Source of the DNA: a bacterium
GTDB taxonomy: Bacteria; Patescibacteriota; Patescibacteriia; 2-12-FULL-60-25
Direction: 5' to 3'
Assembly: GCA_021806685.1 (NCBI GenBank)
Contig: JAJZQU010000001.1
Coordinates: forward strand, 1 to 61,393
DNA length: 61,393 nt
The notes beneath the pieces were generated by a model. The model was given only the letters and a program-made list of their open reading frames with translations. It did no database searches and was not told the origin of the DNA. The position numbers were made by a program, and so were the translations under genes. Shown one piece after another: positions 1 to 61,393 of this stretch; positions within the stretch are counted from its first letter, which is position 1; every line of letters begins with the position of its first letter.

Positions 1-1587
1 CCGATCTACGGAGTTACTGGTTCGGTGGTTATGGCAGAGACGATCAAAATGCTGGCGCAAAAATCCCCCCTGCCCCCCTTTGACAAGGGGGTTGTTACAG
101 AGTTTGCCGGTGACCCCCTTGATAAAGGGGGAAACGAAGGGGGTTTAAAGTTCTTCCCCATTCTTTCTCGCGAACATGATGGCTTGGACTTGGATATCTA
201 TATCCCGCATAGGGAAAAGGAAGGTTATGGGTTAAATGCCGAGAGCGTTGAACTGATTGGCCAACGCGGAGCTGAATTACTAATCACTGTTGATTGCGGT
301 ATTGCCAATGTGAACGAAATTAAGCGTGCCCGTGAGCTCGGCATGGACGTAATAGTCGTCGATCACCATCAGTTTGGCGAACAGCTGCCAGATGCGATTT
401 TGATCCATCCCAAATTGCCGGGCGAAACTTATCCTTTCAAAGATTTGGCTGCAGTCGGCGTGGCTTGGAAAGTTGCTTGCGCTTTGGCTGCTGGAGCTCG
501 GGCCAAGGGATACGAAGTTCCTATTGGTTGGGAAAAATGGCTGCTTGATTTGGTGGCTATTGCCACTGTCACGGACATTGTGCCCATGGTTAATGAGAAT
601 CGAGTCTTGGAAAAATATGGATTGGTGGTGCTCAACAAGCAACGCCGGCCGGGCATAAAAGCTTTGGTTGAAGCTGTTTGTTGGAAAAAAGGGGAGTTAG
701 ATTCTGAAGCTATCGGTTATACCATTGGCCCGAGGATCAATGCGGCTGGCAGGATGGAACACGCTTATTTGGCAGTGGCGTTGTTGCTTGAGGAAAATCC
801 CGAAGAAGCAGCTGCCAAAGCCGCTGCTTTGGAGTTGGTTAACAAAAGCCGGCAAAAAGCCACTGAAGCGCTTATGCAAGAGGCAGGTAAGAATACCGAT
901 GGGCATGCAGAGCAAGCCTTGATTTTTGCTTGGTCTGAATCTTGGTCGCCTTCGCTTGTTGGTTTGGCAGCCGGCAAGTATGCGGATACTTGGGGCAGGC
1001 CAGCAGTCTTTGTCGGCAAATACGGTGGTGTATGGATAGGTTCGGGTCGTTCCATACCAAGTTATGACATTACGGCTGCCATCAAAGAGGTTGGCCAGGG
1101 TCTTTTGACCCGTTATGGCGGGCACACCCAAGCTTGCGGTTTTAGTTTGGCGACGGATGAGGCTGTAGAGAAGTTCGCAATAGCCCTGCGCCAACATGCC
1201 GCCGCAAATTTGGTCCTCGATAGTCTTAAGCCGTATATCGAAGTCGAAGCAGCCATACGTTTGGATGATATTGATTGGCGCCTAGTCGACACGCTCAAGC
1301 AATTTGAACCATTTGGCGAGAAAAATCCCAGGCCGCTTTTCGCGTCATACAATTTGACGGTTATCAGCGCGGCTTTGGTCGGAGCCACTCAAAAACATAT
1401 CCGTTGCAGCCTCCAGTCACCAACCGGTAAGGCGCAAAAGTTCATGGGTTTTTATCGTTCTGACTTAGTGGGTATAATAACGCCGGGCGCCAGTGTTGAT
1501 GTCGTCTATGAAGTTGGCATCTCGGAGTGGAATGGCAACCGGGAAATACAGTGTAAAATCATAGATGCAAGGCAAGCCCAAGAATAA
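1..1587 (+). CDS. recJ: ssDNA-specific exonuclease RecJ, 5'-truncated by window edge
   Basis: DHH-family motifs (VIVVDHHQ; IPHREKEGYGLN; GGHTQACGF). The frame of ORF 25..1587 stays open back to nt 1. Confidence 0.85.
   Translation, partial: PIYGVTGSVVMAETIKMLAQKSPLPPFDKGVVTEFAGDPLDKGGNEGGLKFFPILSREHDGLDLDIYIPHREKEGYGLNAESVELIGQRGAELLITVDCGIANVNEIKRARELGMDVIVVDHHQFGEQLPDAILIHPKLPGETYPFKDLAAVGVAWKVACALAAGARAKGYEVPIGWEKWLLDLVAIATVTDIVPMVNENRVLEKYGLVVLNKQRRPGIKALVEAVCWKKGELDSEAIGYTIGPRINAAGRMEHAYLAVALLLEENPEEAAAKAAALELVNKSRQKATEALMQEAGKNTDGHAEQALIFAWSESWSPSLVGLAAGKYADTWGRPAVFVGKYGGVWIGSGRSIPSYDITAAIKEVGQGLLTRYGGHTQACGFSLATDEAVEKFAIALRQHAAANLVLDSLKPYIEVEAAIRLDDIDWRLVDTLKQFEPFGEKNPRPLFASYNLTVISAALVGATQKHIRCSLQSPTGKAQKFMGFYRSDLVGIITPGASVDVVYEVGISEWNGNREIQCKIIDARQAQE
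61..175 (+). repeat. In-frame ~38-codon insertion inside recJ carrying two CCCCCTT-N4-AAGGGGG hairpins (74..91 and 114..131)
   Basis: Two 7-bp G/C stems read directly. The peptide KSPLPPFDKGVV..GDPLDKGGNEGG sits where RecJ proteins normally have only a few residues before the IPHR..EGYG motif. Confidence 0.5.
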
Positions 1588-1712
1588 CCAATATTTAATG
1601 TCCAATATCCAAAAAATATCCAAATTTCAATACTCAATATCCAATTTGGTTATTGATATTTTGGATTCTTGGAGTTTTTTTGGTCATTGGTAATTCGAAT
1701 TTGGTGATTTTT
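1588..1712. repeat. CCAAT-heptad imperfect palindromic element, copy 1
   Basis: A run of TCCAAT/CCAAA units is followed by the mirrored TTGG/ATTGG units, centred near 1647. The 1682..1705 box matches the second copy at 55399..55422 (reverse complement) in 21/24 positions. Confidence 0.6.
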
Positions 1713-1721
1713 TGTAAAAAT

Positions 1722-2129
1722 ATGAATCTACAAATTTATTCAGATGGTGGAGCAAGAGGTAACCCTGGGCCGGCCGGGATCGGCGTAGTCGTTGTAGACA
1801 GAGATTCTGGCAAAAAGCTGGAAGAACATTCTGTTTATTTGGGCAAGACGACTAACAACCAGGCCGAATATCGGGCGGCGATTTTAGGTCTTGAAAGGGC
1901 CATCGCTTTGGGTGCCCACTCGGTTGAGTTGGTCGCGGACAGTGAATTAATCATCAAACAGGCAAGAGGCGAATACAAGGTCAAAAATGCTGATTTGGCC
2001 AAGAGGTTTTTAGAGCTGAAAAATTTGGAAACAGGGCTTGGAGGGCGCGTGCAGTATCGCCATGTAAAACGTGAGCATAATAAGCGGGCGGATGCCCTTG
2101 CTAACCAGGCGATGGATCGGCTCAAATAA
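1722..2129 (+). CDS. rnhA: Ribonuclease HI
   Basis: YSDGGARGNPGPAGIG, NNQAEY, ADSELII and KRADALAN give the D-E-D-D catalytic pattern. The internal ATG at 1722 is preferred over the ORF-track start 1653, which lies inside the repeat. Confidence 0.8.
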   Translation: MNLQIYSDGGARGNPGPAGIGVVVVDRDSGKKLEEHSVYLGKTTNNQAEYRAAILGLERAIALGAHSVELVADSELIIKQARGEYKVKNADLAKRFLELKNLETGLGGRVQYRHVKREHNKRADALANQAMDRLK

Positions 2130-2177
2130 CAAGAGTTACCAAGTCTGAGTATCCACATGCCCTAGGGGCGTTTTTTA

Positions 2178-2186
2178 TGCTATGAT
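2178..2186 (+). promoter_or_regulatory. Extended -10 box TGCTATGAT, 8 nt upstream of the ATG at 2195 (candidate leaderless promoter of the pilus operon)
   Basis: Motif and spacing read directly. There is no SD between the box and the ATG. Confidence 0.4.
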
Positions 2187-2194
2187 TAGGGCAG

Positions 2195-4312
2195 ATGAAT
2201 AGGAGGAAAATTTACATTAAAAAAGCCAAAAAACGTAAGGCGCTTCATGAAATTATGACGCCCGGTTTTTGGCGCGCTCACCACATTGTCCCGGCCTTTA
2301 TTGCGTTAGTTGGTTTAGGCATGGCTTTAGGCGTTGCCCATTTTTCTTCCATGCAGCCTTATAAGGCTAGTGCCGCGGCTGCTGACAATATCCTTGGTTG
2401 GGCCTGGGCTGACACGATCGGCTGGATTTCCCTTAACGACCAAAACCCTTCTTCTTGCGGCTCGCCGCCTTGCGGCACCTATGGCATAAACATGGCTCCG
2501 GCTGCCAGCCTGCAACTGGACGGCAGGCAAGGGCATACTGTCAACGGTTTTGTCTGGTCGGATAACGTTGGGTTTATTTGTTTTGGTACGAGCTGCAATA
2601 TTCCTGCCTGTCGCGGGGCGTTTTTGCCTTCGCCGCCAGGCACTGGTTTTTATGCATATGTTGACCCGGTGACTGACCCTTCGCCCAAAAAAGTCCATGG
2701 TTGGGCAGTTGTTTGTAATGAAAAAGATTTAGGCTGGATTTCTTTGAATTGCGAAGACACGGGAACTTGTACCAACCCTCCAACCCCGCCAGCCTCTTAC
2801 CTTAATTACCGTCTGGTTTACAATCCGCAAGACCATAAATTTTTCGTTAACCCATATGAGGGACAACCGGCCATGTCAAAAGGCGTGCCTTTTGGTTGGA
2901 ACGGTAACAGCGATGGGACTGGTTTTGGGTATATCAGTTTTTATCCCATTTCAGGTTCGGCTGCGGGCATGCATTTGACTGCGCCGGCTGAAAATTGTCT
3001 TTTGGTAGGCGATGAGGATTTAAATGGCTTAGCTGATTGTTCTGACCCGGCCTGTTCGGCCTTGCCGCAATGCAAAGAAATTAATTCAATCAACGGAGGA
3101 TTAACCATCCAAGACAAATACAATGCTTGCCATGACCATGTTGACAATGATGCCAATGGCCAAGCTGATTGTACCGCAGGCAGTGTGCCCGCTTTACCAG
3201 CGGATACTTCGTGTTTAGGGTCAATGGTCTGCCAACTGCAAACTGACGTACCAGGCGGCTGTTCGGACGGCCTGGATAATATCGGCAATGGCTTGATAGA
3301 TTGCGTTGACCCTGCTTGTGCGGCTGATCCGGCCTGTGTAGCCCCACCCATACCTGACCAACCGATTTGTACTGACAACCCAGCTTGTGTTGGTTTAGCC
3401 GGCGAAGCTTTGGCCAATTGCTGTTGCAATGACAATATGACCAACGGCCCCCATCCTTTGGATTGTCTTGATACGAAATGTCAGGCCCAGGCGCCCAAGG
3501 TTTGCTCGGCTTGGTCAAAAGTGGTGACCGGCAATATTTATGCGCAGGGCGGCATATCCGGCACACAAGCGCCTAAAGCTTCCGGCACTAACGTAAAATA
3601 TTGCTTACGTTCCAGCGGCACCATCGAATGGACCAGCGAAGCCAGTTGTAAGGAGGAAGCTGCCGGTACAATCAACTTGCCAACATCCCAGACAAATTAC
3701 CGTAGTAAGCTTGGCTTCTTGGATTTGGCAGGAATTCGCAGCGGGCGCTACGGCGAAGTCGTGACGATAAATACTTCCAATGATCTGCCGGCTAATTTGG
3801 CAGGCAAGATATACCGCTATACTGGCGGCGGCACTTTTAACTTGCTGGCCAAAACATTTGTCAACGGCTCGGCACCCATTAACCGCGGCAACGGATTGTT
3901 GTTTATTGACGGCGGAGACTTAAAAATCATGGGTGATATCCAGTACACGGCCGATCCTGTGCAAAGCAGTTTACGTAACTTGGCGTCGTTCGGGGTGGTT
4001 GCGGTCAAGAACCTGACAGGATCCGGGGGCAATATTGATATTGACCCAGCCGTCCAAAAAGTATCAGGCGCTTATTTTGCAGAAGGGATATTTTCCACAG
4101 GATCCATCAAAACATCCAATCCGGCCTTGTCCGACGTAAACCTCAAGATCTATGGCATCTTGGTCGCTCAACAGTTTAAGCTGCAGCGTAACAACGATAA
4201 TCCTTCAGAGCCGGCCGAAGAAATCATCTTTGACGGTCGGGCCGTAGTTAACCCGCCGCCCGGCATGCAAGATACGAGCAAGTCTTTGCCTCGGCCTGAT
4301 GTGACTTTTTAA
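2195..4312 (+). CDS. Large Cys-rich membrane-anchored/secreted protein with GWAWxxxxGWI repeats; first gene of the pilus operon
   Basis: It has an N-terminal TM helix. Four G-W/F-x-W..G-W/F-I repeats lie at 2390..2947. Repeated C..DG.DN.GNG..DC.DP.C units follow. pilM starts 6 nt after its stop codon. Confidence 0.7.
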   Translation: MNRRKIYIKKAKKRKALHEIMTPGFWRAHHIVPAFIALVGLGMALGVAHFSSMQPYKASAAAADNILGWAWADTIGWISLNDQNPSSCGSPPCGTYGINMAPAASLQLDGRQGHTVNGFVWSDNVGFICFGTSCNIPACRGAFLPSPPGTGFYAYVDPVTDPSPKKVHGWAVVCNEKDLGWISLNCEDTGTCTNPPTPPASYLNYRLVYNPQDHKFFVNPYEGQPAMSKGVPFGWNGNSDGTGFGYISFYPISGSAAGMHLTAPAENCLLVGDEDLNGLADCSDPACSALPQCKEINSINGGLTIQDKYNACHDHVDNDANGQADCTAGSVPALPADTSCLGSMVCQLQTDVPGGCSDGLDNIGNGLIDCVDPACAADPACVAPPIPDQPICTDNPACVGLAGEALANCCCNDNMTNGPHPLDCLDTKCQAQAPKVCSAWSKVVTGNIYAQGGISGTQAPKASGTNVKYCLRSSGTIEWTSEASCKEEAAGTINLPTSQTNYRSKLGFLDLAGIRSGRYGEVVTINTSNDLPANLAGKIYRYTGGGTFNLLAKTFVNGSAPINRGNGLLFIDGGDLKIMGDIQYTADPVQSSLRNLASFGVVAVKNLTGSGGNIDIDPAVQKVSGAYFAEGIFSTGSIKTSNPALSDVNLKIYGILVAQQFKLQRNNDNPSEPAEEIIFDGRAVVNPPPGMQDTSKSLPRPDVTF

Positions 4313-4318
4313 AAATAT

Positions 4319-5392
4319 ATGGCCTGGTTCTTCAAAGAAAAAACTAAAAATTTCGTTGGCCTGGATATCGGCCTGTCAGGCATCAAGCTTGTTGAGCTGG
4401 CTAATGACGGCGGCCATGCCAGGTTGGTGACTTATGCCTATATCGACCAACAAGTCGATAATTACGACACCTTGTTCAATGAGCGCCTCGAAGAAACAGC
4501 CAAGAACATCAAGGCCATGTTGGCCAAGGCGCGCTGTACCACCAAGAACACCATAGCGGCTGTCCCGGTCTCTTCGGTTTTTTCATCCATCATCACTGTC
4601 CCGGCCGCCAGCGAAAAAGAAATGAAAGCCGCCATTGCTTGGGAAGCCAAGAAACTGATTCCGGTGCCGCTTGAGGAAATCCAACTCGACAGTAAGGTGA
4701 TTGAAGGTTCCATTAAGTCGGAAGGCTCGAAAAAAGTTTCGCGGGTCTTGTTGACGGGCGCGCCCAAGACATTGGTCAACCGTTATATTGACCTTTTGAA
4801 CAGGCGTTGCGGCCTCAACCTTTTGTCGCTCGAAACGGAAGCTTTTGCCCAGATCCGATCGCTTATCGGCCGCGACCATACAAGCATCATGATCATAGAC
4901 ATCGGGTCGCAGCGTACCAACATTTCAGTCGTGGAAAACGGCATTCCTTTCTTAAATCGTTCGATTGCTGTCGGTGGTTACTCAATCACGGAGGCCATTT
5001 CTCAAATGTTGGGCGTCACTTTCCAGCAAGCTGAAACAATGAAGCGCGATATCAGGTCAATGGAATCCTTTGCGCCCAGCGGTGATTTGACGCCTATCCT
5101 TTCTAATTTGATGAAGCCCATCGTAAATGAGGTGAAGTATTCTTTTTCGCTTTACCAAGGCCAAGGCGGGGTGGGGGACCAGCGTAAGATAGACAAGATA
5201 ATTTTGACCGGAGGTTCTGCCCTCTTGCCGCGTTTGCCCGAGTTTATTACACAGCTCATGAATGTTAATGCTTATTTGGGCGATCCGTGGGCTCGGGTGG
5301 TTTATCCCATGGATTTACGTCCTGTTTTGGATGAGATCGGGTCACGTTTCACTGTAAGCATTGGTTGCGCCATGCGCGATATCACTGATTAA
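4319..5392 (+). CDS. pilM: Type IV pilus assembly protein PilM (actin-like ATPase fold)
   Basis: The N-terminal FVGLDIGLSGIKLVEL and the overall length fit PilM, as does the operon context. Confidence 0.85.
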   Translation: MAWFFKEKTKNFVGLDIGLSGIKLVELANDGGHARLVTYAYIDQQVDNYDTLFNERLEETAKNIKAMLAKARCTTKNTIAAVPVSSVFSSIITVPAASEKEMKAAIAWEAKKLIPVPLEEIQLDSKVIEGSIKSEGSKKVSRVLLTGAPKTLVNRYIDLLNRRCGLNLLSLETEAFAQIRSLIGRDHTSIMIIDIGSQRTNISVVENGIPFLNRSIAVGGYSITEAISQMLGVTFQQAETMKRDIRSMESFAPSGDLTPILSNLMKPIVNEVKYSFSLYQGQGGVGDQRKIDKIILTGGSALLPRLPEFITQLMNVNAYLGDPWARVVYPMDLRPVLDEIGSRFTVSIGCAMRDITD

Positions 5393-5399
5393 ACCAACC

Positions 5400-6503
5400 A
5401 TGACTGATATTTCTCTCCTCCCCCAAGATTTTAGGGACAAAGAGGAAGAATTGAAGAAACAGCAAGGCACCGTGCAACCACCGGCGGCTGATTCGTCGAT
5501 GCATGTGCCCAAAGAAGAGGCTGAGGATGTCGAGGTGATAGAGGTCGAGGAAGGCGAGGTCGAACAGGTTTTGAGCAATGAGCCTTTTTTGACAAAGATG
5601 ATTTATAAGGCAGGAGTCTGGCTGGAAGGCATGCGGGACAGTCTCTTTAAAGCGCACAAGCCAGAGCCGCCACCCAAAGCGCCGCCCCAATTTTTTGCTC
5701 CGCCTAAAGCCAAACCATTGACTGCAGTGCCGAAGGCTCCTATCCCGGCAGCTTTAGTACCTCCAACAGCCCAGGCAATGCCTCTTGCAACAGCAAAACC
5801 GACAGTGGCAGCTCCGGTTGCCCAGATTAGGCCAGTGACACCCCAGCCCCAAGCTAAAGCCCGCATCATTCCTTCGGCTGCCACGCCCCGCAAGGTGCGG
5901 ATTATCAAGCGCACGCGCAAGCCGGTCCATGTCAGTTTGTTGGATGAGGATGTTGTCCGTCAGATGCAGGTCAATGTGCCCAAGCGAAAGTTCACTTTGG
6001 CATTTTTGACGGTCTTTTTTGCTGCGGTTTTTGTGGCTTCATTTTTCCTGCTTGACCAGCAACGGGCCAATGCTGCGGCAGACCAACAGGCGGCCAACCA
6101 GGAAATGCAGTCACTCAAAGGCCAGATAAAAGACATGCAAGGCAAGTGGGCGACTTTTCAGGACCTGGAACCAAGGCTTATGGCCTTGAATGACTTGATG
6201 GACCACCATGTTTCGATTTTGAATGTACTCAAGTTTTTGGAACAAAGGACTTTGACCGATGTGTCATACAGCGGATTTTTGTTGGATAGCGGTGGCCAGG
6301 TCCACCTAAATGTCACGGCTCCGACTTACCAAGCGGCAGCCAGGCAACTGATGATTTTTAAGGATTCACCTGAAGTCAAAAACGTTGATGCCAACTCATT
6401 CACTTACCTGTCTGATGGCAAAGGGGCCAATGTCACTTTCCCTTTGACTTTGCAATTGCAAACGCAGGCATTGTTATTCGAGCAGCCGCTTTCCGAACGT
6501 TGA
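5400..6503 (+). CDS. pilN: PilN-like pilus assembly protein with a long acidic/Pro-Ala-rich linker
   Basis: The N-terminal ISLLP motif resembles the PilN INLLP motif. A single TM (FTLAFLTVFFAAVFVASFFLL) is followed by a coiled-coil and a periplasmic domain. The ATG at 5400 is chosen, since ORF-track start 5361 overlaps pilM. Confidence 0.55.
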   Translation: MTDISLLPQDFRDKEEELKKQQGTVQPPAADSSMHVPKEEAEDVEVIEVEEGEVEQVLSNEPFLTKMIYKAGVWLEGMRDSLFKAHKPEPPPKAPPQFFAPPKAKPLTAVPKAPIPAALVPPTAQAMPLATAKPTVAAPVAQIRPVTPQPQAKARIIPSAATPRKVRIIKRTRKPVHVSLLDEDVVRQMQVNVPKRKFTLAFLTVFFAAVFVASFFLLDQQRANAAADQQAANQEMQSLKGQIKDMQGKWATFQDLEPRLMALNDLMDHHVSILNVLKFLEQRTLTDVSYSGFLLDSGGQVHLNVTAPTYQAAARQLMIFKDSPEVKNVDANSFTYLSDGKGANVTFPLTLQLQTQALLFEQPLSER

Positions 6504-6504
6504 G

Positions 6505-7209
6505 ATGTTATTCCTGTTGCTGAAACTTTTGGCAACAGGAAGCGACAAACTTAACATGGCAGACGCACCAGAAATCAAAATTACGCCTGAGCCCGATCAG
6601 AAGCCTACTGGACGGACTCCGGACAATGGGCCCAAGCCCAAACGGCCGTCAAAAATCTTTACGGATTATTACGGTTCGGTTTTTTTGCTGTTGGTTGCCG
6701 CTTATGTAGCTGTTGGTTTTTTCGTAATTAAGCCCAAAATGGATGACAATAAGCAATTGGAAGCTCAGGCCAGGGGAATCCGCAAAGAAATCGAAAATGA
6801 CCGTTCATATTTTGATGGCTTAAGCCGGTCAGTTTCAGCTGCCCAAAGCATTGACCCGCAGGTTTTGCAGAAGGTTGACCAAGCTTTGCCGCATTCGGCC
6901 AGCGTGCCGGACCTGCTTGTCCAATTAAGTTCTGCCTCGGCTTTCAGCGGAGTGACACTTTCCAACATTGTGTTTGAGAACGCTGCAAAAGCTCCTGGTG
7001 GAGGCACTGCTTCCACACCCATTAACATCACGCTCTCAGTCACAGCCAAGGATTACACTGCCTTAAAGAAGTTCCTTAACACCTTGGAGACCAGCTTAAG
7101 GATTTTTGATGTCCAAACCATTGCTGTTTCTGGTTTTGGGGAAGACATGATCAACTTCAACCTCCAACTCAGATCGTATTTTTATCCGACTGCGGCCGCA
7201 AAATTATGA
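6505..7209 (+). CDS. pilO: PilO-like pilus assembly protein
   Basis: It has a single TM, a coiled-coil and a C-terminal domain, and sits directly after the pilN-like gene. An alternative start exists at 6556. Confidence 0.5.
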   Translation: MLFLLLKLLATGSDKLNMADAPEIKITPEPDQKPTGRTPDNGPKPKRPSKIFTDYYGSVFLLLVAAYVAVGFFVIKPKMDDNKQLEAQARGIRKEIENDRSYFDGLSRSVSAAQSIDPQVLQKVDQALPHSASVPDLLVQLSSASAFSGVTLSNIVFENAAKAPGGGTASTPINITLSVTAKDYTALKKFLNTLETSLRIFDVQTIAVSGFGEDMINFNLQLRSYFYPTAAAKL

Positions 7210-7604
7210 GCAGTTCCCCACCGCTTTTTGCTCGGATCATGCTTGGCATATCGGCTTTGGTAGCCGTGGGAGTTGTTTATTGGTTCCTTTCAAATGCCTT
7301 ACAAAGCGCGCCCATGCCAACTGTCCCGCCTCCACGCCAGGCGCAGAGCTTTAATCCCAAGGCAGATGTGGTCAAGAACCCGGTTTTCCCGTTACTCGGA
7401 AACAAATACCAGTCAGCCATACCTGACATGCCAGTAGGACGGGAAAATCCGTTTTTGCCCTTGAACTATACTTTGCAACTAAGCGCCGTAACCACTGTGC
7501 CGCCCGGCGGCTTGCAGGTACCGGGATCTAAGATCAAGATCATACAGGCGCCGATTACAGTCATCACGGGCACGGTGGCCACCACCAGCCTCCCATTATT
7601 ATGA
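7206..7604 (+). CDS. Small membrane-anchored pilus-operon protein, function unknown
   Basis: N-terminal TM helix. ATGA start/stop overlaps at both ends (7206 and 7601) indicate translational coupling. Confidence 0.5.
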   Translation: MSSSPPLFARIMLGISALVAVGVVYWFLSNALQSAPMPTVPPPRQAQSFNPKADVVKNPVFPLLGNKYQSAIPDMPVGRENPFLPLNYTLQLSAVTTVPPGGLQVPGSKIKIIQAPITVITGTVATTSLPLL

Positions 7605-9343
7605 ACGACCAGGTCTTGAACTTACTGCAAACCAAGGGTTTGATTGACGATAAGGTAAAGCGCATTGCCGAAGATTTGGTTTCACGAGGAAAAACTTTGG
7701 AACAGGCTTTGGTCGGAGGCAAGTATGTTTCGGAAGCTGACTTCACCAAGATCCAAGCCGAGTCTTTAGGCATTGGTTATGAGGACCTGACAGACTTTAC
7801 TTTAAATCCGGAAGTCATGGCCTTGATACCCAAGCAGACTTTGGAGAACTTCCAAATCTTGCCCTTGCGGTTTGATGGCCAGACTTTGGTAGTTGCCTTG
7901 CGCGACCCGCAGGATTACCGCGCAGTTGAAAGTTTGGAGTTCTTGACTGACGAAAAAGGCTGGAAGCTTAAGGTGGTCACAGCCTTGCCTTCGCAGTTCA
8001 AGCGGCTGACCAAGAGCGGCAAGGGTTTGAGCACCGAAGTTGAAGGCGCCTTGGAACAAGCCAAGGGCAAATTTGAAAAGACTAAGGAAGCTGAGGAAGA
8101 GGTGGCCGGTAATATCGAGGAAGTCATCAAGGGAGCGCCTGTTTCGCGCATTATTTCGGTCATCATGCGGCATGCCGTGGAAGCCGGTGCTTCTGATATC
8201 CACATTGAGCCTGTGGAAAACGAGTCACGTATCCGTTACCGCATAGATGGCGTGCTAAGGACTGCTCTGTCTTTGCCGATTTATGTCCATCCGGCCTTGG
8301 TTTCGCGCGTCAAAGTCATGGCTAACTTAAAGATCGATGAGACACGCATCCCGCAGGACGGCCGTATCTCCCAAACCATCAATGGCAAGAAAATCGACTT
8401 CCGTATCTCAACTTTGCCGGTCGTTGACCACGAAAAAGTCGTCATGCGTATCTTGGATACGACAGCCGGCGCGCCGACTTTGGAAAACTTGGGTTTCCGC
8501 AAGCAATATATTGATATCATGAAGCAGGAAATCAAGAAGCCGCATGGCATGTTCCTGATAACTGGCCCAACCGGTTCCGGTAAGTCAACGACTTTGTTTG
8601 CCGCCTTGAACGTCTTAAATGCAGATGGCGTCAATATCTCGACCTTGGAAGATCCTGTGGAATATTTTATCGCGGGAGTCAACCAATCGCAGATCAGGCC
8701 GGAAATAGGTTATACGTTTGCTACCGGACTGCGCGCCCTTTTGCGCCAAGACCCGAATGTGGTCATGGTCGGTGAAATCCGCGATAAAGATACGGCTGAG
8801 TTGGCCATCCACGCCTCGCTGACCGGCCACTTGATATTTTCAACCTTGCACACGAATGATGTTTACGGTTTGGTCCCGCGCTTGATGGATATTGGAGTGC
8901 AGCCGTTCTTGCTGGCAGCAACCATGAATTTGGGCGTTGCCCAGCGCTTGGCGCGCAAAATTTGCGAGTTCTGCAAAGAACCGCAGGAAATACCGGCTGA
9001 AACGGTCGCTAAATTGACAGAAGAGGTCAAGAAAATCCCGCCCAAGTACCTTTCGCCCAATATCGACTTTACCAAACCCCTGGTTTTCTACCATGGCAAA
9101 GGCTGTCCCAAATGCAACAATACCGGATACACCGGGCGCACAGCCGTGGCTGAGTTGTTTCAGTTTACTCCCCAGGCTCAAAAAATGGTGGAAGAAGGTT
9201 TTACGGCCGCTAAGTTCAAGGCTGAGTTTGAACGGCAAGAAATGATGACCTTGAGGCAGGATTTGATATTAAAAGCCGTCGAAGGCCTGACAACAGTCGA
9301 AGAAGTCTTGCGTTTAGGGCAGGAAGCAACGGAAACAGAGTAG
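7601..9343 (+). CDS. pilB: Type IV pilus assembly ATPase PilB (GspE family)
   Basis: Walker A GPTGSGKST, the GspE-type N-terminal domain, and the C-terminal CxxC..CPKCNNTGYTGR zinc motif. Confidence 0.9.
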   Translation: MNDQVLNLLQTKGLIDDKVKRIAEDLVSRGKTLEQALVGGKYVSEADFTKIQAESLGIGYEDLTDFTLNPEVMALIPKQTLENFQILPLRFDGQTLVVALRDPQDYRAVESLEFLTDEKGWKLKVVTALPSQFKRLTKSGKGLSTEVEGALEQAKGKFEKTKEAEEEVAGNIEEVIKGAPVSRIISVIMRHAVEAGASDIHIEPVENESRIRYRIDGVLRTALSLPIYVHPALVSRVKVMANLKIDETRIPQDGRISQTINGKKIDFRISTLPVVDHEKVVMRILDTTAGAPTLENLGFRKQYIDIMKQEIKKPHGMFLITGPTGSGKSTTLFAALNVLNADGVNISTLEDPVEYFIAGVNQSQIRPEIGYTFATGLRALLRQDPNVVMVGEIRDKDTAELAIHASLTGHLIFSTLHTNDVYGLVPRLMDIGVQPFLLAATMNLGVAQRLARKICEFCKEPQEIPAETVAKLTEEVKKIPPKYLSPNIDFTKPLVFYHGKGCPKCNNTGYTGRTAVAELFQFTPQAQKMVEEGFTAAKFKAEFERQEMMTLRQDLILKAVEGLTTVEEVLRLGQEATETE

Positions 9344-9347
9344 CCGT

Positions 9348-9719
9348 ATGGATCGAATACCAGTCCTGCTGATAGATGACGACGCTTTCTTGGCGCGGAT
9401 CTATTCGGAAAAGCTTGAGAGCCAGGGTTATGACGTCCACTTGGCAGGCTCTGGCGAAGAAGGGTTAAAGCTGGCCGAGCGAGAAGTGCCGGCTTGTGTC
9501 TTGTTGGATATACTTTTGCCGGGGGCTGATGGTTTTGAAATCCTTGAGAAGTTTAAAGGCAATCCCGCCATGAGCCATGTCCCTGTCATTATGGTTTCCA
9601 GTTTGGGCCAAAGGGAGGATGTGGAAAAAGCCAGGAGTTTGGGAGCAGCCGGCTATTTGATCAAATCACACATTTTGCCGCAAGATGTCGTCAATAAGGT
9701 TAAGGAGGTCCTAAAATAA
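9348..9719 (+). CDS. Stand-alone response-regulator receiver domain (CheY/PilH-like)
   Basis: VLLIDDD acidic pocket, LLDILLPGADG phospho-acceptor Asp, and a 123-aa single domain. Confidence 0.85.
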   Translation: MDRIPVLLIDDDAFLARIYSEKLESQGYDVHLAGSGEEGLKLAEREVPACVLLDILLPGADGFEILEKFKGNPAMSHVPVIMVSSLGQREDVEKARSLGAAGYLIKSHILPQDVVNKVKEVLK

Positions 9720-9722
9720 GTT

Positions 9723-10934
9723 ATGCCTTCATTCAAGTACCAGGTCAGGACAGCCGACGGGCGTATTCAAGCCGGAATTGTTGAGGCTGCTACTTTGGAC
9801 GCTGCCAATGAGGCCCTGGCTGAGCGTGAGTACCAGGTTTTGGCCATAGAGCCTTATAAGGGGGTTGAAGCGGCCGCCCAGTCCATCACCCAGTTCTTAA
9901 ACCGCATTTCGTCCAAAGAGATGGTGGCTGCCGTGCGCATGCTGTCTGTCATGGTTTCCGCCTCAGTGCCCTTGGCTGATTCTTTGCGCAACATATCGCG
10001 GCAAACCAAAAACCCCCGTTTCAGGTCAATCCTAAATGACGTTGCCAATGAAATAGAAGGAGGCGCGCGCTTGTCTGAGGCCTTGGAACGTTACCCTAAA
10101 CTTTTCTCACAATTCTTCGTCAACATGATCCGTTCGGGCGAGACAACGGGCCAGCTTTCTGAAGTCATGAATTATTTGGCTGACCAGCAGGAAAAGGATT
10201 ATGACATGATGTCAAAGCTCAGGGGCGCCCTGTCTTACCCGGCTGTCATCGTAACAGGCATGGGCATTGCCGGTTTTGTCATGATGGTCTATGTCGTACC
10301 CAAACTCACCCAAGTATTGACTGAGGCCAATGTCCCTTTGCCGTTGAGCACCAGGATACTGATTGGGACATCGAGTTTCATGGCCCAATTTTGGTGGTTG
10401 ATCATCATCGCCGTAGTGGTTTTTGCCGTGTCGTTTGTTTACTGGATCAAAACTGATTACGGACGATGGATTTGGGACAGCGTCAAGCTTAGGATCCCGG
10501 TCATGGGACAACTTTTGCGGGAGATGTATGTGACGCGTTTCTGCCAGTCTATGTTTACTCTCATGAAAGGCGGCGTGACCATGGTCCAGGCTTTGGAAAT
10601 AGCAGCTTCGGTTATGGGCAATGCTGTTTGGAAACGAATGATTATCGAAACCATCCAGGAAGTGAATGATGGCAATTCCTTGGTGACTGCCATGCAGAAG
10701 GAAAAGACAGTGCCTTCCATGGCTGTCCAGATGCTGGCGGTGGGTGAGGAAACAGGCAAATTAGAGGAGGTTTTATTGAGGGTAGGGGAGTTCTATTCGC
10801 GGAACGTGGCCAATATGACATCCAACATGATGACCTTGATTGAGCCGATCATCATGATTGTTTTAGGCCTGGCCGTCGGCACCATGGTCTCGGCCATTAT
10901 GATCCCGATGTATAACCTCTCCTCAGCCGTCTAA
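9723..10934 (+). CDS. pilC: Type IV pilus platform protein PilC (GspF family)
   Basis: Two GspF-type repeats and three TM segments, with the typical ~400-aa length. Confidence 0.9.
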   Translation: MPSFKYQVRTADGRIQAGIVEAATLDAANEALAEREYQVLAIEPYKGVEAAAQSITQFLNRISSKEMVAAVRMLSVMVSASVPLADSLRNISRQTKNPRFRSILNDVANEIEGGARLSEALERYPKLFSQFFVNMIRSGETTGQLSEVMNYLADQQEKDYDMMSKLRGALSYPAVIVTGMGIAGFVMMVYVVPKLTQVLTEANVPLPLSTRILIGTSSFMAQFWWLIIIAVVVFAVSFVYWIKTDYGRWIWDSVKLRIPVMGQLLREMYVTRFCQSMFTLMKGGVTMVQALEIAASVMGNAVWKRMIIETIQEVNDGNSLVTAMQKEKTVPSMAVQMLAVGEETGKLEEVLLRVGEFYSRNVANMTSNMMTLIEPIIMIVLGLAVGTMVSAIMIPMYNLSSAV

Positions 10935-10939
10935 AAAAG

Positions 10940-10948
10940 TGCTATAAT
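10940..10948 (+). promoter_or_regulatory. Extended -10 box TGCTATAAT upstream of the major pilin gene
   Basis: Perfect TGnTATAAT. Here it lies 131 nt from the ATG, with the MITE-like element in between. Confidence 0.35.
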
Positions 10949-10980
10949 TATTCACAAGCTAATTTAATAATCTTAAATTG

Positions 10981-11068
10981 TTGTCATCCCGACCGAAATG
11001 TAATGAAGTGGAGGGATCTTGGTTAACGAAGATTCCTCGACTCGCTGCTGCTCCCTCGGAATGACATA
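10981..11068 (-). repeat. MITE-like ~88-bp element with TGTCAT(T/C)CCGA.. terminal inverted repeats (copy a)
   Basis: It is roughly 80% identical by eye to the reverse complement of 21534..21620. The termini match the inverted repeats that flank the GIY-YIG gene at 52511 and 52897. Confidence 0.6.
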
Positions 11069-11079
11069 ACGTACGTTTT

Positions 11080-11592
11080 ATGCAAACCAAGAAAGGTTTT
11101 ACGCTCATTGAGCTCTTGGTGGTTGTGGCCATCATCGGCCTCTTAGCCACCTTGGGCGTTATTGCTTTCCGCGATGCCCAAAGGAAAGCGCGCGACACCA
11201 AGCGTTTGGGCGATGTCAAAATCATGGTCCAGTCATTGGCTCAGGCCAATAACGAGGGATCTTACGTGATTTGCCGGGCTGGTTGCGCCGCTGCCCCGGT
11301 CAGCGGAGACAAGATGTCAGCCTTAACCATCTGCAAGCGTGCAGACTGTGCAGGCGGTGCAGCTGATGATACCAAGGAATTTGCCAACTTAGCCGTCATG
11401 ATTGACCCTCTAAAGCCGGCAGCGGCTTGTGCAGTGGGAAGCGCGGCCCAGTGTGATTATGGTTTTGTGCCTGCTACTACGGCTTATAAGCTGGATGGTT
11501 ATACCATCTACTTCTGGACAGAGCAGACGAACTTGGCTGGTGTTGCTGCCGGCAACTTGCACTCGGCCAATTCAAATGGCGTCATGAACTAG
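11080..11592 (+). CDS. pilA: Major type IV pilin (prepilin)
   Basis: Class III signal MQTKKG|FTLIELLVVVAIIGLLA with Glu at +5, six Cys in the globular part, and its own terminator downstream. Confidence 0.85.
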   Translation: MQTKKGFTLIELLVVVAIIGLLATLGVIAFRDAQRKARDTKRLGDVKIMVQSLAQANNEGSYVICRAGCAAAPVSGDKMSALTICKRADCAGGAADDTKEFANLAVMIDPLKPAAACAVGSAAQCDYGFVPATTAYKLDGYTIYFWTEQTNLAGVAAGNLHSANSNGVMN

Positions 11593-11607
11593 TGATTAAG
11601 TTAGAAA

Positions 11608-11636
11608 ACACCCCCGCATTGCGGGGGTGTTTTATT
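11608..11636 (+). terminator. Intrinsic terminator after pilA
   Basis: 10-bp stem ACACCCCCGC/GCGGGGGTGT with loop ATT, followed by TTTATT. Confidence 0.75.
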
Positions 11637-11662
11637 ATCTACCGGCTGGGCCGAGTCTGATG

Positions 11663-11668
11663 TATAAT
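11663..11668 (+). promoter_or_regulatory. -10 hexamer TATAAT, 8 nt upstream of the ATG at 11677
   Basis: Read directly. No SD. Confidence 0.4.
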
Positions 11669-11676
11669 GTCGAAGT

Positions 11677-12141
11677 ATGCGATTTCGCTCAAAATTAGCT
11701 TTTACCATCCCAGAATTGTTGATAGCGCTGCTAATCGTGGGCATCCTGGGCGCTGTGGCTGTCTATGCCATCAATGTCCAGCGTGCCATGAGCCGCGATT
11801 CCAAGCGTATTTCTGATGTCAGTGTCATGCGGGCAGCTTTGAGCCAATACTGGTTGCAAAAGGCATCCTACCCATTATCAGAAGGCGTTAACCTTGGCTT
11901 GATCGGCTCAGGCGCCGAAAGGCTGGCTGGCGACGGGCTTGGTTCTTTGGAGGACAACACACAACCAATATTTTTAGACAGGTTTCCGATTGGCCCCAAA
12001 AGCAACGAGTATTATGCTTATCGGGCTAATGAAAGGGGTTATAGCTTGAGGTTTATTACTGAAAGAAACACTGCTTATGGGCCGGCCGGTACTTTTTTTG
12101 CCCATTCAAGTGGTGTGGACAATCTAGACGAAACAAAATAA
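11677..12141 (+). CDS. Prepilin-like protein (pilin/pseudopilin)
   Basis: N-terminus KLA|FTIPELLIALLIVGILG with Glu at +5. Confidence 0.7.
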   Translation: MRFRSKLAFTIPELLIALLIVGILGAVAVYAINVQRAMSRDSKRISDVSVMRAALSQYWLQKASYPLSEGVNLGLIGSGAERLAGDGLGSLEDNTQPIFLDRFPIGPKSNEYYAYRANERGYSLRFITERNTAYGPAGTFFAHSSGVDNLDETK

Positions 12142-12145
12142 AAGC

Positions 12146-12943
12146 ATGTTTCTCTCAACTTTCCTTTTCCTGCTGGTGGCCGCCGCTTTTGGTGCGGTTT
12201 TTGGTTCGTTTGCCAATGTGGTTGCCATACGCACGCACGATGAATCCAGCTTGATGGGCAGGTCGCATTGCATGGATTGCAAGACGCCGCTCAAGATACG
12301 CCATTTGGTGCCGATCCTGTCTTGGCTGATCCAACGTGGCAAGTGCGCCACTTGCGGCAAGAGTATCCATATACAATACCCGTTAGTCGAGTTGGCTGGC
12401 GCCTTGTTGGCGATCTTGTCAGTAGCCAGGCATATGCCGACCGAAGGGCAGTGGCCTTGGATCTTGTTTGAATTCTTTTTTGGGCTGGCCTTGCTCATCT
12501 TCCTGGTCATGGATGCGCGTTGGATGGAATTGCCTGTTGAGTTGATGGTCGGGACCGGCGTAATTTTCACTTTGTGGAACATGCTATTACGCGTGGCTTC
12601 TGGCGAATCTGTCAGCGAAGTGGCCTGGTCGCACTTAGTCGGTTTTTGCATAGCAACTTTATTTTTCTCCTTACAGTGGATGGTGTCGCGCAAAAGGTGG
12701 ATTGGTTCGGGTGATGTTTGGATGGCTGCTGTTTTGGGAGCGGTCTTAGGTTGGCCAAGCGTGGGCATTGCGGTCTATTTTGCTTACATTTTTGGAGGTG
12801 GAGCTGCCATTCTCTTGCTCATATCCGGCAGGCTTAAGCCTGGCTCACGCGTGCCGTTTGCGCCCGCCTTGGCAGCCGGAGCTTTGGCAGCCATTTGGTG
12901 GACGCCATGGATTACGGCTTGGTTGGCCTATGCCTTTGCATAA
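12146..12943 (+). CDS. pilD: Prepilin peptidase/N-methyltransferase PilD (A24 family)
   Basis: The two CxxC pairs (HCMDCKTPL, GKCATCGKSI), a multi-TM body and a GSGDV active-site-like motif. Confidence 0.9.
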   Translation: MFLSTFLFLLVAAAFGAVFGSFANVVAIRTHDESSLMGRSHCMDCKTPLKIRHLVPILSWLIQRGKCATCGKSIHIQYPLVELAGALLAILSVARHMPTEGQWPWILFEFFFGLALLIFLVMDARWMELPVELMVGTGVIFTLWNMLLRVASGESVSEVAWSHLVGFCIATLFFSLQWMVSRKRWIGSGDVWMAAVLGAVLGWPSVGIAVYFAYIFGGGAAILLLISGRLKPGSRVPFAPALAAGALAAIWWTPWITAWLAYAFA

Positions 12944-13577
12944 TAAAAAAGGTTTTACTTTAGTTGAAGTGATGGTTAGCGTGGCCGTCATCGGGCTTTT
13001 GGCAGTCATCATGATGACGAGCTTGGGTTCTACCCGGCAAACAGAAGAGCTCAAGGCTTCGGCTCGGCAGTTAGCTGCTGATATCCGCAGCATGCAAGCT
13101 CGCGCTTTGGCAGCCGGCGATGTCCAGGCTTGTCCCAATAGTTCCGCGTTACTTTCAATTTGCGAAGATTCAAAAGCCGTCTGTACCAATCCTGCTGATT
13201 GTGTGGCCCATGTGCCATCGGCTTTTGGCGTTAACGCTTCGTCTACCGCCACGTACTACACGCTTTTTGCCGAGGTTGAGCCTTCGACTGCTGATTTCCA
13301 CCTGACCAGGCCAACAGAAGTCTTGCTTAGCCGTCCTTTGCTGCAAGGCACCAGCCAGAATGTGGTTATTAAAAATGTGTTGACCGGCAAGCCAGCTCCT
13401 TTATTGCCTAAAATTGCAGGCGATGTCAGTTTCATGCGCCAAAGCGGCAATACACGGCTAAATGACGGGAGCGGCCTTGAGCCGGATATAATGGTATTCC
13501 GTTTGTGGCACAAGGTTTCGAGCAGTACGATTGATGTTGAGGTCAATCGGGTAACCGGCAGGGTGTCTGTCCTATGA
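12930..13577 (+). CDS. Minor prepilin-like protein
   Basis: MPLHNKKG|FTLVEVMVSVAVIGLLA. The internal ATG at 12930 is used, because ORF-track start 12768 lies inside pilD. Confidence 0.7.
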   Translation: MPLHNKKGFTLVEVMVSVAVIGLLAVIMMTSLGSTRQTEELKASARQLAADIRSMQARALAAGDVQACPNSSALLSICEDSKAVCTNPADCVAHVPSAFGVNASSTATYYTLFAEVEPSTADFHLTRPTEVLLSRPLLQGTSQNVVIKNVLTGKPAPLLPKIAGDVSFMRQSGNTRLNDGSGLEPDIMVFRLWHKVSSSTIDVEVNRVTGRVSVL

Positions 13578-14194
13578 AATTAAAATCAACTAACTGCCCG
13601 GGGCAATCTTTGGTCGAAATGTTGATTGTGCTTTTTGTTATTTCCGTAGGGTTGTATGCGGCTGTCACCATGATTTTTTTTAACGTTAATTTGCAGGAAC
13701 AAGACGCTGACCAGACAGTTGCCATGAATTTGGCGCGCGAGGCGCTGGAGCTTGTGCAAAACCAACGCGATTCCAATTGGTTATCATCCAGCCAGTTTGA
13801 TGCAGGCATGTTAGACCAGCCGGGTGATTGTACTGCCGTGCCGGCCTGGGACGGGACAAGCGTGCCCAATCCTTTTTTTGACTTTACGCCCAATACCATT
13901 GACCAATCCCGTATTTACAAGTCAACGAAATCAGCTTCTTTGGGGATGCTTACTAATATTGTTTCAACTTCCACCTCTGATTTTTATAGGCTTTTGACTT
14001 TTTCACCTATTTGCCAGGACGCGAATGATGCAACCAAAAAAGCGGCGGCTGATGGCTTGTGCGCTTGTCCGCCAACAGGTTTGCCAGCGTATACCAAAGA
14101 AGTCGGCTTGAGGGCAAGGGTAGACATGCGGTGGTATCGGAAGAGCCGGCCGTTGAATTTAACTATTTTCAGTGATTTCTATGATTGGCGCTAA
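13574..14194 (+). CDS. Minor prepilin-like protein
   Basis: NCPG|QSLVEMLIVLFVISVGL with Glu at +5, and an ATGA overlap with the preceding gene. Confidence 0.65.
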   Translation: MKLKSTNCPGQSLVEMLIVLFVISVGLYAAVTMIFFNVNLQEQDADQTVAMNLAREALELVQNQRDSNWLSSSQFDAGMLDQPGDCTAVPAWDGTSVPNPFFDFTPNTIDQSRIYKSTKSASLGMLTNIVSTSTSDFYRLLTFSPICQDANDATKKAAADGLCACPPTGLPAYTKEVGLRARVDMRWYRKSRPLNLTIFSDFYDWR

Positions 14195-14774
14195 GAAAGT
14201 ACCTGGCTTTACAGTTGTCGAGCTTTTGGTCGTCATGGTTTTGTTTACCTTTTCGCTTTTGATTTTAACGCAAACCTACCTTTCTTTTATCCGGCTTTCG
14301 CACCGCACATCAAACTCAGCCACTATCCAGCAGGACATGAGGTTTGTCATGGAATATCTGACGCGTAATGCGCGCAACGGGGCCATTGATTATCCGGATC
14401 CGCCGTTGGCCATTGATAGCGTGACTTCGACGCTTAGGTTGAAGGCAGAGAACCAGCTGGCCTGGATGATGAGGAAATCCCAGCCGGGAGATGCGCGTTG
14501 CGGAGATGCACCTAACGTTGCCTGCCTGCTTGTTTCGAGTGACAACGGCGCAAATTGGGCGCCCATCACATCCAAAGGCGTTAATGTCGAAACATTTAAT
14601 ATTTATGTCAGGCCATCCTTATCGCCCTTTGTCTTGCAAGGGGGGAATTATACGAGTGACCAGCAGCCTTATGTCACTGTCCAAGTAAAAATGACTTTTA
14701 ATACGCCTATTGATAAGGAAAAAGTCAGCCTGGCAGCGCAGACGACCGTATCATCCAGAGTTTATGTACGATAA
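14181..14774 (+). CDS. Minor prepilin-like protein
   Basis: MIGAKKVPG|FTVVELLVVMVLF. The ATG at 14181 is preferred over the GTG at 14172. Confidence 0.7.
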   Translation: MIGAKKVPGFTVVELLVVMVLFTFSLLILTQTYLSFIRLSHRTSNSATIQQDMRFVMEYLTRNARNGAIDYPDPPLAIDSVTSTLRLKAENQLAWMMRKSQPGDARCGDAPNVACLLVSSDNGANWAPITSKGVNVETFNIYVRPSLSPFVLQGGNYTSDQQPYVTVQVKMTFNTPIDKEKVSLAAQTTVSSRVYVR

Positions 14775-15576
14775 GTTACGCGGCAATATCACGGCTTTTG
14801 CCATTATCCTGGTGGCCATGGTCTTGTTGTTGGGAATTGCAGTCGGCGTAGTGGTGATGGAAGGCTCGCGCCGCGCCATAGAGACTGACCGGGCGATCGG
14901 AGCCTATTACATGGCTAACTCCGGCATTGAGATGCAGCTTTATGATGTGCGTAAAAACTCTGCCAGGCTTTCAGATGAGGCTACGGCAGCCAGCATTTAT
15001 CCTGGAGGATCGAGCTGGAAGTCAACAACGGGTTATGAAACCTCGACGGTTAAGACCATCCCGCTTTTGGGGGAAGAAGAATTATCTTTTGTTGATTTAT
15101 TTGACCCGGACAACATCGGACAGCAATCAAATGTGGCTTCGGCCAACCTGACCTGGGATGCTGGTACGGTTGGTTGCCAGCCTGATTTGGAAATCGGTTA
15201 CACTGTTTGGGATGTTGGCGTGACAGTCACCTGGCCTACGAATGCGGCAGATTACATCATTGTTATTGCCCCTTATGCCTCGCATCTGGGTTTTAATGTC
15301 GGTTCATTGGATGTGACAAAAGCCTATCGCATGCGCATTAGGCCTTTAAAATGCAGTGCCAGAGACATCAATATCTCCTTGCTGAACAGTTTGAGCCAGC
15401 CCTTGGCTTATCCGGGCGACATAACCCTTGGTTCAGAAGGTTCATACCAAAAAACCACCCAGCGCCTCCGCGTCACCATGCCGCGCCAAGACATTTTGTC
15501 CGGCATCTTCAGCTATATCGTTTTCTCGCAAGAGCAACTCTGTAAGCGGGTTGGGGGAGCAGGGATTTGCCCTTAG
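14764..15576 (+). CDS. PilX-like/minor pilus protein (N-terminal hydrophobic helix, no cleavage motif)
   Basis: MYDKLRGNITAFAIILVAMVLLLGIAV, and it is the last gene of the operon. The internal ATG at 14764 is used. Confidence 0.45.
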   Translation: MYDKLRGNITAFAIILVAMVLLLGIAVGVVVMEGSRRAIETDRAIGAYYMANSGIEMQLYDVRKNSARLSDEATAASIYPGGSSWKSTTGYETSTVKTIPLLGEEELSFVDLFDPDNIGQQSNVASANLTWDAGTVGCQPDLEIGYTVWDVGVTVTWPTNAADYIIVIAPYASHLGFNVGSLDVTKAYRMRIRPLKCSARDINISLLNSLSQPLAYPGDITLGSEGSYQKTTQRLRVTMPRQDILSGIFSYIVFSQEQLCKRVGGAGICP

Positions 15577-15609
15577 ACAGACGACCACCTCCCCCCGCAT
15601 TGCGGGGTA

Positions 15610-15660
15610 CTCCTCCTCTTTCGAGGAGGAGTGGCGAACGCGAGTGAGCCGAGGTGGTGG
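15610..15660 (+). repeat. 51-bp direct repeat, left copy, flanking the DUF559 gene
   Basis: CTCCTCCTCTTTCGAGGAGGAGTGGCGAACGCGAGTGAGCCGAGGTGGTGG recurs at 16110..16160, with differences only in the hairpin loop. Confidence 0.8.
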
Positions 15661-15662
15661 TG

Positions 15663-16025
15663 TCAGTACTTTCTTCCAAAGTGTCTTATAATCTCTGCTA
15701 GCAATAACTCCGGTTCTTTGAAAACCAAATTATTTTCAAACCTTATAACTTTTATTCCAAGTCCGTTCAAAAAAGCAGTCCTTTCTTGATCATAAGCTTG
15801 CGCTTCTTCCGAGTTATGCGCTTGCCCGTCAAGTTCAATGGCTAATCGTTCTGCGGGACAATAGAAGTCTAAAATATAACTGCCAACGCTGTGCTGACGG
15901 CGAAATTTCCTGCCCAGTTTTGAATCTTTAATGAGACTCCAAAGTCCGGCCTCCGCCGGAGTCAATCGATTTCTTAATTCTTTGCGCCGGGTTTTTAGTA
16001 TAGTCCGATTATGCAGTCTTGGCAT
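15663..16025 (-). CDS. DUF559 / Vsr-like endonuclease-domain protein
   Basis: LTPAE..LW, KFRRQ, YILDFYCP and LAIELDG..H match the DUF559 signature. Confidence 0.85.
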   Translation of the reverse strand: MPRLHNRTILKTRRKELRNRLTPAEAGLWSLIKDSKLGRKFRRQHSVGSYILDFYCPAERLAIELDGQAHNSEEAQAYDQERTAFLNGLGIKVIRFENNLVFKEPELLLAEIIRHFGRKY

Positions 16026-16109
16026 GTTGTAAGTATAACATGCGCCTCACCCGTGATTACATAAGCACTCCTCCTTATGCGAAGAGGAAAGTCAAACTGT
16101 TTAACAGCT

Positions 16110-16160
16110 CTCCTCCTCTCATGAGGAGGAGTGGCGAACGCGAGTGAGCCGAGGTGGTGG
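16110..16160 (+). repeat. 51-bp direct repeat, right copy, flanking the DUF559 gene
   Basis: It starts exactly 500 bp downstream of the left copy, in the same orientation. Confidence 0.8.
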
Positions 16161-16238
16161 AGGGATGGCTACTTTTTAGCTCGCCTGGGCTTGACAGAGC
16201 TGCGAATAAGTGACATAAGTTGGACAAAGGAGGATCAC

Positions 16239-16763
16239 ATGCGTTTCAAGAACCCTGCTGATTTTCTCGGTTGGCTCAACGAGTGCGTAGTCATTCACGT
16301 TGACCCGAAGGGGACGCGATTCGTCGAACGACCTCAGGTCGAAAGGCAAGGCTACGGCCAGCAGTGCATACTTTCGCTTGAGCAACCCAAGCGGCTTGTC
16401 TGGGCCGTCGAGGTCGACAGGATATTGGAAGGGCCGTGCCCGCCGAGGGACTATCAAAGTGTTGACTTGGATAAGTTCCCGATGGGGAAATGCGTCAAGT
16501 ACGCGAACCAGCCAGATGCACCGGATAAATCCTGGTTGCACGAATCTCTCGCATTGGAGGGCATGAAGGACGTCAAGAGAATCCTCGTGTTCGCGGAGTG
16601 CTGCGGCAGCTACAGTCCTGAGTACCAGGCTAGGATTCGTCGGCTCTTTCCTCAGATCGAGTGGATGTTTGTAGAAGTCCGCGATCTTTGCGAAAACTCG
16701 TACAATCATCCGGTTGAAATCGCCGATGACTTCGTAAGAGCCGGCGTACTGCGGATCGAGTGA
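16239..16763 (+). CDS. Hypothetical protein (GC-richer, SD-bearing orphan)
   Basis: AAGGAGG lies 5 nt before the ATG at 16239. Codons are mostly C/G-ending, and the terminator at 16787..16820 follows. No family recognised. Confidence 0.6.
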   Translation: MRFKNPADFLGWLNECVVIHVDPKGTRFVERPQVERQGYGQQCILSLEQPKRLVWAVEVDRILEGPCPPRDYQSVDLDKFPMGKCVKYANQPDAPDKSWLHESLALEGMKDVKRILVFAECCGSYSPEYQARIRRLFPQIEWMFVEVRDLCENSYNHPVEIADDFVRAGVLRIE

Positions 16764-16786
16764 ACGATATTGCCGACCACTATAGA

Positions 16787-16820
16787 ACCTGTTCGCAACT
16801 CAGCGCACAGGTCTTTTTTT
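16787..16820 (+). terminator. Intrinsic terminator of the 16239 gene
   Basis: Stem ACCTGTTCGC/GCGCACAGGT (9 of 10 positions pair), followed by a T7 run. Confidence 0.6.
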
Positions 16821-16828
16821 AACTCAGA

Positions 16829-16857
16829 ATAAAAAATGCCCGCTTATTCGGCGGGGC
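16829..16857 (-). terminator. Intrinsic terminator of the HAD gene
   Basis: A GCCCGC..GCGGGG hairpin overlaps the stop codon and is followed by a T-run on the minus strand. Confidence 0.5.
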
Positions 16858-17479
16858 AGAAAGAGGCGGCGAAGTGGAGCAGGGAGCGGTAGTGCGGCAC
16901 GTGCGGGGGAAGAGAGCCGGACGGCACACGGAAGTCCGGATCAAAGAGCGCGGCTTGGGCACCGGCGTTCGTAGCGCCACGCACGTCAGCCGGCACGGAA
17001 TCTCCGATGTGCAGCAGTTCGTCCGGCCCGATTCTCGCGAGCTCACAGACGTGTTGGAAGATGCGGGGGTCGGGTTTTTCAAACCCCACCAAGCCGCTAT
17101 CAACCACATGTTCGAAGTACGCTCTGATGCCAGCATCTTTGATGTTCTGTTCAACAGTGCCATTGGCATTACTGAGCACCAACAGACGGAACCCCTTGGC
17201 CCGAAGCGTCTCTAGGCAGGGGATAACACCTGAACCCAGGGTTTTGAACCAGATCAAGCCGCCGGAGAAAAAGGTGGTGACGTCGGGGAGCGGCAAGTTT
17301 TTCAGGACCGTGCTTTTCCCGTTGGTCTTGTTGTAGCGTGTTCTGAGTTCAGCCTCTTTGAGTTGGTCGGCTGTGAAGCTTTGTCCGTAGTACTTCTTCG
17401 CAAGCTGGTTGAACTCGTCAAAATTGGCATAAACCAGCGTGTGTCCGGCATCAAAACTGATCACCCTAGGCCTTTTCAT
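16844..17479 (-). CDS. HAD-superfamily hydrolase (GC-richer, SD-bearing)
   Basis: HAD motifs are ISFDAGHTL (I), LSNANG (II) and HIGDS..D (IV). AGGAGG lies 5 nt before the ATG at 17479. Confidence 0.8.
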   Translation of the reverse strand: MKRPRVISFDAGHTLVYANFDEFNQLAKKYYGQSFTADQLKEAELRTRYNKTNGKSTVLKNLPLPDVTTFFSGGLIWFKTLGSGVIPCLETLRAKGFRLLVLSNANGTVEQNIKDAGIRAYFEHVVDSGLVGFEKPDPRIFQHVCELARIGPDELLHIGDSVPADVRGATNAGAQAALFDPDFRVPSGSLPPHVPHYRSLLHFAASFCPAE

Positions 17480-17512
17480 GAACACCTCCTGGCAGGTTGT
17501 ACCCGATTTCGC

Positions 17513-17518
17513 TATCAT
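17513..17518 (+). promoter_or_regulatory. -10-like TATCAT, 8 nt upstream of the ligA ATG
   Basis: Read directly. No SD. It overlaps a palindrome (CTATCATATG) that could also serve the divergent HAD gene. Confidence 0.3.
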
Positions 17519-17526
17519 ATGCAAGT

Positions 17527-19599
17527 ATGACCCATGCCCAAGCCGTTGAAAGGATAGCCAAATTAAGGCAAGAAATTGACCGTTACCGCTACCAATACCA
17601 TGTCCTGAACAACCTTGAGATATCTGAGGCGGCTTTGGATGCGCTTAAGCACGAACTTTATAAACTGGAGTCAGAATTCCCAGAACTGATTACGCCTGAT
17701 TCTCCGACCCAGCGCGTGGCCGGCGGGGTTGCCAAGGGTTTTAAGAAAGTTAAGCATGAGGTGCGCATGATTTCGTTGGAAGACGTCTTTTCATTTGAGG
17801 AAGCAGAAGAATGGCTCAAGCGCATCAAAAAAATCAATCCCCATTGTGATGACCATGGCCTTTATGCCGAAATCAAAATGGATGGTTTGGCAGCTGCTTT
17901 GATTTATCGAGATGGAAAGTTGGTGCGCGGCGCCACGCGCGGAGATGGGAACGTGGGCGAGGATGTGACGACCAACCTCAAGACAATTGAATCCATCCCA
18001 TTGGTTTTGCGTAAGCCGAGCGAACGCGAATTAGATGCTTACTGCCATAAATTCCAAGGCCAGATAAACGAAAGGCACTTACGGCACATCGTGACTTCGC
18101 ACGAAGGCGAGTTAGAGATTCGCGGTGAGGTTTATATGCGTCGCAGCGTCTTAAAAAAGCTTAACGCTAAGCTTAAGAAAGATGGCGAGGCTGAGTTGGC
18201 CAACCCGCGTAACGCGGCTGCTGGCGGAGTAAGACAGTTGGACTCGAAAATTACGGCTGAGCGTCATCTTTCATTTATGGGTTGGCAAGTCGTCGGTGAC
18301 ACTGGCACCAGGACACACGAGCAGTCGCACGAACTCATGAAACTTTTGGGCTTCCCGTCAGGTGATTTCAATACTTTGTGCGATGACATCAAGGGCGTGC
18401 AAAAAGTCATGGAAAAAATCGGCAATGTCCGTGACAAGCTGGATTACCAAATTGACGGCGTCGTCATCAATATCAATGACGACAAGATTTTTTCCGATTT
18501 AGGTATTGTCGGTAAGACTCCGCGCGGTTCAGTGGCCTGGAAGTTCGCGGCTGAGCAGGGGACGACAGTTGTACGTGACATTAAAGTTTCTGTCGGCCGG
18601 ACAGGTGTCTTGACCCCGGTGGCTGTCATGGATCCTGTCCAGCTTGCCGGTACAACTGTCACGCACGCTACTTTGCACAACGAAGATGAGATCAGGCGCT
18701 TAGGTCTCAAAATCGGCGATACGGTCATTGTCGAGAAGGCCGGTGACGTGATTCCTAAGGTCGTCGAAGTCTTGTCACGGCTGCGGACAGGCAAGGAAAA
18801 AGCTTTCCATATGCCAACGCATTGCCCGATTTGCGGTTCAAAAGTCACCCGTAAGGAAGGCGAGGTGGCGACTATGTGCACTAACCCGCGTTGCTTTGCG
18901 CAGGAGCTGGCAAGCTTGGGCCACTTTGTGGCCAGGGATGCGCTGGATATCCGTGGCTTGGGCGAAAAAATCCTGGAAACATTTTTGCAAGAAGGCATCA
19001 TCAGTGAACCGGCTGATTTGTTCCGCATCCAACCAGGTGATTTGGGAGGCTTGGAAGGCTTTGGTGAAATCTTGTCCAATAAGCTGGTCAAAGAGATTCA
19101 AGAGCACCGCAAAGTAACTTTGCCGCGATTTATTTATGCCTTGGGCATCCGCCACATTGGCGCTGAGAATGCTATTGTCCTGGCGCGCCATTTCAAGACG
19201 TTTGATAAGTTGCGGGAAGCGACTCTCGAAGAATTGGATAGCATTGAAGGCGTGGGTGATGTGGTAGCTAAAGCTATCCATGATTTTTTTCACAGTAAGG
19301 ACGAGATGACAAAGGTCAATCACATCTTGGAGTTTGTTCGCGTTGAGCGCGAGACAAGCGAAGCTGCCCATGGCCGTTTATCCGGTACGACCTGGGTTTT
19401 TACGGGCACGCTTGATTCTGTGGCGCGAGATGATGCCAAAGAAATGGTGCGCAAGCTGGGCGCTGATGTTTCCGAGTCAGTTTCAAGAAAAACAACTTAT
19501 GTGGTGGTCGGGGCTGACCCCGGATCAAAGGCTGATAAGGCCAAAGAGCTGGGTGTGACAATGCTAGATGAAAAAGAGTTTTTAAAGATGTTGCGATAG
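17527..19599 (+). CDS. ligA: NAD-dependent DNA ligase
   Basis: KMDG adenylation motif, OB fold, a Cys4 zinc finger (CPICGS..C..C), HhH repeats and a C-terminal BRCT domain. Confidence 0.95.
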   Translation: MTHAQAVERIAKLRQEIDRYRYQYHVLNNLEISEAALDALKHELYKLESEFPELITPDSPTQRVAGGVAKGFKKVKHEVRMISLEDVFSFEEAEEWLKRIKKINPHCDDHGLYAEIKMDGLAAALIYRDGKLVRGATRGDGNVGEDVTTNLKTIESIPLVLRKPSERELDAYCHKFQGQINERHLRHIVTSHEGELEIRGEVYMRRSVLKKLNAKLKKDGEAELANPRNAAAGGVRQLDSKITAERHLSFMGWQVVGDTGTRTHEQSHELMKLLGFPSGDFNTLCDDIKGVQKVMEKIGNVRDKLDYQIDGVVININDDKIFSDLGIVGKTPRGSVAWKFAAEQGTTVVRDIKVSVGRTGVLTPVAVMDPVQLAGTTVTHATLHNEDEIRRLGLKIGDTVIVEKAGDVIPKVVEVLSRLRTGKEKAFHMPTHCPICGSKVTRKEGEVATMCTNPRCFAQELASLGHFVARDALDIRGLGEKILETFLQEGIISEPADLFRIQPGDLGGLEGFGEILSNKLVKEIQEHRKVTLPRFIYALGIRHIGAENAIVLARHFKTFDKLREATLEELDSIEGVGDVVAKAIHDFFHSKDEMTKVNHILEFVRVERETSEAAHGRLSGTTWVFTGTLDSVARDDAKEMVRKLGADVSESVSRKTTYVVVGADPGSKADKAKELGVTMLDEKEFLKMLR

Positions 19600-19602
19600 T
19601 CG

Positions 19603-19715
19603 ATCCCCTGATCACGCCCTTTTTCGTGAAGGGCATGATCTGTCCCCTTGGAAAGGGGACGTCGCTTGCTGAAATGCGTCCCCTTATTAAGGGGACAGGC
19701 CGGAGGCCAGGGGAT
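19603..19715 (+). repeat. Multi-hairpin structured element (closing stem ATCCCCTG/CAGGGGAT enclosing three hairpins)
   Basis: The hairpins are 19610..19640, 19642..19660 (GTCCCCTT/AAGGGGAC) and 19678..19696 (the same 8-bp stem). It belongs to the same CCCCTT/AAGGGG unit family as the recJ insert. Confidence 0.5.
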
Positions 19716-19745
19716 AGAGGGCTGATTGAGCGTAACGGTTTTTTT

Positions 19746-19754
19746 TGGTATCAT
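19746..19754 (+). promoter_or_regulatory. Extended -10 box TGGTATCAT, 8 nt upstream of the ATG at 19763
   Basis: Read directly. No SD. Confidence 0.4.
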
Positions 19755-19762
19755 GTTCAGAC

Positions 19763-21523
19763 ATGACGTCAAATTTAAGCATAAAATCCGTTTTAAAGGC
19801 CTATTGGCCATATGTTAAAGCCCAAAAAGGTTGGGTTATTTTGACTTATCTAGGCGCTTGTCTCGGCGTTGCGTGCCAATTAGTTACACCTTGGTATTAT
19901 AAGGCTCTTTTGGATACGATCGCTTCTAACATGCAGGATCCATCCAAGGTTGATTTATTGTGGATCTTATTAGGCATTCTTTTTTGGAACTTTGGTGGCT
20001 GGATCAGTTTTCGCGTGGGCGGGTTTGTTGCGTCTTATGTTCAGCCTTACATACTAGCTGCCATGGATAGGAAGAATTTGGATGATTTGCTGGGCCATTC
20101 TTACCAATTCTTCACAAATAATTTTGCCGGTTCACTGTTGCGCAAAATTCAGCGTTTTTCCAGGGCGTTTGAGCGTATTATGGATGAGACAGAATGGAAT
20201 CTCTTTCCGTTATTAATCACAATCGTGGCGACTGTCGGTGTTTTGTTCATGCGGGATGCCATGCTGGCCTGGACTACGTTGGCTTTTATACTGGTGGTGG
20301 TTCTGTTTAATTTCTTCTTTTACCGATGGAAGCTTAAATACGACCTGCAAAGAGCCGAAAAAGACACGGAAGTTTCTGGCGCCTTGGCTGATGTCATTAG
20401 CAATAGCGTGAACGTCAAATTATTCTCTGGTTATGGCTTTGAGAAAAAGAAGTTTTTTAATGTCACTGACCAGCTTAGGAGGTTGCAGAAACTGACTTGG
20501 TATTTAGGTGAAACGAATAATGCCTTCCAGGCTTTCATGGGAGTCTTCCTTGAATTTGGTGTCATGTATTTGGCTGTCAGCTTCTGGCAAAAAGGCATGA
20601 TATCAATTGGCGACTTGATTTTGGTACAGGGCTACTTAATAGCCGTGATTGGGCGTATATGGAACGTGGGTCGCATCATGAAAAATTTGTACGAGGCTTT
20701 TTCTGACGCGCAGGAAATGGTTGATATCCTTGAAAAGCCTTATGACGTACTCGATGTGAAAGGCGCCAAACCGCTCAAAATCAAAAAGGGCCAGATTGCC
20801 TTTGAAGATGTTACGTTTAACTATAACCAAACCAGGGAAATCCTCACGAATTTTGATTTGACGGTAGCGCCGGGCGAAAGGGTGGCTTTAGTCGGCCCTT
20901 CGGGTGCGGGCAAGTCCACCATCATCAAATTACTTTTGCGTTTTTATGATTTGGATGGCGGCAAGATCCAAATTGACGGACAAGATATTAAAAAGGTAAC
21001 GCAGATGAGCTTGCGCGACCAAATCGCGCTTGTGCCTCAAGATCCCTTCCTTTTCCATCGGACAGTCAGGGACAACATCCGTTACGGCTATCGTGATGCT
21101 ACGGACGAAGAGGTGAAAAAAGCTGCCAAGTTGGCCCATTGCGACGAGTTTATTGTGAACTTGCCAGATGGTTATGAGACTTATGTTGGCGAGCGCGGCA
21201 TCAAACTTTCAGGCGGGGAACGCCAACGCGTAGCTATTGCCCGCGCCATCTTGGCCAACGCGCCTATTTTAGTCTTGGACGAAGCGACTTCCAGCCTTGA
21301 TTCGGAGTCAGAAGCTTTTATCCAGGATGCCCTGAGGAACCTCATGAAAGGCAAAACAGTCCTGGTCATTGCCCACCGCCTCTCAACCATTATGCAGATG
21401 GATAGGATAGTGGTCGTTGAAGACGGCAAAGTCGTTGACCAGGGTTCACACCAAGAACTTTTATCCAGGGAGGGCTTATACCAAAAACTTTGGAATATAC
21501 AGGCTGGTGGGTTTATAAGCTAA
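19763..21523 (+). CDS. ABC exporter, fused permease/ATPase (MsbA-like)
   Basis: Six-TM N-terminal half, Walker A GPSGAGKST, signature LSGGERQR and Walker B ILVLDEATS. Confidence 0.9.
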   Translation: MTSNLSIKSVLKAYWPYVKAQKGWVILTYLGACLGVACQLVTPWYYKALLDTIASNMQDPSKVDLLWILLGILFWNFGGWISFRVGGFVASYVQPYILAAMDRKNLDDLLGHSYQFFTNNFAGSLLRKIQRFSRAFERIMDETEWNLFPLLITIVATVGVLFMRDAMLAWTTLAFILVVVLFNFFFYRWKLKYDLQRAEKDTEVSGALADVISNSVNVKLFSGYGFEKKKFFNVTDQLRRLQKLTWYLGETNNAFQAFMGVFLEFGVMYLAVSFWQKGMISIGDLILVQGYLIAVIGRIWNVGRIMKNLYEAFSDAQEMVDILEKPYDVLDVKGAKPLKIKKGQIAFEDVTFNYNQTREILTNFDLTVAPGERVALVGPSGAGKSTIIKLLLRFYDLDGGKIQIDGQDIKKVTQMSLRDQIALVPQDPFLFHRTVRDNIRYGYRDATDEEVKKAAKLAHCDEFIVNLPDGYETYVGERGIKLSGGERQRVAIARAILANAPILVLDEATSSLDSESEAFIQDALRNLMKGKTVLVIAHRLSTIMQMDRIVVVEDGKVVDQGSHQELLSREGLYQKLWNIQAGGFIS

Positions 21524-21533
21524 TTCCTTTTTT

Positions 21534-21620
21534 CTGTCATTCCGAGCGAGTTTGACGAGTCGAGGAATCTTCGTTAACTGAGATTCCTCCACTTCACTTC
21601 GTTCCGGTCGGAATGACAAA
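21534..21620 (+). repeat. MITE-like ~88-bp element (copy b)
   Basis: CTGTCATTCCGAGCGAG....CGGTCGGAATGACAAAAG terminal inverted repeats, with an internal GAGGAATC..GATTCCTC hairpin. Confidence 0.6.
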
Positions 21621-21665
21621 AGAGGGTTGGACTTCACCAGTTATTTGGGTTAAACTGGCTGTCAT

Positions 21666-21968
21666 ATGAAGTTATCCAAGGAAGAAATCGCGCATCTGGC
21701 CAAGCTGGCCAGGCTGGATTTGCCCGAAGAAAAATTGGAGAAAATAACCAAGGATTTTGGGTCTATTTTGGAATATGTCGGCCGGATCCAAAAAGTTGAT
21801 ATCCAGGGCGTTGAGCCTTTTACCATGCCCGCCAAGAGCGAGGGTTGGAGGCCGGACAAAGCATTTGAAGTCGACGAAGCAACCCGTGAACTGATCCTGG
21901 CTAATTTCCCGGAACGGGCTGGCGACCTTTTGGCTGCCCCGGGCGTTTTTGAAACACCGAAAAAGTAG
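21666..21968 (+). CDS. gatC: Asp/Glu-tRNA amidotransferase subunit C
   Basis: LSKEEIAHLAKLARLDL..EE and ~100 aa, directly upstream of gatA. Confidence 0.9.
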   Translation: MKLSKEEIAHLAKLARLDLPEEKLEKITKDFGSILEYVGRIQKVDIQGVEPFTMPAKSEGWRPDKAFEVDEATRELILANFPERAGDLLAAPGVFETPKK

Positions 21969-21971
21969 TTT

Positions 21972-23408
21972 ATGAAACCACTCAACGAAATTACAATTGC
22001 CGAAGCCCGCAAGCTGCTGGATGAAGGGGTAGTCACGTCAAAGGAATTGACCAAAGCTTGCTTGACTCAGATCCAAAGTTTGGACGGTGCGCTGCATGCT
22101 TTTTTGGAAGTTTACGCTGATGATGCTTTGGCCGCCGCTGACCAGTCTGATCAACGTCGAGCTGACGGTAATGTCTTGAGCAAATTGGATGGCATTCCAT
22201 TGGCCATCAAAGACAACATGCTTTTGCAAGGCAAGGCTTGCACGGCCGGTTCAAAAATCTTGCAAGGCCACATTGCTGCTTATAATTCGACAGCCGTCAG
22301 GAAGCTGATAGAAGCCGGAGCTGTTATTTTGGGCAGGACTAATATGGATGAGTTTGCCATGGGTTCATCTACCGAACATTCGGCTTACGGCCCGACCAAA
22401 CATCCTCGTGATCCTGAACGCGTGCCAGGCGGTTCATCCGGCGGCAGTGCCGTGGCAGTGGCAGCCAATATGTGTTTGGGCGCTCTGGGCTCTGACACAG
22501 GCGGCTCCATCCGCCAGCCAGCCTCGATGTGCGGCATTTTTGGTCTTAAGCCAACTTATGGCCGCGTATCGCGTTACGGCTTGATGGCCATGGCTTCATC
22601 CCTGGACCAGATTGGCCCCATGACAAAATGCACTGAAGATGCGGCCATTATCCTTGAAACGATCCAAGGCCAAGATCCCAGCGACCAAACCACAAGTAAT
22701 GAGGCGGCTTTTAAACCCGATTGGAAAACTTCACTTAAAGGCTTGAAGATCGGTTTGCCGAAACAGGCTTGGCAAGCAGGGGGTATCGAGAGCCGCGTGC
22801 TTGAGAATACTAAGGCAGCCCTCGCTGAATTGGAAAAAGCCGGCGCACAAATGGTAGAAATCGACCTGCCTTATGCTGACGAAGCCTTAGCTGTCTATTA
22901 TATATTGATGCCTTGCGAAGTTTCGGCTAATTTAGCGCGTTTCGATGGCATGCGTTATGGCTTGCGCAAACAAGGCATGCCCTTGTTCGAGACTTATGCC
23001 CAATCGCGCGCCGAAGGTTTTGGCGACGAAGTCATGCGCCGCATCTTGCTCGGCACGTTTGCCTTATCGTCGGGTTATATCGATGCTTATTACGTTTGTG
23101 CCAAGAAAGTTCAGGCCCTGATTCGGCAGGCTTATGCCAAGGCGTTCCAAGAAGTTGACCTGGTGGTCACGCCTACTTGCCCGGCTACTGCTTTTCGCAT
23201 GGGCGAAAAACTCAATGATCCGTTGGCAATGTATCTTGAGGATGTTTTCACGGTCAGCGTCAATGTAGCTGGCGTGCCAGCCATCTCAATGCCCTGCCAG
23301 GAAGATGGGGGAATGCCGGTCGGCCTGCAGCTCATCGGAAAGTGGTTCGACGAAGCAACAGTGCTTTCAACGGCCCGCGTTTTGGAGTCAGAGTTGTCAA
23401 AACAATAA
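21972..23408 (+). CDS. gatA: Asp/Glu-tRNA amidotransferase subunit A
   Basis: Amidase signature GGSSGGSAVAVAA and DTGGSIRQPAS. Confidence 0.95.
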   Translation: MKPLNEITIAEARKLLDEGVVTSKELTKACLTQIQSLDGALHAFLEVYADDALAAADQSDQRRADGNVLSKLDGIPLAIKDNMLLQGKACTAGSKILQGHIAAYNSTAVRKLIEAGAVILGRTNMDEFAMGSSTEHSAYGPTKHPRDPERVPGGSSGGSAVAVAANMCLGALGSDTGGSIRQPASMCGIFGLKPTYGRVSRYGLMAMASSLDQIGPMTKCTEDAAIILETIQGQDPSDQTTSNEAAFKPDWKTSLKGLKIGLPKQAWQAGGIESRVLENTKAALAELEKAGAQMVEIDLPYADEALAVYYILMPCEVSANLARFDGMRYGLRKQGMPLFETYAQSRAEGFGDEVMRRILLGTFALSSGYIDAYYVCAKKVQALIRQAYAKAFQEVDLVVTPTCPATAFRMGEKLNDPLAMYLEDVFTVSVNVAGVPAISMPCQEDGGMPVGLQLIGKWFDEATVLSTARVLESELSKQ

Positions 23409-23411
23409 ATT

Positions 23412-23885
23412 ATGTACGAAGAAACAGTTTACACAGGGTCAACGGGCGCTCCAGTCGGCTGGATAATCTTTGGCGTAGTCGCAGCGATTTTGCTCTTGAT
23501 TGGGCTTGCGTTGCTGATACGCTGGGTCAAGCGCCGACTTTCGCGGCCGGAAATGTGGGGCATGTCGCGCGAGGAAGTTACCCGGCGTTGGCAGGAAATC
23601 AGGGGAGTCAGCGGGCAGCACGGGCAGATGGGTTTGAAGATGGCGCTCATGGAAGCTGACAAACTTTTGGATTCAGCTCTCAAGTCAGTCATGATGCCGG
23701 GTGAGACCTTGGGTGAAAGGCTCAAAGTCGCTTGTTATAAGTATCCTGCTTTGAGGAATGTTTGGCCGGCCCACAAGCTCCGCAACCAACTTGTCCACCA
23801 ACATGACTTCCAGCTTTCAGACCGTGAAACCCGCAAGGCTTTGGATGAATACGAGCGCGCCCTTAAGACTTTGAACATCCTCTGA
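23412..23885 (+). CDS. Hypothetical single-TM protein
   Basis: It has an N-terminal TM and is tightly packed between gatA and lgt. No family recognised. Confidence 0.6.
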   Translation: MYEETVYTGSTGAPVGWIIFGVVAAILLLIGLALLIRWVKRRLSRPEMWGMSREEVTRRWQEIRGVSGQHGQMGLKMALMEADKLLDSALKSVMMPGETLGERLKVACYKYPALRNVWPAHKLRNQLVHQHDFQLSDRETRKALDEYERALKTLNIL

Positions 23886-23886
23886 C

Positions 23887-24636
23887 ATGATCCCTTGGTT
23901 TGAGTTCCACTCATTCATGCTTGGGCCGCTGCGCATCCAGGTTTGGGGTACGTTGGTTGCTTTGGGTTTTTTGGCGGCAATTTGGGTTGCGGCCCGCTGC
24001 GCCAAGCAACAAAACATCCATCCTAACCACATCTGGAATATGGCGCCGTGGATTTTGGTTTCGGCTTTTGTAGGTGCCCGGCTTTTCCATGTTTTATTTT
24101 ATAGCCCGATTTGGTATTGGTCGCACCCTTGGGAAGCGGTAAACTTTGCGCTCCCGGGTTTTTCCATGATGGGAGGGGTGATAGGCGGAGTTCTGGCTGG
24201 TTTGATTTATGCCAAATATCATAAGCTCAATCTTTGGTCCATGGCTGACCTTGTGGCTTATGCCTTGCCATTGGGAACTGCCATTGGGCGCATCGGATGT
24301 TTTTTGATCCACGACCATCCCGGCACGCTGACGAATTTTATTTTAGGCGTGAAATATCCTGATGGAGTGAGGCACGACCACGGCCTCTATCTCTCGCTTC
24401 TCGGTTGGGCCATTTTCATCCTCTTTTATTTTTTGGGGCGCAAGAAACGGCCGCCAGGTTATTTTGTCGGTTTATGGTTAGTCATTGACGGCTTTGTTAG
24501 ATTTGTTTTGGATTTTTACAGGATCGGGGATACGCGATATATTGGTTTGACGCCTACCCAGTGGTTACTCATCCTGACTGTCGCAACAGGCATCTGGATA
24601 CTGTTGCGTAACCGAAAACTTGAAACTGGAAACTAG
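23887..24636 (+). CDS. lgt: Prolipoprotein diacylglyceryl transferase
   Basis: Multi-TM body with GARL, GGVIGG and GRIGCF..HD motifs. The last codons (KLETGN) are encoded by GAAACT heptad repeats. Confidence 0.9.
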   Translation: MIPWFEFHSFMLGPLRIQVWGTLVALGFLAAIWVAARCAKQQNIHPNHIWNMAPWILVSAFVGARLFHVLFYSPIWYWSHPWEAVNFALPGFSMMGGVIGGVLAGLIYAKYHKLNLWSMADLVAYALPLGTAIGRIGCFLIHDHPGTLTNFILGVKYPDGVRHDHGLYLSLLGWAIFILFYFLGRKKRPPGYFVGLWLVIDGFVRFVLDFYRIGDTRYIGLTPTQWLLILTVATGIWILLRNRKLETGN

Positions 24637-24696
24637 AAACTAGAAAGAGTTTACCGGTTTAACTAAATTACTCTTTCCAGTTTAAAGTGTATAAAT

Positions 24697-25356
24697 ATGG
24701 ACCAAGCAGACAAGACAAGACAGCTATTCCTGGCAGGAGCCATTATCCTGGGCGCTTTGATTGTCGGTGGTTTGGTTTGGGCTATTGCCATGGGCCCAGG
24801 CCAAAGCAATGGCAGTATTGATGCCAACATTGTTTTTAATGATGATACGAACCCAGTCCAAGGGCCGTCAGATGCCAAGGCCACTGTCCGCATTTATAGC
24901 GATTTCCAATGCCCGGCTTGCAAGGCTGCCGAGGCGCCTTTGCGCCAAGTGATGAAAGATTACGAAGGCAAAGTGCGTTTCATTTGGAATGATTTTCCGC
25001 TCATGTCATTGCATGCCAATTCCAAGTCAGCGGCCATTGCCGGCCGCTGCGCCCAAGAGCAGGGCAAATTTTGGGAGTTTGCCGCCAAGCTTTATGATTC
25101 ACAGGAACAATGGTCAACCTTGCCCGCTCCCAGTGATTTTTTCATAAATCTGGCTGACAGCCTTGCTTTGGACAAGGAGCACTTTGCGGCTTGCTTGGGC
25201 CAGGATGCGCCGGCCGCCAAGGTTATAGGGGATTATCAAGAAGCTATGGGCATGGGTTTGGATTCAACGCCCAGCTTTTTCGTGAACCGGCAAAAATATG
25301 TTGGTGTCCTGGATGTCAATACTTGGCACCAAGTTTTGGATGCGCAACTCAAATAG
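24697..25356 (+). CDS. Membrane-anchored DsbA/thioredoxin-fold thiol:disulfide oxidoreductase
   Basis: N-terminal TM and a CPAC active site (DFQCPACK). Confidence 0.8.
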   Translation: MDQADKTRQLFLAGAIILGALIVGGLVWAIAMGPGQSNGSIDANIVFNDDTNPVQGPSDAKATVRIYSDFQCPACKAAEAPLRQVMKDYEGKVRFIWNDFPLMSLHANSKSAAIAGRCAQEQGKFWEFAAKLYDSQEQWSTLPAPSDFFINLADSLALDKEHFAACLGQDAPAAKVIGDYQEAMGMGLDSTPSFFVNRQKYVGVLDVNTWHQVLDAQLK

Positions 25357-25466
25357 CCCCTTAAGTCACAGATAGGTTTGACAATTGGTTACGCGGACAT
25401 GAAAATGTAGCAACTAAGACCATTAGGTCTGTTGATAAAATTATCCACAGTTAACTATTTCACTTT

Positions 25467-26246
25467 ATGGAGAACGAAGACCAGCCCAAAGAATCGATGG
25501 GTTTTTGGCAGGCGAATCCTAAGACAATGTTTGCCCTGGGGCTCATCACCGGCGTGGCAGTCATGGCCGTGATCGCCTTGGGCTTCATCTTAAACTTCTT
25601 GCTTTCAGGCAAGAACGTCAGTGCTTTGACGGCTAACAATCAGCAAGTCGCCCAACAGCCAGCCGCCCAGCAACCAACCAATAATCCGACTGCCCAACAG
25701 CCAGCAACCCCTTCCCAGCCTCCCAAGGCAGTTGATGAGGCCAAGGATCATATCTGGGGCCCAAAGACAGCCAAGGTGACATTGATCGAATATGCTGACT
25801 TTGAATGTCCGTATTGCGCCAAGCATTTTGACACTATGGAGCAAATCAAAAAGGCTTATCCCAATGATGTAAGGATTGTCTATCGCCATTTCCCGCTCTC
25901 ATTCCACCCCAATGCCGAGAAAGCAGCCGAAGCTTCGGAATGCGCCGCGGCCCAAGGCAAGTTCTGGGAAATGCATGACAAGATTTTTGCTGCTAAAAAA
26001 GCTGGCACGATGAGCGTTGATGCTTGGAAACAGGCAGCTAAAGATTTGGGTCTGAATACTGACAAGTTTGACAAGTGTCTGGATAGCGGGGAGATGGCTA
26101 GTGTCGTAGCCGCTGACCAGGCAGAAGGCTCAAATGCCGGCGTAGGCGGCACACCAGCCACCTTTATCAACGGTACTTTGGTGGAAGGTGCTTTGCCTTT
26201 CGATTCCTTCAAGACCCAGATCGAAGCAGCCGGAGCCAAGAACTAG
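25467..26246 (+). CDS. Membrane-anchored DsbA/thioredoxin-fold thiol:disulfide oxidoreductase
   Basis: N-terminal TM, a Q/P-rich linker and a CPYC active site (DFECPYCAKH). Confidence 0.8.
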   Translation: MENEDQPKESMGFWQANPKTMFALGLITGVAVMAVIALGFILNFLLSGKNVSALTANNQQVAQQPAAQQPTNNPTAQQPATPSQPPKAVDEAKDHIWGPKTAKVTLIEYADFECPYCAKHFDTMEQIKKAYPNDVRIVYRHFPLSFHPNAEKAAEASECAAAQGKFWEMHDKIFAAKKAGTMSVDAWKQAAKDLGLNTDKFDKCLDSGEMASVVAADQAEGSNAGVGGTPATFINGTLVEGALPFDSFKTQIEAAGAKN

Positions 26247-26255
26247 TTATCACAG

Positions 26256-26280
26256 CAAAAAAAGACCGGGTAACCGGTCT
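26256..26280 (-). terminator. Intrinsic terminator for the minus-strand surface-protein operon
   Basis: AGACCGG-GTAA-CCGGTCT hairpin, followed on the minus strand by a T7 run. Confidence 0.6.
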
Positions 26281-26282
26281 CA

Positions 26283-26316
26283 CAGCCCTGAACCATGTGG
26301 TTCGGGGCTGATTTTT
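26283..26316 (+). terminator. Intrinsic terminator after the second dsbA-like gene
   Basis: 12-bp stem CAGCCCTGAACC/GGTTCGGGGCTG (one mismatch), then ATTTTT. Confidence 0.6.
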
Positions 26317-26321
26317 ACCTA

Positions 26322-28277
26322 CTAGCTTGCAGCCAGTTGGGATAAGTTTAGGGTTTTGTCTATAACAGTAGGTTCTTTGCTTAGAGGGCTGGCTATTGGT
26401 TCGCTTCGCAAGAGTTGGTAGCCCTCTTTGACAGCAGTTACGTAAAAATCTCCATGGCCAACCAGAAAAGCATACCGGCCTTTAGAGTCGCTGATTTGGG
26501 TTTCCAAGACACGGTTAAAGCGGGTATCCATAATGCGCACGACAGCATTGTGGATGGGTTTGCCTGTCTTGGCATCCTTGATCACCCCGTAAGTTGGAGG
26601 TTTCTTTTGGAGCGTCAACCGGCGGAACATCAAATAAGACAGAACCTGGAAAATAAATAATCCAAGATAGGCGTAACTTGGGGATAGCACAAAGGTGCCA
26701 AAAGCAATGGCCGTTGAGGTTAGGGCCAAGTATCTCAAGATTTGTTTTAGGGTCTTTTTACGTTTTAAATCCTTTAATGGAGCGAGTTGCTCTTGCGGAT
26801 CAAGTGGAATATTCTTGGCGATGACAGTGTCATTGTCCAGATTCAATTTAGGCGTTGTCAACAGTTCTTCGAATGGCAAGTCTTGCGTTTGGCCAACCAA
26901 TAAAGTTGTTGGGAAAGTAAAACCTTTTTTGGCAGTCTCCAAGGTATATTGCCCTTTATCAACCAAAAAGTAATACCTGCCTTGGGCATCGGTTATCTTG
27001 GTCTGCAAGGTTTTACCAGAGTCATCTATAACCCTGACAGCCGCCAAATCAACAGGTATCTTGCTCAAGCTGTTGTAGACAACCCCATATTTCCTTCTTT
27101 TTTCGCGGGTAAACAACAGTAAGGGTTGGGTAAAGAGGAAGAATAAATAATTAAAAAGGGCTGTAGAGCCGGCTGCAGCCGTTACAGTCGCAATGCCGGC
27201 TGCAGCTAAAGCTGGCACGGCTGCTGCTTGGACTTGCGGTTCAGCCAGGGTTTCTTGGACTTGTTCTGTTGTTTGGATGATTTGGCGACCTGCCTTGCTT
27301 TCAGAAAACGAGGTAACAGCTTTCCGGATATCCGTCATCACGCCCCGGGTTACCGAGGTGATATCCCTGGCCAAGGGTTCAAGGGCTTTTGGAACAGGCA
27401 CGTTGAAGATCGTGGGAGGCGGCTGCCCGGCACCAGCACCCGGTTGTGCTTCAGGGCCAGGGGTTATTTGAGGCTGCCCGCCTTCTGTTGGAGGCGTCGT
27501 GATTCCACCTCCTCCTTGTTCAGTTCCTGCCCCAACTCCTGGGATGACACCCGGTAACTCTGCTGGGCCGGTTTCTTCAGACGGAGGAGTGGTTCCAGGT
27601 GGTAATTGTCCTTCCGGAGGGGGAGTTGGTGGAACCGGAGTCACTGGAGGTGTTGGAGTTGGCGTGGGAGGCGTGGGAGTCTCCGGTGGAGGCGTTGGAG
27701 TTGGGGTTGGTTCTGGTGTCGGTTCCGGTGTGGGGGTTGGGGTCGGGGTTGGTGTGGGAGAAGGGGGAGTTGAGCCACCTGTCCCGCCACCTCCGGCGCT
27801 GCCACCGCCGCCACCAGATGGCCTGACGGCACATGGTCGCCAGTCAGTCCTGACGTTGCAGTTAGTGCAAGAAAAATTGATTTGACCAGCTAAAGTTCCG
27901 GCTGTTCCGCCGGTGCCAACAAATACTCCCGATGTACTAATGGTCACTCCGCTCATGTTTATCCAGCCTAATTGGCTGGACCAAGCATAACCGCTTAAAA
28001 TGCCGCCGCAATTATTTATTACGCTGACAAGATTGGGACTGAAATTGATCCAACCGAAATTGTCGCTCCAGGCATAACCCGTGATGGCTGTATCAGTGAT
28101 TGTCAGGCCTCCGTTGGTTGGGAGAAAATTAATCCAACCCAATTTGTCTCCCCAAGCGTATTTATCGGGGTCAATGATTGAGCCAACAGAAAGTGAAGCA
28201 CTAGCCTTGTAAGGGAAGACTAGGCCGATAGCTGCCGTTAAAGCGCAAAGGCTTATGATTTTAACCCAGACAGGCAT
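26322..28277 (-). CDS. Surface/membrane protein: signal peptide, GYAWSxxxGWINF repeats, Pro-Thr linker, TM segments and two carboxypeptidase-regulatory-like domains
   Basis: YAWGDKLGWINF, GYAWSDNFGWINF and GYAWSSQLGWINM repeats, then a PTPTPTP.. linker. DAQGRYYFLVDKGQYTLETAKKGF and DSKGRYAFLVGHGDFYVTAVKEGY each follow hydrophobic helices. Confidence 0.75.
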   Translation of the reverse strand: MPVWVKIISLCALTAAIGLVFPYKASASLSVGSIIDPDKYAWGDKLGWINFLPTNGGLTITDTAITGYAWSDNFGWINFSPNLVSVINNCGGILSGYAWSSQLGWINMSGVTISTSGVFVGTGGTAGTLAGQINFSCTNCNVRTDWRPCAVRPSGGGGGSAGGGGTGGSTPPSPTPTPTPTPTPEPTPEPTPTPTPPPETPTPPTPTPTPPVTPVPPTPPPEGQLPPGTTPPSEETGPAELPGVIPGVGAGTEQGGGGITTPPTEGGQPQITPGPEAQPGAGAGQPPPTIFNVPVPKALEPLARDITSVTRGVMTDIRKAVTSFSESKAGRQIIQTTEQVQETLAEPQVQAAAVPALAAAGIATVTAAAGSTALFNYLFFLFTQPLLLFTREKRRKYGVVYNSLSKIPVDLAAVRVIDDSGKTLQTKITDAQGRYYFLVDKGQYTLETAKKGFTFPTTLLVGQTQDLPFEELLTTPKLNLDNDTVIAKNIPLDPQEQLAPLKDLKRKKTLKQILRYLALTSTAIAFGTFVLSPSYAYLGLFIFQVLSYLMFRRLTLQKKPPTYGVIKDAKTGKPIHNAVVRIMDTRFNRVLETQISDSKGRYAFLVGHGDFYVTAVKEGYQLLRSEPIASPLSKEPTVIDKTLNLSQLAAS

Positions 28278-28282
28278 AAGGA

Positions 28283-31200
28283 TTAGTTGGATGTAGACGT
28301 AGCCTGATCCTGGGCAGTAGTAACAGGAACGTCAACCGGTTCCGAGGAAGGAGTGCTAGTCGTTGTAGGTGTTGGCGCAGGAGGAGTTGTTGTCACTGTT
28401 GGGCTGGGATCTGGAGCCGGCGTGTAATCCGGAGGTGGGTTGATATAATCCGGGAAGGACTGGTTATTATTGTAAAGTGCCTGCCAATTAAAGATAACAT
28501 CTTTAGGTTGCGCAAAAGCCAGGTGGATTTCAAAACCCGTGGCGCTAACTTTTTCTATCCAATAAGGGCCCTCGATCTTGTCCATGGGAGTGACGGTCAC
28601 AACGGGTATGTCATTAAAGGGTAACTTGAAAATTACAGGTATGACGTCTTGGCTTAGGAGAAATTTTGCCTGACCGGCTTGTGATTCCACGACAGGCTGC
28701 ATTGGGCCAAGAGGTGTGTTAGCAAATAGTGATTGATTTTCTTTCAGGCTATTGATTTGGTCCTGTTGTTCCTTAATGGCTTCGATTATTAAGGGCGTGA
28801 ATTTCGTGTAATCGAGTTGGAAATATTGGACATCCTTGTCGCCGACTGTTTCTAAAGATAACGCTTCGGGAAAAATCTTTTGGACATCTTGGGCAATCAA
28901 GCCGACCGTATGTTCATGGCCCTTGAAACGGGAGATTAAAGGATAGTGCTTTAAAACTTCCGGGTCGTCCGTTTTCCAATCATAAGTTACGCCCGTTAAC
29001 TGCATTATTTTATTTAATGCACCATCGATTTCTAAAGTGTTCTTTTTCAGACGGGCATCAGACTCATTGGCTATGCAACTTGAGGCATTGCCATCATTAT
29101 TGGTATCTACGCAAACCGTGTCACCTTTCACTTCGACCCGGCCTTGGTCAGGGATTGTTGTCCCAATCCCAAGGTTGCCGTTGTTACTAACTGTTATGTA
29201 TTGGTTTTCCAAGCCCCTGCTGATTGTGAATCCGGTGTTAGCTTGCCACAAATCCCAAGTACTAGTCCCGATGTGGGTACTGCTGACATAAAGGTCCTTC
29301 CAACGATTATCCGAAGATCCCAGGTCATATGTTAAGTTTGCATCCGGCCCCACATTACCTGCAATTTGGAGTTTAAAATTCGAGGGGTTTGATGTGCCAA
29401 TGCCAACATTGCCGTTACCGTCAATCGTCAACCTGTCATTTGTGCCAAGGACTGTAGATGAAGAAATTTTAAACCTGCCGCCATCTGTTTTATCAACGCC
29501 GATCGACCAATGATAGAAATTCGAGTTATCTGTTGAAGTTGCCACAAACCCAAGGTCACCATCTGCGCGGTTGGCATTGCCGGCTATGATAACGCGGTTG
29601 GAACCGCCTATGCTTGGAGTCCAGCCAAAGAAAGAATTATTATAATTGTTAATTAGTAATGGGTAATTGCTAAGATTATCGGCTACTGCTAATAAAGCAC
29701 CCGCGCCTGTTGCTTTGTTTTGGAGGACAAATGCCGCAGCGGTGTTCTGCGTGGCATTGGCATACATGTAACCTGATGTGGCAAAAGAAAAGTTACCTGA
29801 ACCCTGCGAGTTGCCGGAATAAATGGTTGATGAAGCATAGGCACTCCTCCAAGCATGTTGGTAGGAGCCTAAGTCATACGAGTTTGTTGATGAAGGGGCT
29901 ATTGTACCGGCCACTGTAAGCCTATAAAGATATGGGTTGGTAGTTCCAATGCCTATATCAATCTTGCCTGCTTCGTTGGGTGAGCCTTTCAAGGTCAGTC
30001 CATTCATCAGATCTCCATTGTTGTCCCTAACGCTTAAGGTCAGCCTGCCGCAAATCCATAGGCCACAGTCTGATCTGGTATAAATCTTGCCAAAATTAAA
30101 AGTGTCAGTTGTTCCGGGATAATTGCTGTAGAAATCAATGGCCGCAGCATAAGCCAAGCCGGGTGTTGAAGCGCTGGATGATAATTTGAGGAGTGCGTTA
30201 TCGGTATTTAGTTGGTTTATTGAAAGTTTGTTATTGATAGCTCCATCGCCTATGGCCGCACCGTTGAAGTCAACTTTGAAAAAACTGCTGCCCACATCTA
30301 GGGTGCTGCTGGCGTAAATGCCTCGCCAGGCATTTGTATTAGAACCTAAATCATACGAATTAGTTATGGTCGGGTTGATACTGCCTGTTGAGGTTGCTCC
30401 GGCAAACCGAATCCACTTATTGGTTGTCGCCCCCTGGTCGGTAACTTGTTGGAAGTTTGGGTTGGCTATCACCTCTGTGCCATTAATCAGGAGTTTTGAT
30501 GTTGAGATGTAGCCATCAGCATCGATATTGGTTGAGCTGACATGTTTGACGAATAGTTTTTTCCAATACAGTGAACTAGTGCCAAGATCGTAAGTATTAT
30601 CAACGCCAGGCGAAAAACCGCTTGCATCAATTTTAGAGCGCACAGCGCCGCCAGTGTAAAAACTTATCGGCGAGCTTGCCCCGTTTAAAATATTCAATCC
30701 CGTGTTTGAGCCGCCCGCAAAAAGATTCACGAAATCACCCCCGCCTGTTCCATAGGCGTTAATTGAAAAATAGGCATCGTCTGACAGCACTTGTAATACG
30801 GCACGCGCTGACGCACCGGCACTGTTATTTGTTATTTTTAGGCTGTTGTCAGTGTTCTTTCCGGCGGTACTACCGAGGGTCATGTTACCGGCCGCATCTA
30901 TAAAACCCTGTTGAGTTGAGCTTGTATAGAAATTTATTGGCGCAGCCGAATTATTCATTATATTCAAGCCTGTATTGTTTTGAGCTGTGAGGTTCACATA
31001 GCCCCCGGCGGCACCTGGTTTTGCGGTAATTCTCAAATCAGCTCCACCGGAAGCTGGAACCCCTGCAAAAAGATGGATAAATGAATCTGCAGTCACGCTC
31101 TCTTGGCGGTTGTAGACCAGGATGCCCGTTGCTGTATTATTGTTTCTTTCAATATGAACAAAATCATCGGGATTGCTTGGTGCAACGTTTCCAATACCAA

Positions 31201-31873
31201 CTCCATATTGGTTGACTTGGAACATAGTATCACCGTTCACGGCAGAACTTAGGGGAGTGCCTCCTGCGCTTGGGTCAATAAACTTGCCATTAACCGCATA
31301 TAAGGTGCTACTGGCGTAGATGTTTTTCCATGATTTTGTGGCCGAACCCAAATCAAATGAGCCATTAGTCGTTGGAATGATATTTCCAGTCGAAGAAGCA
31401 CCAGTAAATCCTATCTGGTGAGTTGTGAAGTATCCTTGGTTTGTCACTTGCTGCAGAGTTGGGACATTCGATGTGACCGGAGAACCATTTACCCAAAGAG
31501 CCGTCGTTGAGACATAGCCCAGAGCATCAATGTTTGTCGAGCTGACGTTTTTGGCAAAAAGTTTATGCCAATAATTACTCACCTCGCCCAAGTCATAAAG
31601 GTTATTGGACGTCGGTAAGATGTTGGCAGTAGTTGAGACGCCGTTAACACGTATTGGCCTATTGGTTGTATAGCCTTGATCAGTGATGTTTTGGAGAGTA
31701 TAAGGCGCAACCGTACAATTGATTTGGGTAGGGGAGCATTCAGGGTTAAGGGTTGAGCCGGGTGTATATGGCTGGCCGTTCCAGACCGCTTGGACCGTGT
31801 GCGCAAAAAACAAAGTTGAAGCCAATCCAACTATAATAATGCCATTCCGTATGACCGGTTTTATCAAAGGCAT
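28283..31873 (-). CDS. 1196-aa tail-fibre-like surface protein with a peptidase-S74 intramolecular-chaperone domain and an H-type-lectin-like C-terminal module
   Basis: It has a signal peptide and six-fold recurring Y/FDLG(S/T)xxxxW(K/R)xx(Y/F) units. SDARLKKN..GVTYDW..VGLIAQDVQKIFPE..LDYTKFTPLIIEAIKEQQDQINSLKE at 28736..29064 matches the endosialidase-chaperone pattern. VIFKLPF..PVVTVTP...VSATGFEIHL...FNWQAL at 28463..28669 follows. Confidence 0.75.
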   Translation of the reverse strand: MPLIKPVIRNGIIIVGLASTLFFAHTVQAVWNGQPYTPGSTLNPECSPTQINCTVAPYTLQNITDQGYTTNRPIRVNGVSTTANILPTSNNLYDLGEVSNYWHKLFAKNVSSTNIDALGYVSTTALWVNGSPVTSNVPTLQQVTNQGYFTTHQIGFTGASSTGNIIPTTNGSFDLGSATKSWKNIYASSTLYAVNGKFIDPSAGGTPLSSAVNGDTMFQVNQYGVGIGNVAPSNPDDFVHIERNNNTATGILVYNRQESVTADSFIHLFAGVPASGGADLRITAKPGAAGGYVNLTAQNNTGLNIMNNSAAPINFYTSSTQQGFIDAAGNMTLGSTAGKNTDNSLKITNNSAGASARAVLQVLSDDAYFSINAYGTGGGDFVNLFAGGSNTGLNILNGASSPISFYTGGAVRSKIDASGFSPGVDNTYDLGTSSLYWKKLFVKHVSSTNIDADGYISTSKLLINGTEVIANPNFQQVTDQGATTNKWIRFAGATSTGSINPTITNSYDLGSNTNAWRGIYASSTLDVGSSFFKVDFNGAAIGDGAINNKLSINQLNTDNALLKLSSSASTPGLAYAAAIDFYSNYPGTTDTFNFGKIYTRSDCGLWICGRLTLSVRDNNGDLMNGLTLKGSPNEAGKIDIGIGTTNPYLYRLTVAGTIAPSSTNSYDLGSYQHAWRSAYASSTIYSGNSQGSGNFSFATSGYMYANATQNTAAAFVLQNKATGAGALLAVADNLSNYPLLINNYNNSFFGWTPSIGGSNRVIIAGNANRADGDLGFVATSTDNSNFYHWSIGVDKTDGGRFKISSSTVLGTNDRLTIDGNGNVGIGTSNPSNFKLQIAGNVGPDANLTYDLGSSDNRWKDLYVSSTHIGTSTWDLWQANTGFTISRGLENQYITVSNNGNLGIGTTIPDQGRVEVKGDTVCVDTNNDGNASSCIANESDARLKKNTLEIDGALNKIMQLTGVTYDWKTDDPEVLKHYPLISRFKGHEHTVGLIAQDVQKIFPEALSLETVGDKDVQYFQLDYTKFTPLIIEAIKEQQDQINSLKENQSLFANTPLGPMQPVVESQAGQAKFLLSQDVIPVIFKLPFNDIPVVTVTPMDKIEGPYWIEKVSATGFEIHLAFAQPKDVIFNWQALYNNNQSFPDYINPPPDYTPAPDPSPTVTTTPPAPTPTTTSTPSSEPVDVPVTTAQDQATSTSN

Positions 31874-32004
31874 AAGATGTATTGATATTATATAAGTTTA
31901 GCCAAATTTAGCCCAGGCGGATATGTGGATTGTTTGGGGGTATGTGTTAGACCCGTCGTCTTTTGTGTGGGAGAGGGCTCCCTAAAACCCGATCTCGGCC
32001 GTGT

Positions 32005-33090
32005 TTATAGCTTTTTGTAGCCCCTAAAAGCTGAAAATTGATCTTTGGCGATTGATATCAAACGGTTTGTAGTTTTGCTGATCTCATCCTTAATATATTT
32101 GGCGTTGCCATATTGCGAAGGGTAGCCAACCAATTCCATAAAACCAACACCTTTAGTTTTATGGCCTTCGAAAATACCTTCCACGCGCAGTGGGCCTTCC
32201 CAATAGTTAATAGTGCCAAATAGCATCTCCTGGTTTTCAACCTCGGCAGTCAATTTCAAGTCAATATTTTTTGCTGGTATTTTTACGTTCCAATCTAAGG
32301 GAAAGACTGTTTGGGTTTTAGGACTGACCCATTGCCGGCCAAGAGGGACCATTTTGACATCTTGATAATGCTCCTGCTCACCGTTGGGATAGGAGATGTC
32401 GGCCCAATAAGTTTTTACCTGGCCATCATCATACTTGTAACAGACTATTTCTGTGTCATCCTCCAATTGTATTGAAAACCAATCCCATTTGTCTTTGGAA
32501 TAGCTCGTATCAGCCCATTGGTGGTCCATCCACGATTTGCCAGTGACATCCACCCACCCATCTTTGGTTTTCATCCGACCTTCTGTTCTTAGGTTGGTCA
32601 AGGAATAGTAATAGGTTGTTTTGGAGTTGAGTTCGAGATAACCTTTGCCGCCTTCGAGCAGGGGGTTTTTAATGGAAGTCAGCGTCAAATCAAGATCTTC
32701 GTTTTTTAAATGGTAGGTTGTCTTGTCTATTTTTTCGATGGCACAGTTGATGTAGTTGTTTTTAAGTTCAGGGTTGAGGTAGTTGATATAGAGCAGGGGC
32801 TTGGAAAAACTATCAGCCGAAATGATGGAAAAAGGGGATATTCTTTCAGAAAACTTCTTTTTGTTTATATCAGAGATAAGGGAATGGGAAAAATAAGTTG
32901 TTTTGAGCGGTATCTTGCTTAAGAATGGTATTTTGACTTTCTTGACATCTGCCTTGAACAGGCAGTCCATGAACGAATATTCAAGGCCGCTTTTATCCGT
33001 GAGGTGGCCGTTAAAATACCACCACTCGATTATGCAATCATGGGACGACTCATCTTCCGGGAATTTTATGGGTTGAAATTCTTTGCGCAT
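32005..33090 (-). CDS. CrtC/AttH-like lipocalin-domain protein (hydroxyneurosporene-synthase family fold)
   Basis: The N-terminal FPEDESSHDCIIEWWYFNGHL matches the family signature. Composition is AT-rich. Confidence 0.6.
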   Translation of the reverse strand: MRKEFQPIKFPEDESSHDCIIEWWYFNGHLTDKSGLEYSFMDCLFKADVKKVKIPFLSKIPLKTTYFSHSLISDINKKKFSERISPFSIISADSFSKPLLYINYLNPELKNNYINCAIEKIDKTTYHLKNEDLDLTLTSIKNPLLEGGKGYLELNSKTTYYYSLTNLRTEGRMKTKDGWVDVTGKSWMDHQWADTSYSKDKWDWFSIQLEDDTEIVCYKYDDGQVKTYWADISYPNGEQEHYQDVKMVPLGRQWVSPKTQTVFPLDWNVKIPAKNIDLKLTAEVENQEMLFGTINYWEGPLRVEGIFEGHKTKGVGFMELVGYPSQYGNAKYIKDEISKTTNRLISIAKDQFSAFRGYKKL

Positions 33091-33151
33091 ATGAGTTCAG
33101 CTTAACACGAGGGTAACAGAAATAGTATATTTGGCTCAGGTTTTAATAGCC

Positions 33152-33180
33152 TTGAAACAATTTGTATATTAAGCTAATAT
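33152..33180 (+). promoter_or_regulatory. Sigma70-type promoter for tRNA-Ser (TTGAAA-N17-TAATAT)
   Basis: The -10 ends 10 nt before the tRNA 5' end. Confidence 0.5.
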
Positions 33181-33190
33181 CTCGCGCATT

Positions 33191-33278
33191 GGAGAGGTCG
33201 CATAGAGGCCTAGTGCACACGCTTGGAAAGCGTGCATACCGCAAGGTATCGAGGGTTCGAATCCCTCCCTCTCCGCCA
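33191..33278 (+). tRNA. tRNA-Ser (anticodon GGA), encoded CCA end
   Basis: Acceptor stem GGAGAGG/CCTCTCC, anticodon stem-loop CACGC-TTGGAAA-GCGTG, long variable arm CATACCGCAAGGTATC, and T arm GAGGG-TTCGAAT-CCCTC. Confidence 0.9.
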
Positions 33279-33282
33279 GAAC

Positions 33283-33307
33283 AAAGCCCGCCATTAGGCG
33301 GGTTTTG
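33283..33307 (+). terminator. Intrinsic terminator after tRNA-Ser
   Basis: GCCCGCC-ATTA-GGCGGGT hairpin plus TTTT. Confidence 0.6.
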
Positions 33308-33356
33308 TGGTGTGTGTTAACATAATCACGCTTAATAACTCACTTTCCATAAAAAC

Positions 33357-34022
33357 ATGTTAAAAAAGATTATTTTGCCGGCTTTGTTGTTTTTAGTGAG
33401 CGGTTTTATCGCCCAAGTGGCCAGCGCTGTCCCGGCCGCCCCCAGCCCCACATGTGAGATTAAAGCCACTATCTTAAATGTCGCAAAAAAGACAACAAAT
33501 GTTAATAGATCAGAGGAAGTGCCAATAGATTATTACGCGGTTAAATTAAAGATAGAAACAAGTTCAACCTATCAGCAAGATGGCAGCGGCTCTTGTGAAG
33601 ACCTGGCGGACCAGGAAGTAAACTCGGTTGTCACTTTAAGTGAGTATGAAAAAACTCCAGTCAAAGCCGGCCAGGAAGTTGGAGCCAGAATCCACTATGG
33701 TGGAGATGAGCGGTTGGGTGGGTATTTTTTGACCAACGTTGAGATCCTGAAGGTGGGCGTGCCAACTGTCGAAGAGGATGAAGAATCCGCCATTAAGAGT
33801 TCCAAAGAAGTATCCGACATGTTGGTTGAGCAGAAGCAACTCAAAACAGTTGAGGATATAAAATTAGATTCGGATAAGAAGCAGTATTCAGCAACTGGTT
33901 ATCGCAACGCCAAGCTCTTATTCTTTATCCCAATATCACTCAAGGTTGAATTAAAGATTGACGCGTTGACAGGCGATATTAAGCAAATAAACAAACCTTG
34001 GTGGGGTTTCTTGGTCAGATAA
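33357..34022 (+). CDS. Secreted hypothetical protein
   Basis: Signal peptide (LLFLVSGFIAQVASA). The C-terminal ..KIDALTGDIKQINKPWWGFL resembles PepSY-like ends, though only weakly. Confidence 0.6.
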   Translation: MLKKIILPALLFLVSGFIAQVASAVPAAPSPTCEIKATILNVAKKTTNVNRSEEVPIDYYAVKLKIETSSTYQQDGSGSCEDLADQEVNSVVTLSEYEKTPVKAGQEVGARIHYGGDERLGGYFLTNVEILKVGVPTVEEDEESAIKSSKEVSDMLVEQKQLKTVEDIKLDSDKKQYSATGYRNAKLLFFIPISLKVELKIDALTGDIKQINKPWWGFLVR

Positions 34023-34030
34023 ATCTATTT

Positions 34031-34534
34031 ATGCCCATTTGCATCACTTTTGCCGGTCCGGTTGGCAGCTCCAAGACGCCTATTGCCACTTATTTGAGTT
34101 GGAACCTGGGTCTTCCCATCTTTAACAACGATGCAATTCGGAGTGAGGTGGCTGAGGATTTGGGAAAATATGACGTCGAAGTCTACAAACAGCGACAAAA
34201 AGAAAGAGCGACGAAGTTGATTGAATCCGGGATTTCTTGCATTATTGATGCCAGCGTTGACAGGTCGTGGCCCGAAGTAAAACCAAGGTTGCAAGCGAAA
34301 GGATATAAGTGTTTTGTTATCAGTTTGGATCTGAGTAAAGAGCTGATGGAAAAGCTTCATAAAGCTAAGGGCTACAATGAATCGCTCGAAAGGCTAGAAT
34401 CAATTATGGCTGATCATGAGAATTTTTTGTCGCAGTTTAAGGATGAGGTGGGTATATCCATTACTGATGAGAATTTTGGACAGAGGTTGGAACTCTGCCT
34501 TCAGGTGGTGAGGGAGTGGAGGAGGAATGATTAG
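34031..34534 (+). CDS. Small P-loop NTPase/kinase-like protein
   Basis: Walker A FAGPVGSSKT at the N-terminus. The ATG at 34031 is chosen over ORF-track start 33998. Confidence 0.6.
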   Translation: MPICITFAGPVGSSKTPIATYLSWNLGLPIFNNDAIRSEVAEDLGKYDVEVYKQRQKERATKLIESGISCIIDASVDRSWPEVKPRLQAKGYKCFVISLDLSKELMEKLHKAKGYNESLERLESIMADHENFLSQFKDEVGISITDENFGQRLELCLQVVREWRRND

Positions 34535-34543
34535 TATAAAATT

Positions 34544-35326
34544 ATGAATGGATTAACTAAAAAAATTCAATTTGAGAAAAAGGATTTACTTCTAAGGTTG
34601 AAAGTATTTTTAGTTTTTTTATTTTATTGGACAACGTTGTTTATTGTAATTTGTTTGTTATTTAACAAAGTCATTAGTTTTATTTTATTAAAAATGAATA
34701 GCATAGAATCGATTGTGCTGTTAAATTTGTCAGGTGCGATTTTTTTTATTTTTATTTTATTTTATCTCTTAGCACAAGGAAAATTAAAAATATGGCTTGA
34801 CGCTAACCAAGGTTTTCTCGTAGTTGTGGGTATATGGTTTACAGTTATTATTTATTTGTTAGACAATTCTGTTTATAGATTAACAATTTTAGCATCAGAT
34901 ATCGACTATTATAACAAAACAGAAAAGCTCTTGATATTAGAAAATAGTAGTAATTTAAAATCAATAGGCAGTATGGTGACAGATCTTGAGAATGATCCTA
35001 CCGCACTAGTTTGGTCGGACTTTTCGGTACAAGATTATGAAAAATACACTGAACATTTTATTGCATACTACACGCCAGAATGTCAAAATAAATATGGAGA
35101 GTTAAAATTAAATTTAGACGCTATAAACAAATTAAATAAAATGAAACGTGAGGGTATCTACCTTTATGATTCTACGCGAGCTGATCTTACAGGCAAAATA
35201 ATTTTATTTTCAAATATCTCAAAAAAGATTTTAGGTGAATTGGAATCTTGTAGCGGTACTAAGATTGTTACAATACCAAGATGGTTTCCTCTGCCAGAAG
35301 GAATAACATTTAAAGAGAAGAGATGA
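34544..35326 (+). CDS. Hypothetical membrane protein (very AT-rich gene)
   Basis: Three or four hydrophobic helices, then a ~150-aa soluble domain. No family recognised. Confidence 0.55.
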   Translation: MNGLTKKIQFEKKDLLLRLKVFLVFLFYWTTLFIVICLLFNKVISFILLKMNSIESIVLLNLSGAIFFIFILFYLLAQGKLKIWLDANQGFLVVVGIWFTVIIYLLDNSVYRLTILASDIDYYNKTEKLLILENSSNLKSIGSMVTDLENDPTALVWSDFSVQDYEKYTEHFIAYYTPECQNKYGELKLNLDAINKLNKMKREGIYLYDSTRADLTGKIILFSNISKKILGELESCSGTKIVTIPRWFPLPEGITFKEKR

Positions 35327-35392
35327 TGCGTTTATTTGAACGAAATCGAAGTTAACGTCCGGGTCAATGATTCCTAAACCATTATCAATTAT

Positions 35393-35656
35393 ATGCTATC
35401 TCTAAAGAAAAAAATTGGAATAGGTCTGATTATCACGCCGATAGTATCTTTCCTTTTACGTTATCCGGTTATCTGGATAGGGATATACTTTCTTGGCAGG
35501 ACCAATGGTTCTGAGGAGGTGGCTAAAATTACCGGTTATTCTTTCGCTATATTGAGTTTTATTACGGCAGTGACTTTGGTCTTCATCCTTCCGTTCGGTA
35601 TCATATTGCTGATCACCCCGGATTCAACAACTTCGAAAACAGATCAAGAAAAATAG
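35393..35656 (+). CDS. Small hypothetical membrane protein
   Basis: 87 aa, with two or three hydrophobic helices. Confidence 0.45.
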   Translation: MLSLKKKIGIGLIITPIVSFLLRYPVIWIGIYFLGRTNGSEEVAKITGYSFAILSFITAVTLVFILPFGIILLITPDSTTSKTDQEK

Positions 35657-35661
35657 TAACC

Positions 35662-36315
35662 ATGATGTCTATCGACTTAATCACCCAAACCGCGGAATAC
35701 GTCAAAGCCACCATGGCCCAGGAAGGCACTGGCCATGATTGGTTTCATATCGAAAGAGTTTGGCGTTTGGCTAAGACCATCCAAGCCCAAGAGGGCGGTA
35801 ATCTTGAGGTTGTCGAACTAGCGGCCTTATTGCATGATATTGCTGATTGGAAATTCAGTGATGGTGATGAGAATGCCGGCCGGCGCGTCTCCCGTGAATG
35901 GCTGGTTCAGATTGGCGCAACTTCGCGGATCGTTGATCTTGTTTGTGAAATTGTCGGAGATTTATCTTATAAAGGTTCGGGCGTGCCGGATGAGATGAAG
36001 ACTCTAGAAGGCCAAATCGTCCAAGATGCTGACAGACTGGATGCGATTGGAGCCATCGGTATTGCTCGTTGCTTTGCTTATGGTGGTTACAAGAATATGC
36101 CATTGTATGATCCGGATATAAAACCAGGCGTGCATACCAGCTTTGATGAGTATAAGAAAAAGAAGGGGACAACGTTTAATCATTTTTACGAGAAACTCTT
36201 TTTATTGAAAGATCGTCTGCATACTCGTGCTGCCAAGAAGATCGCGCAAGGTCGGGATAGTTATATGCGGGAATTTGTAGGCAGGTTTTTAAAAGAGTGG
36301 GAGGCAAAAGATTAA
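35662..36315 (+). CDS. HD-domain phosphohydrolase
   Basis: GHDWFHIERV, LLHDIADWK and DADRLDAIGAIGIARCF. Confidence 0.85.
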   Translation: MMSIDLITQTAEYVKATMAQEGTGHDWFHIERVWRLAKTIQAQEGGNLEVVELAALLHDIADWKFSDGDENAGRRVSREWLVQIGATSRIVDLVCEIVGDLSYKGSGVPDEMKTLEGQIVQDADRLDAIGAIGIARCFAYGGYKNMPLYDPDIKPGVHTSFDEYKKKKGTTFNHFYEKLFLLKDRLHTRAAKKIAQGRDSYMREFVGRFLKEWEAKD

Positions 36316-36354
36316 AAAAAGAGCCCCTGCAGACGAGTCACGTCTTGCAAGGGG
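36314..36354 (-). terminator. Intrinsic terminator of the 36685 orphan gene
   Basis: On the minus strand, a CCCCTTGCAAGACG..CGTCTGCAGGGG hairpin is followed by CTCTTTTTTT. Confidence 0.65.
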
Positions 36355-36685
36355 ACCAAGGAGTCCGTAGTTCCGGGTCAACAACCACGTATTCACGTGG
36401 GTGCTTCGGATGGTCTTCTACTGCCAGCAAGATGATCTGGCGGATGTCTTCCCTGAGCCATTTCTGGCCGACCTGGATCATGCCGCGGATGATCAGGAAC
36501 TTGATTGCGGGTTTTGAGAGCGGGGGCTTGTTGTCTTCGCCGCGGCAATGCCTTACGAGTTCAACAAATACCCTGGGGTGGTCTAGCGCTATCAGGCGGA
36601 GAAAGAGCATCGTGCCGATCTTGACTGCGCGGTCAACGCGCATGTTGCCTTTGAGGATGCAGTCCCTCCAGAGCTTGTTGTCCAT
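36338..36685 (-). CDS. Hypothetical protein (GC-richer, SD-bearing orphan)
   Basis: AAGGGAGG lies 5 nt before the ATG at 36685, and it has its own terminator. No family recognised. Confidence 0.55.
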   Translation of the reverse strand: MDNKLWRDCILKGNMRVDRAVKIGTMLFLRLIALDHPRVFVELVRHCRGEDNKPPLSKPAIKFLIIRGMIQVGQKWLREDIRQIILLAVEDHPKHPREYVVVDPELRTPWSPCKT

Positions 36686-36822
36686 TAGAACCTCCCTTGT
36701 GTGCCTTAGTTTTGGCACAGAACAGGCAAGATGTCAAGATACTCGACATATCTCTCAGCCCGCCGTATACTGGCTAGTGCGGTGGTTTTTAGCCGCTATT
36801 TTGGCGTCTACTCCGCACAATT

Positions 36823-39372
36823 ATGCAAGATAAAATAACAATCCGTGGAGCTCGCGAGCATAATCTCAAAGACATTAATTTAGAGATCCCGCGCAACAAG
36901 ATGGTCGTTTTTACAGGCTTGTCCGGCTCGGGCAAGTCGTCTTTGGCGTTTGATACGATTTTTGCCGAAGGCCAGCGCCGCTATGTTGAGTCACTTTCGG
37001 CTTATGCCCGCCAATTTTTGGGCCAGATGAAAAAGCCCGATGTGGACGAGATCGAAGGCTTGTCGCCAGCCATTTCAATTGACCAAAAAGCCCATAGCGC
37101 CAACCCGCGTTCAACGGTCGCCACCATCACTGAAATTTACGATTACATGCGCGTGCTTTATGCCCGCGTCGGCCATCCGCATTGCCCGATTGGCGGTGAG
37201 CCGATCAGGAAGATGACAGTCGATGAGATTGCGGACGCCGTTCTCCAGCGCACGATTGAGATCCACAGCAAGCCCGAAGAAATCAAGAAACGCAAGAAAG
37301 CATCCAGCGCCAATGAGATTGTCATCCTCTCGCCCTTGGTGCGCGGCAGGAAAGGGGAGTACATGCAGATGTTGCAACAGGCTTATGAAGGCGGTTTTTC
37401 GGAAGTTCGCCTTGATGGCCAAATTTTTCCTTTGCGTGACCGTGTGCCGCTTTCGCGTAACGTGCGCCACAACATTGAATTGGTCGTAGACAAGATTCCT
37501 CTGGCTTGGCCAATCGAAAACAACAAACCTTTAAGGTCACGTCTGGTTGAGGCTATTGAAATCGCCTTGGATCGCGGTAATGACTCCGTGATTGCTGTTT
37601 TGGATGATGGTTCTGAAAAGTTGATGTCAGCCCGCTTTGCCTGCCCTGAACATGATTTTTCTTTTCCTGAGATTGAACCGCGCTTATTCTCGTTTAACTC
37701 GCCTTATGGTTCGTGCCCGACTTGTACTGGTTTGGGTACGGCTTTTCTTTTTTCCGAAGATCCTTGCCCTGTCTGCAAAGGCGCGCGCCTGCGTCCCGAG
37801 GCTCTACATGTCTTTATTAATAAGAAGAGCATCGTCGACGTGACGGGCATGACCATTGCAGAAGCACACGAGTTTTTTGAGACTCTCAAACTTACAGAAA
37901 CGGAGATAGCCATCTCAGAAGGCATCCTCAAGGAAATAATGGCCCGCCTCCAGTTTATGCTGGATGTTGGCTTGCATTACCTGACTTTAAACCGCATTGC
38001 CGGTTCCTTGTCTGGCGGTGAAGCCCAGCGTATCCGCTTGGCCTCGCAAATCGGATCCAAATTGGTCGGCGCTTTGTATGTTTTGGATGAACCGACTATC
38101 GGTCTCCACCAAAAAGACAATGCCAGGCTGGTTGAGACGCTCGAGAAACTGCGTGATGCAGGCAACTCGATCATCGTCGTCGAGCATGACGAAGATACGA
38201 TAGCGGCGGCTGATTATCTGGTTGATTTTGGGCCGGGTGCCGGCAAGCGTGGCGGTAAGATTGTGGCCCACGGTCCCATGCCACAAATTTTGCAGGATAA
38301 GAATAGTTTAACTTGCGCTTATTTGCGCGGCGACAAGCAGATTACCATGCCTGCCAAGCGCCGCGGCGAAGCTAAACAATGGTTGACCATCAAAAAAGCC
38401 AGGGCCAACAACCTCAAAAATATCAACGTCAAGATTCCACTTAAGCGTTTTGTTTGCGTGACCGGCGTCTCAGGCTCTGGCAAATCAACTTTGACGATTG
38501 ATATATTGTACCGGGCCTTGGCTGCCAAATTGAATGGTTCGATGGCCAAGCCATCCGCCCATGACAGCATCCAGGGCATTGATTGGGTGGATAAGATAAT
38601 TGACGTCGACCAATCGCCTATCGGTCGCACGCCGCGCTCCAATCCCGCCACTTATACCGGCATGTGGTCGCATATCCGCGACTTATATACGTTAACGCCG
38701 GACGCCCGCATGCGCGGCTATAAGCCGGGTCGTTTTTCGTTCAATGTCCCTGGTGGGCGTTGCGAACATTGCGAAGGCAACGGACAAATCGCGATTGAAA
38801 TGCATTTCTTGCCAACGGTTTACGTGCCGTGCGAAGTCTGCAAAGGCAAACGATTCAATCGCGAGACTCTGGAAGTTAAATACCGCAATAAAAGCATTGC
38901 CGACGTCTTAAGCATGACAGTGGAAGAAGCAGATGTATTTTTTAAGGACATCCCTCCGGTACGTGACCGTACCAAGGTCTTGACCGAAGTCGGACTTGGC
39001 TATATCGAACTTGGACAGGCAGCTACGACTTTATCCGGCGGAGAAGCGCAACGTGTCAAACTCTCGGCTGAACTAGCACGCCGCGATACCGGCCATACTG
39101 TCTATATCCTAGATGAACCGACAACTGGTTTGCATTTTGACGATGTGCAAAAACTTTTGGACGTCCTCCAGCGCCTCGTTGACCGCGGCAACACGGTTTT
39201 GATCATCGAACATAACTTGGACGTGATTAAAAATGCTGATTGGATCATTGACCTTGGCCCCGAAGGCGGGGATAAGGGCGGACACATCGTAGCCGAAGGA
39301 ACTCCGGAAGAAGTTACACAAATCAAATCAAGTTACACCGGGCAGTATCTAAAGAGGGTGTTGAAACGTTAA
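36823..39372 (+). CDS. uvrA: Excinuclease ABC subunit A, short form lacking the insertion domain
   Basis: Two ABC modules (GLSGSGKSS and GVSGSGKST; LSGGEAQR twice). Only 13 residues separate CPTCTGLG from CPVCKGARL, where canonical UvrA carries a ~110-aa insertion domain. Confidence 0.9.
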
Positions 39373-39417
39373 AAAAACACCCTCGCTCGCCTCGAGTTTA
39401 TCGAAGTGGAGTGAGGG

Positions 39418-39618
39418 CTAAGAAGGCGGGTGCTCTTCGCGCTTGGGCTTGAAGGCGGATCTTAGGGAAATGAGCAGGCCGCTCAGGAAAATGATTGATA
39501 CGACGAAGAGGTCGAAGACAGTCTCCCTGATTCTCTTGTGGGCGATGCAGAGCATGGCCACTACAGCGGCTACAGCGGTAACGAACAGGATGATGAGCGT
39601 GACGTAGTCAGTTTCCAT
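39418..39618 (-). CDS. Small two-TM hypothetical protein (SD-bearing orphan)
   Basis: GGAGG lies 6 nt before the ATG. It is 66 aa with two hydrophobic helices. Confidence 0.5.
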   Translation of the reverse strand: METDYVTLIILFVTAVAAVVAMLCIAHKRIRETVFDLFVVSIIFLSGLLISLRSAFKPKREEHPPS

Positions 39619-39636
39619 GGCTACCTCCAGGGCCTT

Positions 39637-39665
39637 AAGCTAGCAAAAATGAGTCATTCCGTCAA
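39637..39665 (-). promoter_or_regulatory. Sigma70-type promoter TTGACG-N17-TAGCTT for the 39618 gene
   Basis: Read on the minus strand. Confidence 0.4.
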
Positions 39666-39687
39666 CGGTTGACCGTGGCGGCCTGGC

Positions 39688-39696
39688 TGGTACCAT
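39688..39696 (+). promoter_or_regulatory. Extended -10 box TGGTACCAT immediately upstream of uvrC
   Basis: It lies 0 nt from the ATG at 39697 and 6 nt from the ATG at 39703. The latter fits the leaderless geometry seen elsewhere. Confidence 0.35.
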
Positions 39697-40992
39697 ATGG
39701 CTATGATTCCCAAGAGCGTTAAGCTAAAAAATAACAAATTACCTGATAAACCCGGCGTATATCTGATGAAGGACGCTGCGGGTGAGATTTTGTATATTGG
39801 CAAGGCAACTTCGCTCAAGCACCGCGTTGAGTCTTACTTCACCCGTCCTCGCGACAACAGGATACAAGAGATGGTATCGAAAATATCGTCGATAGATTAT
39901 CTTGAGCAACCAACGGCCATTGAAGCCTTGTTTTTGGAAGCCAGCTTGATCAAGCGCCACCAGCCTTATTACAACGTGCTGGAAAAGGATGACAAAAGTT
40001 TTTCATATTTAGTCATCACCAAAGAGCAGTATCCGAGGCCTTTTGTTTTGCGGGCTACGGATTTTAATGATTCTTCGGCCGCTGCATACAAAGCTGTTTA
40101 TGGTCCGTTCAAATCCGCCCGTGCTGTCCGTGCCTCGCTCGACATCATCCGCAAAGCCATTCCTTGGTCAACTTGCGTTCCCGGTCAACAACGCCACTGT
40201 TTCTATGCTTCTCTCAAGCAATGCCCTGGAGTTTGCGTGGGTGACATCTCACCGCGAGATTATGCCAAGGTCATTCGTGATTTGATGGCTTTTTTTGATG
40301 GCAAGCGCAAAGACATTATCAGGCGTTACCGCAAAGAAATGCAGGCTGCCTCAAAAGCGCAAAAATACGAACTGGCAGGTGATATCAGAAATCGTTTGCA
40401 TGCGCTTGAACATGTCCAAGATGTTTCAATGCTTTCCAAGGACGATCCGCCCTCACCCCAAAAAGGAGATTCGAGTCCCGAGATTCAAGATTCGGGGATG
40501 TTTGGTCGTATCGAAGGTTATGATGTTTCAAACATTTCCGGGACTTCTGCCACAGGCTCGATGGTCGTCTTTAAGCACGGGGCGCCTGTCAAAGGCCTAT
40601 ACCGAAAATTCAAGATCAGGACTGTCTTTGGACCGGATGATTATGCTAGCTTGCGAGAAGTCTTGCGCCGGCGTTTTCGGCATAGCGAGCATGGTTGGGA
40701 ATGGCCGGATTTGATTTTGATTGATGGGGGAGCGGGCCAGGTCAACACTGCACTCGAAGTAATCGCCAGCCTGGAAGCGGCGCGCATGATCCCTGTCATG
40801 GGCCTGGCCAAAGGCCCCAATCGCGACAAGGATGAGCTTGTCATCCCGCCGGCCTTTGTGGCGTTGAAAGACTCATTAGAGAAGCATAAGGACATTTTAG
40901 TCCATGTGCGTGACGAATCTCATCGTTTTGCCATTGCCTATCACCGCAAGCTGAGGTCACAGCCCTTAAAGAGCCCTAAAGCCAAATTATGA
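39697..40992 (+). CDS. uvrC: Excinuclease ABC subunit C, short form lacking the C-terminal (HhH)2 domain
   Basis: GIY-YIG (GVYLMKD..ILYIGKA), a UVR motif region (ELAGDIRNRLHALEHV) and an RNase-H-like endonuclease domain (IEGYDVSNISG..DGG..HVRDESHRFA). The protein ends about 10 aa after that. An alternative start exists at 39703. Confidence 0.85.
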   Translation: MAMIPKSVKLKNNKLPDKPGVYLMKDAAGEILYIGKATSLKHRVESYFTRPRDNRIQEMVSKISSIDYLEQPTAIEALFLEASLIKRHQPYYNVLEKDDKSFSYLVITKEQYPRPFVLRATDFNDSSAAAYKAVYGPFKSARAVRASLDIIRKAIPWSTCVPGQQRHCFYASLKQCPGVCVGDISPRDYAKVIRDLMAFFDGKRKDIIRRYRKEMQAASKAQKYELAGDIRNRLHALEHVQDVSMLSKDDPPSPQKGDSSPEIQDSGMFGRIEGYDVSNISGTSATGSMVVFKHGAPVKGLYRKFKIRTVFGPDDYASLREVLRRRFRHSEHGWEWPDLILIDGGAGQVNTALEVIASLEAARMIPVMGLAKGPNRDKDELVIPPAFVALKDSLEKHKDILVHVRDESHRFAIAYHRKLRSQPLKSPKAKL

Positions 40993-42452
40993 AATGGATA
41001 TTTGCAGCAATCGCGATTATGGTCGCATTAACATCGGCTATGCAGGTCCAGGCAGTCCCGCCTCCGGATTTTATTTTTAATGTCGGTTCGATACTCATAC
41101 AATTTTTCACGCTGGCTTTTTTGTTGCTTTCGGCGGCTTTTGGCTCGGCTTATCAATTTTTAAAAGCCCGTTTAGCCACTCGTCGCGCTAAAATAGTTTT
41201 CCTCACAGCCTCTTTAGGACTAATCACGGCTGTTGCCGGCGGAGGGGCATATTTAGTTAATTTTTATTACCAAAAACAAGCATATGGGCAATGGCTGGCG
41301 GAAAGCAAGAAAATGACTGAACAAGCCGTGGAACAAGAGTCAGCTGCGACGTCAACCAGTCCGCTGGATACTTTGCAAATCGGCCAATCGCAAGAAGCAA
41401 CTTCGACTGGAATGGCTAAATTTGAAATTAAGGCAACCCAACCTTTAGATAAGGTTGGCATTTTCATACGCGACTATTATTCGAATATTGCCAATGGCAA
41501 ATTCGAGCAAGCTTATAATGTCTCAAAACGCACAGTAAGTCTCGCTACCTTTAAAAGTTGGTATGCTTCTACCACGAGAATCGTGATAGAAAATTTACAG
41601 CGCATAGACGAGACCAAGGCGTCGCTCGAATTGACTTTATTTGAGGGGAAGTTGGCCACGCGGTACGGCGTGTTGATGACGGTTAATGTGGACGGCGGGC
41701 AACCGACCAGGGTTGATAAATCAGAAGTCAGGGTGCTTTCCCAGGGAGGCTTGGAAGAGAGCGCTGAGGGCACATTCTTTGATGCCCATAAGGATTTACC
41801 GGCCACTACAAGCAATACTGCCTTCCGTGATGCTATCCAATCCGGCCGAAAGGATTTCATCGTCTTGGATGCCCGGGAAAACGTTGAATATGAGAACGGA
41901 TATTTTCCTGGCAGTTTGCATATCAGATACGCTGATTTACAGGCAGGACGCTGGATTGAGATGCCAAGAGACAAATACGTCTACGTATTCTGTTGGTCGG
42001 GTATTCGCGGTTCTGAGGTGGCTAATTTTTTACGAACCAAGAAAATTTTAGCTATTTCTTTGGATGGTGGGGCAAAGGGTTGGGTTGATGCCGGAGGAAG
42101 GTGGGAGGGAAACATCTTGTTTAAGACAAAGTACTCGGACGCGCGTTACCAGAAGTTATTTTCGACCGACGAAGCCAGGCAAAAAATAAAGGATGGCGTG
42201 GTCATGGTGGACAGCCGTGAACCTTACAAGTTCAAACAATGGCATATACCAGGGAGCGTTAATATCCCTCTCATGTATACGCCGAGCATCAAGATTGAAG
42301 AAGCCATGGCACAGGTGCCCAAGGATGCCACTGTGATTACTGTCTGTGACGCTTATGTTAATTGTTTTGACGCCAACATCACAGGTGTGGAACTTGAAAA
42401 GCGTGGCCATGCTTATTTAGGGAGATATAGCCAGCCATGGGAAATGAAATAA
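40989..42452 (+). CDS. Membrane protein with two C-terminal rhodanese-like domains
   Basis: N-terminal TM helices. VLDARENVEYENGYFPGSLHI..VFCWSGIRG is one domain and VDSREPYKFKQWHIPGSVNIPL..TVCDAYVNC the second. Confidence 0.7.
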   Translation: MKWIFAAIAIMVALTSAMQVQAVPPPDFIFNVGSILIQFFTLAFLLLSAAFGSAYQFLKARLATRRAKIVFLTASLGLITAVAGGGAYLVNFYYQKQAYGQWLAESKKMTEQAVEQESAATSTSPLDTLQIGQSQEATSTGMAKFEIKATQPLDKVGIFIRDYYSNIANGKFEQAYNVSKRTVSLATFKSWYASTTRIVIENLQRIDETKASLELTLFEGKLATRYGVLMTVNVDGGQPTRVDKSEVRVLSQGGLEESAEGTFFDAHKDLPATTSNTAFRDAIQSGRKDFIVLDARENVEYENGYFPGSLHIRYADLQAGRWIEMPRDKYVYVFCWSGIRGSEVANFLRTKKILAISLDGGAKGWVDAGGRWEGNILFKTKYSDARYQKLFSTDEARQKIKDGVVMVDSREPYKFKQWHIPGSVNIPLMYTPSIKIEEAMAQVPKDATVITVCDAYVNCFDANITGVELEKRGHAYLGRYSQPWEMK

Positions 42453-42454
42453 TT

Positions 42455-43783
42455 ATGAACCAAACAGAATATTTGAAGAGCGTTTTACCTCCTGCCCCGT
42501 ATTTTTTTGAACAGAACGGCATCGCCGAGATTGCTTCCCGTCCCAGGCCGTTGACCTTGAGTTTGTTAAGAAAAATATACGGCTCAGGTGGGCCGGTACA
42601 GAAGGCTTATGCCAAATATGGCATAAACTATTTGCCTTTGGATACGCTGCGTATTTTTGGTAACCAACTTTTTGTAGATCGAGAGCAGGAGTTGAAAAGC
42701 TTATTGCCGGGGTACAGTTATTACTCAGCTCAGCCTTGGGAACCAAGGTTAGCGCCATTTGCCGGGTTTTTGACAACTCTCAGGAATGCGTTTGCCTTAC
42801 GAAAAATTAATGCCGAGCTTGACCAAAAGTTATTAGAAGGACTGGAAAACGAACTTAAGTATATTGGTTCGCAGGAAGCGGATCTTGAGACTTCACTAAA
42901 AAAGTTCCTGGAAGTTTATATATTGATTTTTGAAATTAACATTAAGGCCGAAAAAGCGTTATCAATACTGATTAAGGCTTTGGCTGGTTTTGATATCAAG
43001 CCATCCGATATTTTGGCATCGCCCGGCAGCTTTGATTTTTATAAACTGAAACCGATTGAATTTGATTCTTCTGATTGGCGAGGTAACTCATTGGAGTTTG
43101 GGGATGATTCGCGGTTTGTCTGCCAGGGTCTTGGCCGCAAAAATGAAACCGTTGATTTTTGGTGGCAAAAGCTGGAGCCAGGCCAACGCAGTCAACTATC
43201 CAAGCCGATTTTGGATGCCTTACGTTACAACGATCTGCGGGAAATGGGCAGGTGGTTGGTAGTCGGCCAAATCAACAAATTGCGTAGAGCCGCTTTTATT
43301 AGGGCTGAATCAATAGGCCAAGAGTTTAAGGATGTAGCCTTGTTTGCCAATCTGGACGAGTTGCTTTCAGGTAAGATAGATTTTGCAGAATTGGAGAAGC
43401 GTAAATTAGAATATAGCCAATATGCTTCTTGGGACCTGCCACCTGTGCTTAGGAGCGACCAATCATCGACAATCAAGCAGTTAAAAGGCGTGGGCCTTGC
43501 TCCAGGCAAAGCAACAGGCACTTTGGTAACGGCAGAAGGAATAGCTGAAACTGAGGTAGATGTTATCTTGTTTACTAAATTGTTAACGCCAGATCTGGCC
43601 GCTCATTTGGGCAAATTAAAAGGAATCGTCTCAGAGCGGGGGAGCGTACTTTCTCATCTCGCGATCCTGGCGCGGGAAAGAGGGATCCCGGTAGTGGCCA
43701 ATGTGGATTTAGGTCAGCTTGGTGTTAAATTTGGCGATCAAATTACAATCGATGGGGGCGCTGGCAGCGTAAATCTGCTATAA
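42455..43783 (+). CDS. Protein with a C-terminal PEP-utilising-enzyme mobile (swivelling His) domain
   Basis: GKATGTLV..ILFTKLLTPDL..GIVSERGSVLSHLAILARERGIPVV. The N-terminal ~340 aa are not recognised. Confidence 0.65.
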   Translation: MNQTEYLKSVLPPAPYFFEQNGIAEIASRPRPLTLSLLRKIYGSGGPVQKAYAKYGINYLPLDTLRIFGNQLFVDREQELKSLLPGYSYYSAQPWEPRLAPFAGFLTTLRNAFALRKINAELDQKLLEGLENELKYIGSQEADLETSLKKFLEVYILIFEINIKAEKALSILIKALAGFDIKPSDILASPGSFDFYKLKPIEFDSSDWRGNSLEFGDDSRFVCQGLGRKNETVDFWWQKLEPGQRSQLSKPILDALRYNDLREMGRWLVVGQINKLRRAAFIRAESIGQEFKDVALFANLDELLSGKIDFAELEKRKLEYSQYASWDLPPVLRSDQSSTIKQLKGVGLAPGKATGTLVTAEGIAETEVDVILFTKLLTPDLAAHLGKLKGIVSERGSVLSHLAILARERGIPVVANVDLGQLGVKFGDQITIDGGAGSVNLL

Positions 43784-43784
43784 T
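43776..43784 (+). promoter_or_regulatory. Extended -10 box TGCTATAAT, 6 nt upstream of the ATG at 43791
   Basis: Read directly. It overlaps the stop codon of the upstream gene. Confidence 0.4.
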
Positions 43785-43790
43785 GCTCCC

Positions 43791-44054
43791 ATGAAAAATA
43801 AAGGGAGTTCTTTTTTCTATGGCATATATACCCTGGTCGGTTGGTATGGCGCCGGGGCGATCTTGATCGCTTATGCATTAAATAGTTTTGGAGTGTTGCG
43901 ATCGGATGGATTAGCCTTTCAAGTCCTTAATTTGACCGGCGCTGTGGGCATATCCGTCATCTCCTTGACCAAAAAGGCTTACCAACCAGCTGTGCTCAAT
44001 ATAGTTTGGGCGGTTGTTGCCATAGTGGCTGTCATTGGCATGTTTGCCAAATGA
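43791..44054 (+). CDS. Small three-TM hypothetical membrane protein
   Basis: 87 aa and hydrophobic. Confidence 0.5.
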   Translation: MKNKGSSFFYGIYTLVGWYGAGAILIAYALNSFGVLRSDGLAFQVLNLTGAVGISVISLTKKAYQPAVLNIVWAVVAIVAVIGMFAK

Positions 44055-44058
44055 GGTT

Positions 44059-45312
44059 ATGCCCAGCTTCTTTCAAAAATTTCTAAAAAAATTCGGGCCG
44101 GGTTTCATAACCGGCGCTTCGGATGATGACCCTTCAGGCATTGCGACCTACACGCAGTCCGGAGCGGGGTTTGGCTTAGGCCAGATTTGGACAGTGATTT
44201 TCATGTGGCCCATGATGATTTCCATTCAGGAAATGGTGGGCAGGATCAGCATGGTGGCAGGCCAGGGTTTAGCTTCGGTAGTCAGGAAAAGATATTCGAA
44301 ATGGATTTTGTACATTCTGGTTTTTTTGATTTTAATTGCCAATACCATAAACATCGGGGCTGATTTGGGGGCCATGGCCGATACCACGCGTTTAATCGTG
44401 CCACAGGTCCCGTTTGCCGTTTTGGCCATAGGTTATACCGCATTGATTTTATTTTTAGAGATTTTCATCACTTATAAGACTTACGCCAAAATTTTGAAAT
44501 GGTTTGCACTCACCCTCTTAAGCTACTTCGTAACGGTCTTGCTCGTCACCACAAATTGGGGATCTTTGTTTTCAGTCGCCTTTATCCCGCATTTTGAATT
44601 GACCAAGGATTTTGTGATGATGATTGTGGCCATACTCGGCACGACTATCTCGCCATACCTGTTTATCTGGCAAGGCAACGAGGAGATGGAAGAAGAAATC
44701 GCCCAAGGCAGGAAAACATTAACGCAACGCAAAGGTGCGACAGCTCGCGAGATAGGGGATATGCGCCGCGATACGATTATCGGCATGACTTTCTCGCAGA
44801 TAATAACTTTTTGTATCATTGCTACGGCCGCCTTTGCCTTTTTTAAGAATGGTTTATTCGATATCCAGACTTCGGCCCAAGCAGCTAAGGCCCTCGAGCC
44901 TTTGGCCGGCAGGTTTGCGTCACTGGTTTTTGCCATAGGCGTGATTGGCACGGGCTTATTGGCCATACCCGTCTTATCCGCGTCAGCATCTTACGCTTTG
45001 TCCGAAGCTTTTGGCTGGAAAGAGGGTTTGTATAAAAAATTCAAGCAAGCACACGGCTTTTACGGCGTCATCACCATCTCGACTTTGATCGGACTGACAA
45101 TCAATTTTATTGGTATCAATCCTATCAAGGCTCTGATTTACGCCGCCATTATTAACGGCCTGGTCACTCCGCCTTTGATTTTAATCATCTTGAAAGTGGC
45201 TAATGATAGAAAGATCATGGGCGCCAGGATTAACGGTTGGCTTTCGAATAGTCTTGGAATAATTACATTTCTTGTCACGACGGTCTGTGCTGTTTTGGTT
45301 TTTGTCTTATAA
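44059..45312 (+). CDS. NRAMP-family divalent metal transporter
   Basis: FGPGFITGASDDDPSGIATY with a multi-TM body. The ATG at 44059 is chosen over ORF-track start 44035. Confidence 0.8.
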   Translation: MPSFFQKFLKKFGPGFITGASDDDPSGIATYTQSGAGFGLGQIWTVIFMWPMMISIQEMVGRISMVAGQGLASVVRKRYSKWILYILVFLILIANTINIGADLGAMADTTRLIVPQVPFAVLAIGYTALILFLEIFITYKTYAKILKWFALTLLSYFVTVLLVTTNWGSLFSVAFIPHFELTKDFVMMIVAILGTTISPYLFIWQGNEEMEEEIAQGRKTLTQRKGATAREIGDMRRDTIIGMTFSQIITFCIIATAAFAFFKNGLFDIQTSAQAAKALEPLAGRFASLVFAIGVIGTGLLAIPVLSASASYALSEAFGWKEGLYKKFKQAHGFYGVITISTLIGLTINFIGINPIKALIYAAIINGLVTPPLILIILKVANDRKIMGARINGWLSNSLGIITFLVTTVCAVLVFVL

Positions 45313-45335
45313 AAAAGAGACGTTCATTGAACGTC
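45311..45335 (-). terminator. Intrinsic terminator of the 46622-45324 orphan operon
   Basis: GACGTTC-ATT-GAACGTC hairpin, followed on the minus strand by TCTTTTTT. Confidence 0.6.
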
Positions 45336-45818
45336 AGGAGGCGGGGGAGGCGGAGGATCTTTTGGTTTTGGTTCGAAGTAATTTTCTAGATCAGCAGCTG
45401 GAATAGAGATGCGGCCTCTGTACAGGGCATGAGCCAGGGTCAGTTGCATGGCCTTTTCGCCGTCCATTTCCTCGCTCAGGTCGGAAATCTCGATTCGACC
45501 TTTGGACAGGTATGTCTCCACATACCTGCACAGGGCAGCTCTCGGGTCATAGTCCTGCCTAAAAAGCCAAGGAACAGGGATGACCAGGTTGGCAAAAGCT
45601 CCTGGAGCGATCAGCTCGGCAAAGATGATGGTTAGATCGTGCTCCTCGCCCGGGTCGTCTTTGCGCAGATGGAGCTGTATTTCCACAGAATCAAGGTTGA
45701 TCTGGGCTTCAACCTTGAAGGCGTAGCCTGGCTTGAGCTCATGGCCCTCGTAAGAGCAGTCGAGGATTGTATTCTGCAGTGGTACGAATTCAGGGAGAGG
45801 GAAGACTGGTCCCTTCAT
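45324..45818 (-). CDS. Hypothetical protein with poly-Pro C-terminus (GC-richer orphan)
   Basis: GAGG lies 7 nt before the ATG. Leu codons are CTG-rich. No family recognised. Confidence 0.55.
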   Translation of the reverse strand: MKGPVFPLPEFVPLQNTILDCSYEGHELKPGYAFKVEAQINLDSVEIQLHLRKDDPGEEHDLTIIFAELIAPGAFANLVIPVPWLFRQDYDPRAALCRYVETYLSKGRIEISDLSEEMDGEKAMQLTLAHALYRGRISIPAADLENYFEPKPKDPPPPPPPDVQ

Positions 45819-45920
45819 GTTATGCCTCGCTTTCTATGTGCTGGCAGGAGCTTAACATAATGGCAAAAGAGGGCAAGAAGAGTCGTTTTATAAAAAAATT
45901 AGCCTTGGCAGTTGCCTTGG

Positions 45921-46622
45921 CTAGAGTGATATGGAGTCCGGACCGGACTGGGGAGCGCATTGTGGAGGCAGGGAAGGCGGAGATTTGCGCTCGTCTTCGT
46001 CGTCGCAATGAATCCGTTGAACTGTGCCACGCAAAGCTGGGCTTGAGTAGTTGAGAATCAGGCCGCATTTGCAAAGGGCAACCTGCTTAGGCCCTGCTTC
46101 GCAGAGAGCCCCTTCTTCGACGTCGTGCATATCGCAAATGTTGCCGATGAGGCAGCTCTTGAGCAGTGGTTTGCCCTTAGGTCGGCACTCATTGCGGTAG
46201 AAACCGTCAGGGTGCCCCTCGAAGGGCGTGAGCAGTAGACCAAGATGACAGTACATGGTCATTGATATCAGTATGTTGCCTATGCGCGTGAGTGGCATTC
46301 CTTCAAAGGATTTGCCTTCATCCTCGCATCGGCAGCTGTAATCGACCTTGCTTGGTTCTTCCCATGGGTCTGAGGATGACGATGATGGACTGCCGGGAAT
46401 CGTGATTTCTCCTAGGTGCAGTTCTTTCCTCGGCTCGTCGGAGGCCGATGGAATCGGATCAGGCACCAAAAGCTGCGACGATGCGGACTGCGATGCAACG
46501 GGGCAGGGCGCCTGGTTAGCCAGGTTAGCTTTGGTTTGGTCCGCCACTATGGCAGCAATTATTGTCACGACCAGACCAACCGCAATTGCCAACAAGAGGT
46601 TGATCTTGTGTTCGATAGTCAT
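45921..46622 (-). CDS. Hypothetical membrane-anchored Cys-rich protein (GC-richer orphan)
   Basis: The internal ATG at 46622 is preceded by AAGGGAG, and the N-terminus is a TM helix (INLLLAIAVGLVVTIIAAIV). The ORF-track extension to 46871 has no support. Confidence 0.5.
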   Translation of the reverse strand: MTIEHKINLLLAIAVGLVVTIIAAIVADQTKANLANQAPCPVASQSASSQLLVPDPIPSASDEPRKELHLGEITIPGSPSSSSSDPWEEPSKVDYSCRCEDEGKSFEGMPLTRIGNILISMTMYCHLGLLLTPFEGHPDGFYRNECRPKGKPLLKSCLIGNICDMHDVEEGALCEAGPKQVALCKCGLILNYSSPALRGTVQRIHCDDEDERKSPPSLPPQCAPQSGPDSISL

Positions 46623-46666
46623 GTCTTGGCACTCCCTTGTGTTGTCAAAACGGTTTGCGATTGTTG

Positions 46667-46694
46667 ATAGTAGCAGGAATGTTGATTGTGTCAA
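46667..46694 (-). promoter_or_regulatory. Sigma70-type promoter TTGACA-N16-TACTAT for the 46622 gene
   Basis: Read on the minus strand. It would give a ~40-nt leader containing the SD. Confidence 0.45.
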
Positions 46695-46830
46695 TCCAAA
46701 AATCTTGTACAACCTGAATAACATGTCTAGTGGGAAAAGGTCATATCCACATTGGAACAAAAAAAGAACAGTATTTTGGCTAGGTTCAGGTCTATTTATC
46801 CTGTGTAGGAATAGTTGACCATAAGTCCCA

Positions 46831-46870
46831 AGTGGCATAAACTGGGTATCAGTGGGAAAGGGTGGGAACA
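46831..46870 (+). promoter_or_regulatory. Candidate MraZ operator: four 10-bp-phased (G)TGGG repeats
   Basis: aGTGGcataa / acTGGGtatc / aGTGGGaaag / gGTGGGaaca lie upstream of mraZ. A possible TTGACC (46815)-N17-TAAACT (46838) promoter overlaps them. Confidence 0.5.
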
Positions 46871-46967
46871 AAAGGTTGCCGCATCAGAGGATGCGGTTAA
46901 GCTGTCCCCATTTTTTTGTCCGCCAAACACGGCGAAGTGCTCAGGCGGATCTGAATAGTGTCTATAT

Positions 46968-47399
46968 ATGTTCATCGGAGAGTATCATTTCACACTTGAC
47001 GATAAGGGGAGGCTTTCCGTTCCTGTCGGCTATCGCACCGCGTTAAATGATGGAGCTGTGGTAACGCGCGGGCTTGACCATACACTGTTTTTATACCCAA
47101 AGGAGCAGTGGAGATCCCTAGCAGCCAAAATAGCTGCTCTGCCGCTTTCAACAGCGGACACCCGCGCTTTTGCCCGCCTCATGTTGGCCGGTGCCATGGA
47201 AGTGGCGATCGATAAGTCAGGACGCATTTGCATTCCTGAGTATTTGCGAACTTACGCAGGACTCAAAAAGCAAATAGTTGTTTCCGGCTTGTACGACCGT
47301 CTGGAAATCTGGGATGAAGGCAACTGGGAGGCATATGTGGCTAAAACCGAAGCCAACGGCGACCAAATTGCCGAAAGGCTTGGACCAATCGGCCTATGA
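46968..47399 (+). CDS. mraZ: Transcriptional regulator MraZ
   Basis: F.G....LD.KGR..VP duplicated SpoVT-AbrB-like halves (LDDKGRLSVP and IDKSGRICIP). Confidence 0.9.
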   Translation: MFIGEYHFTLDDKGRLSVPVGYRTALNDGAVVTRGLDHTLFLYPKEQWRSLAAKIAALPLSTADTRAFARLMLAGAMEVAIDKSGRICIPEYLRTYAGLKKQIVVSGLYDRLEIWDEGNWEAYVAKTEANGDQIAERLGPIGL

Positions 47400-48331
47400 G
47401 CCAAGCAAAGGCAACAGTTCACAAGGCCGTAATGGTCAGTGAAGCCATGGAAGCGCTACAACCCCGAGCCGGGGGCCGCTATTTAGACGCGACCTTGGGC
47501 GGAGGCACGCACTCCATGGAATTGCTCAAGCTTTCAGCTCCTGATGGTTGCGTCCTTTCCTTGGACGTTGATCCGATTGCCTTGAGCCGCGCTGAACAGC
47601 AAAACGTCTACGGAAAAAGGTGGCAAATAGTTGAATCCAACTTTAGCCATCTTAAGGAGGTGGCCGAAAAATCCGGCTGGATGCCGTTTGACGGCATACT
47701 CTTTGACCTCGGCCTTTCATCAGACGAGTTGGCTGACCCATCCAAAGGGCTTTCGTTCCAAATTGACGGCCCGCTGGACATGAGGTTGGGCCCCAAGGCT
47801 AATGATGATGGTTTGACCGCGGCCACGATAGTCAACAGCTGGAGTGAACATGAGTTGACCGAGTTTATCCGAGCGTATGGCGAGGAAAAATTCGCGGCCA
47901 GGATTGCCAGGGCAATTGTTGAGAGGCGTCGCCAAAAACCAATCTTGTCCACCTTGGACTTGGCCAATCTCATCAAGGCTTCTGTCCCGAACTTGCATAC
48001 TGTCATCCATCCGGCGACTAGGACATTCCAGGCTTTGCGCATTGCGGTTAATGATGAGCTAGCTGTCCTAAAGAGCGCCTTGGATCAAGCGGATGAGATA
48101 TTAGCGCCTAACGGCACAATAGCCGTCATCTCGTTCCATTCACTGGAAGATCGCATCGTCAAACAAACGTTCAAAAAGTTCGTTGGATACCAAATTTCAA
48201 AAAAACCAATCCGTCCAAATCAGGCGGAAACAAAAACTAACCCACGCGCCCGCAGCGCTAAACTGCGAGCGGCACATAAAAACGCAACAAAACAAACAAA
48301 TTTATGTCACGGACGTACGCGCTTGCTATGA
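47396..48331 (+). CDS. rsmH: 16S rRNA (cytosine1402-N4)-methyltransferase RsmH
   Basis: H.PVM..E, DATLGGGGHS-like (DATLGGGTHS), DLGLSS and SFHSLEDR motifs. ATGA overlap with mraZ. Confidence 0.9.
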   Translation: MSQAKATVHKAVMVSEAMEALQPRAGGRYLDATLGGGTHSMELLKLSAPDGCVLSLDVDPIALSRAEQQNVYGKRWQIVESNFSHLKEVAEKSGWMPFDGILFDLGLSSDELADPSKGLSFQIDGPLDMRLGPKANDDGLTAATIVNSWSEHELTEFIRAYGEEKFAARIARAIVERRRQKPILSTLDLANLIKASVPNLHTVIHPATRTFQALRIAVNDELAVLKSALDQADEILAPNGTIAVISFHSLEDRIVKQTFKKFVGYQISKKPIRPNQAETKTNPRARSAKLRAAHKNATKQTNLCHGRTRLL

Positions 48332-48666
48332 CCAGACCCCACCAAAGATTCGGTTTCAAAGAACCGATCGGAAGGCAGATCCCACAAGGAGCTATGGGTT
48401 GGAGTTTGTTAATCCTGGTGGTTTGGTTGGGCATGGCCGGGCTTTACGTGACACAAATAGTGCGTGCCGCGCCCCGCGGTGACCAGCTCCAGAAGTTGGA
48501 GCGTCATGTGGATGAAATGCAAAGGGATATCATGGCTTTGGAAGATTCCACAGCTAAAGCATCGTCTTTACACGCACTCGCCGAACGAGCGCAGGGACTG
48601 GGCTTGGTACAAGTCCAAAATCCTGAATATGTTAATCCGGCTGCCCATGCTTTCGTTCGGCGCTAA
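48328..48666 (+). CDS. ftsL: FtsL-like cell-division protein
   Basis: Short cytoplasmic tail, a single TM and a coiled-coil, in the position after rsmH. The ATG at 48328 forms an ATGA overlap with the rsmH stop, so it is preferred over 48304. Confidence 0.55.
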   Translation: MTRPHQRFGFKEPIGRQIPQGAMGWSLLILVVWLGMAGLYVTQIVRAAPRGDQLQKLERHVDEMQRDIMALEDSTAKASSLHALAERAQGLGLVQVQNPEYVNPAAHAFVRR

Positions 48667-48686
48667 AAACGCCATGTTGATTTAAA

Positions 48687-48725
48687 GAATTCCTCCGGCA
48701 GCGCGTTTCCGGGGGAATTTTTTTA
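48687..48725 (+). terminator. Intrinsic terminator after the mraZ-rsmH-ftsL unit
   Basis: GAATTCCTCCGG..CCGGGGGAATT stem, followed by a T-run. Confidence 0.7.
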
Positions 48726-48734
48726 TGCTATTAT
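48726..48734 (+). promoter_or_regulatory. Extended -10 box TGCTATTAT, 9 nt upstream of the ATG at 48744
   Basis: Read directly. No SD. Confidence 0.4.
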
Positions 48735-48743
48735 AGTAACAGT

Positions 48744-49304
48744 ATGCCTGAATTGCATAACCCATTTGATGCCCTGTTGGACCGAATCAATAGGGAAGTT
48801 GATTTTGATGCGCCTGTACGAGAGCGCCAAAGGCAAGCGTCCGAGCTAGAGCGCGGCAGGCATGAGAAGCAAGAGAAGCAAGAGAAGGAAGAGGCTGAAA
48901 AATTCCGACAAGAAGAAGCTGAGAGGCGCAAGCTCTTAGAGAAGCCTTTCAAAATTAATATCACTTATGGTGAACCAGATAAGGAACGGGTATATGTGAT
49001 TTCCGGCGGACATGTAGGCCCACTGACAAATGAAAAATTAGAAAGAAGTTTTTACAGGATGACTGCCAATCGCTTAGCTGCTGGGTTGAGGGAGCGGGGA
49101 TTGGCTTCATGGGAGGTTGTAAGCCACAATACCCAGATTGAAGTATTTCCGTATGAGATAGACAAAAACGATAAAATGATACTTGCCAAACCCCTGCCAG
49201 AGCAAGACTTCTTGCTTAGGGATGCCTTGGCTGAAGCGGTACAATACTACTCCGACTTGTTTAAAGGAGCGGATGTGGCCGAAGCAGTGGAGCGTAAACA
49301 TTAG
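48744..49304 (+). CDS. Hypothetical protein with an E/K-rich segment
   Basis: ORF with a leaderless-type promoter. No family recognised. Confidence 0.55.
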   Translation: MPELHNPFDALLDRINREVDFDAPVRERQRQASELERGRHEKQEKQEKEEAEKFRQEEAERRKLLEKPFKINITYGEPDKERVYVISGGHVGPLTNEKLERSFYRMTANRLAAGLRERGLASWEVVSHNTQIEVFPYEIDKNDKMILAKPLPEQDFLLRDALAEAVQYYSDLFKGADVAEAVERKH

Positions 49305-49327
49305 AATTATTTAGGGAGCAGTTTTTG

Positions 49328-49336
49328 TGCTATAAT
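49328..49336 (+). promoter_or_regulatory. Extended -10 box TGCTATAAT, 8 nt upstream of the ATG at 49345
   Basis: Read directly. No -35 and no SD. Confidence 0.45.
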
Positions 49337-49344
49337 CTTGCAAT

Positions 49345-49740
49345 ATGTTGCAAGGCACGGGGGCGCTCGGGCGGCTGCTGTTAGTTGATTTGATCGGCAG
49401 CGTTGCTTGGTTTCCAATCTGGTGGTACACGACAGGCATCAAAAAGATGATCCAATTTTGCATCGACGGATTGCGTTACCGCGTCCGGCAATATGCTTTT
49501 GCCATTTGGATCAAGAATTTTTTCGTACCAATGTACGGCCAATACGATTGGCAGGGCCGGGCCGTAAGCATCTTCATGCGGTTTGTGGTGATTGTCGGCC
49601 GGGGGATTGCTTTGGTAGCCGAAGCCATCATTTATGTCTTTTTAGTTTTTTGTTGGGCTGTTATCCCGCCATTTGCTTTTATCTTGGCCCTCCAGAACAT
49701 CTTGTCCGGCACTTTTACTTCACGATTGCCAACGCTTTGA
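49345..49740 (+). CDS. Hypothetical multi-TM protein, adjacent to the Clp-like gene
   Basis: Three or four hydrophobic helices. Its stop is 1 nt before the Clp ATG. Confidence 0.55.
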   Translation: MLQGTGALGRLLLVDLIGSVAWFPIWWYTTGIKKMIQFCIDGLRYRVRQYAFAIWIKNFFVPMYGQYDWQGRAVSIFMRFVVIVGRGIALVAEAIIYVFLVFCWAVIPPFAFILALQNILSGTFTSRLPTL

Positions 49741-49741
49741 T

Positions 49742-52468
49742 ATGACAGATGAGCTGATAGTGCCTAAAATCCCGCCAGCTATTGTTTGTTCGGCTTGCAA
49801 TGGCGACCCGCGTGCTTCACGGCACTGCAAACAATGCGGTGGAGCTGGCATTGGCATACCGAGCGACGAAGGGTTTTTGGTTTGGGCGACAACGGTTGAT
49901 GATTTTACCGCTGCCATCCGCAAATTGCGCATCAAAGTCAACGCTGTAGTCCACATGCTAGTCATGGCGGCCATTGTGTTGTGTTTGATTGCCTTCTTTT
50001 GGCAAGTCATTCCGAATTTTACAATCGAGGACGTTAAAACTTTAGTTTTTTGGACAGCTGGCTATTGGTTTGTGACGCTTTTTTATGTGGCCATTGTCCT
50101 GGCAGCTTTTTTTATCTTCCGCATGAACGAGTTTACGGCCATTGCCAAGGATCTGCCGCATTGGCTTACCAGGCATGATACTTCAGATGTTAAGCAGGGC
50201 AAGTCAGATATAGTTCGTCATTCGTTGGACGTCTCGCCTTATTATTCTCCAACTGCCATGGAGGTCGTTGAGTCGGCTTATAAACTGGCCAAGGAGTTGG
50301 GTAAGATCGAAGTTACGCCGGAAATATTATTTGCAGCCGTCTTGTCCGGCCATGATGGTTCGCTTTTCCTGGTCAGGCTTGGCTTGCCTTTTGATAAGAT
50401 CAAAGAGCCTTTGGTCAGGTTGATGATGGTTGGTTCAGCCGGCACGCCGCCCATAACTTTTTCACGCGAGGCCAAACGTGTCTTGGCTTCGGCTTTTGCT
50501 TTGGCAGACGAAACGCACCGCAAACATGTCACGCCCATGGAGATCTTTTTGCAGGCTTTTGCTGAAAGCCCGAAGCTGCAGGAGCTGTTGGACAGTTTGG
50601 GTTTTCCTTTTACCCATGTTTCGCATGTGGCCCAATGGGTCTTGCTCCAATCCAAGATGCGCGAGGACCAGGACCGTTTTGTGCGGTTGGCCAAACTTAA
50701 GCCAAAATCAGCCATGAACCGGGCCATGACAGCCCGTCAAACGCTTTTGCTCGACAGGTTTAGCGAAGACCTGACATTGCTGGCCCGCCAGGGTTATCTG
50801 GCGCCCATGGTAGGCAACCAACAGGTTATGGAAGAGTTGTTGCGCGGTTTGGAGAGCGGGCAAAGAGGCGTCGTCTTAGTCGGTGAGACTGGGACGGGCA
50901 AAGCGGCTGTTGTCGAGCAATTAGCTCGCCGCATGGTGGAAGAAGACGTGCCTGACATTCTTTTTGATAAGCGCTTGGTCTCAGTCAACTTGGCGCAGGT
51001 TATTGCTTCAGGCGATCCTGGCCTGGCAGCCGAGCGATTGGTTGAGATGCTGCACGAAGTGGCTTTATCTGGAAATATAGTTTTGGCACTTTATGGCATC
51101 GAAGCTTTGGTTGGATCAGGGTCAGGGCCTATGGATTTGGCAGAAACCTTATCCAGCGAGTTGGATAAAGGTTATTTCTTGTTGGTGGCCACTGCCACGC
51201 CGCAAGCTTGGACCCAATATTTGGAACGCAGGACATTAGGCAAGCAAGTAGTCAAAGTTATTGTCCCTCCGGCCGAAGCAACACAAACAATCCAAGTCTT
51301 GATGGCCAAGTCAGGTCCAATCGAATACCAGAATAAAGTATTTTTCTCGTTTGCTGCAATTGAAAAAGCCACGAATTTAGCTATCCGTTATTTGCATGAC
51401 GTGGCGCCGCCGCAAAACGCGCTCAATGTCATCCGCGAGGCAGCAGTTGCTGCGCGCAAAATCAGGGGAGAGGGCACTTTTGTTTCAGCCGAAGACGTGG
51501 CCAAAATCGTACACGACAAGACAAATATTCCGGTGGAGATGGTAACTGAACAAGAATCGCAAAGCTTATTGAACCTCGAATCACGCATGCATGGCCGCAT
51601 AGTTGGCCAGGATGAGGCAGTGGTGGCAGTGGCCAGGGCCATCCGCCGCGCTCGCGCCGAGTTGCGCGAAGGCAAGCGCCCGATTGCCAACTTCATGTTC
51701 TTGGGGCCGACTGGCGTTGGCAAGACGGAATGTGCCAAGACTTTGGGCCAAGAATATTTTGGCGATGAAGGTGCCATGGTGCGCTTGGACATGTCAGAAT
51801 ACCAGGACAAATCATCGATTGCCCGCATGATTGGCGCTCCGGGCGACGAGCGCGGCGGATTACTGACCGAGGCCGTGCGCCAAAAGCCGTTTACAATTGT
51901 CTTGCTTGATGAAATCGAGAAAGCCCACCCGGATATTTTGACGCTTTTCTTGCAAGTCATGGATGACGGACGTTTGACAGACGGCATTGGCCGCACGATT
52001 GATTTCACGAACACGATTGTCATCATGACATCCAATGCTGGCACTCCTTACATCCAATCAGCCGTGTCAGAAGGCTTATCAATGGAACGCATTAAGACTG
52101 CTTTGCTGGAACGTGAGCTTAAAAGTATTTTCCGCCCGGAATTCTTGAACCGGTTTGACGGCATTATCGTCTTCAAGCCTTTGACGCGCGATGAAGTCGT
52201 GCAAATCGCCTGGCTGATGGTTAATAGTGTGGGCAGGCAGCTCGAGGCTAAAGGCATGAAGCTCAGGGCAGATGATAAGGCTGTTGAAGATTTGGCTGAT
52301 GCCGGCTTTGACCCGGCTTTTGGCGCACGGCCTTTGCGCCGCGTCATCCAAGATCGCGTGGAAACGCCTTTGGCTGATATTTTGCTCCAAAAACAAGCTG
52401 GTCGGCGCGATACAATCGTACTTAATGCCGATGGCAGCTTAAGCGTGGAAAAAGCCCCGGCACTATAG
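49742..52468 (+). CDS. Membrane-anchored Clp/Hsp100-family AAA+ ATPase (zinc-finger N-terminus, two TM helices, Clp-N repeats, degenerate D1, intact D2)
   Basis: CSACNG..CKQCGGAG, then two hydrophobic helices and two Clp_N-like repeats. D1 Walker A is GETGTGKAA, but LFIDE is replaced by LALYGIEAL. D2 has GPTGVGKTE, Walker B LLDEIEKAH and the sensor GARPLRR. The ATG at 49742 is chosen over ORF-track start 49673. Confidence 0.8.
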   Translation: MTDELIVPKIPPAIVCSACNGDPRASRHCKQCGGAGIGIPSDEGFLVWATTVDDFTAAIRKLRIKVNAVVHMLVMAAIVLCLIAFFWQVIPNFTIEDVKTLVFWTAGYWFVTLFYVAIVLAAFFIFRMNEFTAIAKDLPHWLTRHDTSDVKQGKSDIVRHSLDVSPYYSPTAMEVVESAYKLAKELGKIEVTPEILFAAVLSGHDGSLFLVRLGLPFDKIKEPLVRLMMVGSAGTPPITFSREAKRVLASAFALADETHRKHVTPMEIFLQAFAESPKLQELLDSLGFPFTHVSHVAQWVLLQSKMREDQDRFVRLAKLKPKSAMNRAMTARQTLLLDRFSEDLTLLARQGYLAPMVGNQQVMEELLRGLESGQRGVVLVGETGTGKAAVVEQLARRMVEEDVPDILFDKRLVSVNLAQVIASGDPGLAAERLVEMLHEVALSGNIVLALYGIEALVGSGSGPMDLAETLSSELDKGYFLLVATATPQAWTQYLERRTLGKQVVKVIVPPAEATQTIQVLMAKSGPIEYQNKVFFSFAAIEKATNLAIRYLHDVAPPQNALNVIREAAVAARKIRGEGTFVSAEDVAKIVHDKTNIPVEMVTEQESQSLLNLESRMHGRIVGQDEAVVAVARAIRRARAELREGKRPIANFMFLGPTGVGKTECAKTLGQEYFGDEGAMVRLDMSEYQDKSSIARMIGAPGDERGGLLTEAVRQKPFTIVLLDEIEKAHPDILTLFLQVMDDGRLTDGIGRTIDFTNTIVIMTSNAGTPYIQSAVSEGLSMERIKTALLERELKSIFRPEFLNRFDGIIVFKPLTRDEVVQIAWLMVNSVGRQLEAKGMKLRADDKAVEDLADAGFDPAFGARPLRRVIQDRVETPLADILLQKQAGRRDTIVLNADGSLSVEKAPAL

Positions 52469-52939
52469 GTGACTCTGTCATTTCGACCGTAGTCACGTAG
52501 GTGGCTCCCTCTGTCATCCTGAGCGAAGTGAGTTCGACGAACGCAGTCGAAGGACCTGGCTTTAATATATGGTTCCTAAAACATATTCTGTCTATATAAT
52601 GGCCAGTGAGGCTTGTGTGCTTTACATAGGAGTGACGAGTGGGCTTGAGGTTAGAGTTTATCAGCATAAACAGAATTTAGTTGAAGGATTCACTAAAAAG
52701 TACAAGTGCCACAAATTGGTATATTTTGAATCTACAACAGATGTTCAAGCAGCTTTAGCAAGGGAGAAACAACTGAAGGGTTGGACCAGATTCAAGAAGA
52801 TGCAGTTGATTCAAAAATTTAATCCAACCTGGAAAGATCTCTCGGAAGAGTTCGGTCCAGATCCTTCGACTTCGTCGGACTCCGCTCAGGATGACAGGGG
52901 AGAAGAGCAACTTCGCTCGGAATGACAGAGAGAAGTGAC
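52469..52939. mobile_element. GIY-YIG nuclease cassette bounded by nested inverted repeats
   Basis: The inner inverted repeat is 52511..52556 versus 52860..52897 (CTGTCATCCTGAGCG..TCGAAGGACC / GATCCTTCGA..CGCTCAGGATGACAG). The outer pair is TCTGTCATTTCGA (52476..) versus TCGGAATGACAGA (..52930). No target-site duplication was verified. Confidence 0.5.
52569..52925 (+). CDS. GIY-YIG (URI) domain nuclease
   Basis: YSVYIMAS..VLYIGVT, R...H, KLVYFE and AL.REKQLKGW..KK. The last ~20 codons are encoded by the right-hand inverted repeat. Confidence 0.85.
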   Translation: MVPKTYSVYIMASEACVLYIGVTSGLEVRVYQHKQNLVEGFTKKYKCHKLVYFESTTDVQAALAREKQLKGWTRFKKMQLIQKFNPTWKDLSEEFGPDPSTSSDSAQDDRGEEQLRSE

Positions 52940-52974
52940 TAAGCACTGAATTTATGTTAATTTAGACCGGTCAT

Positions 52975-54084
52975 ATGGATCAGATGGGACTATTGGTTAT
53001 TTGTGGTTATATCTTATTGGGAACAGCCTTACTGTCTTTTGTTTTAAGCTACTTTAGCCGGCGCTGGGCCATCCGGTTTAAAGCTTTGGATATTCCCAAG
53101 AGCCCACGTAAAATCCATAAAGAACCAGTGCCGCTTTGGGGAGGGTTGGGGATTGGGTTGGCGCTTATCACAGCAGTCTTTGTCTTTGGATCAGATGTTA
53201 CCTTCTTGAGTTCAAAAATATCGCTTTGGCAGATTGTTGGTTTTATTCTTGGTATAATCATCCTTTGTATTGGCGGCATGCTGGACGATAAATATGACCT
53301 CAAAGCCTGGCAAAGCCTCATCTTTCCCGTTCTGGCATCTTTAGTCGTTGTTTTGACCGGCACATCGATTGTACATGTGACCAATCCCGGTACTTCGGCT
53401 GCCTTTTTCTTGAACTGGTGGGTTTGGCATCCGTTTGGGTCAGCTTGGAGCCTTTCTTTGCCAAGTGATTTGCTGACATTTATTTGGATATTAGTAGCCA
53501 TTTTTGCAACCAAGATTACAGATGGGCTGGACGGCCTTGTCTCCGGCATAACTGTCATTGGCGCAGCCATGGTTGGCTTACTGTCAGTCATGAAAACTTA
53601 TTTCCAACCGGAATCAGCCATTTTGGCCGCAGCGGTTGGAGGGGCATATCTTGGTTTTTTGCCAAAGAACATGCATCCGGCCAAACAGTTTTTGGGTGAA
53701 GGCGGAGCAACCATTGCTGGTTTTTGTTTGGGTTTCCTGGCCATCCTTTCTAGCGCCAAGATTGCCATAGCCCTCGCCGTGTTGGCCATTCCGGTGGCTG
53801 ATGTGGCATTTGTTTTTATGCGGCGCATCTATAATCATAAACCTTGGTACCAAGGCGATGATACGCACCTCCATTTTCGGCTTTTGGCAGCTGGCTTGCC
53901 GCACCGCACTATTGTTTTCTTGCTTTGGATTGTTTCTGCTTCAGCCGGTGTTATGGCACTCACCTTCCAGACGCGCGGCAAGATTTTTTTGATAATCGCC
54001 CTGGCTTTGCTGACATTCCTTGTCTCGTGGCTGGCTGATAAAGCTATTAAGCGTCGACAACTAATCGTTAGCAACCATGACTAA
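52975..54084 (+). CDS. Glycosyltransferase family 4 (WecA/TagO/MraY-like polyprenyl-phosphate sugar-1-P transferase)
   Basis: KIHKEPVPLWGGLGI, MLDDKYDL and TDGLDGLVSG, with a multi-TM body. Confidence 0.8.
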   Translation: MDQMGLLVICGYILLGTALLSFVLSYFSRRWAIRFKALDIPKSPRKIHKEPVPLWGGLGIGLALITAVFVFGSDVTFLSSKISLWQIVGFILGIIILCIGGMLDDKYDLKAWQSLIFPVLASLVVVLTGTSIVHVTNPGTSAAFFLNWWVWHPFGSAWSLSLPSDLLTFIWILVAIFATKITDGLDGLVSGITVIGAAMVGLLSVMKTYFQPESAILAAAVGGAYLGFLPKNMHPAKQFLGEGGATIAGFCLGFLAILSSAKIAIALAVLAIPVADVAFVFMRRIYNHKPWYQGDDTHLHFRLLAAGLPHRTIVFLLWIVSASAGVMALTFQTRGKIFLIIALALLTFLVSWLADKAIKRRQLIVSNHD

Positions 54085-54517
54085 AGTGGTTAAAATTTTT
54101 CTTATCATCAGCCTGATTTCGATTGGGATGCTTTTAATTATTTTTTGGCCGATAAAAGGCGCCATGAAAATTGATATTAATGGCACACAGATTTCTGTCA
54201 TGGTTGCTGATACCGAGGCGGCGCATAAACAAGGATTATCCGGACGCGAAAGCATAAAAGATAACCAAGGCATGCTTTTTCTTTTTGACCAGCCATACAA
54301 ATACATGTTTTGGATGAAGGATATGAAATTCCCGCTTGATATCGTATTTATACGAGATGGACGGATTGTTGATATGGCTACAGACCTGCCGGCGCCAAAA
54401 GAAGGTGAGAGTCCGGCCACTTTTACGCCTAAGGAGATGGCTGATCGAGTATTGGAGGTAAATGCCGGAACAGCCAAAAGATTTGGTTGGGATTTGGGCA
54501 CTGAAGTCAAGTTTTAA
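54077..54517 (+). CDS. DUF192 domain protein
   Basis: GLSGRESI..GMLFLF.....FWMKDMKFPLDIVFI matches the DUF192 pattern, with an N-terminal TM. Confidence 0.75.
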   Translation: MTKVVKIFLIISLISIGMLLIIFWPIKGAMKIDINGTQISVMVADTEAAHKQGLSGRESIKDNQGMLFLFDQPYKYMFWMKDMKFPLDIVFIRDGRIVDMATDLPAPKEGESPATFTPKEMADRVLEVNAGTAKRFGWDLGTEVKF

Positions 54518-54548
54518 AGATAACCAGCCAACTATCACCTCTTTTCCC

Positions 54549-54576
54549 TTGACATATCCAGCTAACCTGCTAGAAT
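54549..54576 (+). promoter_or_regulatory. Sigma70-type promoter TTGACA-N16-TAGAAT for the 54633 orphan
   Basis: Read directly. A ~50-nt leader follows, ending in AAAGGAGAG. Confidence 0.5.
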
Positions 54577-54632
54577 CGTTTTCGCGTTCAGTGAGAAACC
54601 TCGCAAGAGAGTTTGCCTAAAGGAGAGTTGTG

Positions 54633-55349
54633 ATGACGTCGAATTGTGGTGTTAGTCAGGAAACGGTTGATGAAGTCAGAAGAATCAAGAGCCTTGATGA
54701 CGAGTTCGATCAACAGGTAGATACCCTGATCAGGTCAGGTATCCACAGGTGCGTCGAACCTTTGGCAATGGGAGAGCGAGCATTCCGCGAGATGCTCAAC
54801 GAGCTCAAGGACCCTCTGCGTAACATTGAGTTCGCTCCAGGGGACGAATTTCCCAGGTTCCTGATCGTAGTTCCGACTGGTTTGGTTAGCCTGCATAGCC
54901 AATGCCACCTCATAAGTTGGGAAGGTCGAAATGTCAGGACAACCATTTTCGAGAATGAGCTGTCTGTCATTTTCAATGGCAGGCCGCATTGCCTGCCATA
55001 CCTGGCTGCCCAGATAGACATGGGTTGCGATTACCGCCCTCTTTCGACCGACGAGTACTCAACCTACATCAGTGGCACCGGCCAGAGTCCGTTCTATGCC
55101 GAAGAACTCCTCGCGCTCCTGCGCTGCAAGCCACCGGCCATGCTCGAAGGCAAGTTCTTCTGCGCCAATATGCGCCACGGGCCTGACAAGCGCGGCGTGT
55201 ACCTCCAGCTTGGGAAGGACAACTTCCAACTCAATACAGAGGACAAGGACATTGCGGGCCGGGACCACAGGTTCCCGTCTTGTTCCAAACGCCTCTACAT
55301 GACCAGGAAACCGCCTCGCCCCAGTGGCAGTCCGGCTTCCTTTGATTGA
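54633..55349 (+). CDS. Hypothetical protein (GC-richer, SD-bearing orphan)
   Basis: AAGGAGAG lies 5 nt before the ATG at 54633. Codons are C/G-ending. No family recognised. Confidence 0.6.
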   Translation: MTSNCGVSQETVDEVRRIKSLDDEFDQQVDTLIRSGIHRCVEPLAMGERAFREMLNELKDPLRNIEFAPGDEFPRFLIVVPTGLVSLHSQCHLISWEGRNVRTTIFENELSVIFNGRPHCLPYLAAQIDMGCDYRPLSTDEYSTYISGTGQSPFYAEELLALLRCKPPAMLEGKFFCANMRHGPDKRGVYLQLGKDNFQLNTEDKDIAGRDHRFPSCSKRLYMTRKPPRPSGSPASFD

Positions 55350-55397
55350 GGCCTCGGCTCTTAACCGGACTCGGTTTTGAGCCTATTTTTTATTAAT

Positions 55398-55472
55398 AAC
55401 CAAATTCGAATGTCCAATAACCAAAAAATAACCAAATTGGAGCTTTTTTGGACATTGGTAATTAGAGTTTGG
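55398..55472. repeat. CCAAT-heptad imperfect palindromic element, copy 2
   Basis: AACCAAATTCGAATGTCCAATAACCAAAAAA ... TTTTTTGGACATTGGTAATTAGAGTTTGG. The right box matches copy 1 (1682..1704) in 20/23 positions. Confidence 0.6.
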
Positions 55473-55514
55473 ACATTTGACAATCTCGATGAGATTGTTT
55501 ACTATATCGCCACT

Positions 55515-55826
55515 ATGATTGCTGTAATTGCGACCGGCGGTAAACAATACCTGGTCAAAGAAGGAGACAAAATCGAGATCGAAAAGATCAAAGGCGAGAA
55601 AGGCGAAGCCGTGACTTTTGATAAAGTGCTTTTGACTGCCGAAGAGGATGGTTCAAAGCTCAATGTCGGGACGCCTAACCTGTCGACCAAAGTCACAGGA
55701 AAAGTTATGGAACAGGGTCGCCACGACAAGATTGAGGTTGTGCATTACAAGGCCAAGGTGCGCTACAAGAAGCGCCAGGGCCACAGGCAGCCTTTCACGA
55801 GAATTGAAATCACAAAAATCGGGTAA
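55515..55826 (+). CDS. rplU: 50S ribosomal protein L21
   Basis: MIAVIATGGKQYLVKEGD..., 103 aa. The internal ATG at 55515 is used, because ORF-track start 55377 lies in the repeat. Confidence 0.9.
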   Translation: MIAVIATGGKQYLVKEGDKIEIEKIKGEKGEAVTFDKVLLTAEEDGSKLNVGTPNLSTKVTGKVMEQGRHDKIEVVHYKAKVRYKKRQGHRQPFTRIEITKIG

Positions 55827-55838
55827 CCCCCGATTTTT
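55815..55838. terminator. Bidirectional hairpin between rplU and recR
   Basis: AAAATCGGG-TAACC-CCCGATTTT overlaps the rplU stop. Confidence 0.55.
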
Positions 55839-56439
55839 AATTTGCCCGTCGATTCAGATACGCATCCGTGATCGTTGCCTCGTCAGCGTATTCGATTTGC
55901 GCGCCGGTTGGGATGCCGCGGGCCAAGCGCGAGACTGTTATCGGGAGTCCGGCCAGTTGGCGCATCAAATACATGGCAGTTGTATCTCCTTGGACATCCG
56001 GGTCGAGCGCCAAAATAACTTCGCGAATCTTATTTTCAGGATTTTTTATCTTTTCCAATAATTTGCCGATTTGCAGCATTTCCGGTGTCTTACCTTCAAT
56101 CGGGTCAAGCAAGCCGCCCAACACGTGGTAGCGCCCTTGGTAAATGCCAGCATCTTCCATGACACGCACGTCTTGGCTATTGGCAACCACGCACAAGAGC
56201 CCGGCGTCGCGCCTGGGGTCCGAGCAAATCGAACAAGGTGAAGCATCGGTCCACATGCCGCAAACTTGGCAGGGAACAATTTTGGCTGCGAGTTGGGACA
56301 GGGTATCTGCAAATTGTCGGATGTTGGTTTTGGATTGGGTGGCCAGCCAATAAGCATAACGCAAAGCCGCCCGTGGCCCAACGCCCGGCAACCTATCAAA
56401 CATTTCTGCCAGTTCCTTGATCGTCCTGGGAACGCTCAT
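55837..56439 (-). CDS. recR: Recombination protein RecR
   Basis: LPGVGPR HhH, a C4 zinc finger (CQVCG..CSIC) and a Toprim domain. Confidence 0.9.
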   Translation of the reverse strand: MSVPRTIKELAEMFDRLPGVGPRAALRYAYWLATQSKTNIRQFADTLSQLAAKIVPCQVCGMWTDASPCSICSDPRRDAGLLCVVANSQDVRVMEDAGIYQGRYHVLGGLLDPIEGKTPEMLQIGKLLEKIKNPENKIREVILALDPDVQGDTTAMYLMRQLAGLPITVSRLARGIPTGAQIEYADEATITDAYLNRRAN

Positions 56440-56750
56440 TATTTTTTAGTCATCTCTTGGATATCTTTGGCCAAATCCAAGCCGCCAATATCCTTAAGCT
56501 TGCCTGACAAGAGTTTTTGCAGTTTTTCGGCTGCATCATTACAAGCATCCTTAATCAAATTTTGGAGGTTGGCTTTGTCGGCCAAAGCATCATCTGTCAG
56601 CACCACGTTTGTCACACGTTGGTTGCCGTTCATGTTAATTTTGACTTTGCCCCAGCCGGATGAGCCTTCAACGGTTTCTTTTTCCAAAGTTGTCTGAATC
56701 TGCTTGGCGCGGCTGCGAAGGTCTTGGAATTGCTTGAGTTTGTTGAACAT
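56439..56750 (-). CDS. ybaB: YbaB/EbfC nucleoid-associated protein
   Basis: ~100 aa. GSSGWGKVKINMNGNQRVTNVVL fits the family, and the gene is upstream of recR as in most bacteria. Confidence 0.8.
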   Translation of the reverse strand: MFNKLKQFQDLRSRAKQIQTTLEKETVEGSSGWGKVKINMNGNQRVTNVVLTDDALADKANLQNLIKDACNDAAEKLQKLLSGKLKDIGGLDLAKDIQEMTKK

Positions 56751-56793
56751 ATGCGAACCATGTTACCGATTAGCCGGATAAACGTCAAAAAGT

Positions 56794-56817
56794 AAAAAAA
56801 GAGCCCAGTTACCTGGG
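56794..56817 (-). terminator. Intrinsic terminator of the 57249 orphan gene
   Basis: CCCAG-GTAA-CTGGG hairpin on the minus strand, followed by CTCTTTTTTT. Confidence 0.55.
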
Positions 56818-57249
56818 TAGAGTTTCGTCCTTCTCTTTCTTTGGGAAGACCCTCGTGGCAATGATGAAGATAGCAGCCAATCCCAGGGCGCGGGCTGCTG
56901 GCTGCAACCAATCTCCGGCCGTGTATAGCCGATAGACTAGGCAGGCAACATCTTCCACGAAGTACAAGATGATGATTATGGAGGCCATGGTAATCGACCT
57001 TTTGAGGATGGCTTTCAGCTGCTCTTCCTGTTGCTTTCGGAGCTCCGGATTAGTTGAAAGGTCGAAGTTATACAACCTCAGGAAGATGAAGGTTGCAATT
57101 GCCATAAGGCTGAGCGCCCAACTTAAGTCGCTTGCCAAAGAGTAGTGCCAGCTTTCATGCACTAGAAGCCAGTCCTTGGCGATTGCCAGCACCAATGTGG
57201 AGCCCATGGCGAATTCAAAGAACATCTCAAGAGCCTCAACTCGCTTCAT
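56809..57249 (-). CDS. Hypothetical four-TM membrane protein (SD-bearing orphan)
   Basis: GAGGAGG lies 5 nt before the ATG, and it has its own promoter and terminator. Confidence 0.6.
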   Translation of the reverse strand: MKRVEALEMFFEFAMGSTLVLAIAKDWLLVHESWHYSLASDLSWALSLMAIATFIFLRLYNFDLSTNPELRKQQEEQLKAILKRSITMASIIIILYFVEDVACLVYRLYTAGDWLQPAARALGLAAIFIIATRVFPKKEKDETLPR

Positions 57250-57271
57250 GTCAACCTCCTCTGAGTAAGCA

Positions 57272-57301
57272 ATTCTAAGTACACTTAATCATTAATGTCA
57301 A
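57272..57301 (-). promoter_or_regulatory. Sigma70-type promoter TTGACA-N18-TAGAAT for the 57249 orphan
   Basis: Read on the minus strand. Confidence 0.45.
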
Positions 57302-57331
57302 TGATAAAGGATGTTCAGGATGAATATTTAA

Positions 57332-58858
57332 TCAAAACGGCATGCCTGGCGGCGGAGTGTTAGTGATGGGAGTGTTGGGATCAAAATCAATTGGAGGCAG
57401 TTGGGCCGGGCTCATGGGCGGGGCGATGGTCGGCCTGGGTGCGGAAGAGGGGACGGCGGCATGGGCCATGGCCGGTTGCAGACCGGCTGCGCCTTGGGGT
57501 TGCTTGGCCAAGCTGCGGAAGCTGGCGCGTGTCTCGTCGAAAAACAGTTTTACCAAACCAGTTGGACCGTTGCGGTGTTTGGCAATGTGGATTTCTGCCA
57601 AATGCCGTTCATCAGGCGATAAATCTTCCAGTCTATAGTTTTTATCGGCAGCTTTGCGGTAAATGAAAAGTACGATGTCAGCGTCTTGCTCGATTGAACC
57701 TGATTCACGCAAGTGGGAGAGTTTAGGAATGGCTGGCTTGACCAATTCAACAGCGCGCGCAAGCTGGGAAAGGGCCAACACAGGCACTTGGAGTTCACGG
57801 GCAATAGCTTTAAGGCCGCGCGTAATTTCGGCCACTTCCTGCACGCGGTTTTCTGCGCCATTGCTGCCGCGCGATTCCATAAGTTGCAAGTAGTCGATAA
57901 TCACAAAACCCAGGCCGTGTTCCATTTGCAAACGGCGTGCCTTGGTCCTGATTTCCACGATATTAGCTGAAGCTGCATCATCGATATAGATTGGAGCTTC
58001 GGACAATGTGCCAATGGCATGGCCAATGCGCGAAAAATCATCATTTTCGCCTTGGTCAGACAAGCGGCCGGAATGCATTTTCCACAAATCAACGTTAGCC
58101 TCAGCGCAAATCAAGCGGTCAACAACTTGTTCCTTGCTCATTTCCAACGAGAAATAACCAACCGGCACTTTGTGCTTGACTGCCGCGTTGCGCATGAAGT
58201 CGAGCGAAAGCGAAGTTTTGCCGCAAGAAGGGCGGGCAGCCAAAATCACCAAGTCGCTTTTCTGCAAGCCATTGAGCATGTTGTCCAAATCAACAAAGCC
58301 TGTGGCCACGCCGCGCAGCTTGCCTTTTTCACGGTGGATTTCGTCAATGCGCTCAAAAGCCGAATCCAAAATGTTGGTGATGGGGGTAAAAGCCGTTTTC
58401 ACGAACTTTTGCGAAACACCAAAAAGTTTTTGTTCAGCCTGGTCCAAAACAGTTTCAACATCTTCCGATTGCTCAAAGCCCAAAGCAGTGATGTCCTGTG
58501 CTGCATGGATCAAGCGCCTGAGCGTGGCTTTTTTCTGGACAATGCGCGCGTAATTCTGCACGTGGCTCGAAGTGGGCACTGTGTTGGCCAGCTGGATCAA
58601 ATAAGCGCGCCCGCCGATAGCTTCCACCTGTTTTTTTTCTTCCAAGCGATCGGTGACTGATAAGATGTCGATTGGCTCATGCTTGCGGAACAAATCAGAC
58701 ATGGCCTCAAAAATCTCACGGTGTTTGTCAGCGTAAAAATCTTCCGGCGTTACCATGTCACCCACGCGGATAATGGCTTCTTTGTCTATCAGCAAAGCGC
58801 CCAGCAAAGACATTTCTGCATCCAGGTTTTGGGGCACCAGCTTGTCGCTATCTGACAT
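57332..58858 (-). CDS. dnaB: Replicative DNA helicase DnaB with a Pro-rich C-terminal tail
   Basis: PQNLDAEMSLLGALL, Walker A ARPSCGKTS and Walker B VIIDYLQLM. The ATG at 58858 is preferred over the GTG at 58864. Confidence 0.9.
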   Translation of the reverse strand: MSDSDKLVPQNLDAEMSLLGALLIDKEAIIRVGDMVTPEDFYADKHREIFEAMSDLFRKHEPIDILSVTDRLEEKKQVEAIGGRAYLIQLANTVPTSSHVQNYARIVQKKATLRRLIHAAQDITALGFEQSEDVETVLDQAEQKLFGVSQKFVKTAFTPITNILDSAFERIDEIHREKGKLRGVATGFVDLDNMLNGLQKSDLVILAARPSCGKTSLSLDFMRNAAVKHKVPVGYFSLEMSKEQVVDRLICAEANVDLWKMHSGRLSDQGENDDFSRIGHAIGTLSEAPIYIDDAASANIVEIRTKARRLQMEHGLGFVIIDYLQLMESRGSNGAENRVQEVAEITRGLKAIARELQVPVLALSQLARAVELVKPAIPKLSHLRESGSIEQDADIVLFIYRKAADKNYRLEDLSPDERHLAEIHIAKHRNGPTGLVKLFFDETRASFRSLAKQPQGAAGLQPAMAHAAVPSSAPRPTIAPPMSPAQLPPIDFDPNTPITNTPPPGMPF

Positions 58859-58933
58859 ACGCACAGAACTTACAAGCCCGCAGGCAGCAGGGGAAGATGA
58901 TAACGGGTGGCAGACCTGGGGATAACTTTATTT

Positions 58934-59000
58934 CATGTAGCATGTAACACGAAACATGTAACATTGGAATGTAATTTTGCTACATGTTACATGCTACATG
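58934..59000. promoter_or_regulatory. Perfect 16-bp inverted repeat CATGTAGCATGTAACA / TGTTACATGCTACATG with extra ACATGT-type units (candidate operator)
   Basis: The arms are at 58934..58949 and 58985..59000. The right arm abuts the -10 box at 59006. Confidence 0.45.
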
Positions 59001-59005
59001 CTACA

Positions 59006-59014
59006 TGGTATAAT
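59006..59014 (+). promoter_or_regulatory. Extended -10 box TGGTATAAT, 8 nt upstream of the ATG at 59023
   Basis: Read directly. No SD. Confidence 0.45.
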
Positions 59015-59022
59015 TGTGTTAA

Positions 59023-60153
59023 ATGAAACAAAACTCCAAAGTCCTGGACGTTACTTTGAATCTTATCGGGACCATCATAGGGGCTGGAGTTTTTGGATTG
59101 CCTGCAGTCATGGCAAAAACAGGGGTTTTGGGCGGCACGCTCATCTTTTTTGGGATAATGGTTGTGGCTTTGTTGCTGCATTTGTTGTTCGCCCAAGTTG
59201 TTCTGGCTGACAAGACCAAAAGGCGGTTGGCTGGCTATGCCGGCAAGTGGGTTGGCGGATGGGCTTATTGGGCAGCTTTGGTAATCTTTTTCTTCAAATG
59301 CTGCGGCGCCATCTTGGCTTACATTATTTTGGGCGGGGAGTTCATTTCAGCCATTGCCCACGGCCTTGGCTTGTTTGACGTTGTTTGGGTTTGGCAGTTG
59401 GTCTTTTGGGCAGTTGGGGCAGTCATCGTTTTCTTTGGCTTGAAGATCGTAACTCATGTCGAGGATGACCTGACTTGGTTGCTGGTCGGCGCCATGCTTT
59501 TTTCCGGCGTTGTCCTTGTACCGTTTTTTGATTGGCATGGCCTAAGCACATTGAATGCCATGAACTTTTGGCAAGCCTTGGGTGTCATGTTCTTTGCCGT
59601 GACTGCCATGACAGTCATCCCTGAGGCGGTTGATATTGCCGGGCGGAACGCTAGCACATCGCAGCGAGGGATTATCTGGGGCACGGTTATAGCAGGCGTG
59701 ATCTCTTGGATTTTTGGGTTGAGCATTGCTTTGGCTTATCCGGGTGTCCAAGCCGCGGCTGATATTTCGTTGGCTTTCCCGCCGATTTTCTGGTGGCTCA
59801 TCCCGACAGTTGGCGTCTTGGCCGTTGTCACTTCTTATTTGACTGTTACCCAAGCCCTGAAGAACCTTTTGAGCCTTGATGTCGGTTTAAAGCCAGTTTG
59901 GTCTTGGATCGTGGCAGTTGCCGTGCCTTTGGGATTTTTCGCAATCACTGCCCGCAATTTTTTAAACACGATTGGCTTTGTTGGCGGAGTGCTGACCGGC
60001 TTGTCGGGCTTGATAGTTTGCCTTTGCGCTTGGCAAGTCATGCGCCGTAAGGGGGTGCGCATCAACTGGGTTTGGAAATGGCTGCCTTTGCCTTTAGGTT
60101 TGGTCCTCTTGGCCATTGTTTTGCAGGAGCTTATGACATATGTCAAAATATAA
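59023..60153 (+). CDS. Amino-acid permease-like transporter (Trp/Tyr-permease / Aa_trans-like)
   Basis: The N-terminal LIGTIIGAGVFGLPAVMAKTG motif and ~11 TM helices. Confidence 0.6.
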   Translation: MKQNSKVLDVTLNLIGTIIGAGVFGLPAVMAKTGVLGGTLIFFGIMVVALLLHLLFAQVVLADKTKRRLAGYAGKWVGGWAYWAALVIFFFKCCGAILAYIILGGEFISAIAHGLGLFDVVWVWQLVFWAVGAVIVFFGLKIVTHVEDDLTWLLVGAMLFSGVVLVPFFDWHGLSTLNAMNFWQALGVMFFAVTAMTVIPEAVDIAGRNASTSQRGIIWGTVIAGVISWIFGLSIALAYPGVQAAADISLAFPPIFWWLIPTVGVLAVVTSYLTVTQALKNLLSLDVGLKPVWSWIVAVAVPLGFFAITARNFLNTIGFVGGVLTGLSGLIVCLCAWQVMRRKGVRINWVWKWLPLPLGLVLLAIVLQELMTYVKI

Positions 60154-60156
60154 TAT

Positions 60157-60576
60157 ATGAGAAAATATTTATCGTTCGTTTATATCCCGCTGCTTAAGTG
60201 GCTGGCCAACCTAACGCTTATCATGTTGGTTTTCGGTTACCTGCTCACCACGCCGCTTAACCCATGGCTTGAGTTGGGCATTGGCTGGACATTGTCCATG
60301 TTGATCGCCATGTTTTTCACTTATTGGGCTTGCCACAAGGAAATCTTCCAAGGCAAAAAGTTGGCGCTGTTCATCGCCTGTTGGGTCGTCATCACGGCTG
60401 GCATGGAAATGTTTTTGAGCTATTACACTTTTTGGAGCCCGTTCTTTACGCTCTTGCGTTTCGAGTTTGCCGTCCAAATGTTGGCTGAGATTTTGGGCAT
60501 CCTAATCATCATCAAAGTCCTGCGCAGACAGCATGCGTACAACGTCGCGGCAGAGGGGATTAACCTCGAAGGATAA
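60157..60576 (+). CDS. Hypothetical four-TM membrane protein
   Basis: Hydrophobic ORF starting 3 nt after the permease stop. Confidence 0.5.
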   Translation: MRKYLSFVYIPLLKWLANLTLIMLVFGYLLTTPLNPWLELGIGWTLSMLIAMFFTYWACHKEIFQGKKLALFIACWVVITAGMEMFLSYYTFWSPFFTLLRFEFAVQMLAEILGILIIIKVLRRQHAYNVAAEGINLEG

Positions 60577-60594
60577 AACTGAAAACTAGAAACC

Positions 60595-60660
60595 ATGTCC
60601 CGAGCGAAGTCGAGGGATGGAAAGAGTTTATCTGTCATCCTCGCGCATGCGGGGATCCAG
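60595..60660. repeat. Degenerate copies of the TGTC..CCGAGCGAAG / TGTCATCCTCGCGCATGCGGGGATCC repeat family
   Basis: Sequence similarity to the termini of 21534..21620 and of the GIY-YIG cassette. Confidence 0.45.
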
Positions 60661-60682
60661 AAATAAAAAGAGATAAAATCCC

Positions 60683-60710
60683 TTGACTTTTATGTATTGA
60701 TATGTAATAG
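60683..60710 (+). promoter_or_regulatory. Sigma70-type promoter TTGACT-N16-TAATAG (TG-extended) for the 60759 orphan
   Basis: Read directly. It shares the CCCTTGAC context with the promoter at 54549. Confidence 0.45.
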
Positions 60711-60758
60711 ATTACACATCCTGGTTCAAGGTGAATCAGAAAATGAGGAGGTCGTAAA

Positions 60759-61217
60759 ATGACATGTCCGATCTGTGGGAGGGTGTATTGCGATCATAGT
60801 CCAGCCGAGCGAGGTCAGACGCTAAATGAGATGTTGGCTGACTGCAGTGCTCCGTCTGTCGTGGAGAATGCGGAGGCGACGAGACCCAAGCCCCAGAGCA
60901 AGAATGCGCGTTCGACGGCCGCGGCCAGCAAGAAGAAGGAGGGCCTAATCCAACACAAGAAGTACTTCGGTGGCAAGGTGCAGACTCTCGGCTTCCACAG
61001 CGGAGACGCCATCACCTTCGAGACCTGTGTCGTCGAACCGGGCGAGTACGACTTCGGCACGGCGGAGCAAGCAGAGATGATCACGTGCACTTTCAATGAG
61101 ATGACCGTGAACGGCAAGGCGATCAGGCCGGGCAGCAGGCCATTTGTGATCCGGCCGGGCGATCCACGCAAGATTTCAGCCAAGCAGATGGCGACCTACA
61201 GCTGTATGTGCAGGTAG
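60759..61217 (+). CDS. PpnP/DUF1255-like cupin with an N-terminal Cys-containing, Lys-rich extension (GC-richer, SD-bearing orphan)
   Basis: The C-terminal ~90 aa (KKYFGGKVQTLGF...VVEPGEYDFGTAEQAEMITC...ATYSCMC) parallel the pyrimidine/purine nucleoside phosphorylase PpnP. GAGGAGG lies 8 nt before the ATG. Confidence 0.6.
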   Translation: MTCPICGRVYCDHSPAERGQTLNEMLADCSAPSVVENAEATRPKPQSKNARSTAAASKKKEGLIQHKKYFGGKVQTLGFHSGDAITFETCVVEPGEYDFGTAEQAEMITCTFNEMTVNGKAIRPGSRPFVIRPGDPRKISAKQMATYSCMCR

Positions 61218-61245
61218 CAACGCCGCGCAGGGGGGCTCTCACAGG

Positions 61246-61277
61246 CCTGGAGAACGATTGTTCACCGGGTCTTTTTT
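61246..61277 (+). terminator. Intrinsic terminator of the 60759 gene
   Basis: Imperfect stem CCTGGAGAAC/GTTCACCGGG, followed by TCTTTTTT. Confidence 0.45.
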
Positions 61278-61281
61278 ATTC

Positions 61282-61350
61282 CGTCATTCCGAGCGAAGGC
61301 GAGGAATCCGCGGAGCTGATGAACTTGGGTGAATCCGCAAAGCTACTTCA
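61282..61350. repeat. Further copy of the GTCATTCCGAGCGAAG..GAGGAATC repeat family at the window edge
   Basis: CGTCATTCCGAGCGAAGGCGAGGAATCCGC matches the MITE and GIY-YIG-cassette termini. The element may continue beyond the window. Confidence 0.45.
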
Positions 61351-61393
61351 CTTCAATCCCAAATGAATCCAGGAGTCCTAGAACTAGATCGGA

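Follow-up and report, generated by a model that had tools for sequence, protein, structure and literature searches.

The question raised by this locus is how its backbone genes begin transcription and translation, given a series of -10 boxes that end only a few nucleotides before the start codon. The window (the whole stretch of DNA analyzed, 61,393 nucleotides) is a contig from the chromosome of an ultra-small bacterium of the Patescibacteria (CPR), the nearest labelled relatives of which are 'Patescibacteria group' and 'Candidatus Uhrbacteria' MAGs. A -10 box at a fixed distance from AUG, with no space for a Shine-Dalgarno (SD) element, is an accepted computational signature of leaderless transcription, a mode well known in mycobacteria and Deinococcus. 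As argued below, it is quite likely that the first cistrons here are carried on leaderless or near-leaderless mRNAs (0-3 nt), followed by coupled SD-less downstream cistrons and accompanied by a minority of SD-led genes.

All nine boxes of the original prediction were found on re-reading the sequence, with the spacings it gave. On the forward strand, TGCTATGAT lies 8 nt from the ATG of the first type IV pilus operon gene (2195-4312; site at 2178-2197) and adjoins a terminator-like hairpin and T-run at 2157-2177. TATAAT lies 8 nt from the ATG of a minor pilin (11677-12141; site at 11663-11679), for which the prepilin leader MRFRSKLA|FTIPE establishes the start, and the same 8 nt separate TATCAT from the ATG of ligA (17527-19599; 17513-17529) and TGGTATCAT, with a T8 run upstream, from that of an ABC transporter gene (19763-21523; 19746-19765). 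At uvrC (39669-39705), a -35 TTGACC is followed after 16 nt by TGGTACCAT (39688), which stands 6 nt from the second ATG (39703) and is directly abutted by the first (39697). TGCTATAAT occurs 6 nt before ATG 43791 (43776-43793), where the promoter lies within the final codons of the gene before it (end 43783), and again 8 nt before ATG 49345 (49328-49347). Between these two, TGCTATTAT lies 9 nt before ATG 48744 (48726-48746) and adjoins a 15-bp terminator hairpin with a U-run (48684-48725), while TGGTATAAT, directly preceded by CTACATG direct repeats (58978-59005), lies 8 nt from the ATG of an amino-acid permease gene (59006-59025).

Comparable arrangements are found at further genes. The gatCA operon opens with TTGGAC, 18 nt, TAAACT (box at 21651) and 9 nt to the ATG of gatC (21627-21668, forward), and rplU with TTGACA, 17 nt, TACTAT (box at 55500) and 9 nt to ATG 55515 (55477-55517, forward). 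ATG 55515 is likely the true start of rplU (bL21, 103 aa): database calls begin 35 codons upstream, at 55410, the L21p domain starts at residue 36 of the long call, and the bL21 proteins of two related loci (L037 and L038) are called at 103 aa. On the reverse strand, TGTTATACT lies 6 nt from ATG 16025 of a DUF559 endonuclease-like gene (16023-16040), TGTTAAGCT 8 nt from ATG 33090 of a CrtC/lipocalin-like gene (33088-33107), and ybaB-recR is headed by TTGACG, 17 nt, TAACAT (box at 56765) and 9 nt to ATG 56750 (56748-56788). These five sites (21651 and 55500 on the forward strand; 16040, 33107 and 56765 on the reverse) are of the same type and were missed by the original prediction. Weak boxes precede mraZ of an mraZ-rsmH-ftsL-like operon (TAGTGT, 6 nt; 46956-46970, forward) and dnaB (TAAGTT, 8 nt to ATG 58858; 58856-58872, reverse). 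The start codons were validated against prepilin leaders, the boundaries of Pfam domains and the conservation of N-termini. The gaps behind the boxes of the original prediction were said to lack an SD, and this holds for all of them, with anti-SD duplexes of -3 kcal/mol or weaker (-4.8 at the first UvrC ATG, 39697).

The arrangement is also evident in the statistics of the window as a whole. The motif TGNTATNAT occurs 15 times in the window, compared with 6.3 +/- 2.5 in shuffles, and 6 of the 15 copies sit 6-9 nt before a gene-start ATG. A scan independent of annotation finds TGnTAnnnT and TATnAT concentrated 6-9 nt upstream of ATGs that open ORFs; where these ORFs span at least 80 aa, TGnTAnnnT stands at 6-9 nt in 9 cases in the window, with 2.6 expected (P=0.0016). 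With curated starts, 17 of the 33 genes that lead operons have TAnnnT at 6-9 nt, compared with 3.4 +/- 1.7 when their upstream regions are shuffled, and other 4-nt offset windows in the same regions hold 0-7 matches. With automatic gene calls and an interval of 6-10 nt, the motif precedes 13 of 30 leading genes versus 2 of the 27 internal ones (Fisher P=0.0025). In held-out flanks of the same genome (~18 kb, independent gene calls), a proximal -10 precedes 7 of 20 genes, among them those for SpoU, LepA, FolD, MurC and SecA, with ~2 expected; the crude motif histogram on these 18 kb alone gives a weak signal. About one-third of leading genes fit neither the leaderless-type nor the SD-led class, for example, uvrA (36823), rnhA (1722) and the genes at 33357 and 35393.

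Related genomes display the same positioning. Across 33 LigA loci, which include three non-CPR MAGs, TGnTAnnnT lies 6-9 nt from an ATG 52 times versus 12 expected (P~1e-17), and the 221 leading genes in the 29 Patescibacteria loci have 9, 6, 6 and 4 hits at offsets 6, 7, 8 and 9, respectively, versus ~0.4 per offset. The enrichment foreseen by the original prediction is seen in the window and also in the held-out flanks (~18 kb) and the 29 related genomes. The start codons at offsets 6-9 after TGnTAnnnT are ATG in 60 cases, GTG in 7, TTG in 7 and CTG in 3, with a peak for ATG only. In a 100-kb E. coli control, -10 motifs are flat near starts and the expected SD peak is present, and Planctomycetia and Omnitrophota loci have no peak of TGnTAnnnT before ATG. 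Individual promoters are conserved as well. Before gatC, TAnnnT is kept 7-10 nt from the ATG in 17 of 18 relatives, along with a -35 of TTGGAC or TTGAAC; before ligA, it stands 6-10 nt from the conserved Met in 20 of 30 LigA relatives, and homology to locus L001 resumes 6 nt before the hexamer. Of 13 minor pilin orthologues, 10 have TATAAT or TATACT at a distance of 7-12 nt from the ATG, and TGnTATnAT lies 7-8 nt before the ATG of the ABC transporter (19763) orthologues in L001-L003. Both the rplU promoter with its 9-nt spacer and the ybaB promoter are conserved in L037 and L038, the latter promoter reading TTGACG-17-TAATCT-9-ATG in L037. In a 96%-identical relative, homology resumes at core promoters.

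The alignment of 136 TAnnnT sites located 6-9 nt before ORF-opening ATGs identifies these elements as promoters and not ribosome-binding sites, as they carry a full sigma-70 signature: the extended -10 TG occurs in 32% (6.3% in the background), T/T/G occupies positions -23 to -21 relative to the hexamer, equivalent to a -35 with 17-bp spacing, and the stretch upstream is rich in T. Within the window, TG precedes TAnnnT by one base (-15/-14) in 11 of 20 promoters, and the -35 matches TTGACA at four or more of six positions in 9 of 20, versus 17% by chance. The original prediction had described the boxes as having no -35. This appears to apply to most TGn promoters, including four of its seven extended boxes (2178, 43776, 48726 and 49328, each with at most 3/6 matches to TTGACA; the others have TTGACC at 16 bp for 39688, TTGAGC for 19746 and GTTACA for 59006), but it does not hold overall, given the population-level TTG at 17-bp spacing and several single promoters with 5-6/6 matches, such as those of rplU (TTGACA), ybaB (TTGACG) and gatC (TTGGAC) at 17-18 bp. 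Housekeeping units would use promoters of sigma-70 type in two forms: an extended -10, TGnTAnnnT, in many cases with no -35, or a -35 TTGnnn combined with TAnnnT.

RNA polymerase normally starts at a purine ~7 nt after the -10 hexamer. In the window, 17 of 20 promoters have a purine as the seventh nucleotide past the hexamer, and the spacing has its mode at 8 nt (8-9 nt modal), which places that purine 1-3 nt upstream of AUG. As the hexamers end 6-9 nt ahead of the first cistron's AUG, the mRNAs would begin at or within ~3 bases of it: a 6-nt spacer would put the 5' end on the A of AUG, and an 8-9-nt spacer 1-3 nt upstream. A strictly leaderless mode is less secure, as strictly leaderless genes have spacers of 6-7 nt and many transcripts here would carry a leader of 1-3 nt if started at +7. 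Transcription start sites mapped in 49 bacteria are centred 7 bp after the -10 (PMC12641261). Since such a 5' end leaves no room for an SD element, the first cistron would be translated by the leaderless route, with its 5'-terminal AUG bound by the ribosome together with initiator tRNA. The start sites, the leaderless translation and the reinitiation discussed next are inferred from sequence rather than mapped.

Operon-internal genes follow another pattern. The ATGA overlaps of the original prediction at 7206, 7601, 13574, 47396 and 48328 and its TAATG at 56439 (reverse strand), which joins ybaB and recR, are all present, and a further ATGA overlap at 40989 brings the total to six ATGA and one TAATG; the first two form SD-less junctions at 7206-7604 on the forward strand. 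All 27 internal junctions have gaps between -16 and +9 nt, and an SD at proper spacing was found for 0 of the 27 internal genes in the window. Termination-reinitiation reportedly couples the translation of overlapping or closely spaced cistrons. Junctions this short and without SD fit such coupling, so downstream cistrons, which either overlap the stop codon of the gene before them (ATGA, TAATG) or begin after an A/T-rich spacer of at most 9 nt, are predicted to be translated in this manner. Whereas termination-reinitiation is elsewhere one option among several, here it appears from the sequence to be the general rule for internal genes.

The promoters could be real and yet secondary, with expression mainly from read-through or upstream-initiated mRNAs, AUGs located internally and translated in an SD-independent manner (A/U-rich, S1-type or coupled), and -10 proximity a product of genome compaction. 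We consider this unlikely, albeit the most probable of the alternatives. The genome is very compact, and promoters are embedded in upstream coding ends at 43776 and, in many cases, in relatives. Many units run in the same direction and lie only 40-160 nt apart, clear terminators occur at only two (hairpins at only 2 of 4 T-runs tested), and terminator-like sites have no overall enrichment, so that read-through transcripts with internal AUGs are also likely to arise. Translation without SD is evident for the internal genes and for two leadered genes that serve as counter-examples. At the major pilin, a perfect TGCTATAAT followed by TTATTCACA precedes ATG 11080 with a leader of ~131 nt (10940-11082, forward); a weak TAACGT lies 7 nt before this ATG, and its orthologues are mostly without a proximal -10. 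At ATG 25467, TGATAAAAT and TTATCCACA precede a 25-nt SD-less leader (25433-25469, forward), which is conserved in L001 and L002. As the strong extended -10 boxes at 10940 and 25433 drive leadered SD-less genes, another SD-independent route must exist. However, compaction alone predicts neither the sharp 6-9-nt peak nor its restriction to ATG, nor does it predict the conservation among orthologues amid diverging flanking intergenic sequence.

A small set of SD-led genes co-exists with the leaderless-type genes, as originally proposed, and its members are ORFan-like. An SD at proper spacing precedes ~7-8 of 62 genes (~11-13%), with GGAGG peaking 5 nt before a few ATGs. These genes, which are poorly annotated or are ORFans of narrow lineage distribution, combine raised GC3 with a leader and a canonical -35/-10 promoter. 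A DUF5701-like gene (GC3 0.64) has TTGACA, 16 nt, TGCTAGAAT, a ~50-nt leader and AGGAG 7 nt from ATG 54633 (54549-54635, forward), and its promoter, leader and SD are conserved in L037 and L038. An ORFan on the reverse strand has TTGACA, 18 nt, TAGAAT, a leader and GAGGAGG 5 nt from ATG 57249 (57247-57301). GGAGG lies 5 nt from the ATG of an ORFan at 16239 (16229-16241, forward), for which 5.8 billion proteins contain only 3 homologues and which is missing from the syntenic site of L001, of a HAD-hydrolase gene (16844-17479; 17477-17489, reverse) and of another ORFan (36338-36685; 36683-36695, reverse). It lies 7 nt from the ATG of a gene with GC3 0.75 (60759-61217; 60747-60761, forward), and GAGG lies 6 nt from that of a further ORFan (45324-45818; 45816-45828, reverse). 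This minority would be expressed from a canonical -35/-10 promoter through a leader of tens of nt with GGAGG 5-9 nt before the start. No 16S rRNA gene is located within the window or any fetched relative locus; the conserved GGAGG/AGGAG at correct spacing, including three orthologous DUF5701 leaders, indicates that the organism probably keeps a working canonical anti-SD.

The probable retention of the anti-SD also bears on whether TAnnnT might instead be a non-SD translation signal on leadered mRNAs, such as a GeneMarkS-2 'group B'-like ribosome-binding site or the partner of an altered 16S 3' tail. Some Parcubacteria are without the CCUCC anti-SD (PMC9297842), and in relatives the motif also precedes closely spaced 'internal' genes; those sites carry TGn too, as embedded TGn promoters would. 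The TG and the -35 TTG at 17 bp matter to RNA polymerase and not to ribosomes, the motif is nearly absent before internal genes of the window (2 of 27), and the GGAGG/AGGAG before a few genes argues for a canonical anti-SD, which together make a translation signal improbable. That the boxes arise by chance from AT-rich intergenic DNA is highly improbable. TAnnnT is frequent (~1 per 55 nt), some boxes are weak (TAAAGT at 24683, TAGTGT at 46956, TAAGTT at 58872, TAACGT at 11067) and the counts for internal genes are raised by the stop codons TAA and TAG, but 17 sites stand against 3.4 +/- 1.7 in shuffles, with P=0.0016 in the window and ~1e-17 in related loci, and E. coli is flat. Chance is refuted for the set as a whole by the shuffles, the strict histogram and E. 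coli, and single weak boxes may be chance matches.

Leaderless or near-leaderless first cistrons beside SD-led genes would not make this genome exceptional. The original prediction regarded such a dual regime as unusual, but the mixture is the known pattern of GeneMarkS-2 'group C' (Actinobacteria such as Mycobacterium and Streptomyces; Deinococcus-Thermus), in which a Pribnow box lies 6-8 nt before first-in-operon starts and leaderless genes stand beside SD-led ones, with 25-50% of transcripts predicted leaderless (Lomsadze et al. 2018, PMC6028130). The window shares the fixed short -10-to-start distance in leading genes, the SD-less gap and the presence of SD-led genes, and the proportions are similar, with about half of the genes that lead operons in the window versus 25-50% of transcripts in group C. 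The spacing is broader and slightly longer than in group C (its mode is 8 nt in the window, and in relatives it spans 6-9 nt), promoters often have the TGn extension, and the phylum is different. Group C is described as using ribosome-binding sites for internal genes, whereas internal genes here are without SD, which lowers the case for strict group C membership but not that for the leaderless mechanism. As promoters, the boxes resemble extended -10 sigma-70 promoters, with TG one base before TAnnnT and, in most TGn cases, an apparently weak or absent -35, and promoters without TG carry a -35 TTGnnn at 17-18 bp. The promoter itself is usual; unusual is its fixed position relative to AUG. TG often has a T-run before it.

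The anti-SD CCUCCU was detected in only 48% of Parcubacteria 16S genes, so that roughly half of Parcubacteria have lost it, and bS21 is often absent and bS1 shortened (Tsurumaki et al. 2022, PMC9297842). The bacterium studied here belongs to the same broad lineage and likewise nearly lacks SDs before backbone genes, but, in contrast to members without anti-SD, it has perfect GGAGG at 5-7 nt before a minority of genes and has probably kept the anti-SD. The main text of that study has no word beginning with 'leader' and does not discuss promoter positions, the names Candidatus, Parcubacteria and Saccharibacteria are absent from the main text of PMC6028130, which classified ~5,000 species, and a search of one literature collection found no paper linking leaderless mRNAs with CPR/Patescibacteria. 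This genome would place a member of the Patescibacteria among the leaderless-rich bacteria, with a -10 box 6-9 nt from the start codon in about half of its transcription units.

In the window, -10 motifs are concentrated 6-9 nt upstream of ATG start codons, as an enrichment check proposed with the original prediction anticipated. Every TGnTAnnnT on both strands was scored for its distance to any ATG opening an ORF of at least 80 codons, without recourse to annotation because circularity was to be avoided; the maximum falls at 6-9 nt, with 9 matches against 2.6 expected from other offsets (P=0.0016), and TATnAT peaks at the same distance. There are 15 copies of the strict motif TGNTATNAT against 6.3 +/- 2.5 in shuffles, and six of these copies are located 6-9 nt upstream of a gene start. 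When curated starts are used, TAnnnT stands 6-9 nt upstream of the ATG in 17 of 33 leading genes, compared with 3.4 +/- 1.7 when the upstream regions are shuffled and with 0-7 matches in other 4-nt offset windows of the same regions. Automatic gene calls, scored for the motif at 6-10 nt, separate leading genes (13/30) from internal ones (2/27; Fisher P=0.0025). The nine boxes on which leaderless initiation had been proposed are all present, coordinates and spacings to the ATG correct; SD-like pairing is absent from every gap between box and ATG, and the ATGA and TAATG junctions reported within operons are also there. Sites that had not been listed are TGTTATACT-6-ATG at 16040(-), TGTTAAGCT-8-ATG at 33107(-), and boxes at gatC (TTGGAC-18-TAAACT-9-ATG), ybaB (TTGACG-17-TAACAT-9-ATG) and rplU (TTGACA-17-TACTAT-9-ATG); the boxes at 24683, 46956, 58872 and 11067 are weak. 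Three to four CTACATG direct repeats (58978-59005), a possible operator, lie just upstream of the TGGTATAAT promoter of a Trp/Tyr-permease-family gene.

The box-to-ATG pattern is a property of the lineage. In the ~18 kb flanks of the same genome, where gene calls were independent of the window analysis, TAnnnT lies 6-9 nt upstream of the called ATG in 7 of 20 genes against ~2 expected, including those for SpoU methylase (TTGTCA-17-TAGCAT-8-ATG), SecA (TTGACT-18-TAAGAT-9-ATG), LepA, FolD and MurC. Across 33 loci surrounding ligA, three of them from MAGs outside the Candidate Phyla Radiation (CPR), the TGnTAnnnT-to-ATG counts at offsets 6-9 are 17, 16, 10 and 9 over a background of ~3 per offset (P~1e-17). 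In the 29 Patescibacteria loci, extended -10 boxes upstream of the 221 leading genes number 9, 6, 6 and 4 at these offsets against ~0.4 per offset. No such peak is found in the Planctomycetia and Omnitrophota loci, and in a 100-kb control from E. coli K-12, -10 motifs are flat relative to ATGs, while the expected GGAG/GAGG peak appears 5-10 nt upstream. The peak is limited to ATG, with 60 matches at offsets 6-9 compared with 7 each for GTG and TTG and 3 for the CTG control. In a genome-collection scan, the nearest LigA relatives (96, 85, 82 and 78% identity) are all 'Patescibacteria group' MAGs, and remoter ones carry the labels Candidatus Uhrbacteria, Parcubacteria, Paceibacterota or Minisyncoccia, so the source organism is a CPR member. 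Among the fetched loci, the TPA_asm MAGs L004, L005, L007, L008, L010 and L012, titled 'uncultured Gammaproteobacteria', and L017 and L022, titled 'Saccharibacteria', have LigA and synteny typical of Uhrbacteria-like Patescibacteria, and their labels look wrong.

At orthologous genes, the arrangement of the box persists although the surrounding sequence differs. Of 18 relatives, 17 have TAnnnT 7-10 nt ahead of the conserved Met of gatC, often together with TTGGAC or TTGAAC as the -35; TAnnnT is also found at 6-10 nt before ligA in 20/30 and at 7-12 nt before the minor pilin gene in 10/13. For rplU and ybaB, two further relatives retain both promoter elements (-35 and -10) together with a 9-nt spacer. 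Between the window and the relative with 96% LigA identity, nucleotide homology is lost in intergenic DNA and regained at core promoters, namely at the gatC -35, 6 nt ahead of the ligA hexamer and 5 nt ahead of the TGG of the ABC transporter promoter. The gene starts themselves are sound where they can be checked, as ATGs 11080 and 11677 are fixed by prepilin leader peptides, the LigA and GatC N-termini are conserved among relatives, and the Pfam domains of YbaB and RNase H begin at or near residue 1. The database calls bL21 at 138 aa (55410-55826), but its L21p domain begins exactly at residue 36 of that call, which is ATG 55515, 9 nt after TACTAT, and bL21 is called at 103 aa in two relatives; both indicate a protein of 103 aa from 55515. 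A look-up of this 103-aa product for transcript-derived contigs beginning at the transcription start site (TSS) returned no record. For SHMT in the right flank (L034 13080-14381(-)), the call probably omits the first nine codons; the likely start (MILQQTDPQM...) lies 10 nt past TAAGAT.

The boxes are promoters, not ribosome-binding sites. An alignment took in every TAnnnT site of the window and 29 related loci that stands 6-9 nt upstream of an ORF-opening ATG (136 in total), with no other selection. TG fills the extended -10 position in 32% of these sites compared with 6.3% of the remaining TAnnnT sites, the bases at -23 to -21 relative to the hexamer are T (50%), T (38%) and G (40%), corresponding to a -35 TTG at 17-bp spacing, and a T-rich tract lies immediately upstream of the TG. 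Sigma-70 RNA polymerase contacts these elements. In the window, a -35 is missing from most TGn promoters and present in those that lack TGn, a trade-off that is a classical compensation, and the earlier statement that the boxes have no -35 is therefore only partly right, holding only for most of the TGn promoters. Terminator-like hairpins of the preceding unit adjoin two boxes (2157-2177 and 48684-48725), where the T-runs before TGn can be read as terminator U-tracts; this reading fails for 19738 and 49322, and terminator-like sites have no overall enrichment.

Mapped TSSs of bacteria centre on a position 7 bp past the -10 hexamer, with a preference for purines, and the 188 TSSs of TM7x reused in the same study show just a more variable -10-to-TSS distance (PMC12641261). 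In the window, 17 of 20 promoters have a purine as the seventh nucleotide past the hexamer. With 6-nt spacers (uvrC, 43791, mraZ and 16025), this purine would be the A of the AUG, and where the spacer is 8 or 9 nt, initiation at +7 or +8 would leave a leader of 1-3 nt, unless transcription began at +9/+10 on the A. Neither start would leave room for an SD, and the geometry thus makes leaderless or near-leaderless mRNAs the probable outcome. The leaderless reading is borne out as far as the position of the box goes, but must be widened to admit the short leaders that 8-9-nt spacers may give. Internal genes overlap the preceding stop or start no more than 9 nt after it, with A/T-rich spacers, and not one in the window has an SD at proper spacing; termination-reinitiation would fit these overlaps and short gaps. 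A pyrimidine at -1 of the ATG was considered as a mark of the TSS, but by eye it is frequent before internal genes too and is uninformative.

Approximately one-third of the leading genes belong neither to the proximal -10 class nor to the SD-led class. Two strong extended -10 boxes head leaders without an SD, TGCTATAAT at 10940, which is 131 nt upstream of the major pilin gene, and TGATAAAAT at 25433, which is 25 nt upstream of ATG 25467. Directly after the -10 of both is a DnaA-box-like TTATCCACA (10948-10956, with TTATTCACA at 10948, and 25441-25449), and it recurs at the same place in promoters of pilin and gene-25467 orthologues (L001 12803, L002 12614, L014 3625, L022 114(-), L019 6379 and L009 166). 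The motif is not globally enriched (16 in the window vs 12 expected), and it may be a regulator site or a start or leader motif of leadered genes without an SD.

That SD-bearing orphans co-exist with SD-less backbone genes was rightly seen in the original prediction. The GGAGG-to-ATG histogram has a small, sharp peak at 5 nt, and the SD-led genes of the window are 16239-16763, 16844-17479(-), 36338-36685(-), 45324-45818(-), 54633-55349, 56809-57249(-), 60759-61217 and probably 46622(-), with two more in the right flank (L034 14966-15499 and 18866-19312). Those with a readable upstream region have canonical promoters and real leaders, such as TTGACA-16-TGCTAGAAT at 54549 and TTGACA-18-TAGAAT at 57301. 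Most lack a Pfam match, and they are either ORFans or genes with poor annotation; 5.8 billion proteins include 3 homologues of one, and another has 6. GC3 is raised in all of them (mean 0.67, range 0.57-0.75, vs a backbone mean of 0.52; Mann-Whitney P=5e-5), the two flank genes top the GC3 ranking of 18 flank genes, and the value is also raised in the DUF5701 orthologues of two relatives. This composition could reflect either old horizontal transfer or a special gene class. Very recent import is plausible for 16239, which is missing from the four loci L001-L004, but is partly ruled out for the DUF5701-like gene, whose promoter, leader and AGGAG are kept in two syntenic relatives. That conservation indicates that the SD regime is stable in the lineage, and because of it, the canonical anti-SD is probably retained. 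The SD-led genes are not mutual paralogues, as there are no BLASTP matches among them.

The window, a bacterial chromosomal contig, has a GC content of 48.6% over 61,393 bp and encodes RecJ, LigA, UvrA, UvrC, YbaB-RecR and DnaB, a type IV pilus operon (PilM, a PilB-like ATPase, PilC, prepilin peptidase and pilins), an ABC transporter, GatCA, a DsbA-like protein, MraZ-RsmH, a ClpB-like ATPase and bL21; it carries one tRNA-Ser, and rRNA is absent from it and from all fetched loci. The block 33191-35326, in which tRNA-Ser(GGA) is followed by low-GC genes (33357-34534, 43-44% GC; 34544-35326, 28% GC), looks like an island inserted next to the tRNA gene. The segment 26322-33090(-), which is rearranged relative to L001, encodes a 1196-aa protein whose C-terminal domain is Peptidase_S74 (endosialidase-chaperone, tail-fibre-like) and a 651-aa neighbour; in L001, the closest relative, the CrtC-like gene (32005-33090) directly adjoins the 26320-28180 homologue, and the large gene looks like a strain-specific insertion. 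The pilus operon and ligA are separated by a variable island (15577-17526, vs L001 2800-4636); its DUF559 gene and ORFan 16239 are missing from L001, and its HAD gene is 54% identical to the L001 counterpart compared with 96% for the neighboring LigA. An AT-rich element of ~95 nt occurs twice, at 1596-1712 (after recJ, before rnhA) and 55385-55476 (after the DUF5701 gene, before rplU), with CCAA-type repeats on the left and TTGG-type on the right; it folds into a long imperfect hairpin (z = -3.5 and -5.2), and no copy is found in the other loci.

The combination of leaderless and SD-led genes had been regarded as an unusual dual regime, but it is not unusual in itself because GeneMarkS-2 group C has the same mix (PMC6028130). 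That class is defined by first-in-operon starts that lie a fixed 6-8 nt downstream of a -10 box, beside SD-led genes, accounts for 90% of Actinobacteria and 97% of Deinococcus-Thermus in the survey, and is backed by dRNA-seq in Mycobacterium and Deinococcus (PMC6028130). The present genome resembles group C in the proximal -10 box before first cistrons and the SD-led genes alongside. It differs in two respects: internal genes are likewise SD-less, and the few SD-led genes are ORFan-like and of distinct composition. A new phylum-level lineage thus probably joins the known leaderless/group C pattern.

To our knowledge, uL30 is missing from all CPR genomes. Within CPR, about half of the Parcubacteria have lost the anti-SD motif, bS21 is frequently missing from Parcubacteria, and bS1 is shortened (PMC9297842). 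A literature search covering Patescibacteria, the candidate phyla radiation, Saccharibacteria, Parcubacteria and SD/translation initiation found no paper joining leaderless mRNAs with CPR, only incidental mentions. It is conceivable, though rather doubtful, that Parcubacteria-type Patescibacteria are almost SD-free, with leaderless first cistrons and the rest coupled by reinitiation, and that SDs, canonical promoters and leaders are reserved for a small set of high-GC3 ORFans. Were this true, one tiny genome would contain two physically separate expression regimes, which might be an intermediate on the way to the complete loss of the anti-SD in sister lineages or a means of giving an accessory or regulated gene set its own mode of expression, for instance via ribosome state. 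Genetic work on cultivable Patescibacteria is just beginning, and if 5' ends confirm the predicted starts, a minimal TGnTAnnAT-N6-8-ATG cassette may be a natural expression module. Confirmation would also mean that standard gene callers misplace starts, with bL21 35 codons too long and SHMT probably 9 too short. Leaderless mRNAs would then be used heavily by a deep, genome-reduced lineage, as they are by Actinobacteria, Deinococcus-Thermus and archaea, and this use would occur in a lineage with trimmed ribosomes and with anti-SD loss in its sister groups.

Follow-up and report, generated by a model that had tools for sequence, protein, structure and literature searches.

A putative Shine–Dalgarno-dependent class of single-gene modules, with its own codon use and rapid turnover, between the core genes of a patescibacterial genome

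Introduction

In bacterial pangenomes, accessory genes are known to gather in hot spots, or 'islets', that lie between core genes, and highly expressed genes favour C-ending NNY codons in the codon bias attributed to translational selection. Single genes are also found in integron cassettes, which consist of a promoterless ORF with an attC site and are arrayed beside an integrase. The phage moron (HK97 gp15 type) is transcribed independently, from a promoter of its own to a terminator of its own (Cumby et al. 2012, PMC3594210). Mixed leaderless and Shine–Dalgarno (SD) initiation is described for group C of GeneMarkS-2, and the main phyla named where that paper sets out the group are the Actinobacteria and Deinococcus-Thermus, with the Patescibacteria not among them (Lomsadze et al. 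2018, PMC6028130).

Here we describe nine genes in a window of 61,393 nucleotides (the whole stretch of DNA that was analysed) from an uncultured member of the Patescibacteria (CPR), whose nearest named relatives in our searches were annotated as Uhrbacteria and Magasanikbacteria. An earlier note had placed nine unusual ORFs between housekeeping genes, all of which are indeed present; we number them as candidates 1–9 in the order listed there, and they account for 9 of the 64 curated genes of the window, the other 55 being referred to as the backbone. Like morons, they are wedged between genes that are adjacent in relatives, are in some cases present or absent as whole units, differ in GC3 from their neighbours, and often encode what appear to be small membrane proteins. 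However, they lie in a cellular chromosome between housekeeping genes rather than in a prophage and have no phage-family matches, most have been inherited in place across species, and their compositional offset is specific to particular codon families rather than one of general GC content. As in islets, gain, loss and replacement are concentrated in a few conserved intergenic slots where the flanking core synteny is kept, but the occupants here are single genes with full expression signals, without integrases, tRNA targets or flanking repeats, and their common mode of initiation is one not used by the core. Unlike integron cassettes, they have their own promoters and are scattered.

Initiation signals in the window

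Two signal architectures are found in the window. The earlier note had claimed that a GGAGG-type SD precedes all nine genes and is missing from the backbone, and this was borne out by the anti-SD duplex energies, which range from −8.1 to −14.1 kcal/mol for the candidates and average −1.7 for the 55 backbone starts (p = 2.7e-6). The sole backbone gene with a strong SD-like motif is PilC (9723), where the motif lies 12 nt from the ATG. Internal ATGs reach −8 kcal/mol in 3.6% of cases, and the binomial probability of finding nine or more such genes among 64 (p = 5e-4) excludes chance.

The full promoters claimed for several of the genes fared less evenly. Those at 54549, 57301 and 46694 (candidates 7, 8 and 5) are the top sigma-70 matches of their regions with 10–11 of 12 positions, and the one at 39665 (candidate 4) is weaker (TTGACG-N17-TAGCTT) but kept in a relative; the one at 60683 failed the sigma-70 scan, and no clear promoter was identified for candidate 9. 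Plausible promoters can be recognised by sequence for candidates 1, 3 and 4. A T-run follows within 70 nt of the stop codon in all nine cases, with three terminators recovered by a strict scan, but the backbone operons terminate likewise and the terminators are therefore not specific to the class. As far as sequence can tell, the modules have the promoter and terminator of an independent transcription unit.

Backbone genes that come first in their operons are organised differently. A TAnnnT box ends 6–11 nt before the ATG in 14 of 28 such genes, compared with none of the nine candidates (Fisher p = 0.007) and three of 27 coupled genes (p = 0.003), and 13 first genes are without a clear −10 box beside the ATG. 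One example (59009..59025, plus strand) has the extended −10 sequence TGGTATAAT, with the hexamer at 59009–59014, 8 nt before the ATG at 59023; the same layout is seen for the first genes with hexamers at 2181–2186, 11663–11668, 16032–16037 (minus strand), 17513–17518, 19749–19754, 43779–43784, 48729–48734, 49331–49336 and 55500–55505. These boxes are often TG-extended and are conserved in relatives, and their position indicates that the operon-first genes would be transcribed as leaderless mRNAs. A further 27 backbone genes overlap, or start no more than 15 nt from, the preceding gene on the same strand, and a strong SD-like motif is found in only one of them. The gene at 7206..7604 (plus strand), for example, overlaps its neighbours by ATGA at either end (7206/7209 and 7601/7604) and lacks an SD, an arrangement which indicates probable translational coupling. 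The backbone could thus do without SDs because its first genes are leaderless and its internal genes coupled, both of which are known modes. It should be noted that AT-rich accessory genes in the same slots, such as the DUF559 gene at 15663–16025, also appear leaderless, and codon style therefore tracks initiation mode rather than accessory status.

Group C genomes likewise have a Pribnow box some 6–10 nt upstream of operon-first genes, alongside other genes in which an SD lies 5–8 nt from the start codon. In that group, internal genes and leadered first genes generally have an SD, whereas here this is true of 1 of 27 internal genes, and the SD is limited to some 14% of genes, all of them monocistronic units that evolve fast and have a codon use of their own.

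The nine modules

Each module is a single gene flanked by syntenic core genes, and the core neighbours include recJ, the pilus operon (a type IV pilus operon is encoded in the window), ligA, gatCA, uvrA/C, mraZ–rsmH, a clpB-like gene, rplU, recR and dnaB. Most are oriented opposite to the flow of the core operons, with six of nine candidates on the minus strand compared with seven of 55 backbone genes (p = 0.0014).

Module 1 (16191..16835, plus strand) has TTGACA at 16191–16196, a 17-nt spacer, CATAAG at 16214–16219 and GGAGG at 16229–16233 ahead of the 174-aa candidate 1 (CDS 16239–16763, plus strand; anti-SD ΔG −11.8), and shares its hairpin and T-run with the convergent module 2. Candidate 1 matched 56 homologous representative clusters, and its AlphaFold model (pLDDT 91) is without a match among PDB or viral folds; the junctions of the module are identical in the NCBI and Logan assemblies. 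Module 2 (16839..17495, minus strand) is divergent to ligA and has AGGAGG 5 nt before the ATG of a 211-aa HAD-IA hydrolase (candidate 2, CDS 16844–17479, minus strand; Pfam HAD 5.6e-18; ΔG −14.1) and a terminator hairpin at 16839–16855. Its orthologues in relatives L167 and L169 (58% and 53% identity, GC3 0.77 and 0.64–0.65) also adjoin ligA and have an SD.

In module 3 (36316..36737, minus strand), TTGACA (36737–36732), the leader hairpin GTGCCAAAACTAAGGCAC and GGGAGG precede the 115-aa candidate 3 (CDS 36338–36685, minus strand), which is followed by GGGGCTC and T7; the −35 box, leader hairpin and SD are conserved with the orthologue in L085 (35% identity), and the module junction is also present in a Logan contig. 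Module 4 (39371..39665, minus strand) lies between uvrA and uvrC, and places its promoter and GGAGGTAGCC before the 66-aa candidate 4 (CDS 39418–39618, minus strand), which has two apparent hydrophobic membrane-spanning segments and is followed by a hairpin and T7. In L085 this slot encodes another small hydrophobic protein, whose −10 box is also TAGCTT and whose start is likewise preceded by GGAGGTAGCC.

Module 5 (45921..46694, minus strand) has TTGACA-16-TACTAT (46694–46667; 10/12 positions), a leader of about 38 nt and GGGAG. Read from its sequence, the 233-aa candidate 5 (CDS 45921–46622, minus strand) would have an N-terminal hydrophobic anchor, a Ser/Pro linker and a Cys-rich domain, and it belongs to a paralogue family with two to three tandem copies in L085 and L086 (33–39% identity), in which the 5' region and leader retain about 76% DNA identity and the remainder has diverged. 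Module 6 (45313..45860, minus strand) has a GCGAGG SD and a terminator hairpin at 45319–45335 followed by a T-run, and the 164-aa candidate 6 (CDS 45324–45818, minus strand) has an orthologue in L086 with 85% identity.

Module 7 (54549..55400, plus strand) combines TTGACA-16-TAGAAT and a TG extension (54549–54576; 11/12 positions) with a leader of about 50 nt, AAGGAG, and a hairpin and T-run. The 238-aa candidate 7 (CDS 54633–55349, plus strand; a distant DUF5701) has six homologues in all among 5.8 billion proteins, of which the two named ones are from Patescibacteria, and an orthologue (49% identity) in the same DUF192–L21 slot of L085, a slot which is empty in L002 and L003. Module 8 (56804..57301, minus strand) has TTGACA-18-TAGAAT (57301–57272), a short leader, GAGGAGG and the hairpin CCCAGGTAACTGGG followed by a T-run. 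The 146-aa candidate 8 (CDS 56809–57249, minus strand) is hydrophobic and apparently a membrane protein, with divergent SD-bearing counterparts at the dnaB–ybaB slot of L082 and L085; this slot is empty in L002, L003 and L004. Module 9 (60740..61290, plus strand) has GAGGAGG and a T-run terminator, and encodes the 152-aa candidate 9 (CDS 60759–61217, plus strand; ΔG −12.7) with a C-terminal PpnP-like region.

Searches of Pfam, NCBIfam, PHROGs and PADLOC recovered only the HAD hydrolase, the PpnP-like protein and a sub-threshold DUF5701 (PHROGs gave a generic HAD match and PADLOC none), and to this extent the description of the proteins as having no recognisable family stands. The label 'orphan' does not, as candidate 1 has 56 matching clusters and candidates 2–8 have positional counterparts in relatives. 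No mobility genes or flanking direct repeats were found around the nine modules, no integrase in Pfam scans of the neighbouring genes, and no viral contig relatives for the three candidates tested. We note that repeats flank a single unit, the AT-rich DUF559 cassette (15610–16160), which is outside the nine.

Conservation and turnover in relatives

For candidates 2–8, MAGs of related Patescibacteria (L085, L086, L167 and L169 among them) have counterparts at the same slots, and these counterparts keep the SD and, where this was checked (candidates 3, 4 and 5), the promoter or leader; five of the seven have counterparts detectable by BLASTP. Counterpart identity is 23–58% (85% for candidate 6) compared with 57–99% for the core neighbours. 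The dN/dS values are 0.17 for candidate 6 and 0.45 for candidate 5, with 0.03–0.14 for neighbouring genes, and dS is 0.5–1.4 but saturated for candidate 8; non-synonymous change is 3–10 times faster in the SD-led genes.

Whole promoter-to-terminator modules are gained and lost between relatives. L086 has an extra 388-aa module whose boundaries run exactly from promoter to terminator, plus an extra paralogue, and in L084 the whole slot is empty and candidate 6 is absent. The slots are also empty in the distant relatives L002 and L003, and equivalent slots of L084 and L004 contain SD-led genes that are unrelated. The dS of neighbouring core genes spans 0.13 to 1.35 and identity with L082 drops from 99.5% to 78% at one junction, which points to frequent recombination.

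Codon use

The codon style described in the earlier note does separate the candidates from the backbone. GC3 is 0.57–0.75 in the candidates (mean 0.67) compared with a backbone mean of 0.52 (Mann–Whitney p = 1.5e-5), and GC2 is equal. The Leu CTN:TTR ratio is 126:23 versus 781:985 (p = 1e-22), with TAC used in 80% versus 36%, TTC in 74% versus 32%, GAC in 66% versus 39% and ATC/(ATC+ATT) in 73% versus 51% of cases. The shift is towards C-ending two-fold codons, AAG and CAG, and Leu CTN over TTR, and is strong in Tyr, Phe, Asp, Ile, Lys and Gln (p = 2e-3 to 9e-12) and weaker in His and Cys. In six of eight four-fold families (Val, Pro, Ala, Gly, Ser(TCN) and Arg(CGN)), the use of GC-ending codons is the same as in the backbone (p > 0.1). 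The backbone gene nearest the candidates is that of L21 (C/(C+T) 0.64 in two-fold pyrimidine-ending codons, Leu CTN 0.80), and a reading of the shift as one towards optimal codons is based on this sole ribosomal-protein gene of the window; the putative pilin and YbaB are without the bias. Translational selection would similarly affect two-fold pyrimidine-ending codons and the Leu family, including L21, and leave most four-fold families little changed, but the genes here are lineage-specific and function-unassigned rather than the usual translation and energy genes, and their high expression is putative.

We repeated the comparison on genes not seen when the earlier note was drawn up, from the 20 kb flanks and five close relatives (16 SD-led versus 102 other genes), where the SD-led genes had higher GC3 (+0.09, p = 3e-6), Leu CTN (+0.26, p = 3e-7) and C/(C+T) (+0.16, p = 5e-5). 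The flanks contain two new SD-led genes without Pfam matches. C-ending codons are little used in one new SD-led gene, L170:18866-19312. The SD-led genes of the relatives also exceed the others in GC4, by 0.07, so that some general GC effect is present, and in the low-GC relative L087 the absolute GC3 of SD-led genes (0.41–0.44) follows the host backbone. Among distant relatives and Saccharibacteria (crude gene calls) the GC3 difference was no larger than in the Bacillota control. Initiation mode and codon use are linked in the window, its flanks and the close relatives, and in all of these SD, leader and monocistronic layout co-occur with the codon style, in agreement with the earlier suggestion of a distinct expression class. 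We also considered a recent higher-GC islet and do not find it supported: composition is not atypical at all synonymous sites (six four-fold families are as in the backbone), counterparts are in place in L085, L086, L167 and L169, and the top matches of candidates 2 and 7 are from Patescibacteria.

Discussion

One of two readings offered in the earlier note was repeated acquisition of single-gene cassettes from an SD-using donor of higher GC. With recent acquisition the composition would be the unameliorated signature of that donor, and the higher GC3, different codons, self-contained signals and empty slots in L002 and L003 are what such imports would produce. The HAD, PpnP-like and DUF5701 families also occur outside the CPR, and in L004 (37% GC) an SD-led gene without detectable homologues, with GC4 of 0.62 compared with 0.30 in its neighbours, looks like a real horizontal transfer of this kind. 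However, a donor signature should be strongest in the four-fold families, six of which match the backbone, and for seven of the nine, relatives at or near synonymous saturation (dS 0.5–1.4 or more) have a counterpart in the same position that shares the SD and the raised GC3. For candidates 2 and 7, the closest homologues recovered are without exception patescibacterial, after which identity drops to 38% or less, and the modules are without mobility genes, flanking repeats, or viral, PADLOC or (except for the generic HAD) PHROG matches. We regard a foreign donor as largely refuted for candidates 2–8 and as highly improbable for the set; module-wise turnover and the empty slots of distant relatives are what survives of the cassette idea. 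The persistence of the GC3 offset past synonymous saturation with six of eight four-fold families unchanged likewise argues against a transfer signature of the moron type. An artefact, either a chimeric assembly of two organisms or spurious ORFs, is barely credible: this is a metagenome assembly and identity with L082 does change abruptly, but the module junctions are identical across the independent ENA, NCBI and Logan assemblies, which excludes a chimera, the ORFs are conserved with dN/dS below 1, candidate 1 is confidently folded, and each module is one gene between syntenic core genes.

A moron-like pool, in which units move among related Patescibacteria, either through uptake of DNA that recombines homologously at the flanking core genes or through illegitimate insertion, would give the modules the composition of the pool rather than one selected through expression. 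The extra module and paralogue of L086, the empty slot of L084, the unrelated SD-led genes in L084 and L004, the signs of recombination in core dS and L082 identity, the type IV pilus operon and a layout that fits the published moron definition (PMC3594210) are all consistent with this. We nevertheless think it rather unlikely, as most modules have been inherited at their present positions and retain their leaders, a pool composition would also move four-fold sites, SD-led GC3 tracks the host in L087 instead of remaining constant, and no module turned up in identical form in a second slot or genome. A mutational cause, whether the lagging-strand orientation of most modules or recombination hot spots with GC-biased gene conversion, appears improbable. 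The minus-strand excess of the candidates, the positive GC skew of the plus strand, a somewhat higher C/(C+T) in minus-strand genes of both classes and recombination at the slots would favour it, but the three plus-strand candidates are shifted too (C/(C+T) 0.64 versus 0.41, Leu CTN 0.79 versus 0.45), minus-strand core genes (dnaB, recR, ybaB and the large surface proteins) are not, and neither process would explain the unchanged Val, Pro, Ala and Gly families or the switch from TTR to CTN.

We consider it reasonably probable that these nine genes represent an accessory class which is resident, turns over fast and depends on leaders and SDs, in a genome otherwise expressed by leaderless initiation and coupling. 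Core operon-first genes would be expressed from (often extended) −10 promoters as leaderless mRNAs and downstream genes translated by coupling, with no SD needed in either case. The accessory genes would be monocistronic, each transcribed from a promoter of its own (most of them show a clear TTGACA-type −35), with a leader of roughly 10–50 nt from the predicted transcription start, a strong GGAGG SD 5–8 nt from the start codon and its own terminator, and would be resident in the lineage in slots that also gain and lose whole modules. As the codon signature persists through synonymous saturation, we infer an ongoing force that maintains it and is tied to the mode of mRNA expression, most likely selection for efficient elongation on transcripts that would be strongly initiated. 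The earlier view that no described mechanism fits was too strong, because leaderless initiation, translational coupling and moron-like modules have all been described, and what is unusual here is only their combination.

Shine-Dalgarno motifs and the initiation of backbone genes

The nine ORFs described in the earlier note were all found, each with an ATG start and a GGAGG-type motif, at 16239..16763(+), 16844..17479(-) (a HAD hydrolase), 36338..36685(-), 39418..39618(-), 45921..46622(-), 45324..45818(-), 54633..55349(+), 56809..57249(-) and 60759..61217(+), and are referred to here as candidates 1–9 in that order (the motif lies 3–5 nt before the ATG; 5–8 nt as first counted). When the 20 nt upstream of the start of each of 64 curated genes were paired with the 16S tail CACCUCCUUU, the candidates gave Shine-Dalgarno (SD) pairing energies of -8.1 to -14.1 kcal/mol and the other 55 genes, the backbone, averaged -1.7 kcal/mol (p = 2.7e-6), while just 3.6% of internal ATGs (n = 1016) reached -8 kcal/mol, and the proposed split between the two groups was thus upheld (no rRNA genes were found in any fetched locus). 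In the backbone a strong SD-like motif was seen only at pilC (9723); this AGGAGG (window 9690-9722) is 12 nt upstream of the start, within the 3' end of the preceding gene, and is not conserved in the close relatives L167 and L169. Three of the promoters reported earlier (54549, 57301 and 46694) were the top sigma-70 matches of their regions, but 39665 was weaker and 60683 was not recovered. A T-run terminator follows every candidate, though this does not distinguish them as backbone operons end likewise. An Rfam search for riboswitches and known RNAs in the candidate leaders matched only the tRNA.

Backbone genes appear to start in two other ways. A TAnnnT box, often TGnTAnnnT, ends 6–11 nt before the ATG in 14 of the 28 genes that follow a gap (for example TGGTATAAT then 8 nt to the ATG at 59023, and TGCTATAAT then 6 nt to the ATG at 43791) and near the ATG of none of the nine candidates, and the same -10 boxes are conserved upstream of the relatives' orthologues. 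The treatment of group C genomes in PMC6028130 models a -10 box close before the start as a leaderless-mRNA signature, and we read the backbone boxes in the same way. A further 27 backbone genes start within 15 nt of the end of the previous gene or overlap it (ATGA-type junctions), a layout suggestive of translational coupling. Using one uniform pipeline, a strong SD preceded 10–13% of ORFs in the window genome, its relatives and Saccharibacteria loci, compared with 42% in Bacillota loci. Our literature search found no paper tying leaderless or SD usage to Patescibacteria.

We note that a TTGACC-16-TACCAT promoter runs right up to the annotated uvrC ATG at 39697 (window 39669-39705), and the in-frame ATG at 39703, 6 nt past the -10 box, is more likely to be the leaderless start. 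Heptamer tandem repeats also occur in spacers immediately upstream of leaderless promoters (1583-1645, 24616-24646 and 58934-59007; AATATCC x9, AAACTAG x4, CATGTAA and TGCTACA x4), and by eye the relatives' spacers carry other repeats, for instance runs resembling AGGACG and AAATTCT in L167 and L086.

Codon usage of the SD-led genes

The separation in codon style was confirmed by per-gene statistics, with a GC3 of 0.67 in the candidates and 0.52 in the backbone (p = 1.5e-5) and equal GC2. Leu CTN:TTR counts were 126:23 versus 781:985, and TAC (80% vs 36%) and GAC (66% vs 39%) were preferred as had been claimed; Phe TTC was preferred too (74% vs 32%). Strong differences were found for Tyr, Phe, Asp, Ile, Lys, Gln and the choice of Leu family, and weaker ones for His and Cys, and C/(C+T) at two-fold pyrimidine-ending codons rose from 0.42 in the backbone to 0.70 in the candidates. 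Pooled GC4 rose from 0.55 to 0.63; among the four-fold families Thr and Leu CTN were shifted, and GC-ending use did not differ between candidates and backbone (each p>0.1) for Val (0.60 and 0.58), Pro (0.54 and 0.52), Ala (0.59 and 0.53), Gly (0.69 and 0.61), Ser TCN (0.56 and 0.50) or Arg CGN (0.64 and 0.65). A higher-GC donor and GC-biased gene conversion are both disfavoured by this, because either should affect four-fold sites at least equally, and the candidates' signature looks like selection and not foreign composition. Strand accounts for only part of the shift: the minus strand carries six of the nine candidates (p = 0.0014), yet the three on the plus strand show the shift as well and core genes on the minus strand do not. 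The backbone gene closest to the candidates in codon use is rplU.

AT-rich accessory genes of the same slots appear leaderless (for example the DUF559 gene at 15663-16025, with a GC3 of 0.36), and codon style therefore seems to follow initiation mode and not accessory status. The genes with rhodanese and PEP-utilizer domains that are coupled to uvrC (window 40989-43783; low GC3, 0.44–0.48) are present in the close relative L086 and absent from L085 and L084, and the SD-less coupled class therefore has accessory genes too.

Affiliation of the window and conservation amongst relatives

The 61.4-kb window has a GC content of 49% and carries recJ, a type IV pilus operon, ligA, gatCA, uvrA/uvrC, mraZ-rsmH, a clpB-like gene, rplU, recR, ybaB, dnaB and one tRNA-Ser, and because of this content we regard it as cellular chromosome. 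The top matches to its DnaB among one-per-species genomes, at just 58–63% identity, come from MAGs of the candidate phyla radiation that carry the labels Magasanikbacteria and Moranbacteria, and from two 'Gammaproteobacteria' entries that we suspect are mislabelled. Named homologues of RsmH and the HAD hydrolase are from 'Patescibacteria group bacterium', and RsmH shares ~60% identity with Uhrbacteria sequences. Independent ENA, NCBI (GCA_027331165.1) and Logan assemblies share identical or 99.5%-identical stretches that include the candidate junctions, which rules out the chimeric assembly that the earlier note had wished to see excluded. Elsewhere in the window, a ~125-nt palindromic-looking intergenic element occurs as two 86%-identical copies (1583-1710, in the spacer between recJ and an RNase H gene, and 55395-55478, between candidate 7 and rplU), and 26322-31873(-) encodes a 651-aa protein with CarboxypepD_reg repeats and a 1196-aa protein with a Peptidase_S74 (endosialidase chaperone) domain, which are probably episymbiont surface or adhesion proteins.

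Synteny was compared at three distances, with the distant set including loci L002, L003 and L004 (DnaB 61–63% identical; GC 32–46%). These retain the order permease-dnaB-ybaB-recR-rplU-DUF192-mraY-like...clpB, and the slot of candidate 8 is empty in all three and that of candidate 7 in L002 and L003. Close relatives were found via RsmH (L086, 95%; L085, 75%; L084, 74%) and via the HAD hydrolase (L167 and L169). In L085 every slot from uvrA to dnaB that is occupied in the window holds a gene, with BLASTP orthologues of candidates 3 (35% identity), 5 (39%) and 7 (49%); candidate 6 has an orthologue in L086 (85%), the HAD hydrolase adjoins ligA in L167 (58%) and L169 (53%), and the slots of candidates 4 and 8 each hold a small hydrophobic counterpart. 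Core neighbours share 57–99% identity in the same comparisons. Start signals are kept as well. Candidate 3, for instance, retains its -35 box, the GTGCCAAAACTAnGGCAC hairpin in its leader and GGGAGG, candidate 4 its TAGCTT box and GGAGGTAGCC, and the HAD gene the GGAGG preceding it. The dN/dS values are 0.17 (candidate 6) and 0.45 (candidate 5), compared with 0.03–0.14 for neighbouring genes (dS 0.5–1.4, with candidate 8 saturated). Raised GC3 recurs in the HAD orthologues (0.77 in L167, 0.64–0.65 in L169) and that of candidate 7 (0.75 in L085), and as it has survived synonymous saturation, we infer that the codon style is actively maintained.

Searches with the HAD hydrolase gave six homologues of 53–75% identity, the named ones from Patescibacteria, and all others share ≤38% full-length identity. 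Six homologues of candidate 7 were found among 5.8 billion proteins, of which the two named are both from Patescibacteria and one is annotated as DUF5701. Candidate 1 matches 56 representative clusters, a family of ~170 aa with conserved Cys67, Cys121-Cys122, His101 and Trp99; its AlphaFold model (window 16239-16763; pLDDT 91, pTM 0.85) had no significant match to PDB or BFVD (viral) structures and may represent an undescribed fold or family. The model of candidate 7 was unusable (pLDDT 42), and profile searches of both families against PDB sequences found nothing. The proposed import from a higher-GC donor is not supported, given the counterparts of candidates 2–8 in close relatives, the Patescibacteria homologues and the mostly unshifted four-fold families, and the candidates are real, fast-evolving proteins that are resident in the lineage and kept by purifying selection.

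Core genes in the 10 kb past each window end (loci L170 and L172) again lacked an SD, and L170 has two new SD-led genes (14966-15499 and 18866-19312; GC3 0.64–0.67), each with a TTGACA promoter, leader and GGAGG and no Pfam match. When the flanks and five close relatives were pooled, 16 SD-led genes exceeded 102 others in GC3 (+0.09, p = 3e-6), Leu CTN (+0.26, p = 3e-7), C/(C+T) (+0.16, p = 5e-5) and GC4 (+0.07, p = 0.002). When ORFs were called automatically and crudely, those with an SD had a GC3 excess of +0.04 in distant relatives and +0.05 in Saccharibacteria, which is matched by the Bacillota control (+0.04); we therefore dropped a clade-wide pattern and claim it for the window genome and its close relatives only.

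Turnover and origin of the modules

The modules come and go as units. In L086 an extra gene of 388 aa separates the Nramp stop from the candidate 6 terminator, and its insert spans exactly the TTGACA promoter, leader, GAGGAGG, ORF, hairpin and T7. L086 also carries an additional paralogue of candidate 5, and in L084 the entire Nramp/mraZ slot is empty with clean boundaries. Candidate 5 has kept its leader and N-terminal anchor (~76% DNA identity) while its Cys-rich part has diverged. Unrelated SD-led genes occupy equivalent slots in L084 and L004, and the latter looks like a true import (GC4 0.62; neighbours 0.30). The dS of neighbouring core genes is widely spread (0.13–1.35) and identity to L082, the GCA_027331165.1 locus compared with window 44633-58329, switches from 99.5% to 78% at the rplU/recR junction (55838; 77–79% over recR, ybaB and dnaB), which together indicate recombination; the L082 switch itself reflects either a mosaic produced by recombination or a MAG contig chimeric between strains.

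A mobile pool of constant composition was ruled out, as homologue-less SD-led genes in the low-GC relative L087 have a GC3 of just 0.41–0.44. No att-like flanking repeats were found around the nine modules. An IMG/VR contig search with three candidates gave no matches and PHROGs and PADLOC searches only a generic HAD match; on these searches, and the lack of a BFVD or PDB match for the candidate 1 model, a viral origin was rejected. The units resemble phage morons (PMC3594210) in form but differ in location, with mixed evidence here on absence from relatives and on a transfer signature.

Two other regions should be noted. The apparently leaderless DUF559 endonuclease gene (15663-16025(-)) lies between the two copies of a 51-nt direct repeat (15610-15660 and 16110-16160; 94% identity), each holding the hairpin CTCCTCCTC...GAGGAGGAG, and the unit (15610-16160) looks like a small selfish cassette directly upstream of candidate 1. 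On composition, recent horizontal transfer is more plausible for the low-GC stretch at 33191-36315 (35–44% GC), which begins at tRNA-Ser(GGA) and includes a 260-aa ORF (34544-35326; 28% GC) with no Pfam match, than for any of the nine candidates.

A probable resident class of SD-dependent modules

The SD/codon pattern is real and statistically solid. The alternative raised in the earlier note, a distinct expression class, is backed by single-gene modules with an SD, leader and their own codon style in the window, flanks and close relatives, and the best explanation of these sequences would be leadered, SD-dependent, fast-turnover accessory modules forming a resident class within a leaderless/coupled core genome. 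Core genes would be read leaderless or by coupling with no need for SD pairing, and the modules would depend on leadered SD initiation with codon use under selection. Leaderless initiation, coupling, moron-like modules and translational codon bias are already known, and what appears new is their tight association.

A bolder proposal, which we consider unlikely, sets two translation regimes against each other, the core without SD pairing and a tunable SD regulon of fast-evolving membrane, secreted and unknown proteins with regime-adapted codons. This could be turned up or down jointly, for example on host contact, via initiation factors or anti-SD accessibility, and recruits would arrive as complete promoter–SD–terminator modules.

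The present case warns that atypical GC3 alone is no evidence of horizontal transfer and, if the pattern holds, SD-tuned software for finding genes and calling starts would give wrong starts for most core genes in such genomes. If it is genome-wide, one genome can closely tie the mode of initiation to codon choice and to evolutionary rate, and SD, leader and codon style would provide a sequence-readable marker of lineage-specific fast-evolving genes in an uncultured episymbiont clade, with the genes so marked being the likeliest mediators of host or phage interaction.

What the first reader, a model, noticed from the sequence alone, without database searches (positions are those of the whole stretch)
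26322..31873. Phage-tail-fibre-like 1196-aa protein co-operonic with a multi-TM surface protein, in a non-prophage context
The upstream gene (31873..28283, minus strand) has a signal peptide and an internally duplicated fibre-like body. The motif xYDLG(S/T)xxxxW(K/R)xxY recurs six times. Two ~350-aa modules repeat the string ..YDLGxxSxYWxKLFxKxVSSTNIDAxGY(V/I)ST..L.(V/I)NG.... A peptidase-S74 (endosialidase intramolecular chaperone) domain follows. Five nt downstream begins a 651-aa protein with a signal peptide, GYAWS..GWINF repeats, a Pro-Thr stalk and two units of [TM helix plus carboxypeptidase-regulatory-like beta-sandwich]. No capsid, terminase, portal, baseplate or integrase genes are nearby; the neighbours are dsbA-like genes and a lipocalin-like gene. 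A cellular, trimeric fibre anchored or exported by the partner protein would be a plausible host-attachment organelle for an epibiotic small-genome bacterium. I am not aware of such a system having been characterised.
Basis: partly seen in the sequence, partly recalled or inferred. Interest (0 to 1): 0.75.

Follow-up and report, generated by a model that had tools for sequence, protein, structure and literature searches.

The report
Cellular tail-fibre-like adhesin with membrane partner
A tiny-genome (Patescibacteria) bacterium carries, in its own chromosome and not in a prophage, a two-gene operon for a phage-tail-fibre-like surface fibre and a conserved membrane protein that recurs beside such fibres; the fibre resembles the prey-recognition fibres recently described in the predator Bdellovibrio.

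Summary
Gene A (28283-31873, minus strand) encodes 1196 aa. It has a signal peptide, six YDLG-type motifs, an internal duplication (aa 87-191 vs 422-525, 59% identity) and a Peptidase_S74 domain with an intact SDARLK Ser/Lys dyad. After the S74 domain come an H-lectin-like sandwich and a Pro/Thr tail.

Gene B starts 5 nt downstream. It encodes a signal peptide, a 'GWINF' beta-hairpin head, a Pro/Thr stalk, transmembrane helices and two CarboxypepD_reg sandwiches.

The locus is chromosomal. The A-B pair sits between tRNA-Ser and dsbA-dsbA-lgt-gatCA in three related lineages, and no phage genes occur in the 61-kb window.

A is mosaic between strains, whereas B evolves at the housekeeping rate. 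In four of six independent B-family lineages an S74 protein lies directly upstream. This supports a functional pairing.

A profile of A and its homologues hits the Bdellovibrio MAT fibres (Bd2133, E=1e-21). MAT fibres are cellular S74 and non-S74 trimeric adhesins described in 2024.

New here are the phylum, the YDLG stalk module, the domains after S74, and the recurrent partner B. B may be the cell-side dock that is still unidentified for MAT fibres. Host attachment and docking are inferred, not shown.

The parts
28283..31873 (-). Gene A: 1196-aa secreted, mosaic, S74-chaperoned fibre protein (MAT-like / tail-fibre-like)
   Evidence: ORF; Pfam S74; PHROG tail-fibre hits; profile hits to Bdellovibrio MAT fibres and phage fibres
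31787..31873 (-). A aa 1-29: signal peptide (K5, R9, 14-aa hydrophobic core, VQA|V)
   Evidence: Hydropathy and reading of the sequence; cleavage is inferred. Conserved in P0002-P0004
31700..31786 (-). A aa 30-58: conserved N-terminal cap WNGQPYxPGSTLNPECxPTxxNC with a Cys46/Cys53 pair
   Evidence: Near-invariant in all four fibre orthologues, including the 50%-identical P0004. The same motif occurs on an LVIVD-S74 protein in L038 and on the L035 fragment
31274..31699 (-). A aa 59-200: first double YDLG module (motifs at aa 93 and 173)
   Evidence: the module recurs up to 27 times in giant Patescibacteria proteins
30611..31273 (-). A aa 201-421: beta-rich spacer with an internal repeat (275-329 ~ 364-419) and a VGIGxxxP capping-loop-like motif at aa 225
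   Evidence: This segment is replaced in P0002, which is part of the mosaicism
30284..30610 (-). A aa 422-530: second double YDLG module (motifs at aa 428 and 507)
   Evidence: 59% identical to aa 87-191, E=2e-34
29063..30283 (-). A aa 531-937: distal stalk / predicted beta-helix with (V/I/L)GIGTxxP capping-loop motifs at aa 640, 823, 901, YDLG motifs at aa 666 and 849, and Cys pairs 603/608 and 921/933
   Evidence: profile homology to Bd2133, Bd3182, Bd1334 and Bd2439 structures; Foldseek hits to 8OML and 8OND
28721..29062 (-). A aa 938-1051: Peptidase_S74 intramolecular chaperone / autoprotease with S938-K943 (SDARLK) and a C-terminal helix (1022-1051)
   Evidence: Pfam E=4e-16; 6F45 alignment; AF2 pLDDT 88-96; Foldseek MyRF ICA 7DC3, TM 0.68
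28466..28696 (-). A aa 1060-1136: H-type-lectin-like beta-sandwich lying after the S74 domain
   Evidence: AF2 pLDDT 72-83; Foldseek Helix agglutinins 4Q56/2CCV (TM 0.53, E~7e-3), pyocin R2 fibre and Pam1 tailspike tip; Pfam H_lectin E=0.049, below cutoff. The domain recurs at the C-termini of giant YDLG proteins
28286..28465 (-). A aa 1137-1196: Pro/Thr/Ser-rich C-terminal tail with no hydrophobic anchor
   Evidence: Sequence. Analogous S/T/P tails end the S74 partners in L007, L036 and L038
26322..28277 (-). Gene B: 651-aa membrane protein of a large Patescibacteria family
27822..28196 (-). B aa 28-152: 'GWINF' head, three ~29-aa aromatic beta-hairpin repeats plus a 4-Cys cap
   Evidence: AF2 pLDDT ~95; 3628 representative clusters; no Pfam, PDB or viral relative
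27390..27821 (-). B aa 153-296: disordered Pro/Gly/Thr stalk
   Evidence: Composition P48/G28/T27 of 150 residues; pLDDT below 50
27108..27389 (-). B aa 297-390: two amphipathic helices, an Ala-rich helix (350-365) and TM helix 371-388
26793..27089 (-). B aa 397-495: CarboxypepD_reg / transthyretin-like sandwich 1
   Evidence: Pfam E=2e-16; pLDDT above 90; Foldseek carboxypeptidase D TTR domain and CnaB
26613..26774 (-). B aa 502-555: helical TM hairpin flanked by conserved Lys/Arg clusters
26340..26591 (-). B aa 563-646: CarboxypepD_reg-like sandwich 2
26262..26281 (-). Terminator-like hairpin plus T-run downstream of B; no terminator lies between A and B
32005..33090 (-). AttH/CrtC-type double-lipocalin gene on the same strand, 131 nt upstream of A. 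It is a loosely associated third gene: downstream of B in L003 and L004, absent in L001
33191..33278 (+). tRNA-Ser(GGA) bordering the locus. The tRNA-to-fibre interval takes insertions in relatives
24697..26246 (+). Two DsbA-like thioredoxin genes, convergent with B and syntenic in L001 and L004. They are possible oxidative-folding helpers for the Cys pairs of A and B (inference only)

Best explanation
A and B form a chromosomal, co-transcribed and probably translationally coupled operon of a Patescibacteria bacterium.

Gene A encodes a Sec-exported protein. It is predicted to trimerise from its C-terminal S74 intramolecular-chaperone domain, fold into a long beta-helical, fibre-like stalk, and autocleave at S938|D939. 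The mature fibre would be about 909 aa. It has a conserved N-terminal cap and a strain-variable, recombining middle and distal part. In other words, it is a cell-surface adhesin of the same kind as Bdellovibrio MAT fibres and phage tail fibres.

Gene B encodes a conserved membrane protein. Its GWINF head is held outside the cell on a Pro/Thr stalk that could span the wall. Its two transthyretin-like sandwiches are predicted to be cytoplasmic.

B-family genes recurrently follow S74 proteins, and both B and the fibre's N-cap are conserved while the fibre body is swapped. From this I infer that B is the cell-side partner of the fibre, either a dock or an assembly platform.

What is shown: the domain content, the homologies, the non-phage context, the synteny, the mosaicism and the recurrent gene pairing.

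What is inferred: trimerisation, autocleavage, surface display, the A-B contact, B's topology and a role in attachment to a host cell.
For: S74 domain and fibre homology:
- The S74 domain has an intact Ser/Lys dyad.
- A profile of A and its homologues hits Bd2133 (8OND, E=1e-21), Bd1334, Bd3182 and Bd2439, plus phage fibres and the MyRF ICA domain.
- Foldseek agrees with these hits.
- The YDLG motif is also found in a cyanophage fibre (8I4M) and a phage tailspike (6EU4).

Cellular context:
- The A-B pair sits at the same chromosomal site in L001, L004 and the window. Its neighbours are 70-98% identical.
- No phage genes occur in 61 kb.
- The GWINF head is absent from 2.9 M viral contigs.

Mosaicism:
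- A aa 1-688 is 90% identical to P0003, and aa 405-1196 is 80% identical to P0002. The remainder is replaced.
- B is 88-90% identical between these strains, which is the housekeeping baseline.
- The N-terminal 125 aa of the fibre are conserved in all four orthologues.

Pairing:
- An S74 protein lies immediately upstream of a B-family gene in the window group, L007, L036 and L038. That is four of the six independent lineages examined.
- The upstream bodies differ (YDLG fibre, capping-loop beta-helix, LVIVD propeller).

Operon structure:
- The spacer is 5 nt, with no terminator between A and B and one after B.

Topology of B:
- Lys/Arg clusters flanking the TM helices are conserved across 68 homologues.
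Against: - No direct evidence exists for an A-B contact, for trimerisation or for surface display.
- The AF2 monomer model of the stalk is low-confidence (mean pLDDT 51), so the beta-helix is inferred from homology only.
- The pairing is not universal. L037 has a B-family gene with no S74 neighbour. In L005 and L006 the upstream giant carries its own TM-CPD anchor.
- Most giant YDLG-module proteins have no adjacent B.
- The GWINF head occurs on thousands of other proteins. It may therefore be a general wall-binding or lectin module rather than a fibre dock.
- About 150 aa follow the S74 domain, including a lectin-like domain and a Pro/Thr tail. This is atypical for S74 fibres, and cleavage would release them, so the polarity of the fibre is uncertain.
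- Whether this organism is an epibiont is unknown.
Confidence: 0.55

Rival explanations
1. A and B are two independent surface proteins that merely share a 'surface-protein operon'. Under this view B is a membrane-to-wall tether or a lectin of its own, with GWINF acting as a general non-covalent wall- or glycan-binding module like SLH, GW or choline-binding repeats. The fibre would attach to the cell by other means, or would be released.
For: - GWINF heads occur on more than 3600 protein clusters with many different C-terminal parts, including dockerin, fn3, Big and LPXTG-like regions.
- The head is very conserved (50-65% identity), which suits a conserved self ligand.
- B-like genes also follow a giant that has its own TM-CPD anchor.
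- L037 has a B-family gene with no S74 partner.
Against: - S74 proteins lie directly upstream in four of six lineages, even though S74 genes are rare and the upstream bodies are unrelated.
- The spacers are tight, at 4-5 nt, in the window and in L038.
Confidence: 0.25
2. The fibre has reverse polarity, or is released in a MyRF-like way. The C-terminal fragment (S74, lectin-like sandwich and Pro/Thr tail) would be the cell-proximal part, embedded in the wall or bound to B. S74 autocleavage would then release the N-terminal fibre into the medium or onto a target.
For: - Domains follow S74 here, as in MyRF, where cleavage frees the N-terminal trimer from a membrane-bound C-terminal part (7DC3 hits; MyRF biology is from general knowledge).
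- Pro/Thr-rich segments usually span walls.
- All S74 partners of B-family genes end in S/T/P tails.
- The feature shared by all upstream partners is the S74 and tail end, not the body.
Against: - In phage and MAT fibres the N-terminus is proximal and the S74 domain is discarded (PMC10769870).
- The N-cap is the most conserved part of A and is shared with L038's partner.
- The lectin-like domain sits at the free C-terminus of giants that lack S74, which looks like a tip.
Confidence: 0.12
3. The locus is a prophage, tailocin or eCIS remnant: a stranded tail-fibre gene with its assembly or anchor gene.
For: - PHROG tail-fibre hits.
- The locus abuts a tRNA-Ser that takes insertions.
- In L003 a large serine recombinase and CI/Cro-like genes lie just beyond that tRNA.
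- A has a slightly lower GC content than its flanks.
Against: - The same pair lies at the same site in lineages whose housekeeping proteins are only 70-90% identical, without any recombinase in the window, L001 or L004.
- No capsid, terminase, portal, baseplate, sheath or tube genes occur in 61 kb.
- A has a Sec signal peptide, which virion fibres lack.
- The B head is absent from IMG/VR, and the YDLG module gave one weak viral hit.
Confidence: 0.04
4. A is mainly an enzyme (a tailspike-like depolymerase) or a released lectin used to process host or environmental glycans, rather than an adhesin.
For: - S74 domains were first described on endosialidases and occur on depolymerase tailspikes.
- Foldseek touches tailspike tips (7EEA, 4RU4) and H-type lectins.
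Against: - No catalytic-domain family hit anywhere in A.
- The matched tailspike parts are small C-terminal sandwiches, not catalytic beta-helices.
Confidence: 0.04

Closest known systems
Bdellovibrio bacteriovorus MAT (mosaic adhesive trimer) fibres: S74 subgroup such as Bd3182, non-S74 such as Bd2133 (Caulton et al. 2024, PMC10769870)
   Same: - Both are cellular and chromosomally encoded, about 1000 aa, with a signal peptide.
- Both have a conserved N-terminal region, a beta-helical stalk with GIGTxxP-type capping loops, and swappable distal parts.
- S74 (SDxxxK) and non-S74 variants exist in both (P0003 has only a degenerate S74).
- Profile-level homology: 8OND at E=1e-21, plus 8OML, 8OJN, 8OL4 and 8ON4.
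- Both organisms live off other cells (lifestyle is inferred here).
   Different: - The phylum and envelope differ: a monoderm-type Patescibacteria bacterium here, a diderm predator there.
- The stalk here is built from YDLG double modules.
- A lectin-like domain and a Pro/Thr tail follow S74 here.
- There is one fibre at a tRNA-flanked variable locus, rather than 21 paralogues.
- A conserved downstream partner gene (B) is present here. The MAT paper states that the surface element binding the MAT N-domain is unidentified.
- Homology of the N-terminal domains was not tested.
Phage tail fibres and tailspikes with a C-terminal intramolecular chaperone (K1F endosialidase 3GW6, T5 pb1 4UW8, S16 gp37 6F45)
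   Same: - An S74 domain with a Ser/Lys dyad.
- An upstream triple-beta-helix type stalk.
- The YDLGxxxxxW motif also occurs in cyanophage P-SCSP1u gp28 and in tailspike 6EU4.
- Mosaic evolution.
   Different: - Here there is a Sec signal peptide and no virion genes.
- The chromosomal position is syntenic across lineages.
- Extra domains follow S74.
MyRF (myelin regulatory factor) ICA domain
   Same: An S74/ICA fold (Foldseek TM 0.68; profile E=8e-12), with further domains C-terminal to the ICA.
   Different: MyRF is a eukaryotic ER-membrane transcription factor. Nothing else is shared.
Non-covalent wall-anchoring repeat modules of monoderm bacteria (SLH, Listeria GW modules, choline-binding repeats) as an analogy for B's GWINF head
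   Same: Short aromatic (Gly-Trp/Tyr) beta-hairpin repeats placed right after a signal peptide on many otherwise unrelated surface proteins. This is an analogy from general knowledge.
   Different: - No sequence or profile similarity was detected.
- The ligand is unknown.
- B additionally has its own transmembrane anchor.

Membership tests
Peptidase S74 / intramolecular chaperone auto-processing (ICA) domain | Sequence match to PF13884 above the gathering score | tested here: met
   E=4.4e-16, 59.4 bits against a cutoff of 22, aa 938-1004
Peptidase S74 / intramolecular chaperone auto-processing (ICA) domain | Catalytic Ser-Lys dyad in an S-D-x-x-x-K motif at the start of the domain | tested here: met
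   S938-D-A-R-L-K943
Peptidase S74 / intramolecular chaperone auto-processing (ICA) domain | ICA fold with a C-terminal trimerising helix | tested here: met
   AF2 pLDDT 88-96 for aa 940-1050, helix at 1022-1051; Foldseek MyRF ICA 7DC3, TM 0.64-0.68
Peptidase S74 / intramolecular chaperone auto-processing (ICA) domain | Autoproteolytic release after trimer folding | not testable with these tools
   Needs expression of wild type against S938A
Peptidase S74 / intramolecular chaperone auto-processing (ICA) domain | The domain is the C-terminal end of the protein (typical of phage and MAT members) | tested here: not met
   About 145 aa follow it: an H-lectin-like sandwich and a Pro/Thr tail. MyRF is a precedent for downstream domains
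MAT (mosaic adhesive trimer) superfamily | Signal peptide; cellular, non-virion gene | tested here: met
   Leader at aa 1-29; syntenic chromosomal locus
MAT (mosaic adhesive trimer) superfamily | Beta-helical stalk homologous to solved MAT fibres, with capping loops | tested here: met
   Profile A4 against 8OND at E=1e-21, 8OML at 9e-14, 8OJN at 5e-10, 8OL4 at 2e-7. (V/I/L)GIGxxxP motifs lie at aa 225, 640, 823 and 901. The match is for the family profile, not for A alone
MAT (mosaic adhesive trimer) superfamily | Conserved ~130-aa beta-rich N-terminal domain of the Bdellovibrio type | not tested
   A has its own conserved N-cap and first module. No Bdellovibrio N-domain sequence was available for comparison
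MAT (mosaic adhesive trimer) superfamily | Mosaic, swappable distal domains; S74 and non-S74 variants | tested here: met
   Segment replacement among A, P0002, P0003 and P0004. P0003 has only a degenerate S74
MAT (mosaic adhesive trimer) superfamily | Trimeric fibre displayed on the cell surface and binding target-cell epitopes | not testable with these tools
   Only a monomer prediction was possible, and the stalk pLDDT was below 50
Prophage / tailocin / eCIS tail fibre | Encoded within a set of virion or contractile-tail structural genes | tested here: not met
   None in the 61-kb window or in the L001 and L004 flanks. Only L003 has a recombinase and repressor beyond the tRNA
CarboxypepD_reg (PF13620) domain proteins (gene B) | Pfam match above the gathering score and a transthyretin-like fold | tested here: met
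   E=1.9e-16, 60.6 bits against 32.3, two copies; Foldseek carboxypeptidase D TTR domain, TM 0.73-0.80

The most novel reading that the evidence does not exclude
S74-type trimeric proteins together with a GWINF-head / TM-CPD membrane protein form a Patescibacteria-wide, two-component surface organelle. In this reading the B-type protein is the cell-side dock for MAT-like fibres, the component still unidentified in Bdellovibrio. Its cytoplasmic beta-sandwiches would couple fibre engagement with a host cell to the inside of the epibiont.
Probability: 0.15. Interest if true: 0.8.

Novelty: new variant of a known kind. Interest (0 to 1): 0.6.

Why it matters
How non-Saccharibacteria Patescibacteria recognise and hold on to host cells is essentially unknown. 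Type IV pili are the only characterised device.

This locus offers a concrete, testable candidate. It pairs a strain-variable fibre, homologous to the prey-recognition fibres of Bdellovibrio, with a conserved membrane partner. Neither the head domain nor the TM-plus-sandwich anchor module of that partner has been described.

If the pairing is functional, it would identify the missing cell-side anchor for this class of cellular 'tail fibres'. It would also give a genomic marker for host-range variation in uncultured epibionts. In addition, it would define two large uncharacterised domain families: GWINF, with about 3600 representative clusters, and the TM-CPD anchor.

Tried and rejected
1. Diversity-generating retroelement or hypervariable repeats. 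The lead was a bAvd-like hit in L004's lgt gene. The repeat finder on 24-36 kb gave only chance-level short repeats and no reverse transcriptase is present, so I dropped it.

2. Locus search with the full-length alignment A1 failed because no conserved stretch was found. I replaced it with the module alignment A2.

3. A metagenome scan for the N-cap motif returned only one 1.6-kb fragment, so the A family proper could not be enlarged.

4. Viral scans. The YDLG module gave one weak hit and GWINF gave none.

5. The full-length AF2 monomer of A gave an unusable stalk (pLDDT below 50). Only the S74 domain and the C-terminal sandwich are interpretable.

6. Foldseek of B against the PDB and BFVD matched only the transthyretin-like sandwiches.

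7. NCBIfam gave nothing for A and only noise for B.

8. The closest S74-region relatives (45-64% identical) turned out to lie on Rep3/relaxase/ParA plasmid-like elements without B. They are not informative for the pairing.

9. A topology with extracellular CPD sandwiches was considered and judged less likely, because it would put all three conserved Lys/Arg clusters outside the cell.

10. Literature searches for the GWINF motif and for S74 fibres in Patescibacteria found nothing.

Full report
**1. Observation**

- Gene A is 28283-31873 on the minus strand and encodes 1196 aa.
- Gene B is 26322-28277 on the minus strand and encodes 651 aa.
- They are separated by 5 nt, TCCTT on the coding strand, with no Shine-Dalgarno sequence.
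- No terminator-like hairpin lies between them. One follows B at 26281-26262.

Features of A:
- Six x[YF]DLG(4-7)W[KRH]xx[YF] motifs lie at aa 93, 173, 428, 507, 666 and 849.
- The motifs sit in homologous modules. Residues 87-191 and 422-525 are 59% identical (E=2e-34), at an offset of 335 aa. Residues 275-329 also resemble 364-419.
- Pfam Peptidase_S74 matches aa 938-1004 with E=4e-16 and 59 bits against a cutoff of 22.
- The domain begins with S938-D-A-R-L-K943, which is the Ser/Lys dyad.
- PHROG hits are to tail fibre and baseplate-wedge families, mostly over aa 730-1048.

Features of B:
- It has a leader peptide and three GYAWS..GWIN(F/M) repeats.
- It has a stretch of about 150 aa rich in Pro, Gly and Thr.
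- It has two CarboxypepD_reg domains.

**2. Context: cellular, not prophage**

The whole 61-kb window is housekeeping DNA. In order it carries:
- recJ and a type IV pilus cluster (PilM, PilO, PilB, PilC, PilD and pilins; 2.2-15.6 kb);
- ligA, an ABC transporter, gatCA, lgt and two dsbA genes;
- then B, A and an AttH/CrtC lipocalin gene, followed by tRNA-Ser(GGA);
- several unannotatable membrane proteins in a low-GC stretch;
- an HD hydrolase, uvrA, uvrC, Nramp, mraW, a Clp-type ATPase, recR and dnaB.

PHROG scans of the neighbours gave no structural hits.

Homologues of A were found in three other genomes.
- P0003 (L004) comes from a close strain whose housekeeping proteins are 89-98% identical to the window's.
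- P0002 (L003) is on a short contig with no housekeeping genes to compare; its B protein is 89% identical to the window's.
- P0004 (L001) comes from a more distant relative, with housekeeping identity of 68-93%.
- In all of them an A-like gene is followed after 3-6 nt by a B-like gene.
- In L001 and L004 the pair lies at the same site, between tRNA-Ser/uvrA and dsbA-dsbA-lgt-gatA-gatC-ABC-ligA.

The interval between the tRNA and the fibre gene is variable.
- L004 carries a 1542-aa SNF2-helicase/methyltransferase gene there.
- In L003 a large serine recombinase with CI(S24)/Cro-like genes abuts the tRNA.
- These insertions lie beside the A-B pair, not around it.

The prophage-remnant reading is therefore very unlikely.

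**3. Anatomy of A**

From N- to C-terminus, A contains:
- A signal peptide, aa 1-29. It has K5 and R9, a 14-residue hydrophobic core and VQA|V. Cleavage is inferred.
- An N-cap, WNGQPYxPGSTLNPECxPTxxNC, with a Cys46/Cys53 pair.
- A double YDLG module, aa 59-200.
- A beta-rich spacer.
- A second double module, aa 422-530.
- A distal stalk, aa 531-937. It has (V/I/L)GIGTxxP motifs at aa 640, 823 and 901, two more YDLG motifs and two more close Cys pairs.
- The S74 domain, aa 938-1051, including a long helix at 1022-1051.
- A small sandwich, aa 1060-1136.
- A Pro/Thr/Ser tail with no hydrophobic anchor.

The AF2 monomer model is confident only in two places. The S74 domain has pLDDT 88-96 and the C-terminal sandwich has pLDDT 72-83. 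The stalk is below 50, as expected for an intertwined trimer folded as a single chain.

Foldseek places the S74 domain on the MyRF ICA domain (7DC3, TM 0.68). It also returns Bd1334 (8OML) and Bd2133 (8OND). The C-terminal sandwich falls on H-type lectins (4Q56 and 2CCV, TM 0.53, E about 7e-3), on the pyocin R2 fibre and on tailspike tips. Pfam H_lectin scores E=0.049, below its cutoff. I therefore call the sandwich 'H-lectin-like' and no more than that.

**4. Relatives of A**

A profile built from A and 68 homologues hits solved structures as follows:
- Bdellovibrio MAT fibres: Bd2133 (8OND) at E=1e-21, 8OML at 9e-14, Bd3182 (8OJN/8ONB/8ONC) at 5e-10, 8OL4/8ONF at 2e-7, and 8ON4 at 6e-7.
- A phage tail fibre (8JOV), S16 gp37 (6F45) and MyRF (7DC3).

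The YDLG module profile touches cyanophage P-SCSP1u fibre gp28 (…NNTYDLGTSSDRWRNVYT…, E=0.009) and tailspike 6EU4.

The MAT paper (PMC10769870) describes 21 Bdellovibrio proteins of about 1000 aa.
- They have a signal peptide and a conserved N-terminal domain.
- They have a meandering trimeric beta-helix with capping loops.
- Their tips are swappable, either S74 (SDxxxK) or non-S74.
- They are displayed on the predator surface and bind prey glycans.
- The paper states that the surface element bound by their N-domain is unidentified.
- Its supplementary table lists MAT-like proteins in Uabimicrobium, Micavibrio and Omnitrophica, but not in Patescibacteria.

Cellular S74 fibres used by a bacterium that lives on other bacteria are therefore a known kind. 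A is a new variant of that kind.

**5. Mosaicism**

- A aa 1-688 is 90% identical to P0003 aa 1-689. The C-terminal half of P0003 is different, with only a degenerate S74 (E=0.0027).
- A aa 405-1196 is 80% identical to P0002 aa 616-1411, but aa ~200-404 is replaced.
- P0004 shares about 50% identity over parts of the protein.
- The first 125 residues are conserved in all four orthologues.
- B is 88-90% identical (L003, L004) and 73% identical (L001) to the window's copy. That matches the housekeeping baseline.

A conserved base with a recombining body, next to a conserved partner gene, is the pattern expected of a receptor-binding fibre.

The YDLG double module is also a building block of giant Patescibacteria proteins.
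- These proteins run from 2000 to more than 4600 aa.
- One protein can carry up to 27 copies of the module.
- They were found at 23 loci among GTDB species representatives.
- Many of them end in the same C-terminal sandwich without any S74 domain.

**6. Anatomy and family of B**

The AF2 model (mean pLDDT 74) shows the following:
- an all-beta GWINF head, aa 31-150, pLDDT about 95;
- a disordered stalk, aa 156-318;
- amphipathic helices and a low-confidence Ala-rich helix, aa 350-365;
- a TM helix, aa 371-388;
- sandwich 1, aa 398-494;
- a helical hairpin, aa 502-531 and 535-555;
- sandwich 2, aa 564-645.

Foldseek matches only the transthyretin-like sandwiches, both in the PDB and in BFVD.

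Across 68 homologues, Lys/Arg clusters are conserved at three positions: after TM 371-388 (4.5 per sequence), before TM 513-531 (4.6) and after TM 537-552 (3.1). The short connecting loops carry none. By the positive-inside rule this favours a three-TM topology with both sandwiches in the cytoplasm. This is an inference, and it is unusual for this fold.

The family is modular. The head and the TM-CPD module occur together or apart. The TM-CPD module also ends LVIVD/fn3/Big_13 giants of about 2000 aa.

The head alone defines a large family.
- It comprises 3628 representative clusters at E<=1e-3 and 1845 at E<=1e-10.
- It nearly always lies right after a signal peptide.
- It has no Pfam relative, no PDB relative and no viral relative.
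- The literature search found nothing on it.

**7. Is the A-B pairing meaningful?**

I looked at the neighbourhoods of B-family genes in six independent lineages.

| Lineage | Gene immediately upstream of the B-family gene |
|---|---|
| Window group (4 genomes) | YDLG fibre with S74 |
| L007 | LVIVD-repeat protein with S74 (Pfam E=1.7e-8), then a 132-aa membrane protein |
| L036 | 569-aa capping-loop beta-helix protein with S74 (SDRRLK), then an 88-aa protein; housekeeping context |
| L038 | 890-aa LVIVD protein with S74 (SDERLK), 4-nt spacer |
| L005/L006 | LVIVD giant with its own TM-CPD anchor; no S74 |
| L037 | No S74 protein nearby |

S74 genes are rare in any genome, and the B proteins in these lineages are only 25-58% identical to the window's B. 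Four of six is far more than chance would give. My rough estimate is a probability below 1e-6, assuming an S74 gene occupies about 1% of positions.

The upstream partners share three things: a signal peptide, an S74 domain, and a small post-S74 domain followed by an S/T/P-rich tail. Their bodies differ. The L038 partner also shares A's N-cap motif, PGxTLNP(E/D)C…C. So does a fragment in L035.

**8. Proposed mechanism**

Shown:
- the domain content and the homologies;
- the chromosomal, syntenic context;
- the operon structure;
- the mosaic fibre against the conserved partner;
- the recurrent pairing of S74 proteins with B-family genes.

Inferred:
- A is exported by Sec.
- Its S74 domains trimerise and nucleate folding of the stalk, then cut at S938|D939. 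This frees a 258-aa C-fragment that contains the lectin-like domain and the tail.
- The mature fibre stays on the cell because its conserved N-cap binds a conserved surface element.
- B is the best candidate for that element. It is membrane-anchored and presents its head at the end of a stalk long enough to cross the wall.
- The adjacent DsbA pair may form the close Cys pairs in both proteins.
- The variable stalk and distal part bind structures on another cell.

Weak points:
- The polarity of the fibre is uncertain. The conserved S74-plus-tail end could equally be the part that meets B, or that sits in the wall, giving a MyRF-like release.
- GWINF is so widespread that it could be a general wall-binding module.
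- Nothing shows that this organism is an epibiont.

**9. Verdict**

The finding is a new variant of a known kind, with a partner gene that appears to be undescribed and two undescribed domain and anchor modules. Interest is moderate to high at 0.6. It offers a testable candidate for host recognition in uncultured Patescibacteria and a lead to the missing anchor of MAT-type fibres.

Noticed in passing
window 2195-15576 (+): A complete-looking type IV pilus gene cluster: PilM 4319-5392, PilO 6505-7209, PilB/T2SSE 7601-9343, PilC/T2SSF 9723-10934, prepilin peptidase 12146-12943 and N_methyl pilin-like genes. It lies 11-24 kb from the fibre locus. B-family genes in L007 and L038 also have a T2SSE ATPase gene or a pilin-like gene next to them.
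   Followed up: partly
window 33191-33278; L003 2209-3864; L004 3846-9790: The tRNA-Ser(GGA) beside the locus is an insertion hot spot in relatives. In L003 a large serine recombinase with CI(S24)/Cro-like genes abuts the tRNA. In L004 a 1542-aa SNF2-helicase/methyltransferase and a PRTase-like gene lie between the tRNA and the fibre gene.
   Followed up: partly
window 33300-35700: A low-GC stretch (0.38-0.42, against about 0.50 elsewhere) encodes a 221-aa secreted protein, a kinase-like 178-aa protein and two membrane proteins. None has a family match. The 221-aa and 178-aa proteins are conserved in L004, so this is not a strain-specific island.
   Followed up: partly
window 27822-28196 (B aa 28-152): The GWINF head is an undescribed domain family. 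It has 3628 representative clusters at E<=1e-3 and is almost always placed right after a signal peptide. Its C-terminal partners vary widely and include dockerin, fn3, Big, an LPXTG-like region and TM-CPD. It has no Pfam, PDB or IMG/VR relative.
   Followed up: yes
L005 1846-7839; L006 2042-7984: LVIVD/fn3/Big_13 proteins of about 2000 aa end in the same TM-CPD-TM-TM-CPD module as B. The module therefore looks like a general C-terminal membrane anchor of Patescibacteria surface proteins. Its beta-sandwiches are predicted to be cytoplasmic.
   Followed up: partly
L009-L030: Giant proteins (2000 to more than 4600 aa) are built from up to 27 YDLG modules. Several of the carrying bins are labelled Thermoplasmatota, Gammaproteobacteria or Ignavibacteriaceae. 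These are probably mis-binned Patescibacteria contigs.
   Followed up: no
L032, L033, L034: Outside the family, the closest relatives of A's S74 region (45-64% identical) are 500-700-aa S74 proteins on plasmid-like elements with Rep3, relaxase/MobC and ParA genes. So S74 fibre genes also travel on plasmids.
   Followed up: no
window 32005-33090; L003 10706-11788; L004 15861-16943: The AttH/CrtC double-lipocalin gene is upstream of A in the window, downstream of B in L003 and L004, and absent in L001. It is only 76-78% identical, against a baseline of about 90%. It has moved and diverged along with the variable locus.
   Followed up: partly
L007 aa 325-355; L036 aa 500-535; L038 aa 745-790 of the S74 partner proteins: The S74 partners of B-family genes that lack the lectin-like domain carry instead a two-Cys motif of about 35 aa after S74 (…TGexYCv…G….G.C), followed by an S/T/P tail. 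It is an undescribed small domain.
   Followed up: no
L004 18648-19775; L035 535-921: Four-helix-bundle 23S_rRNA_IVP/bAvd-like ORFs lie near fibre loci. In L004 the ORF is fused to, or mis-called with, lgt. No reverse transcriptase or template/variable repeat pair was seen, so there is no evidence for a diversity-generating retroelement.
   Followed up: partly
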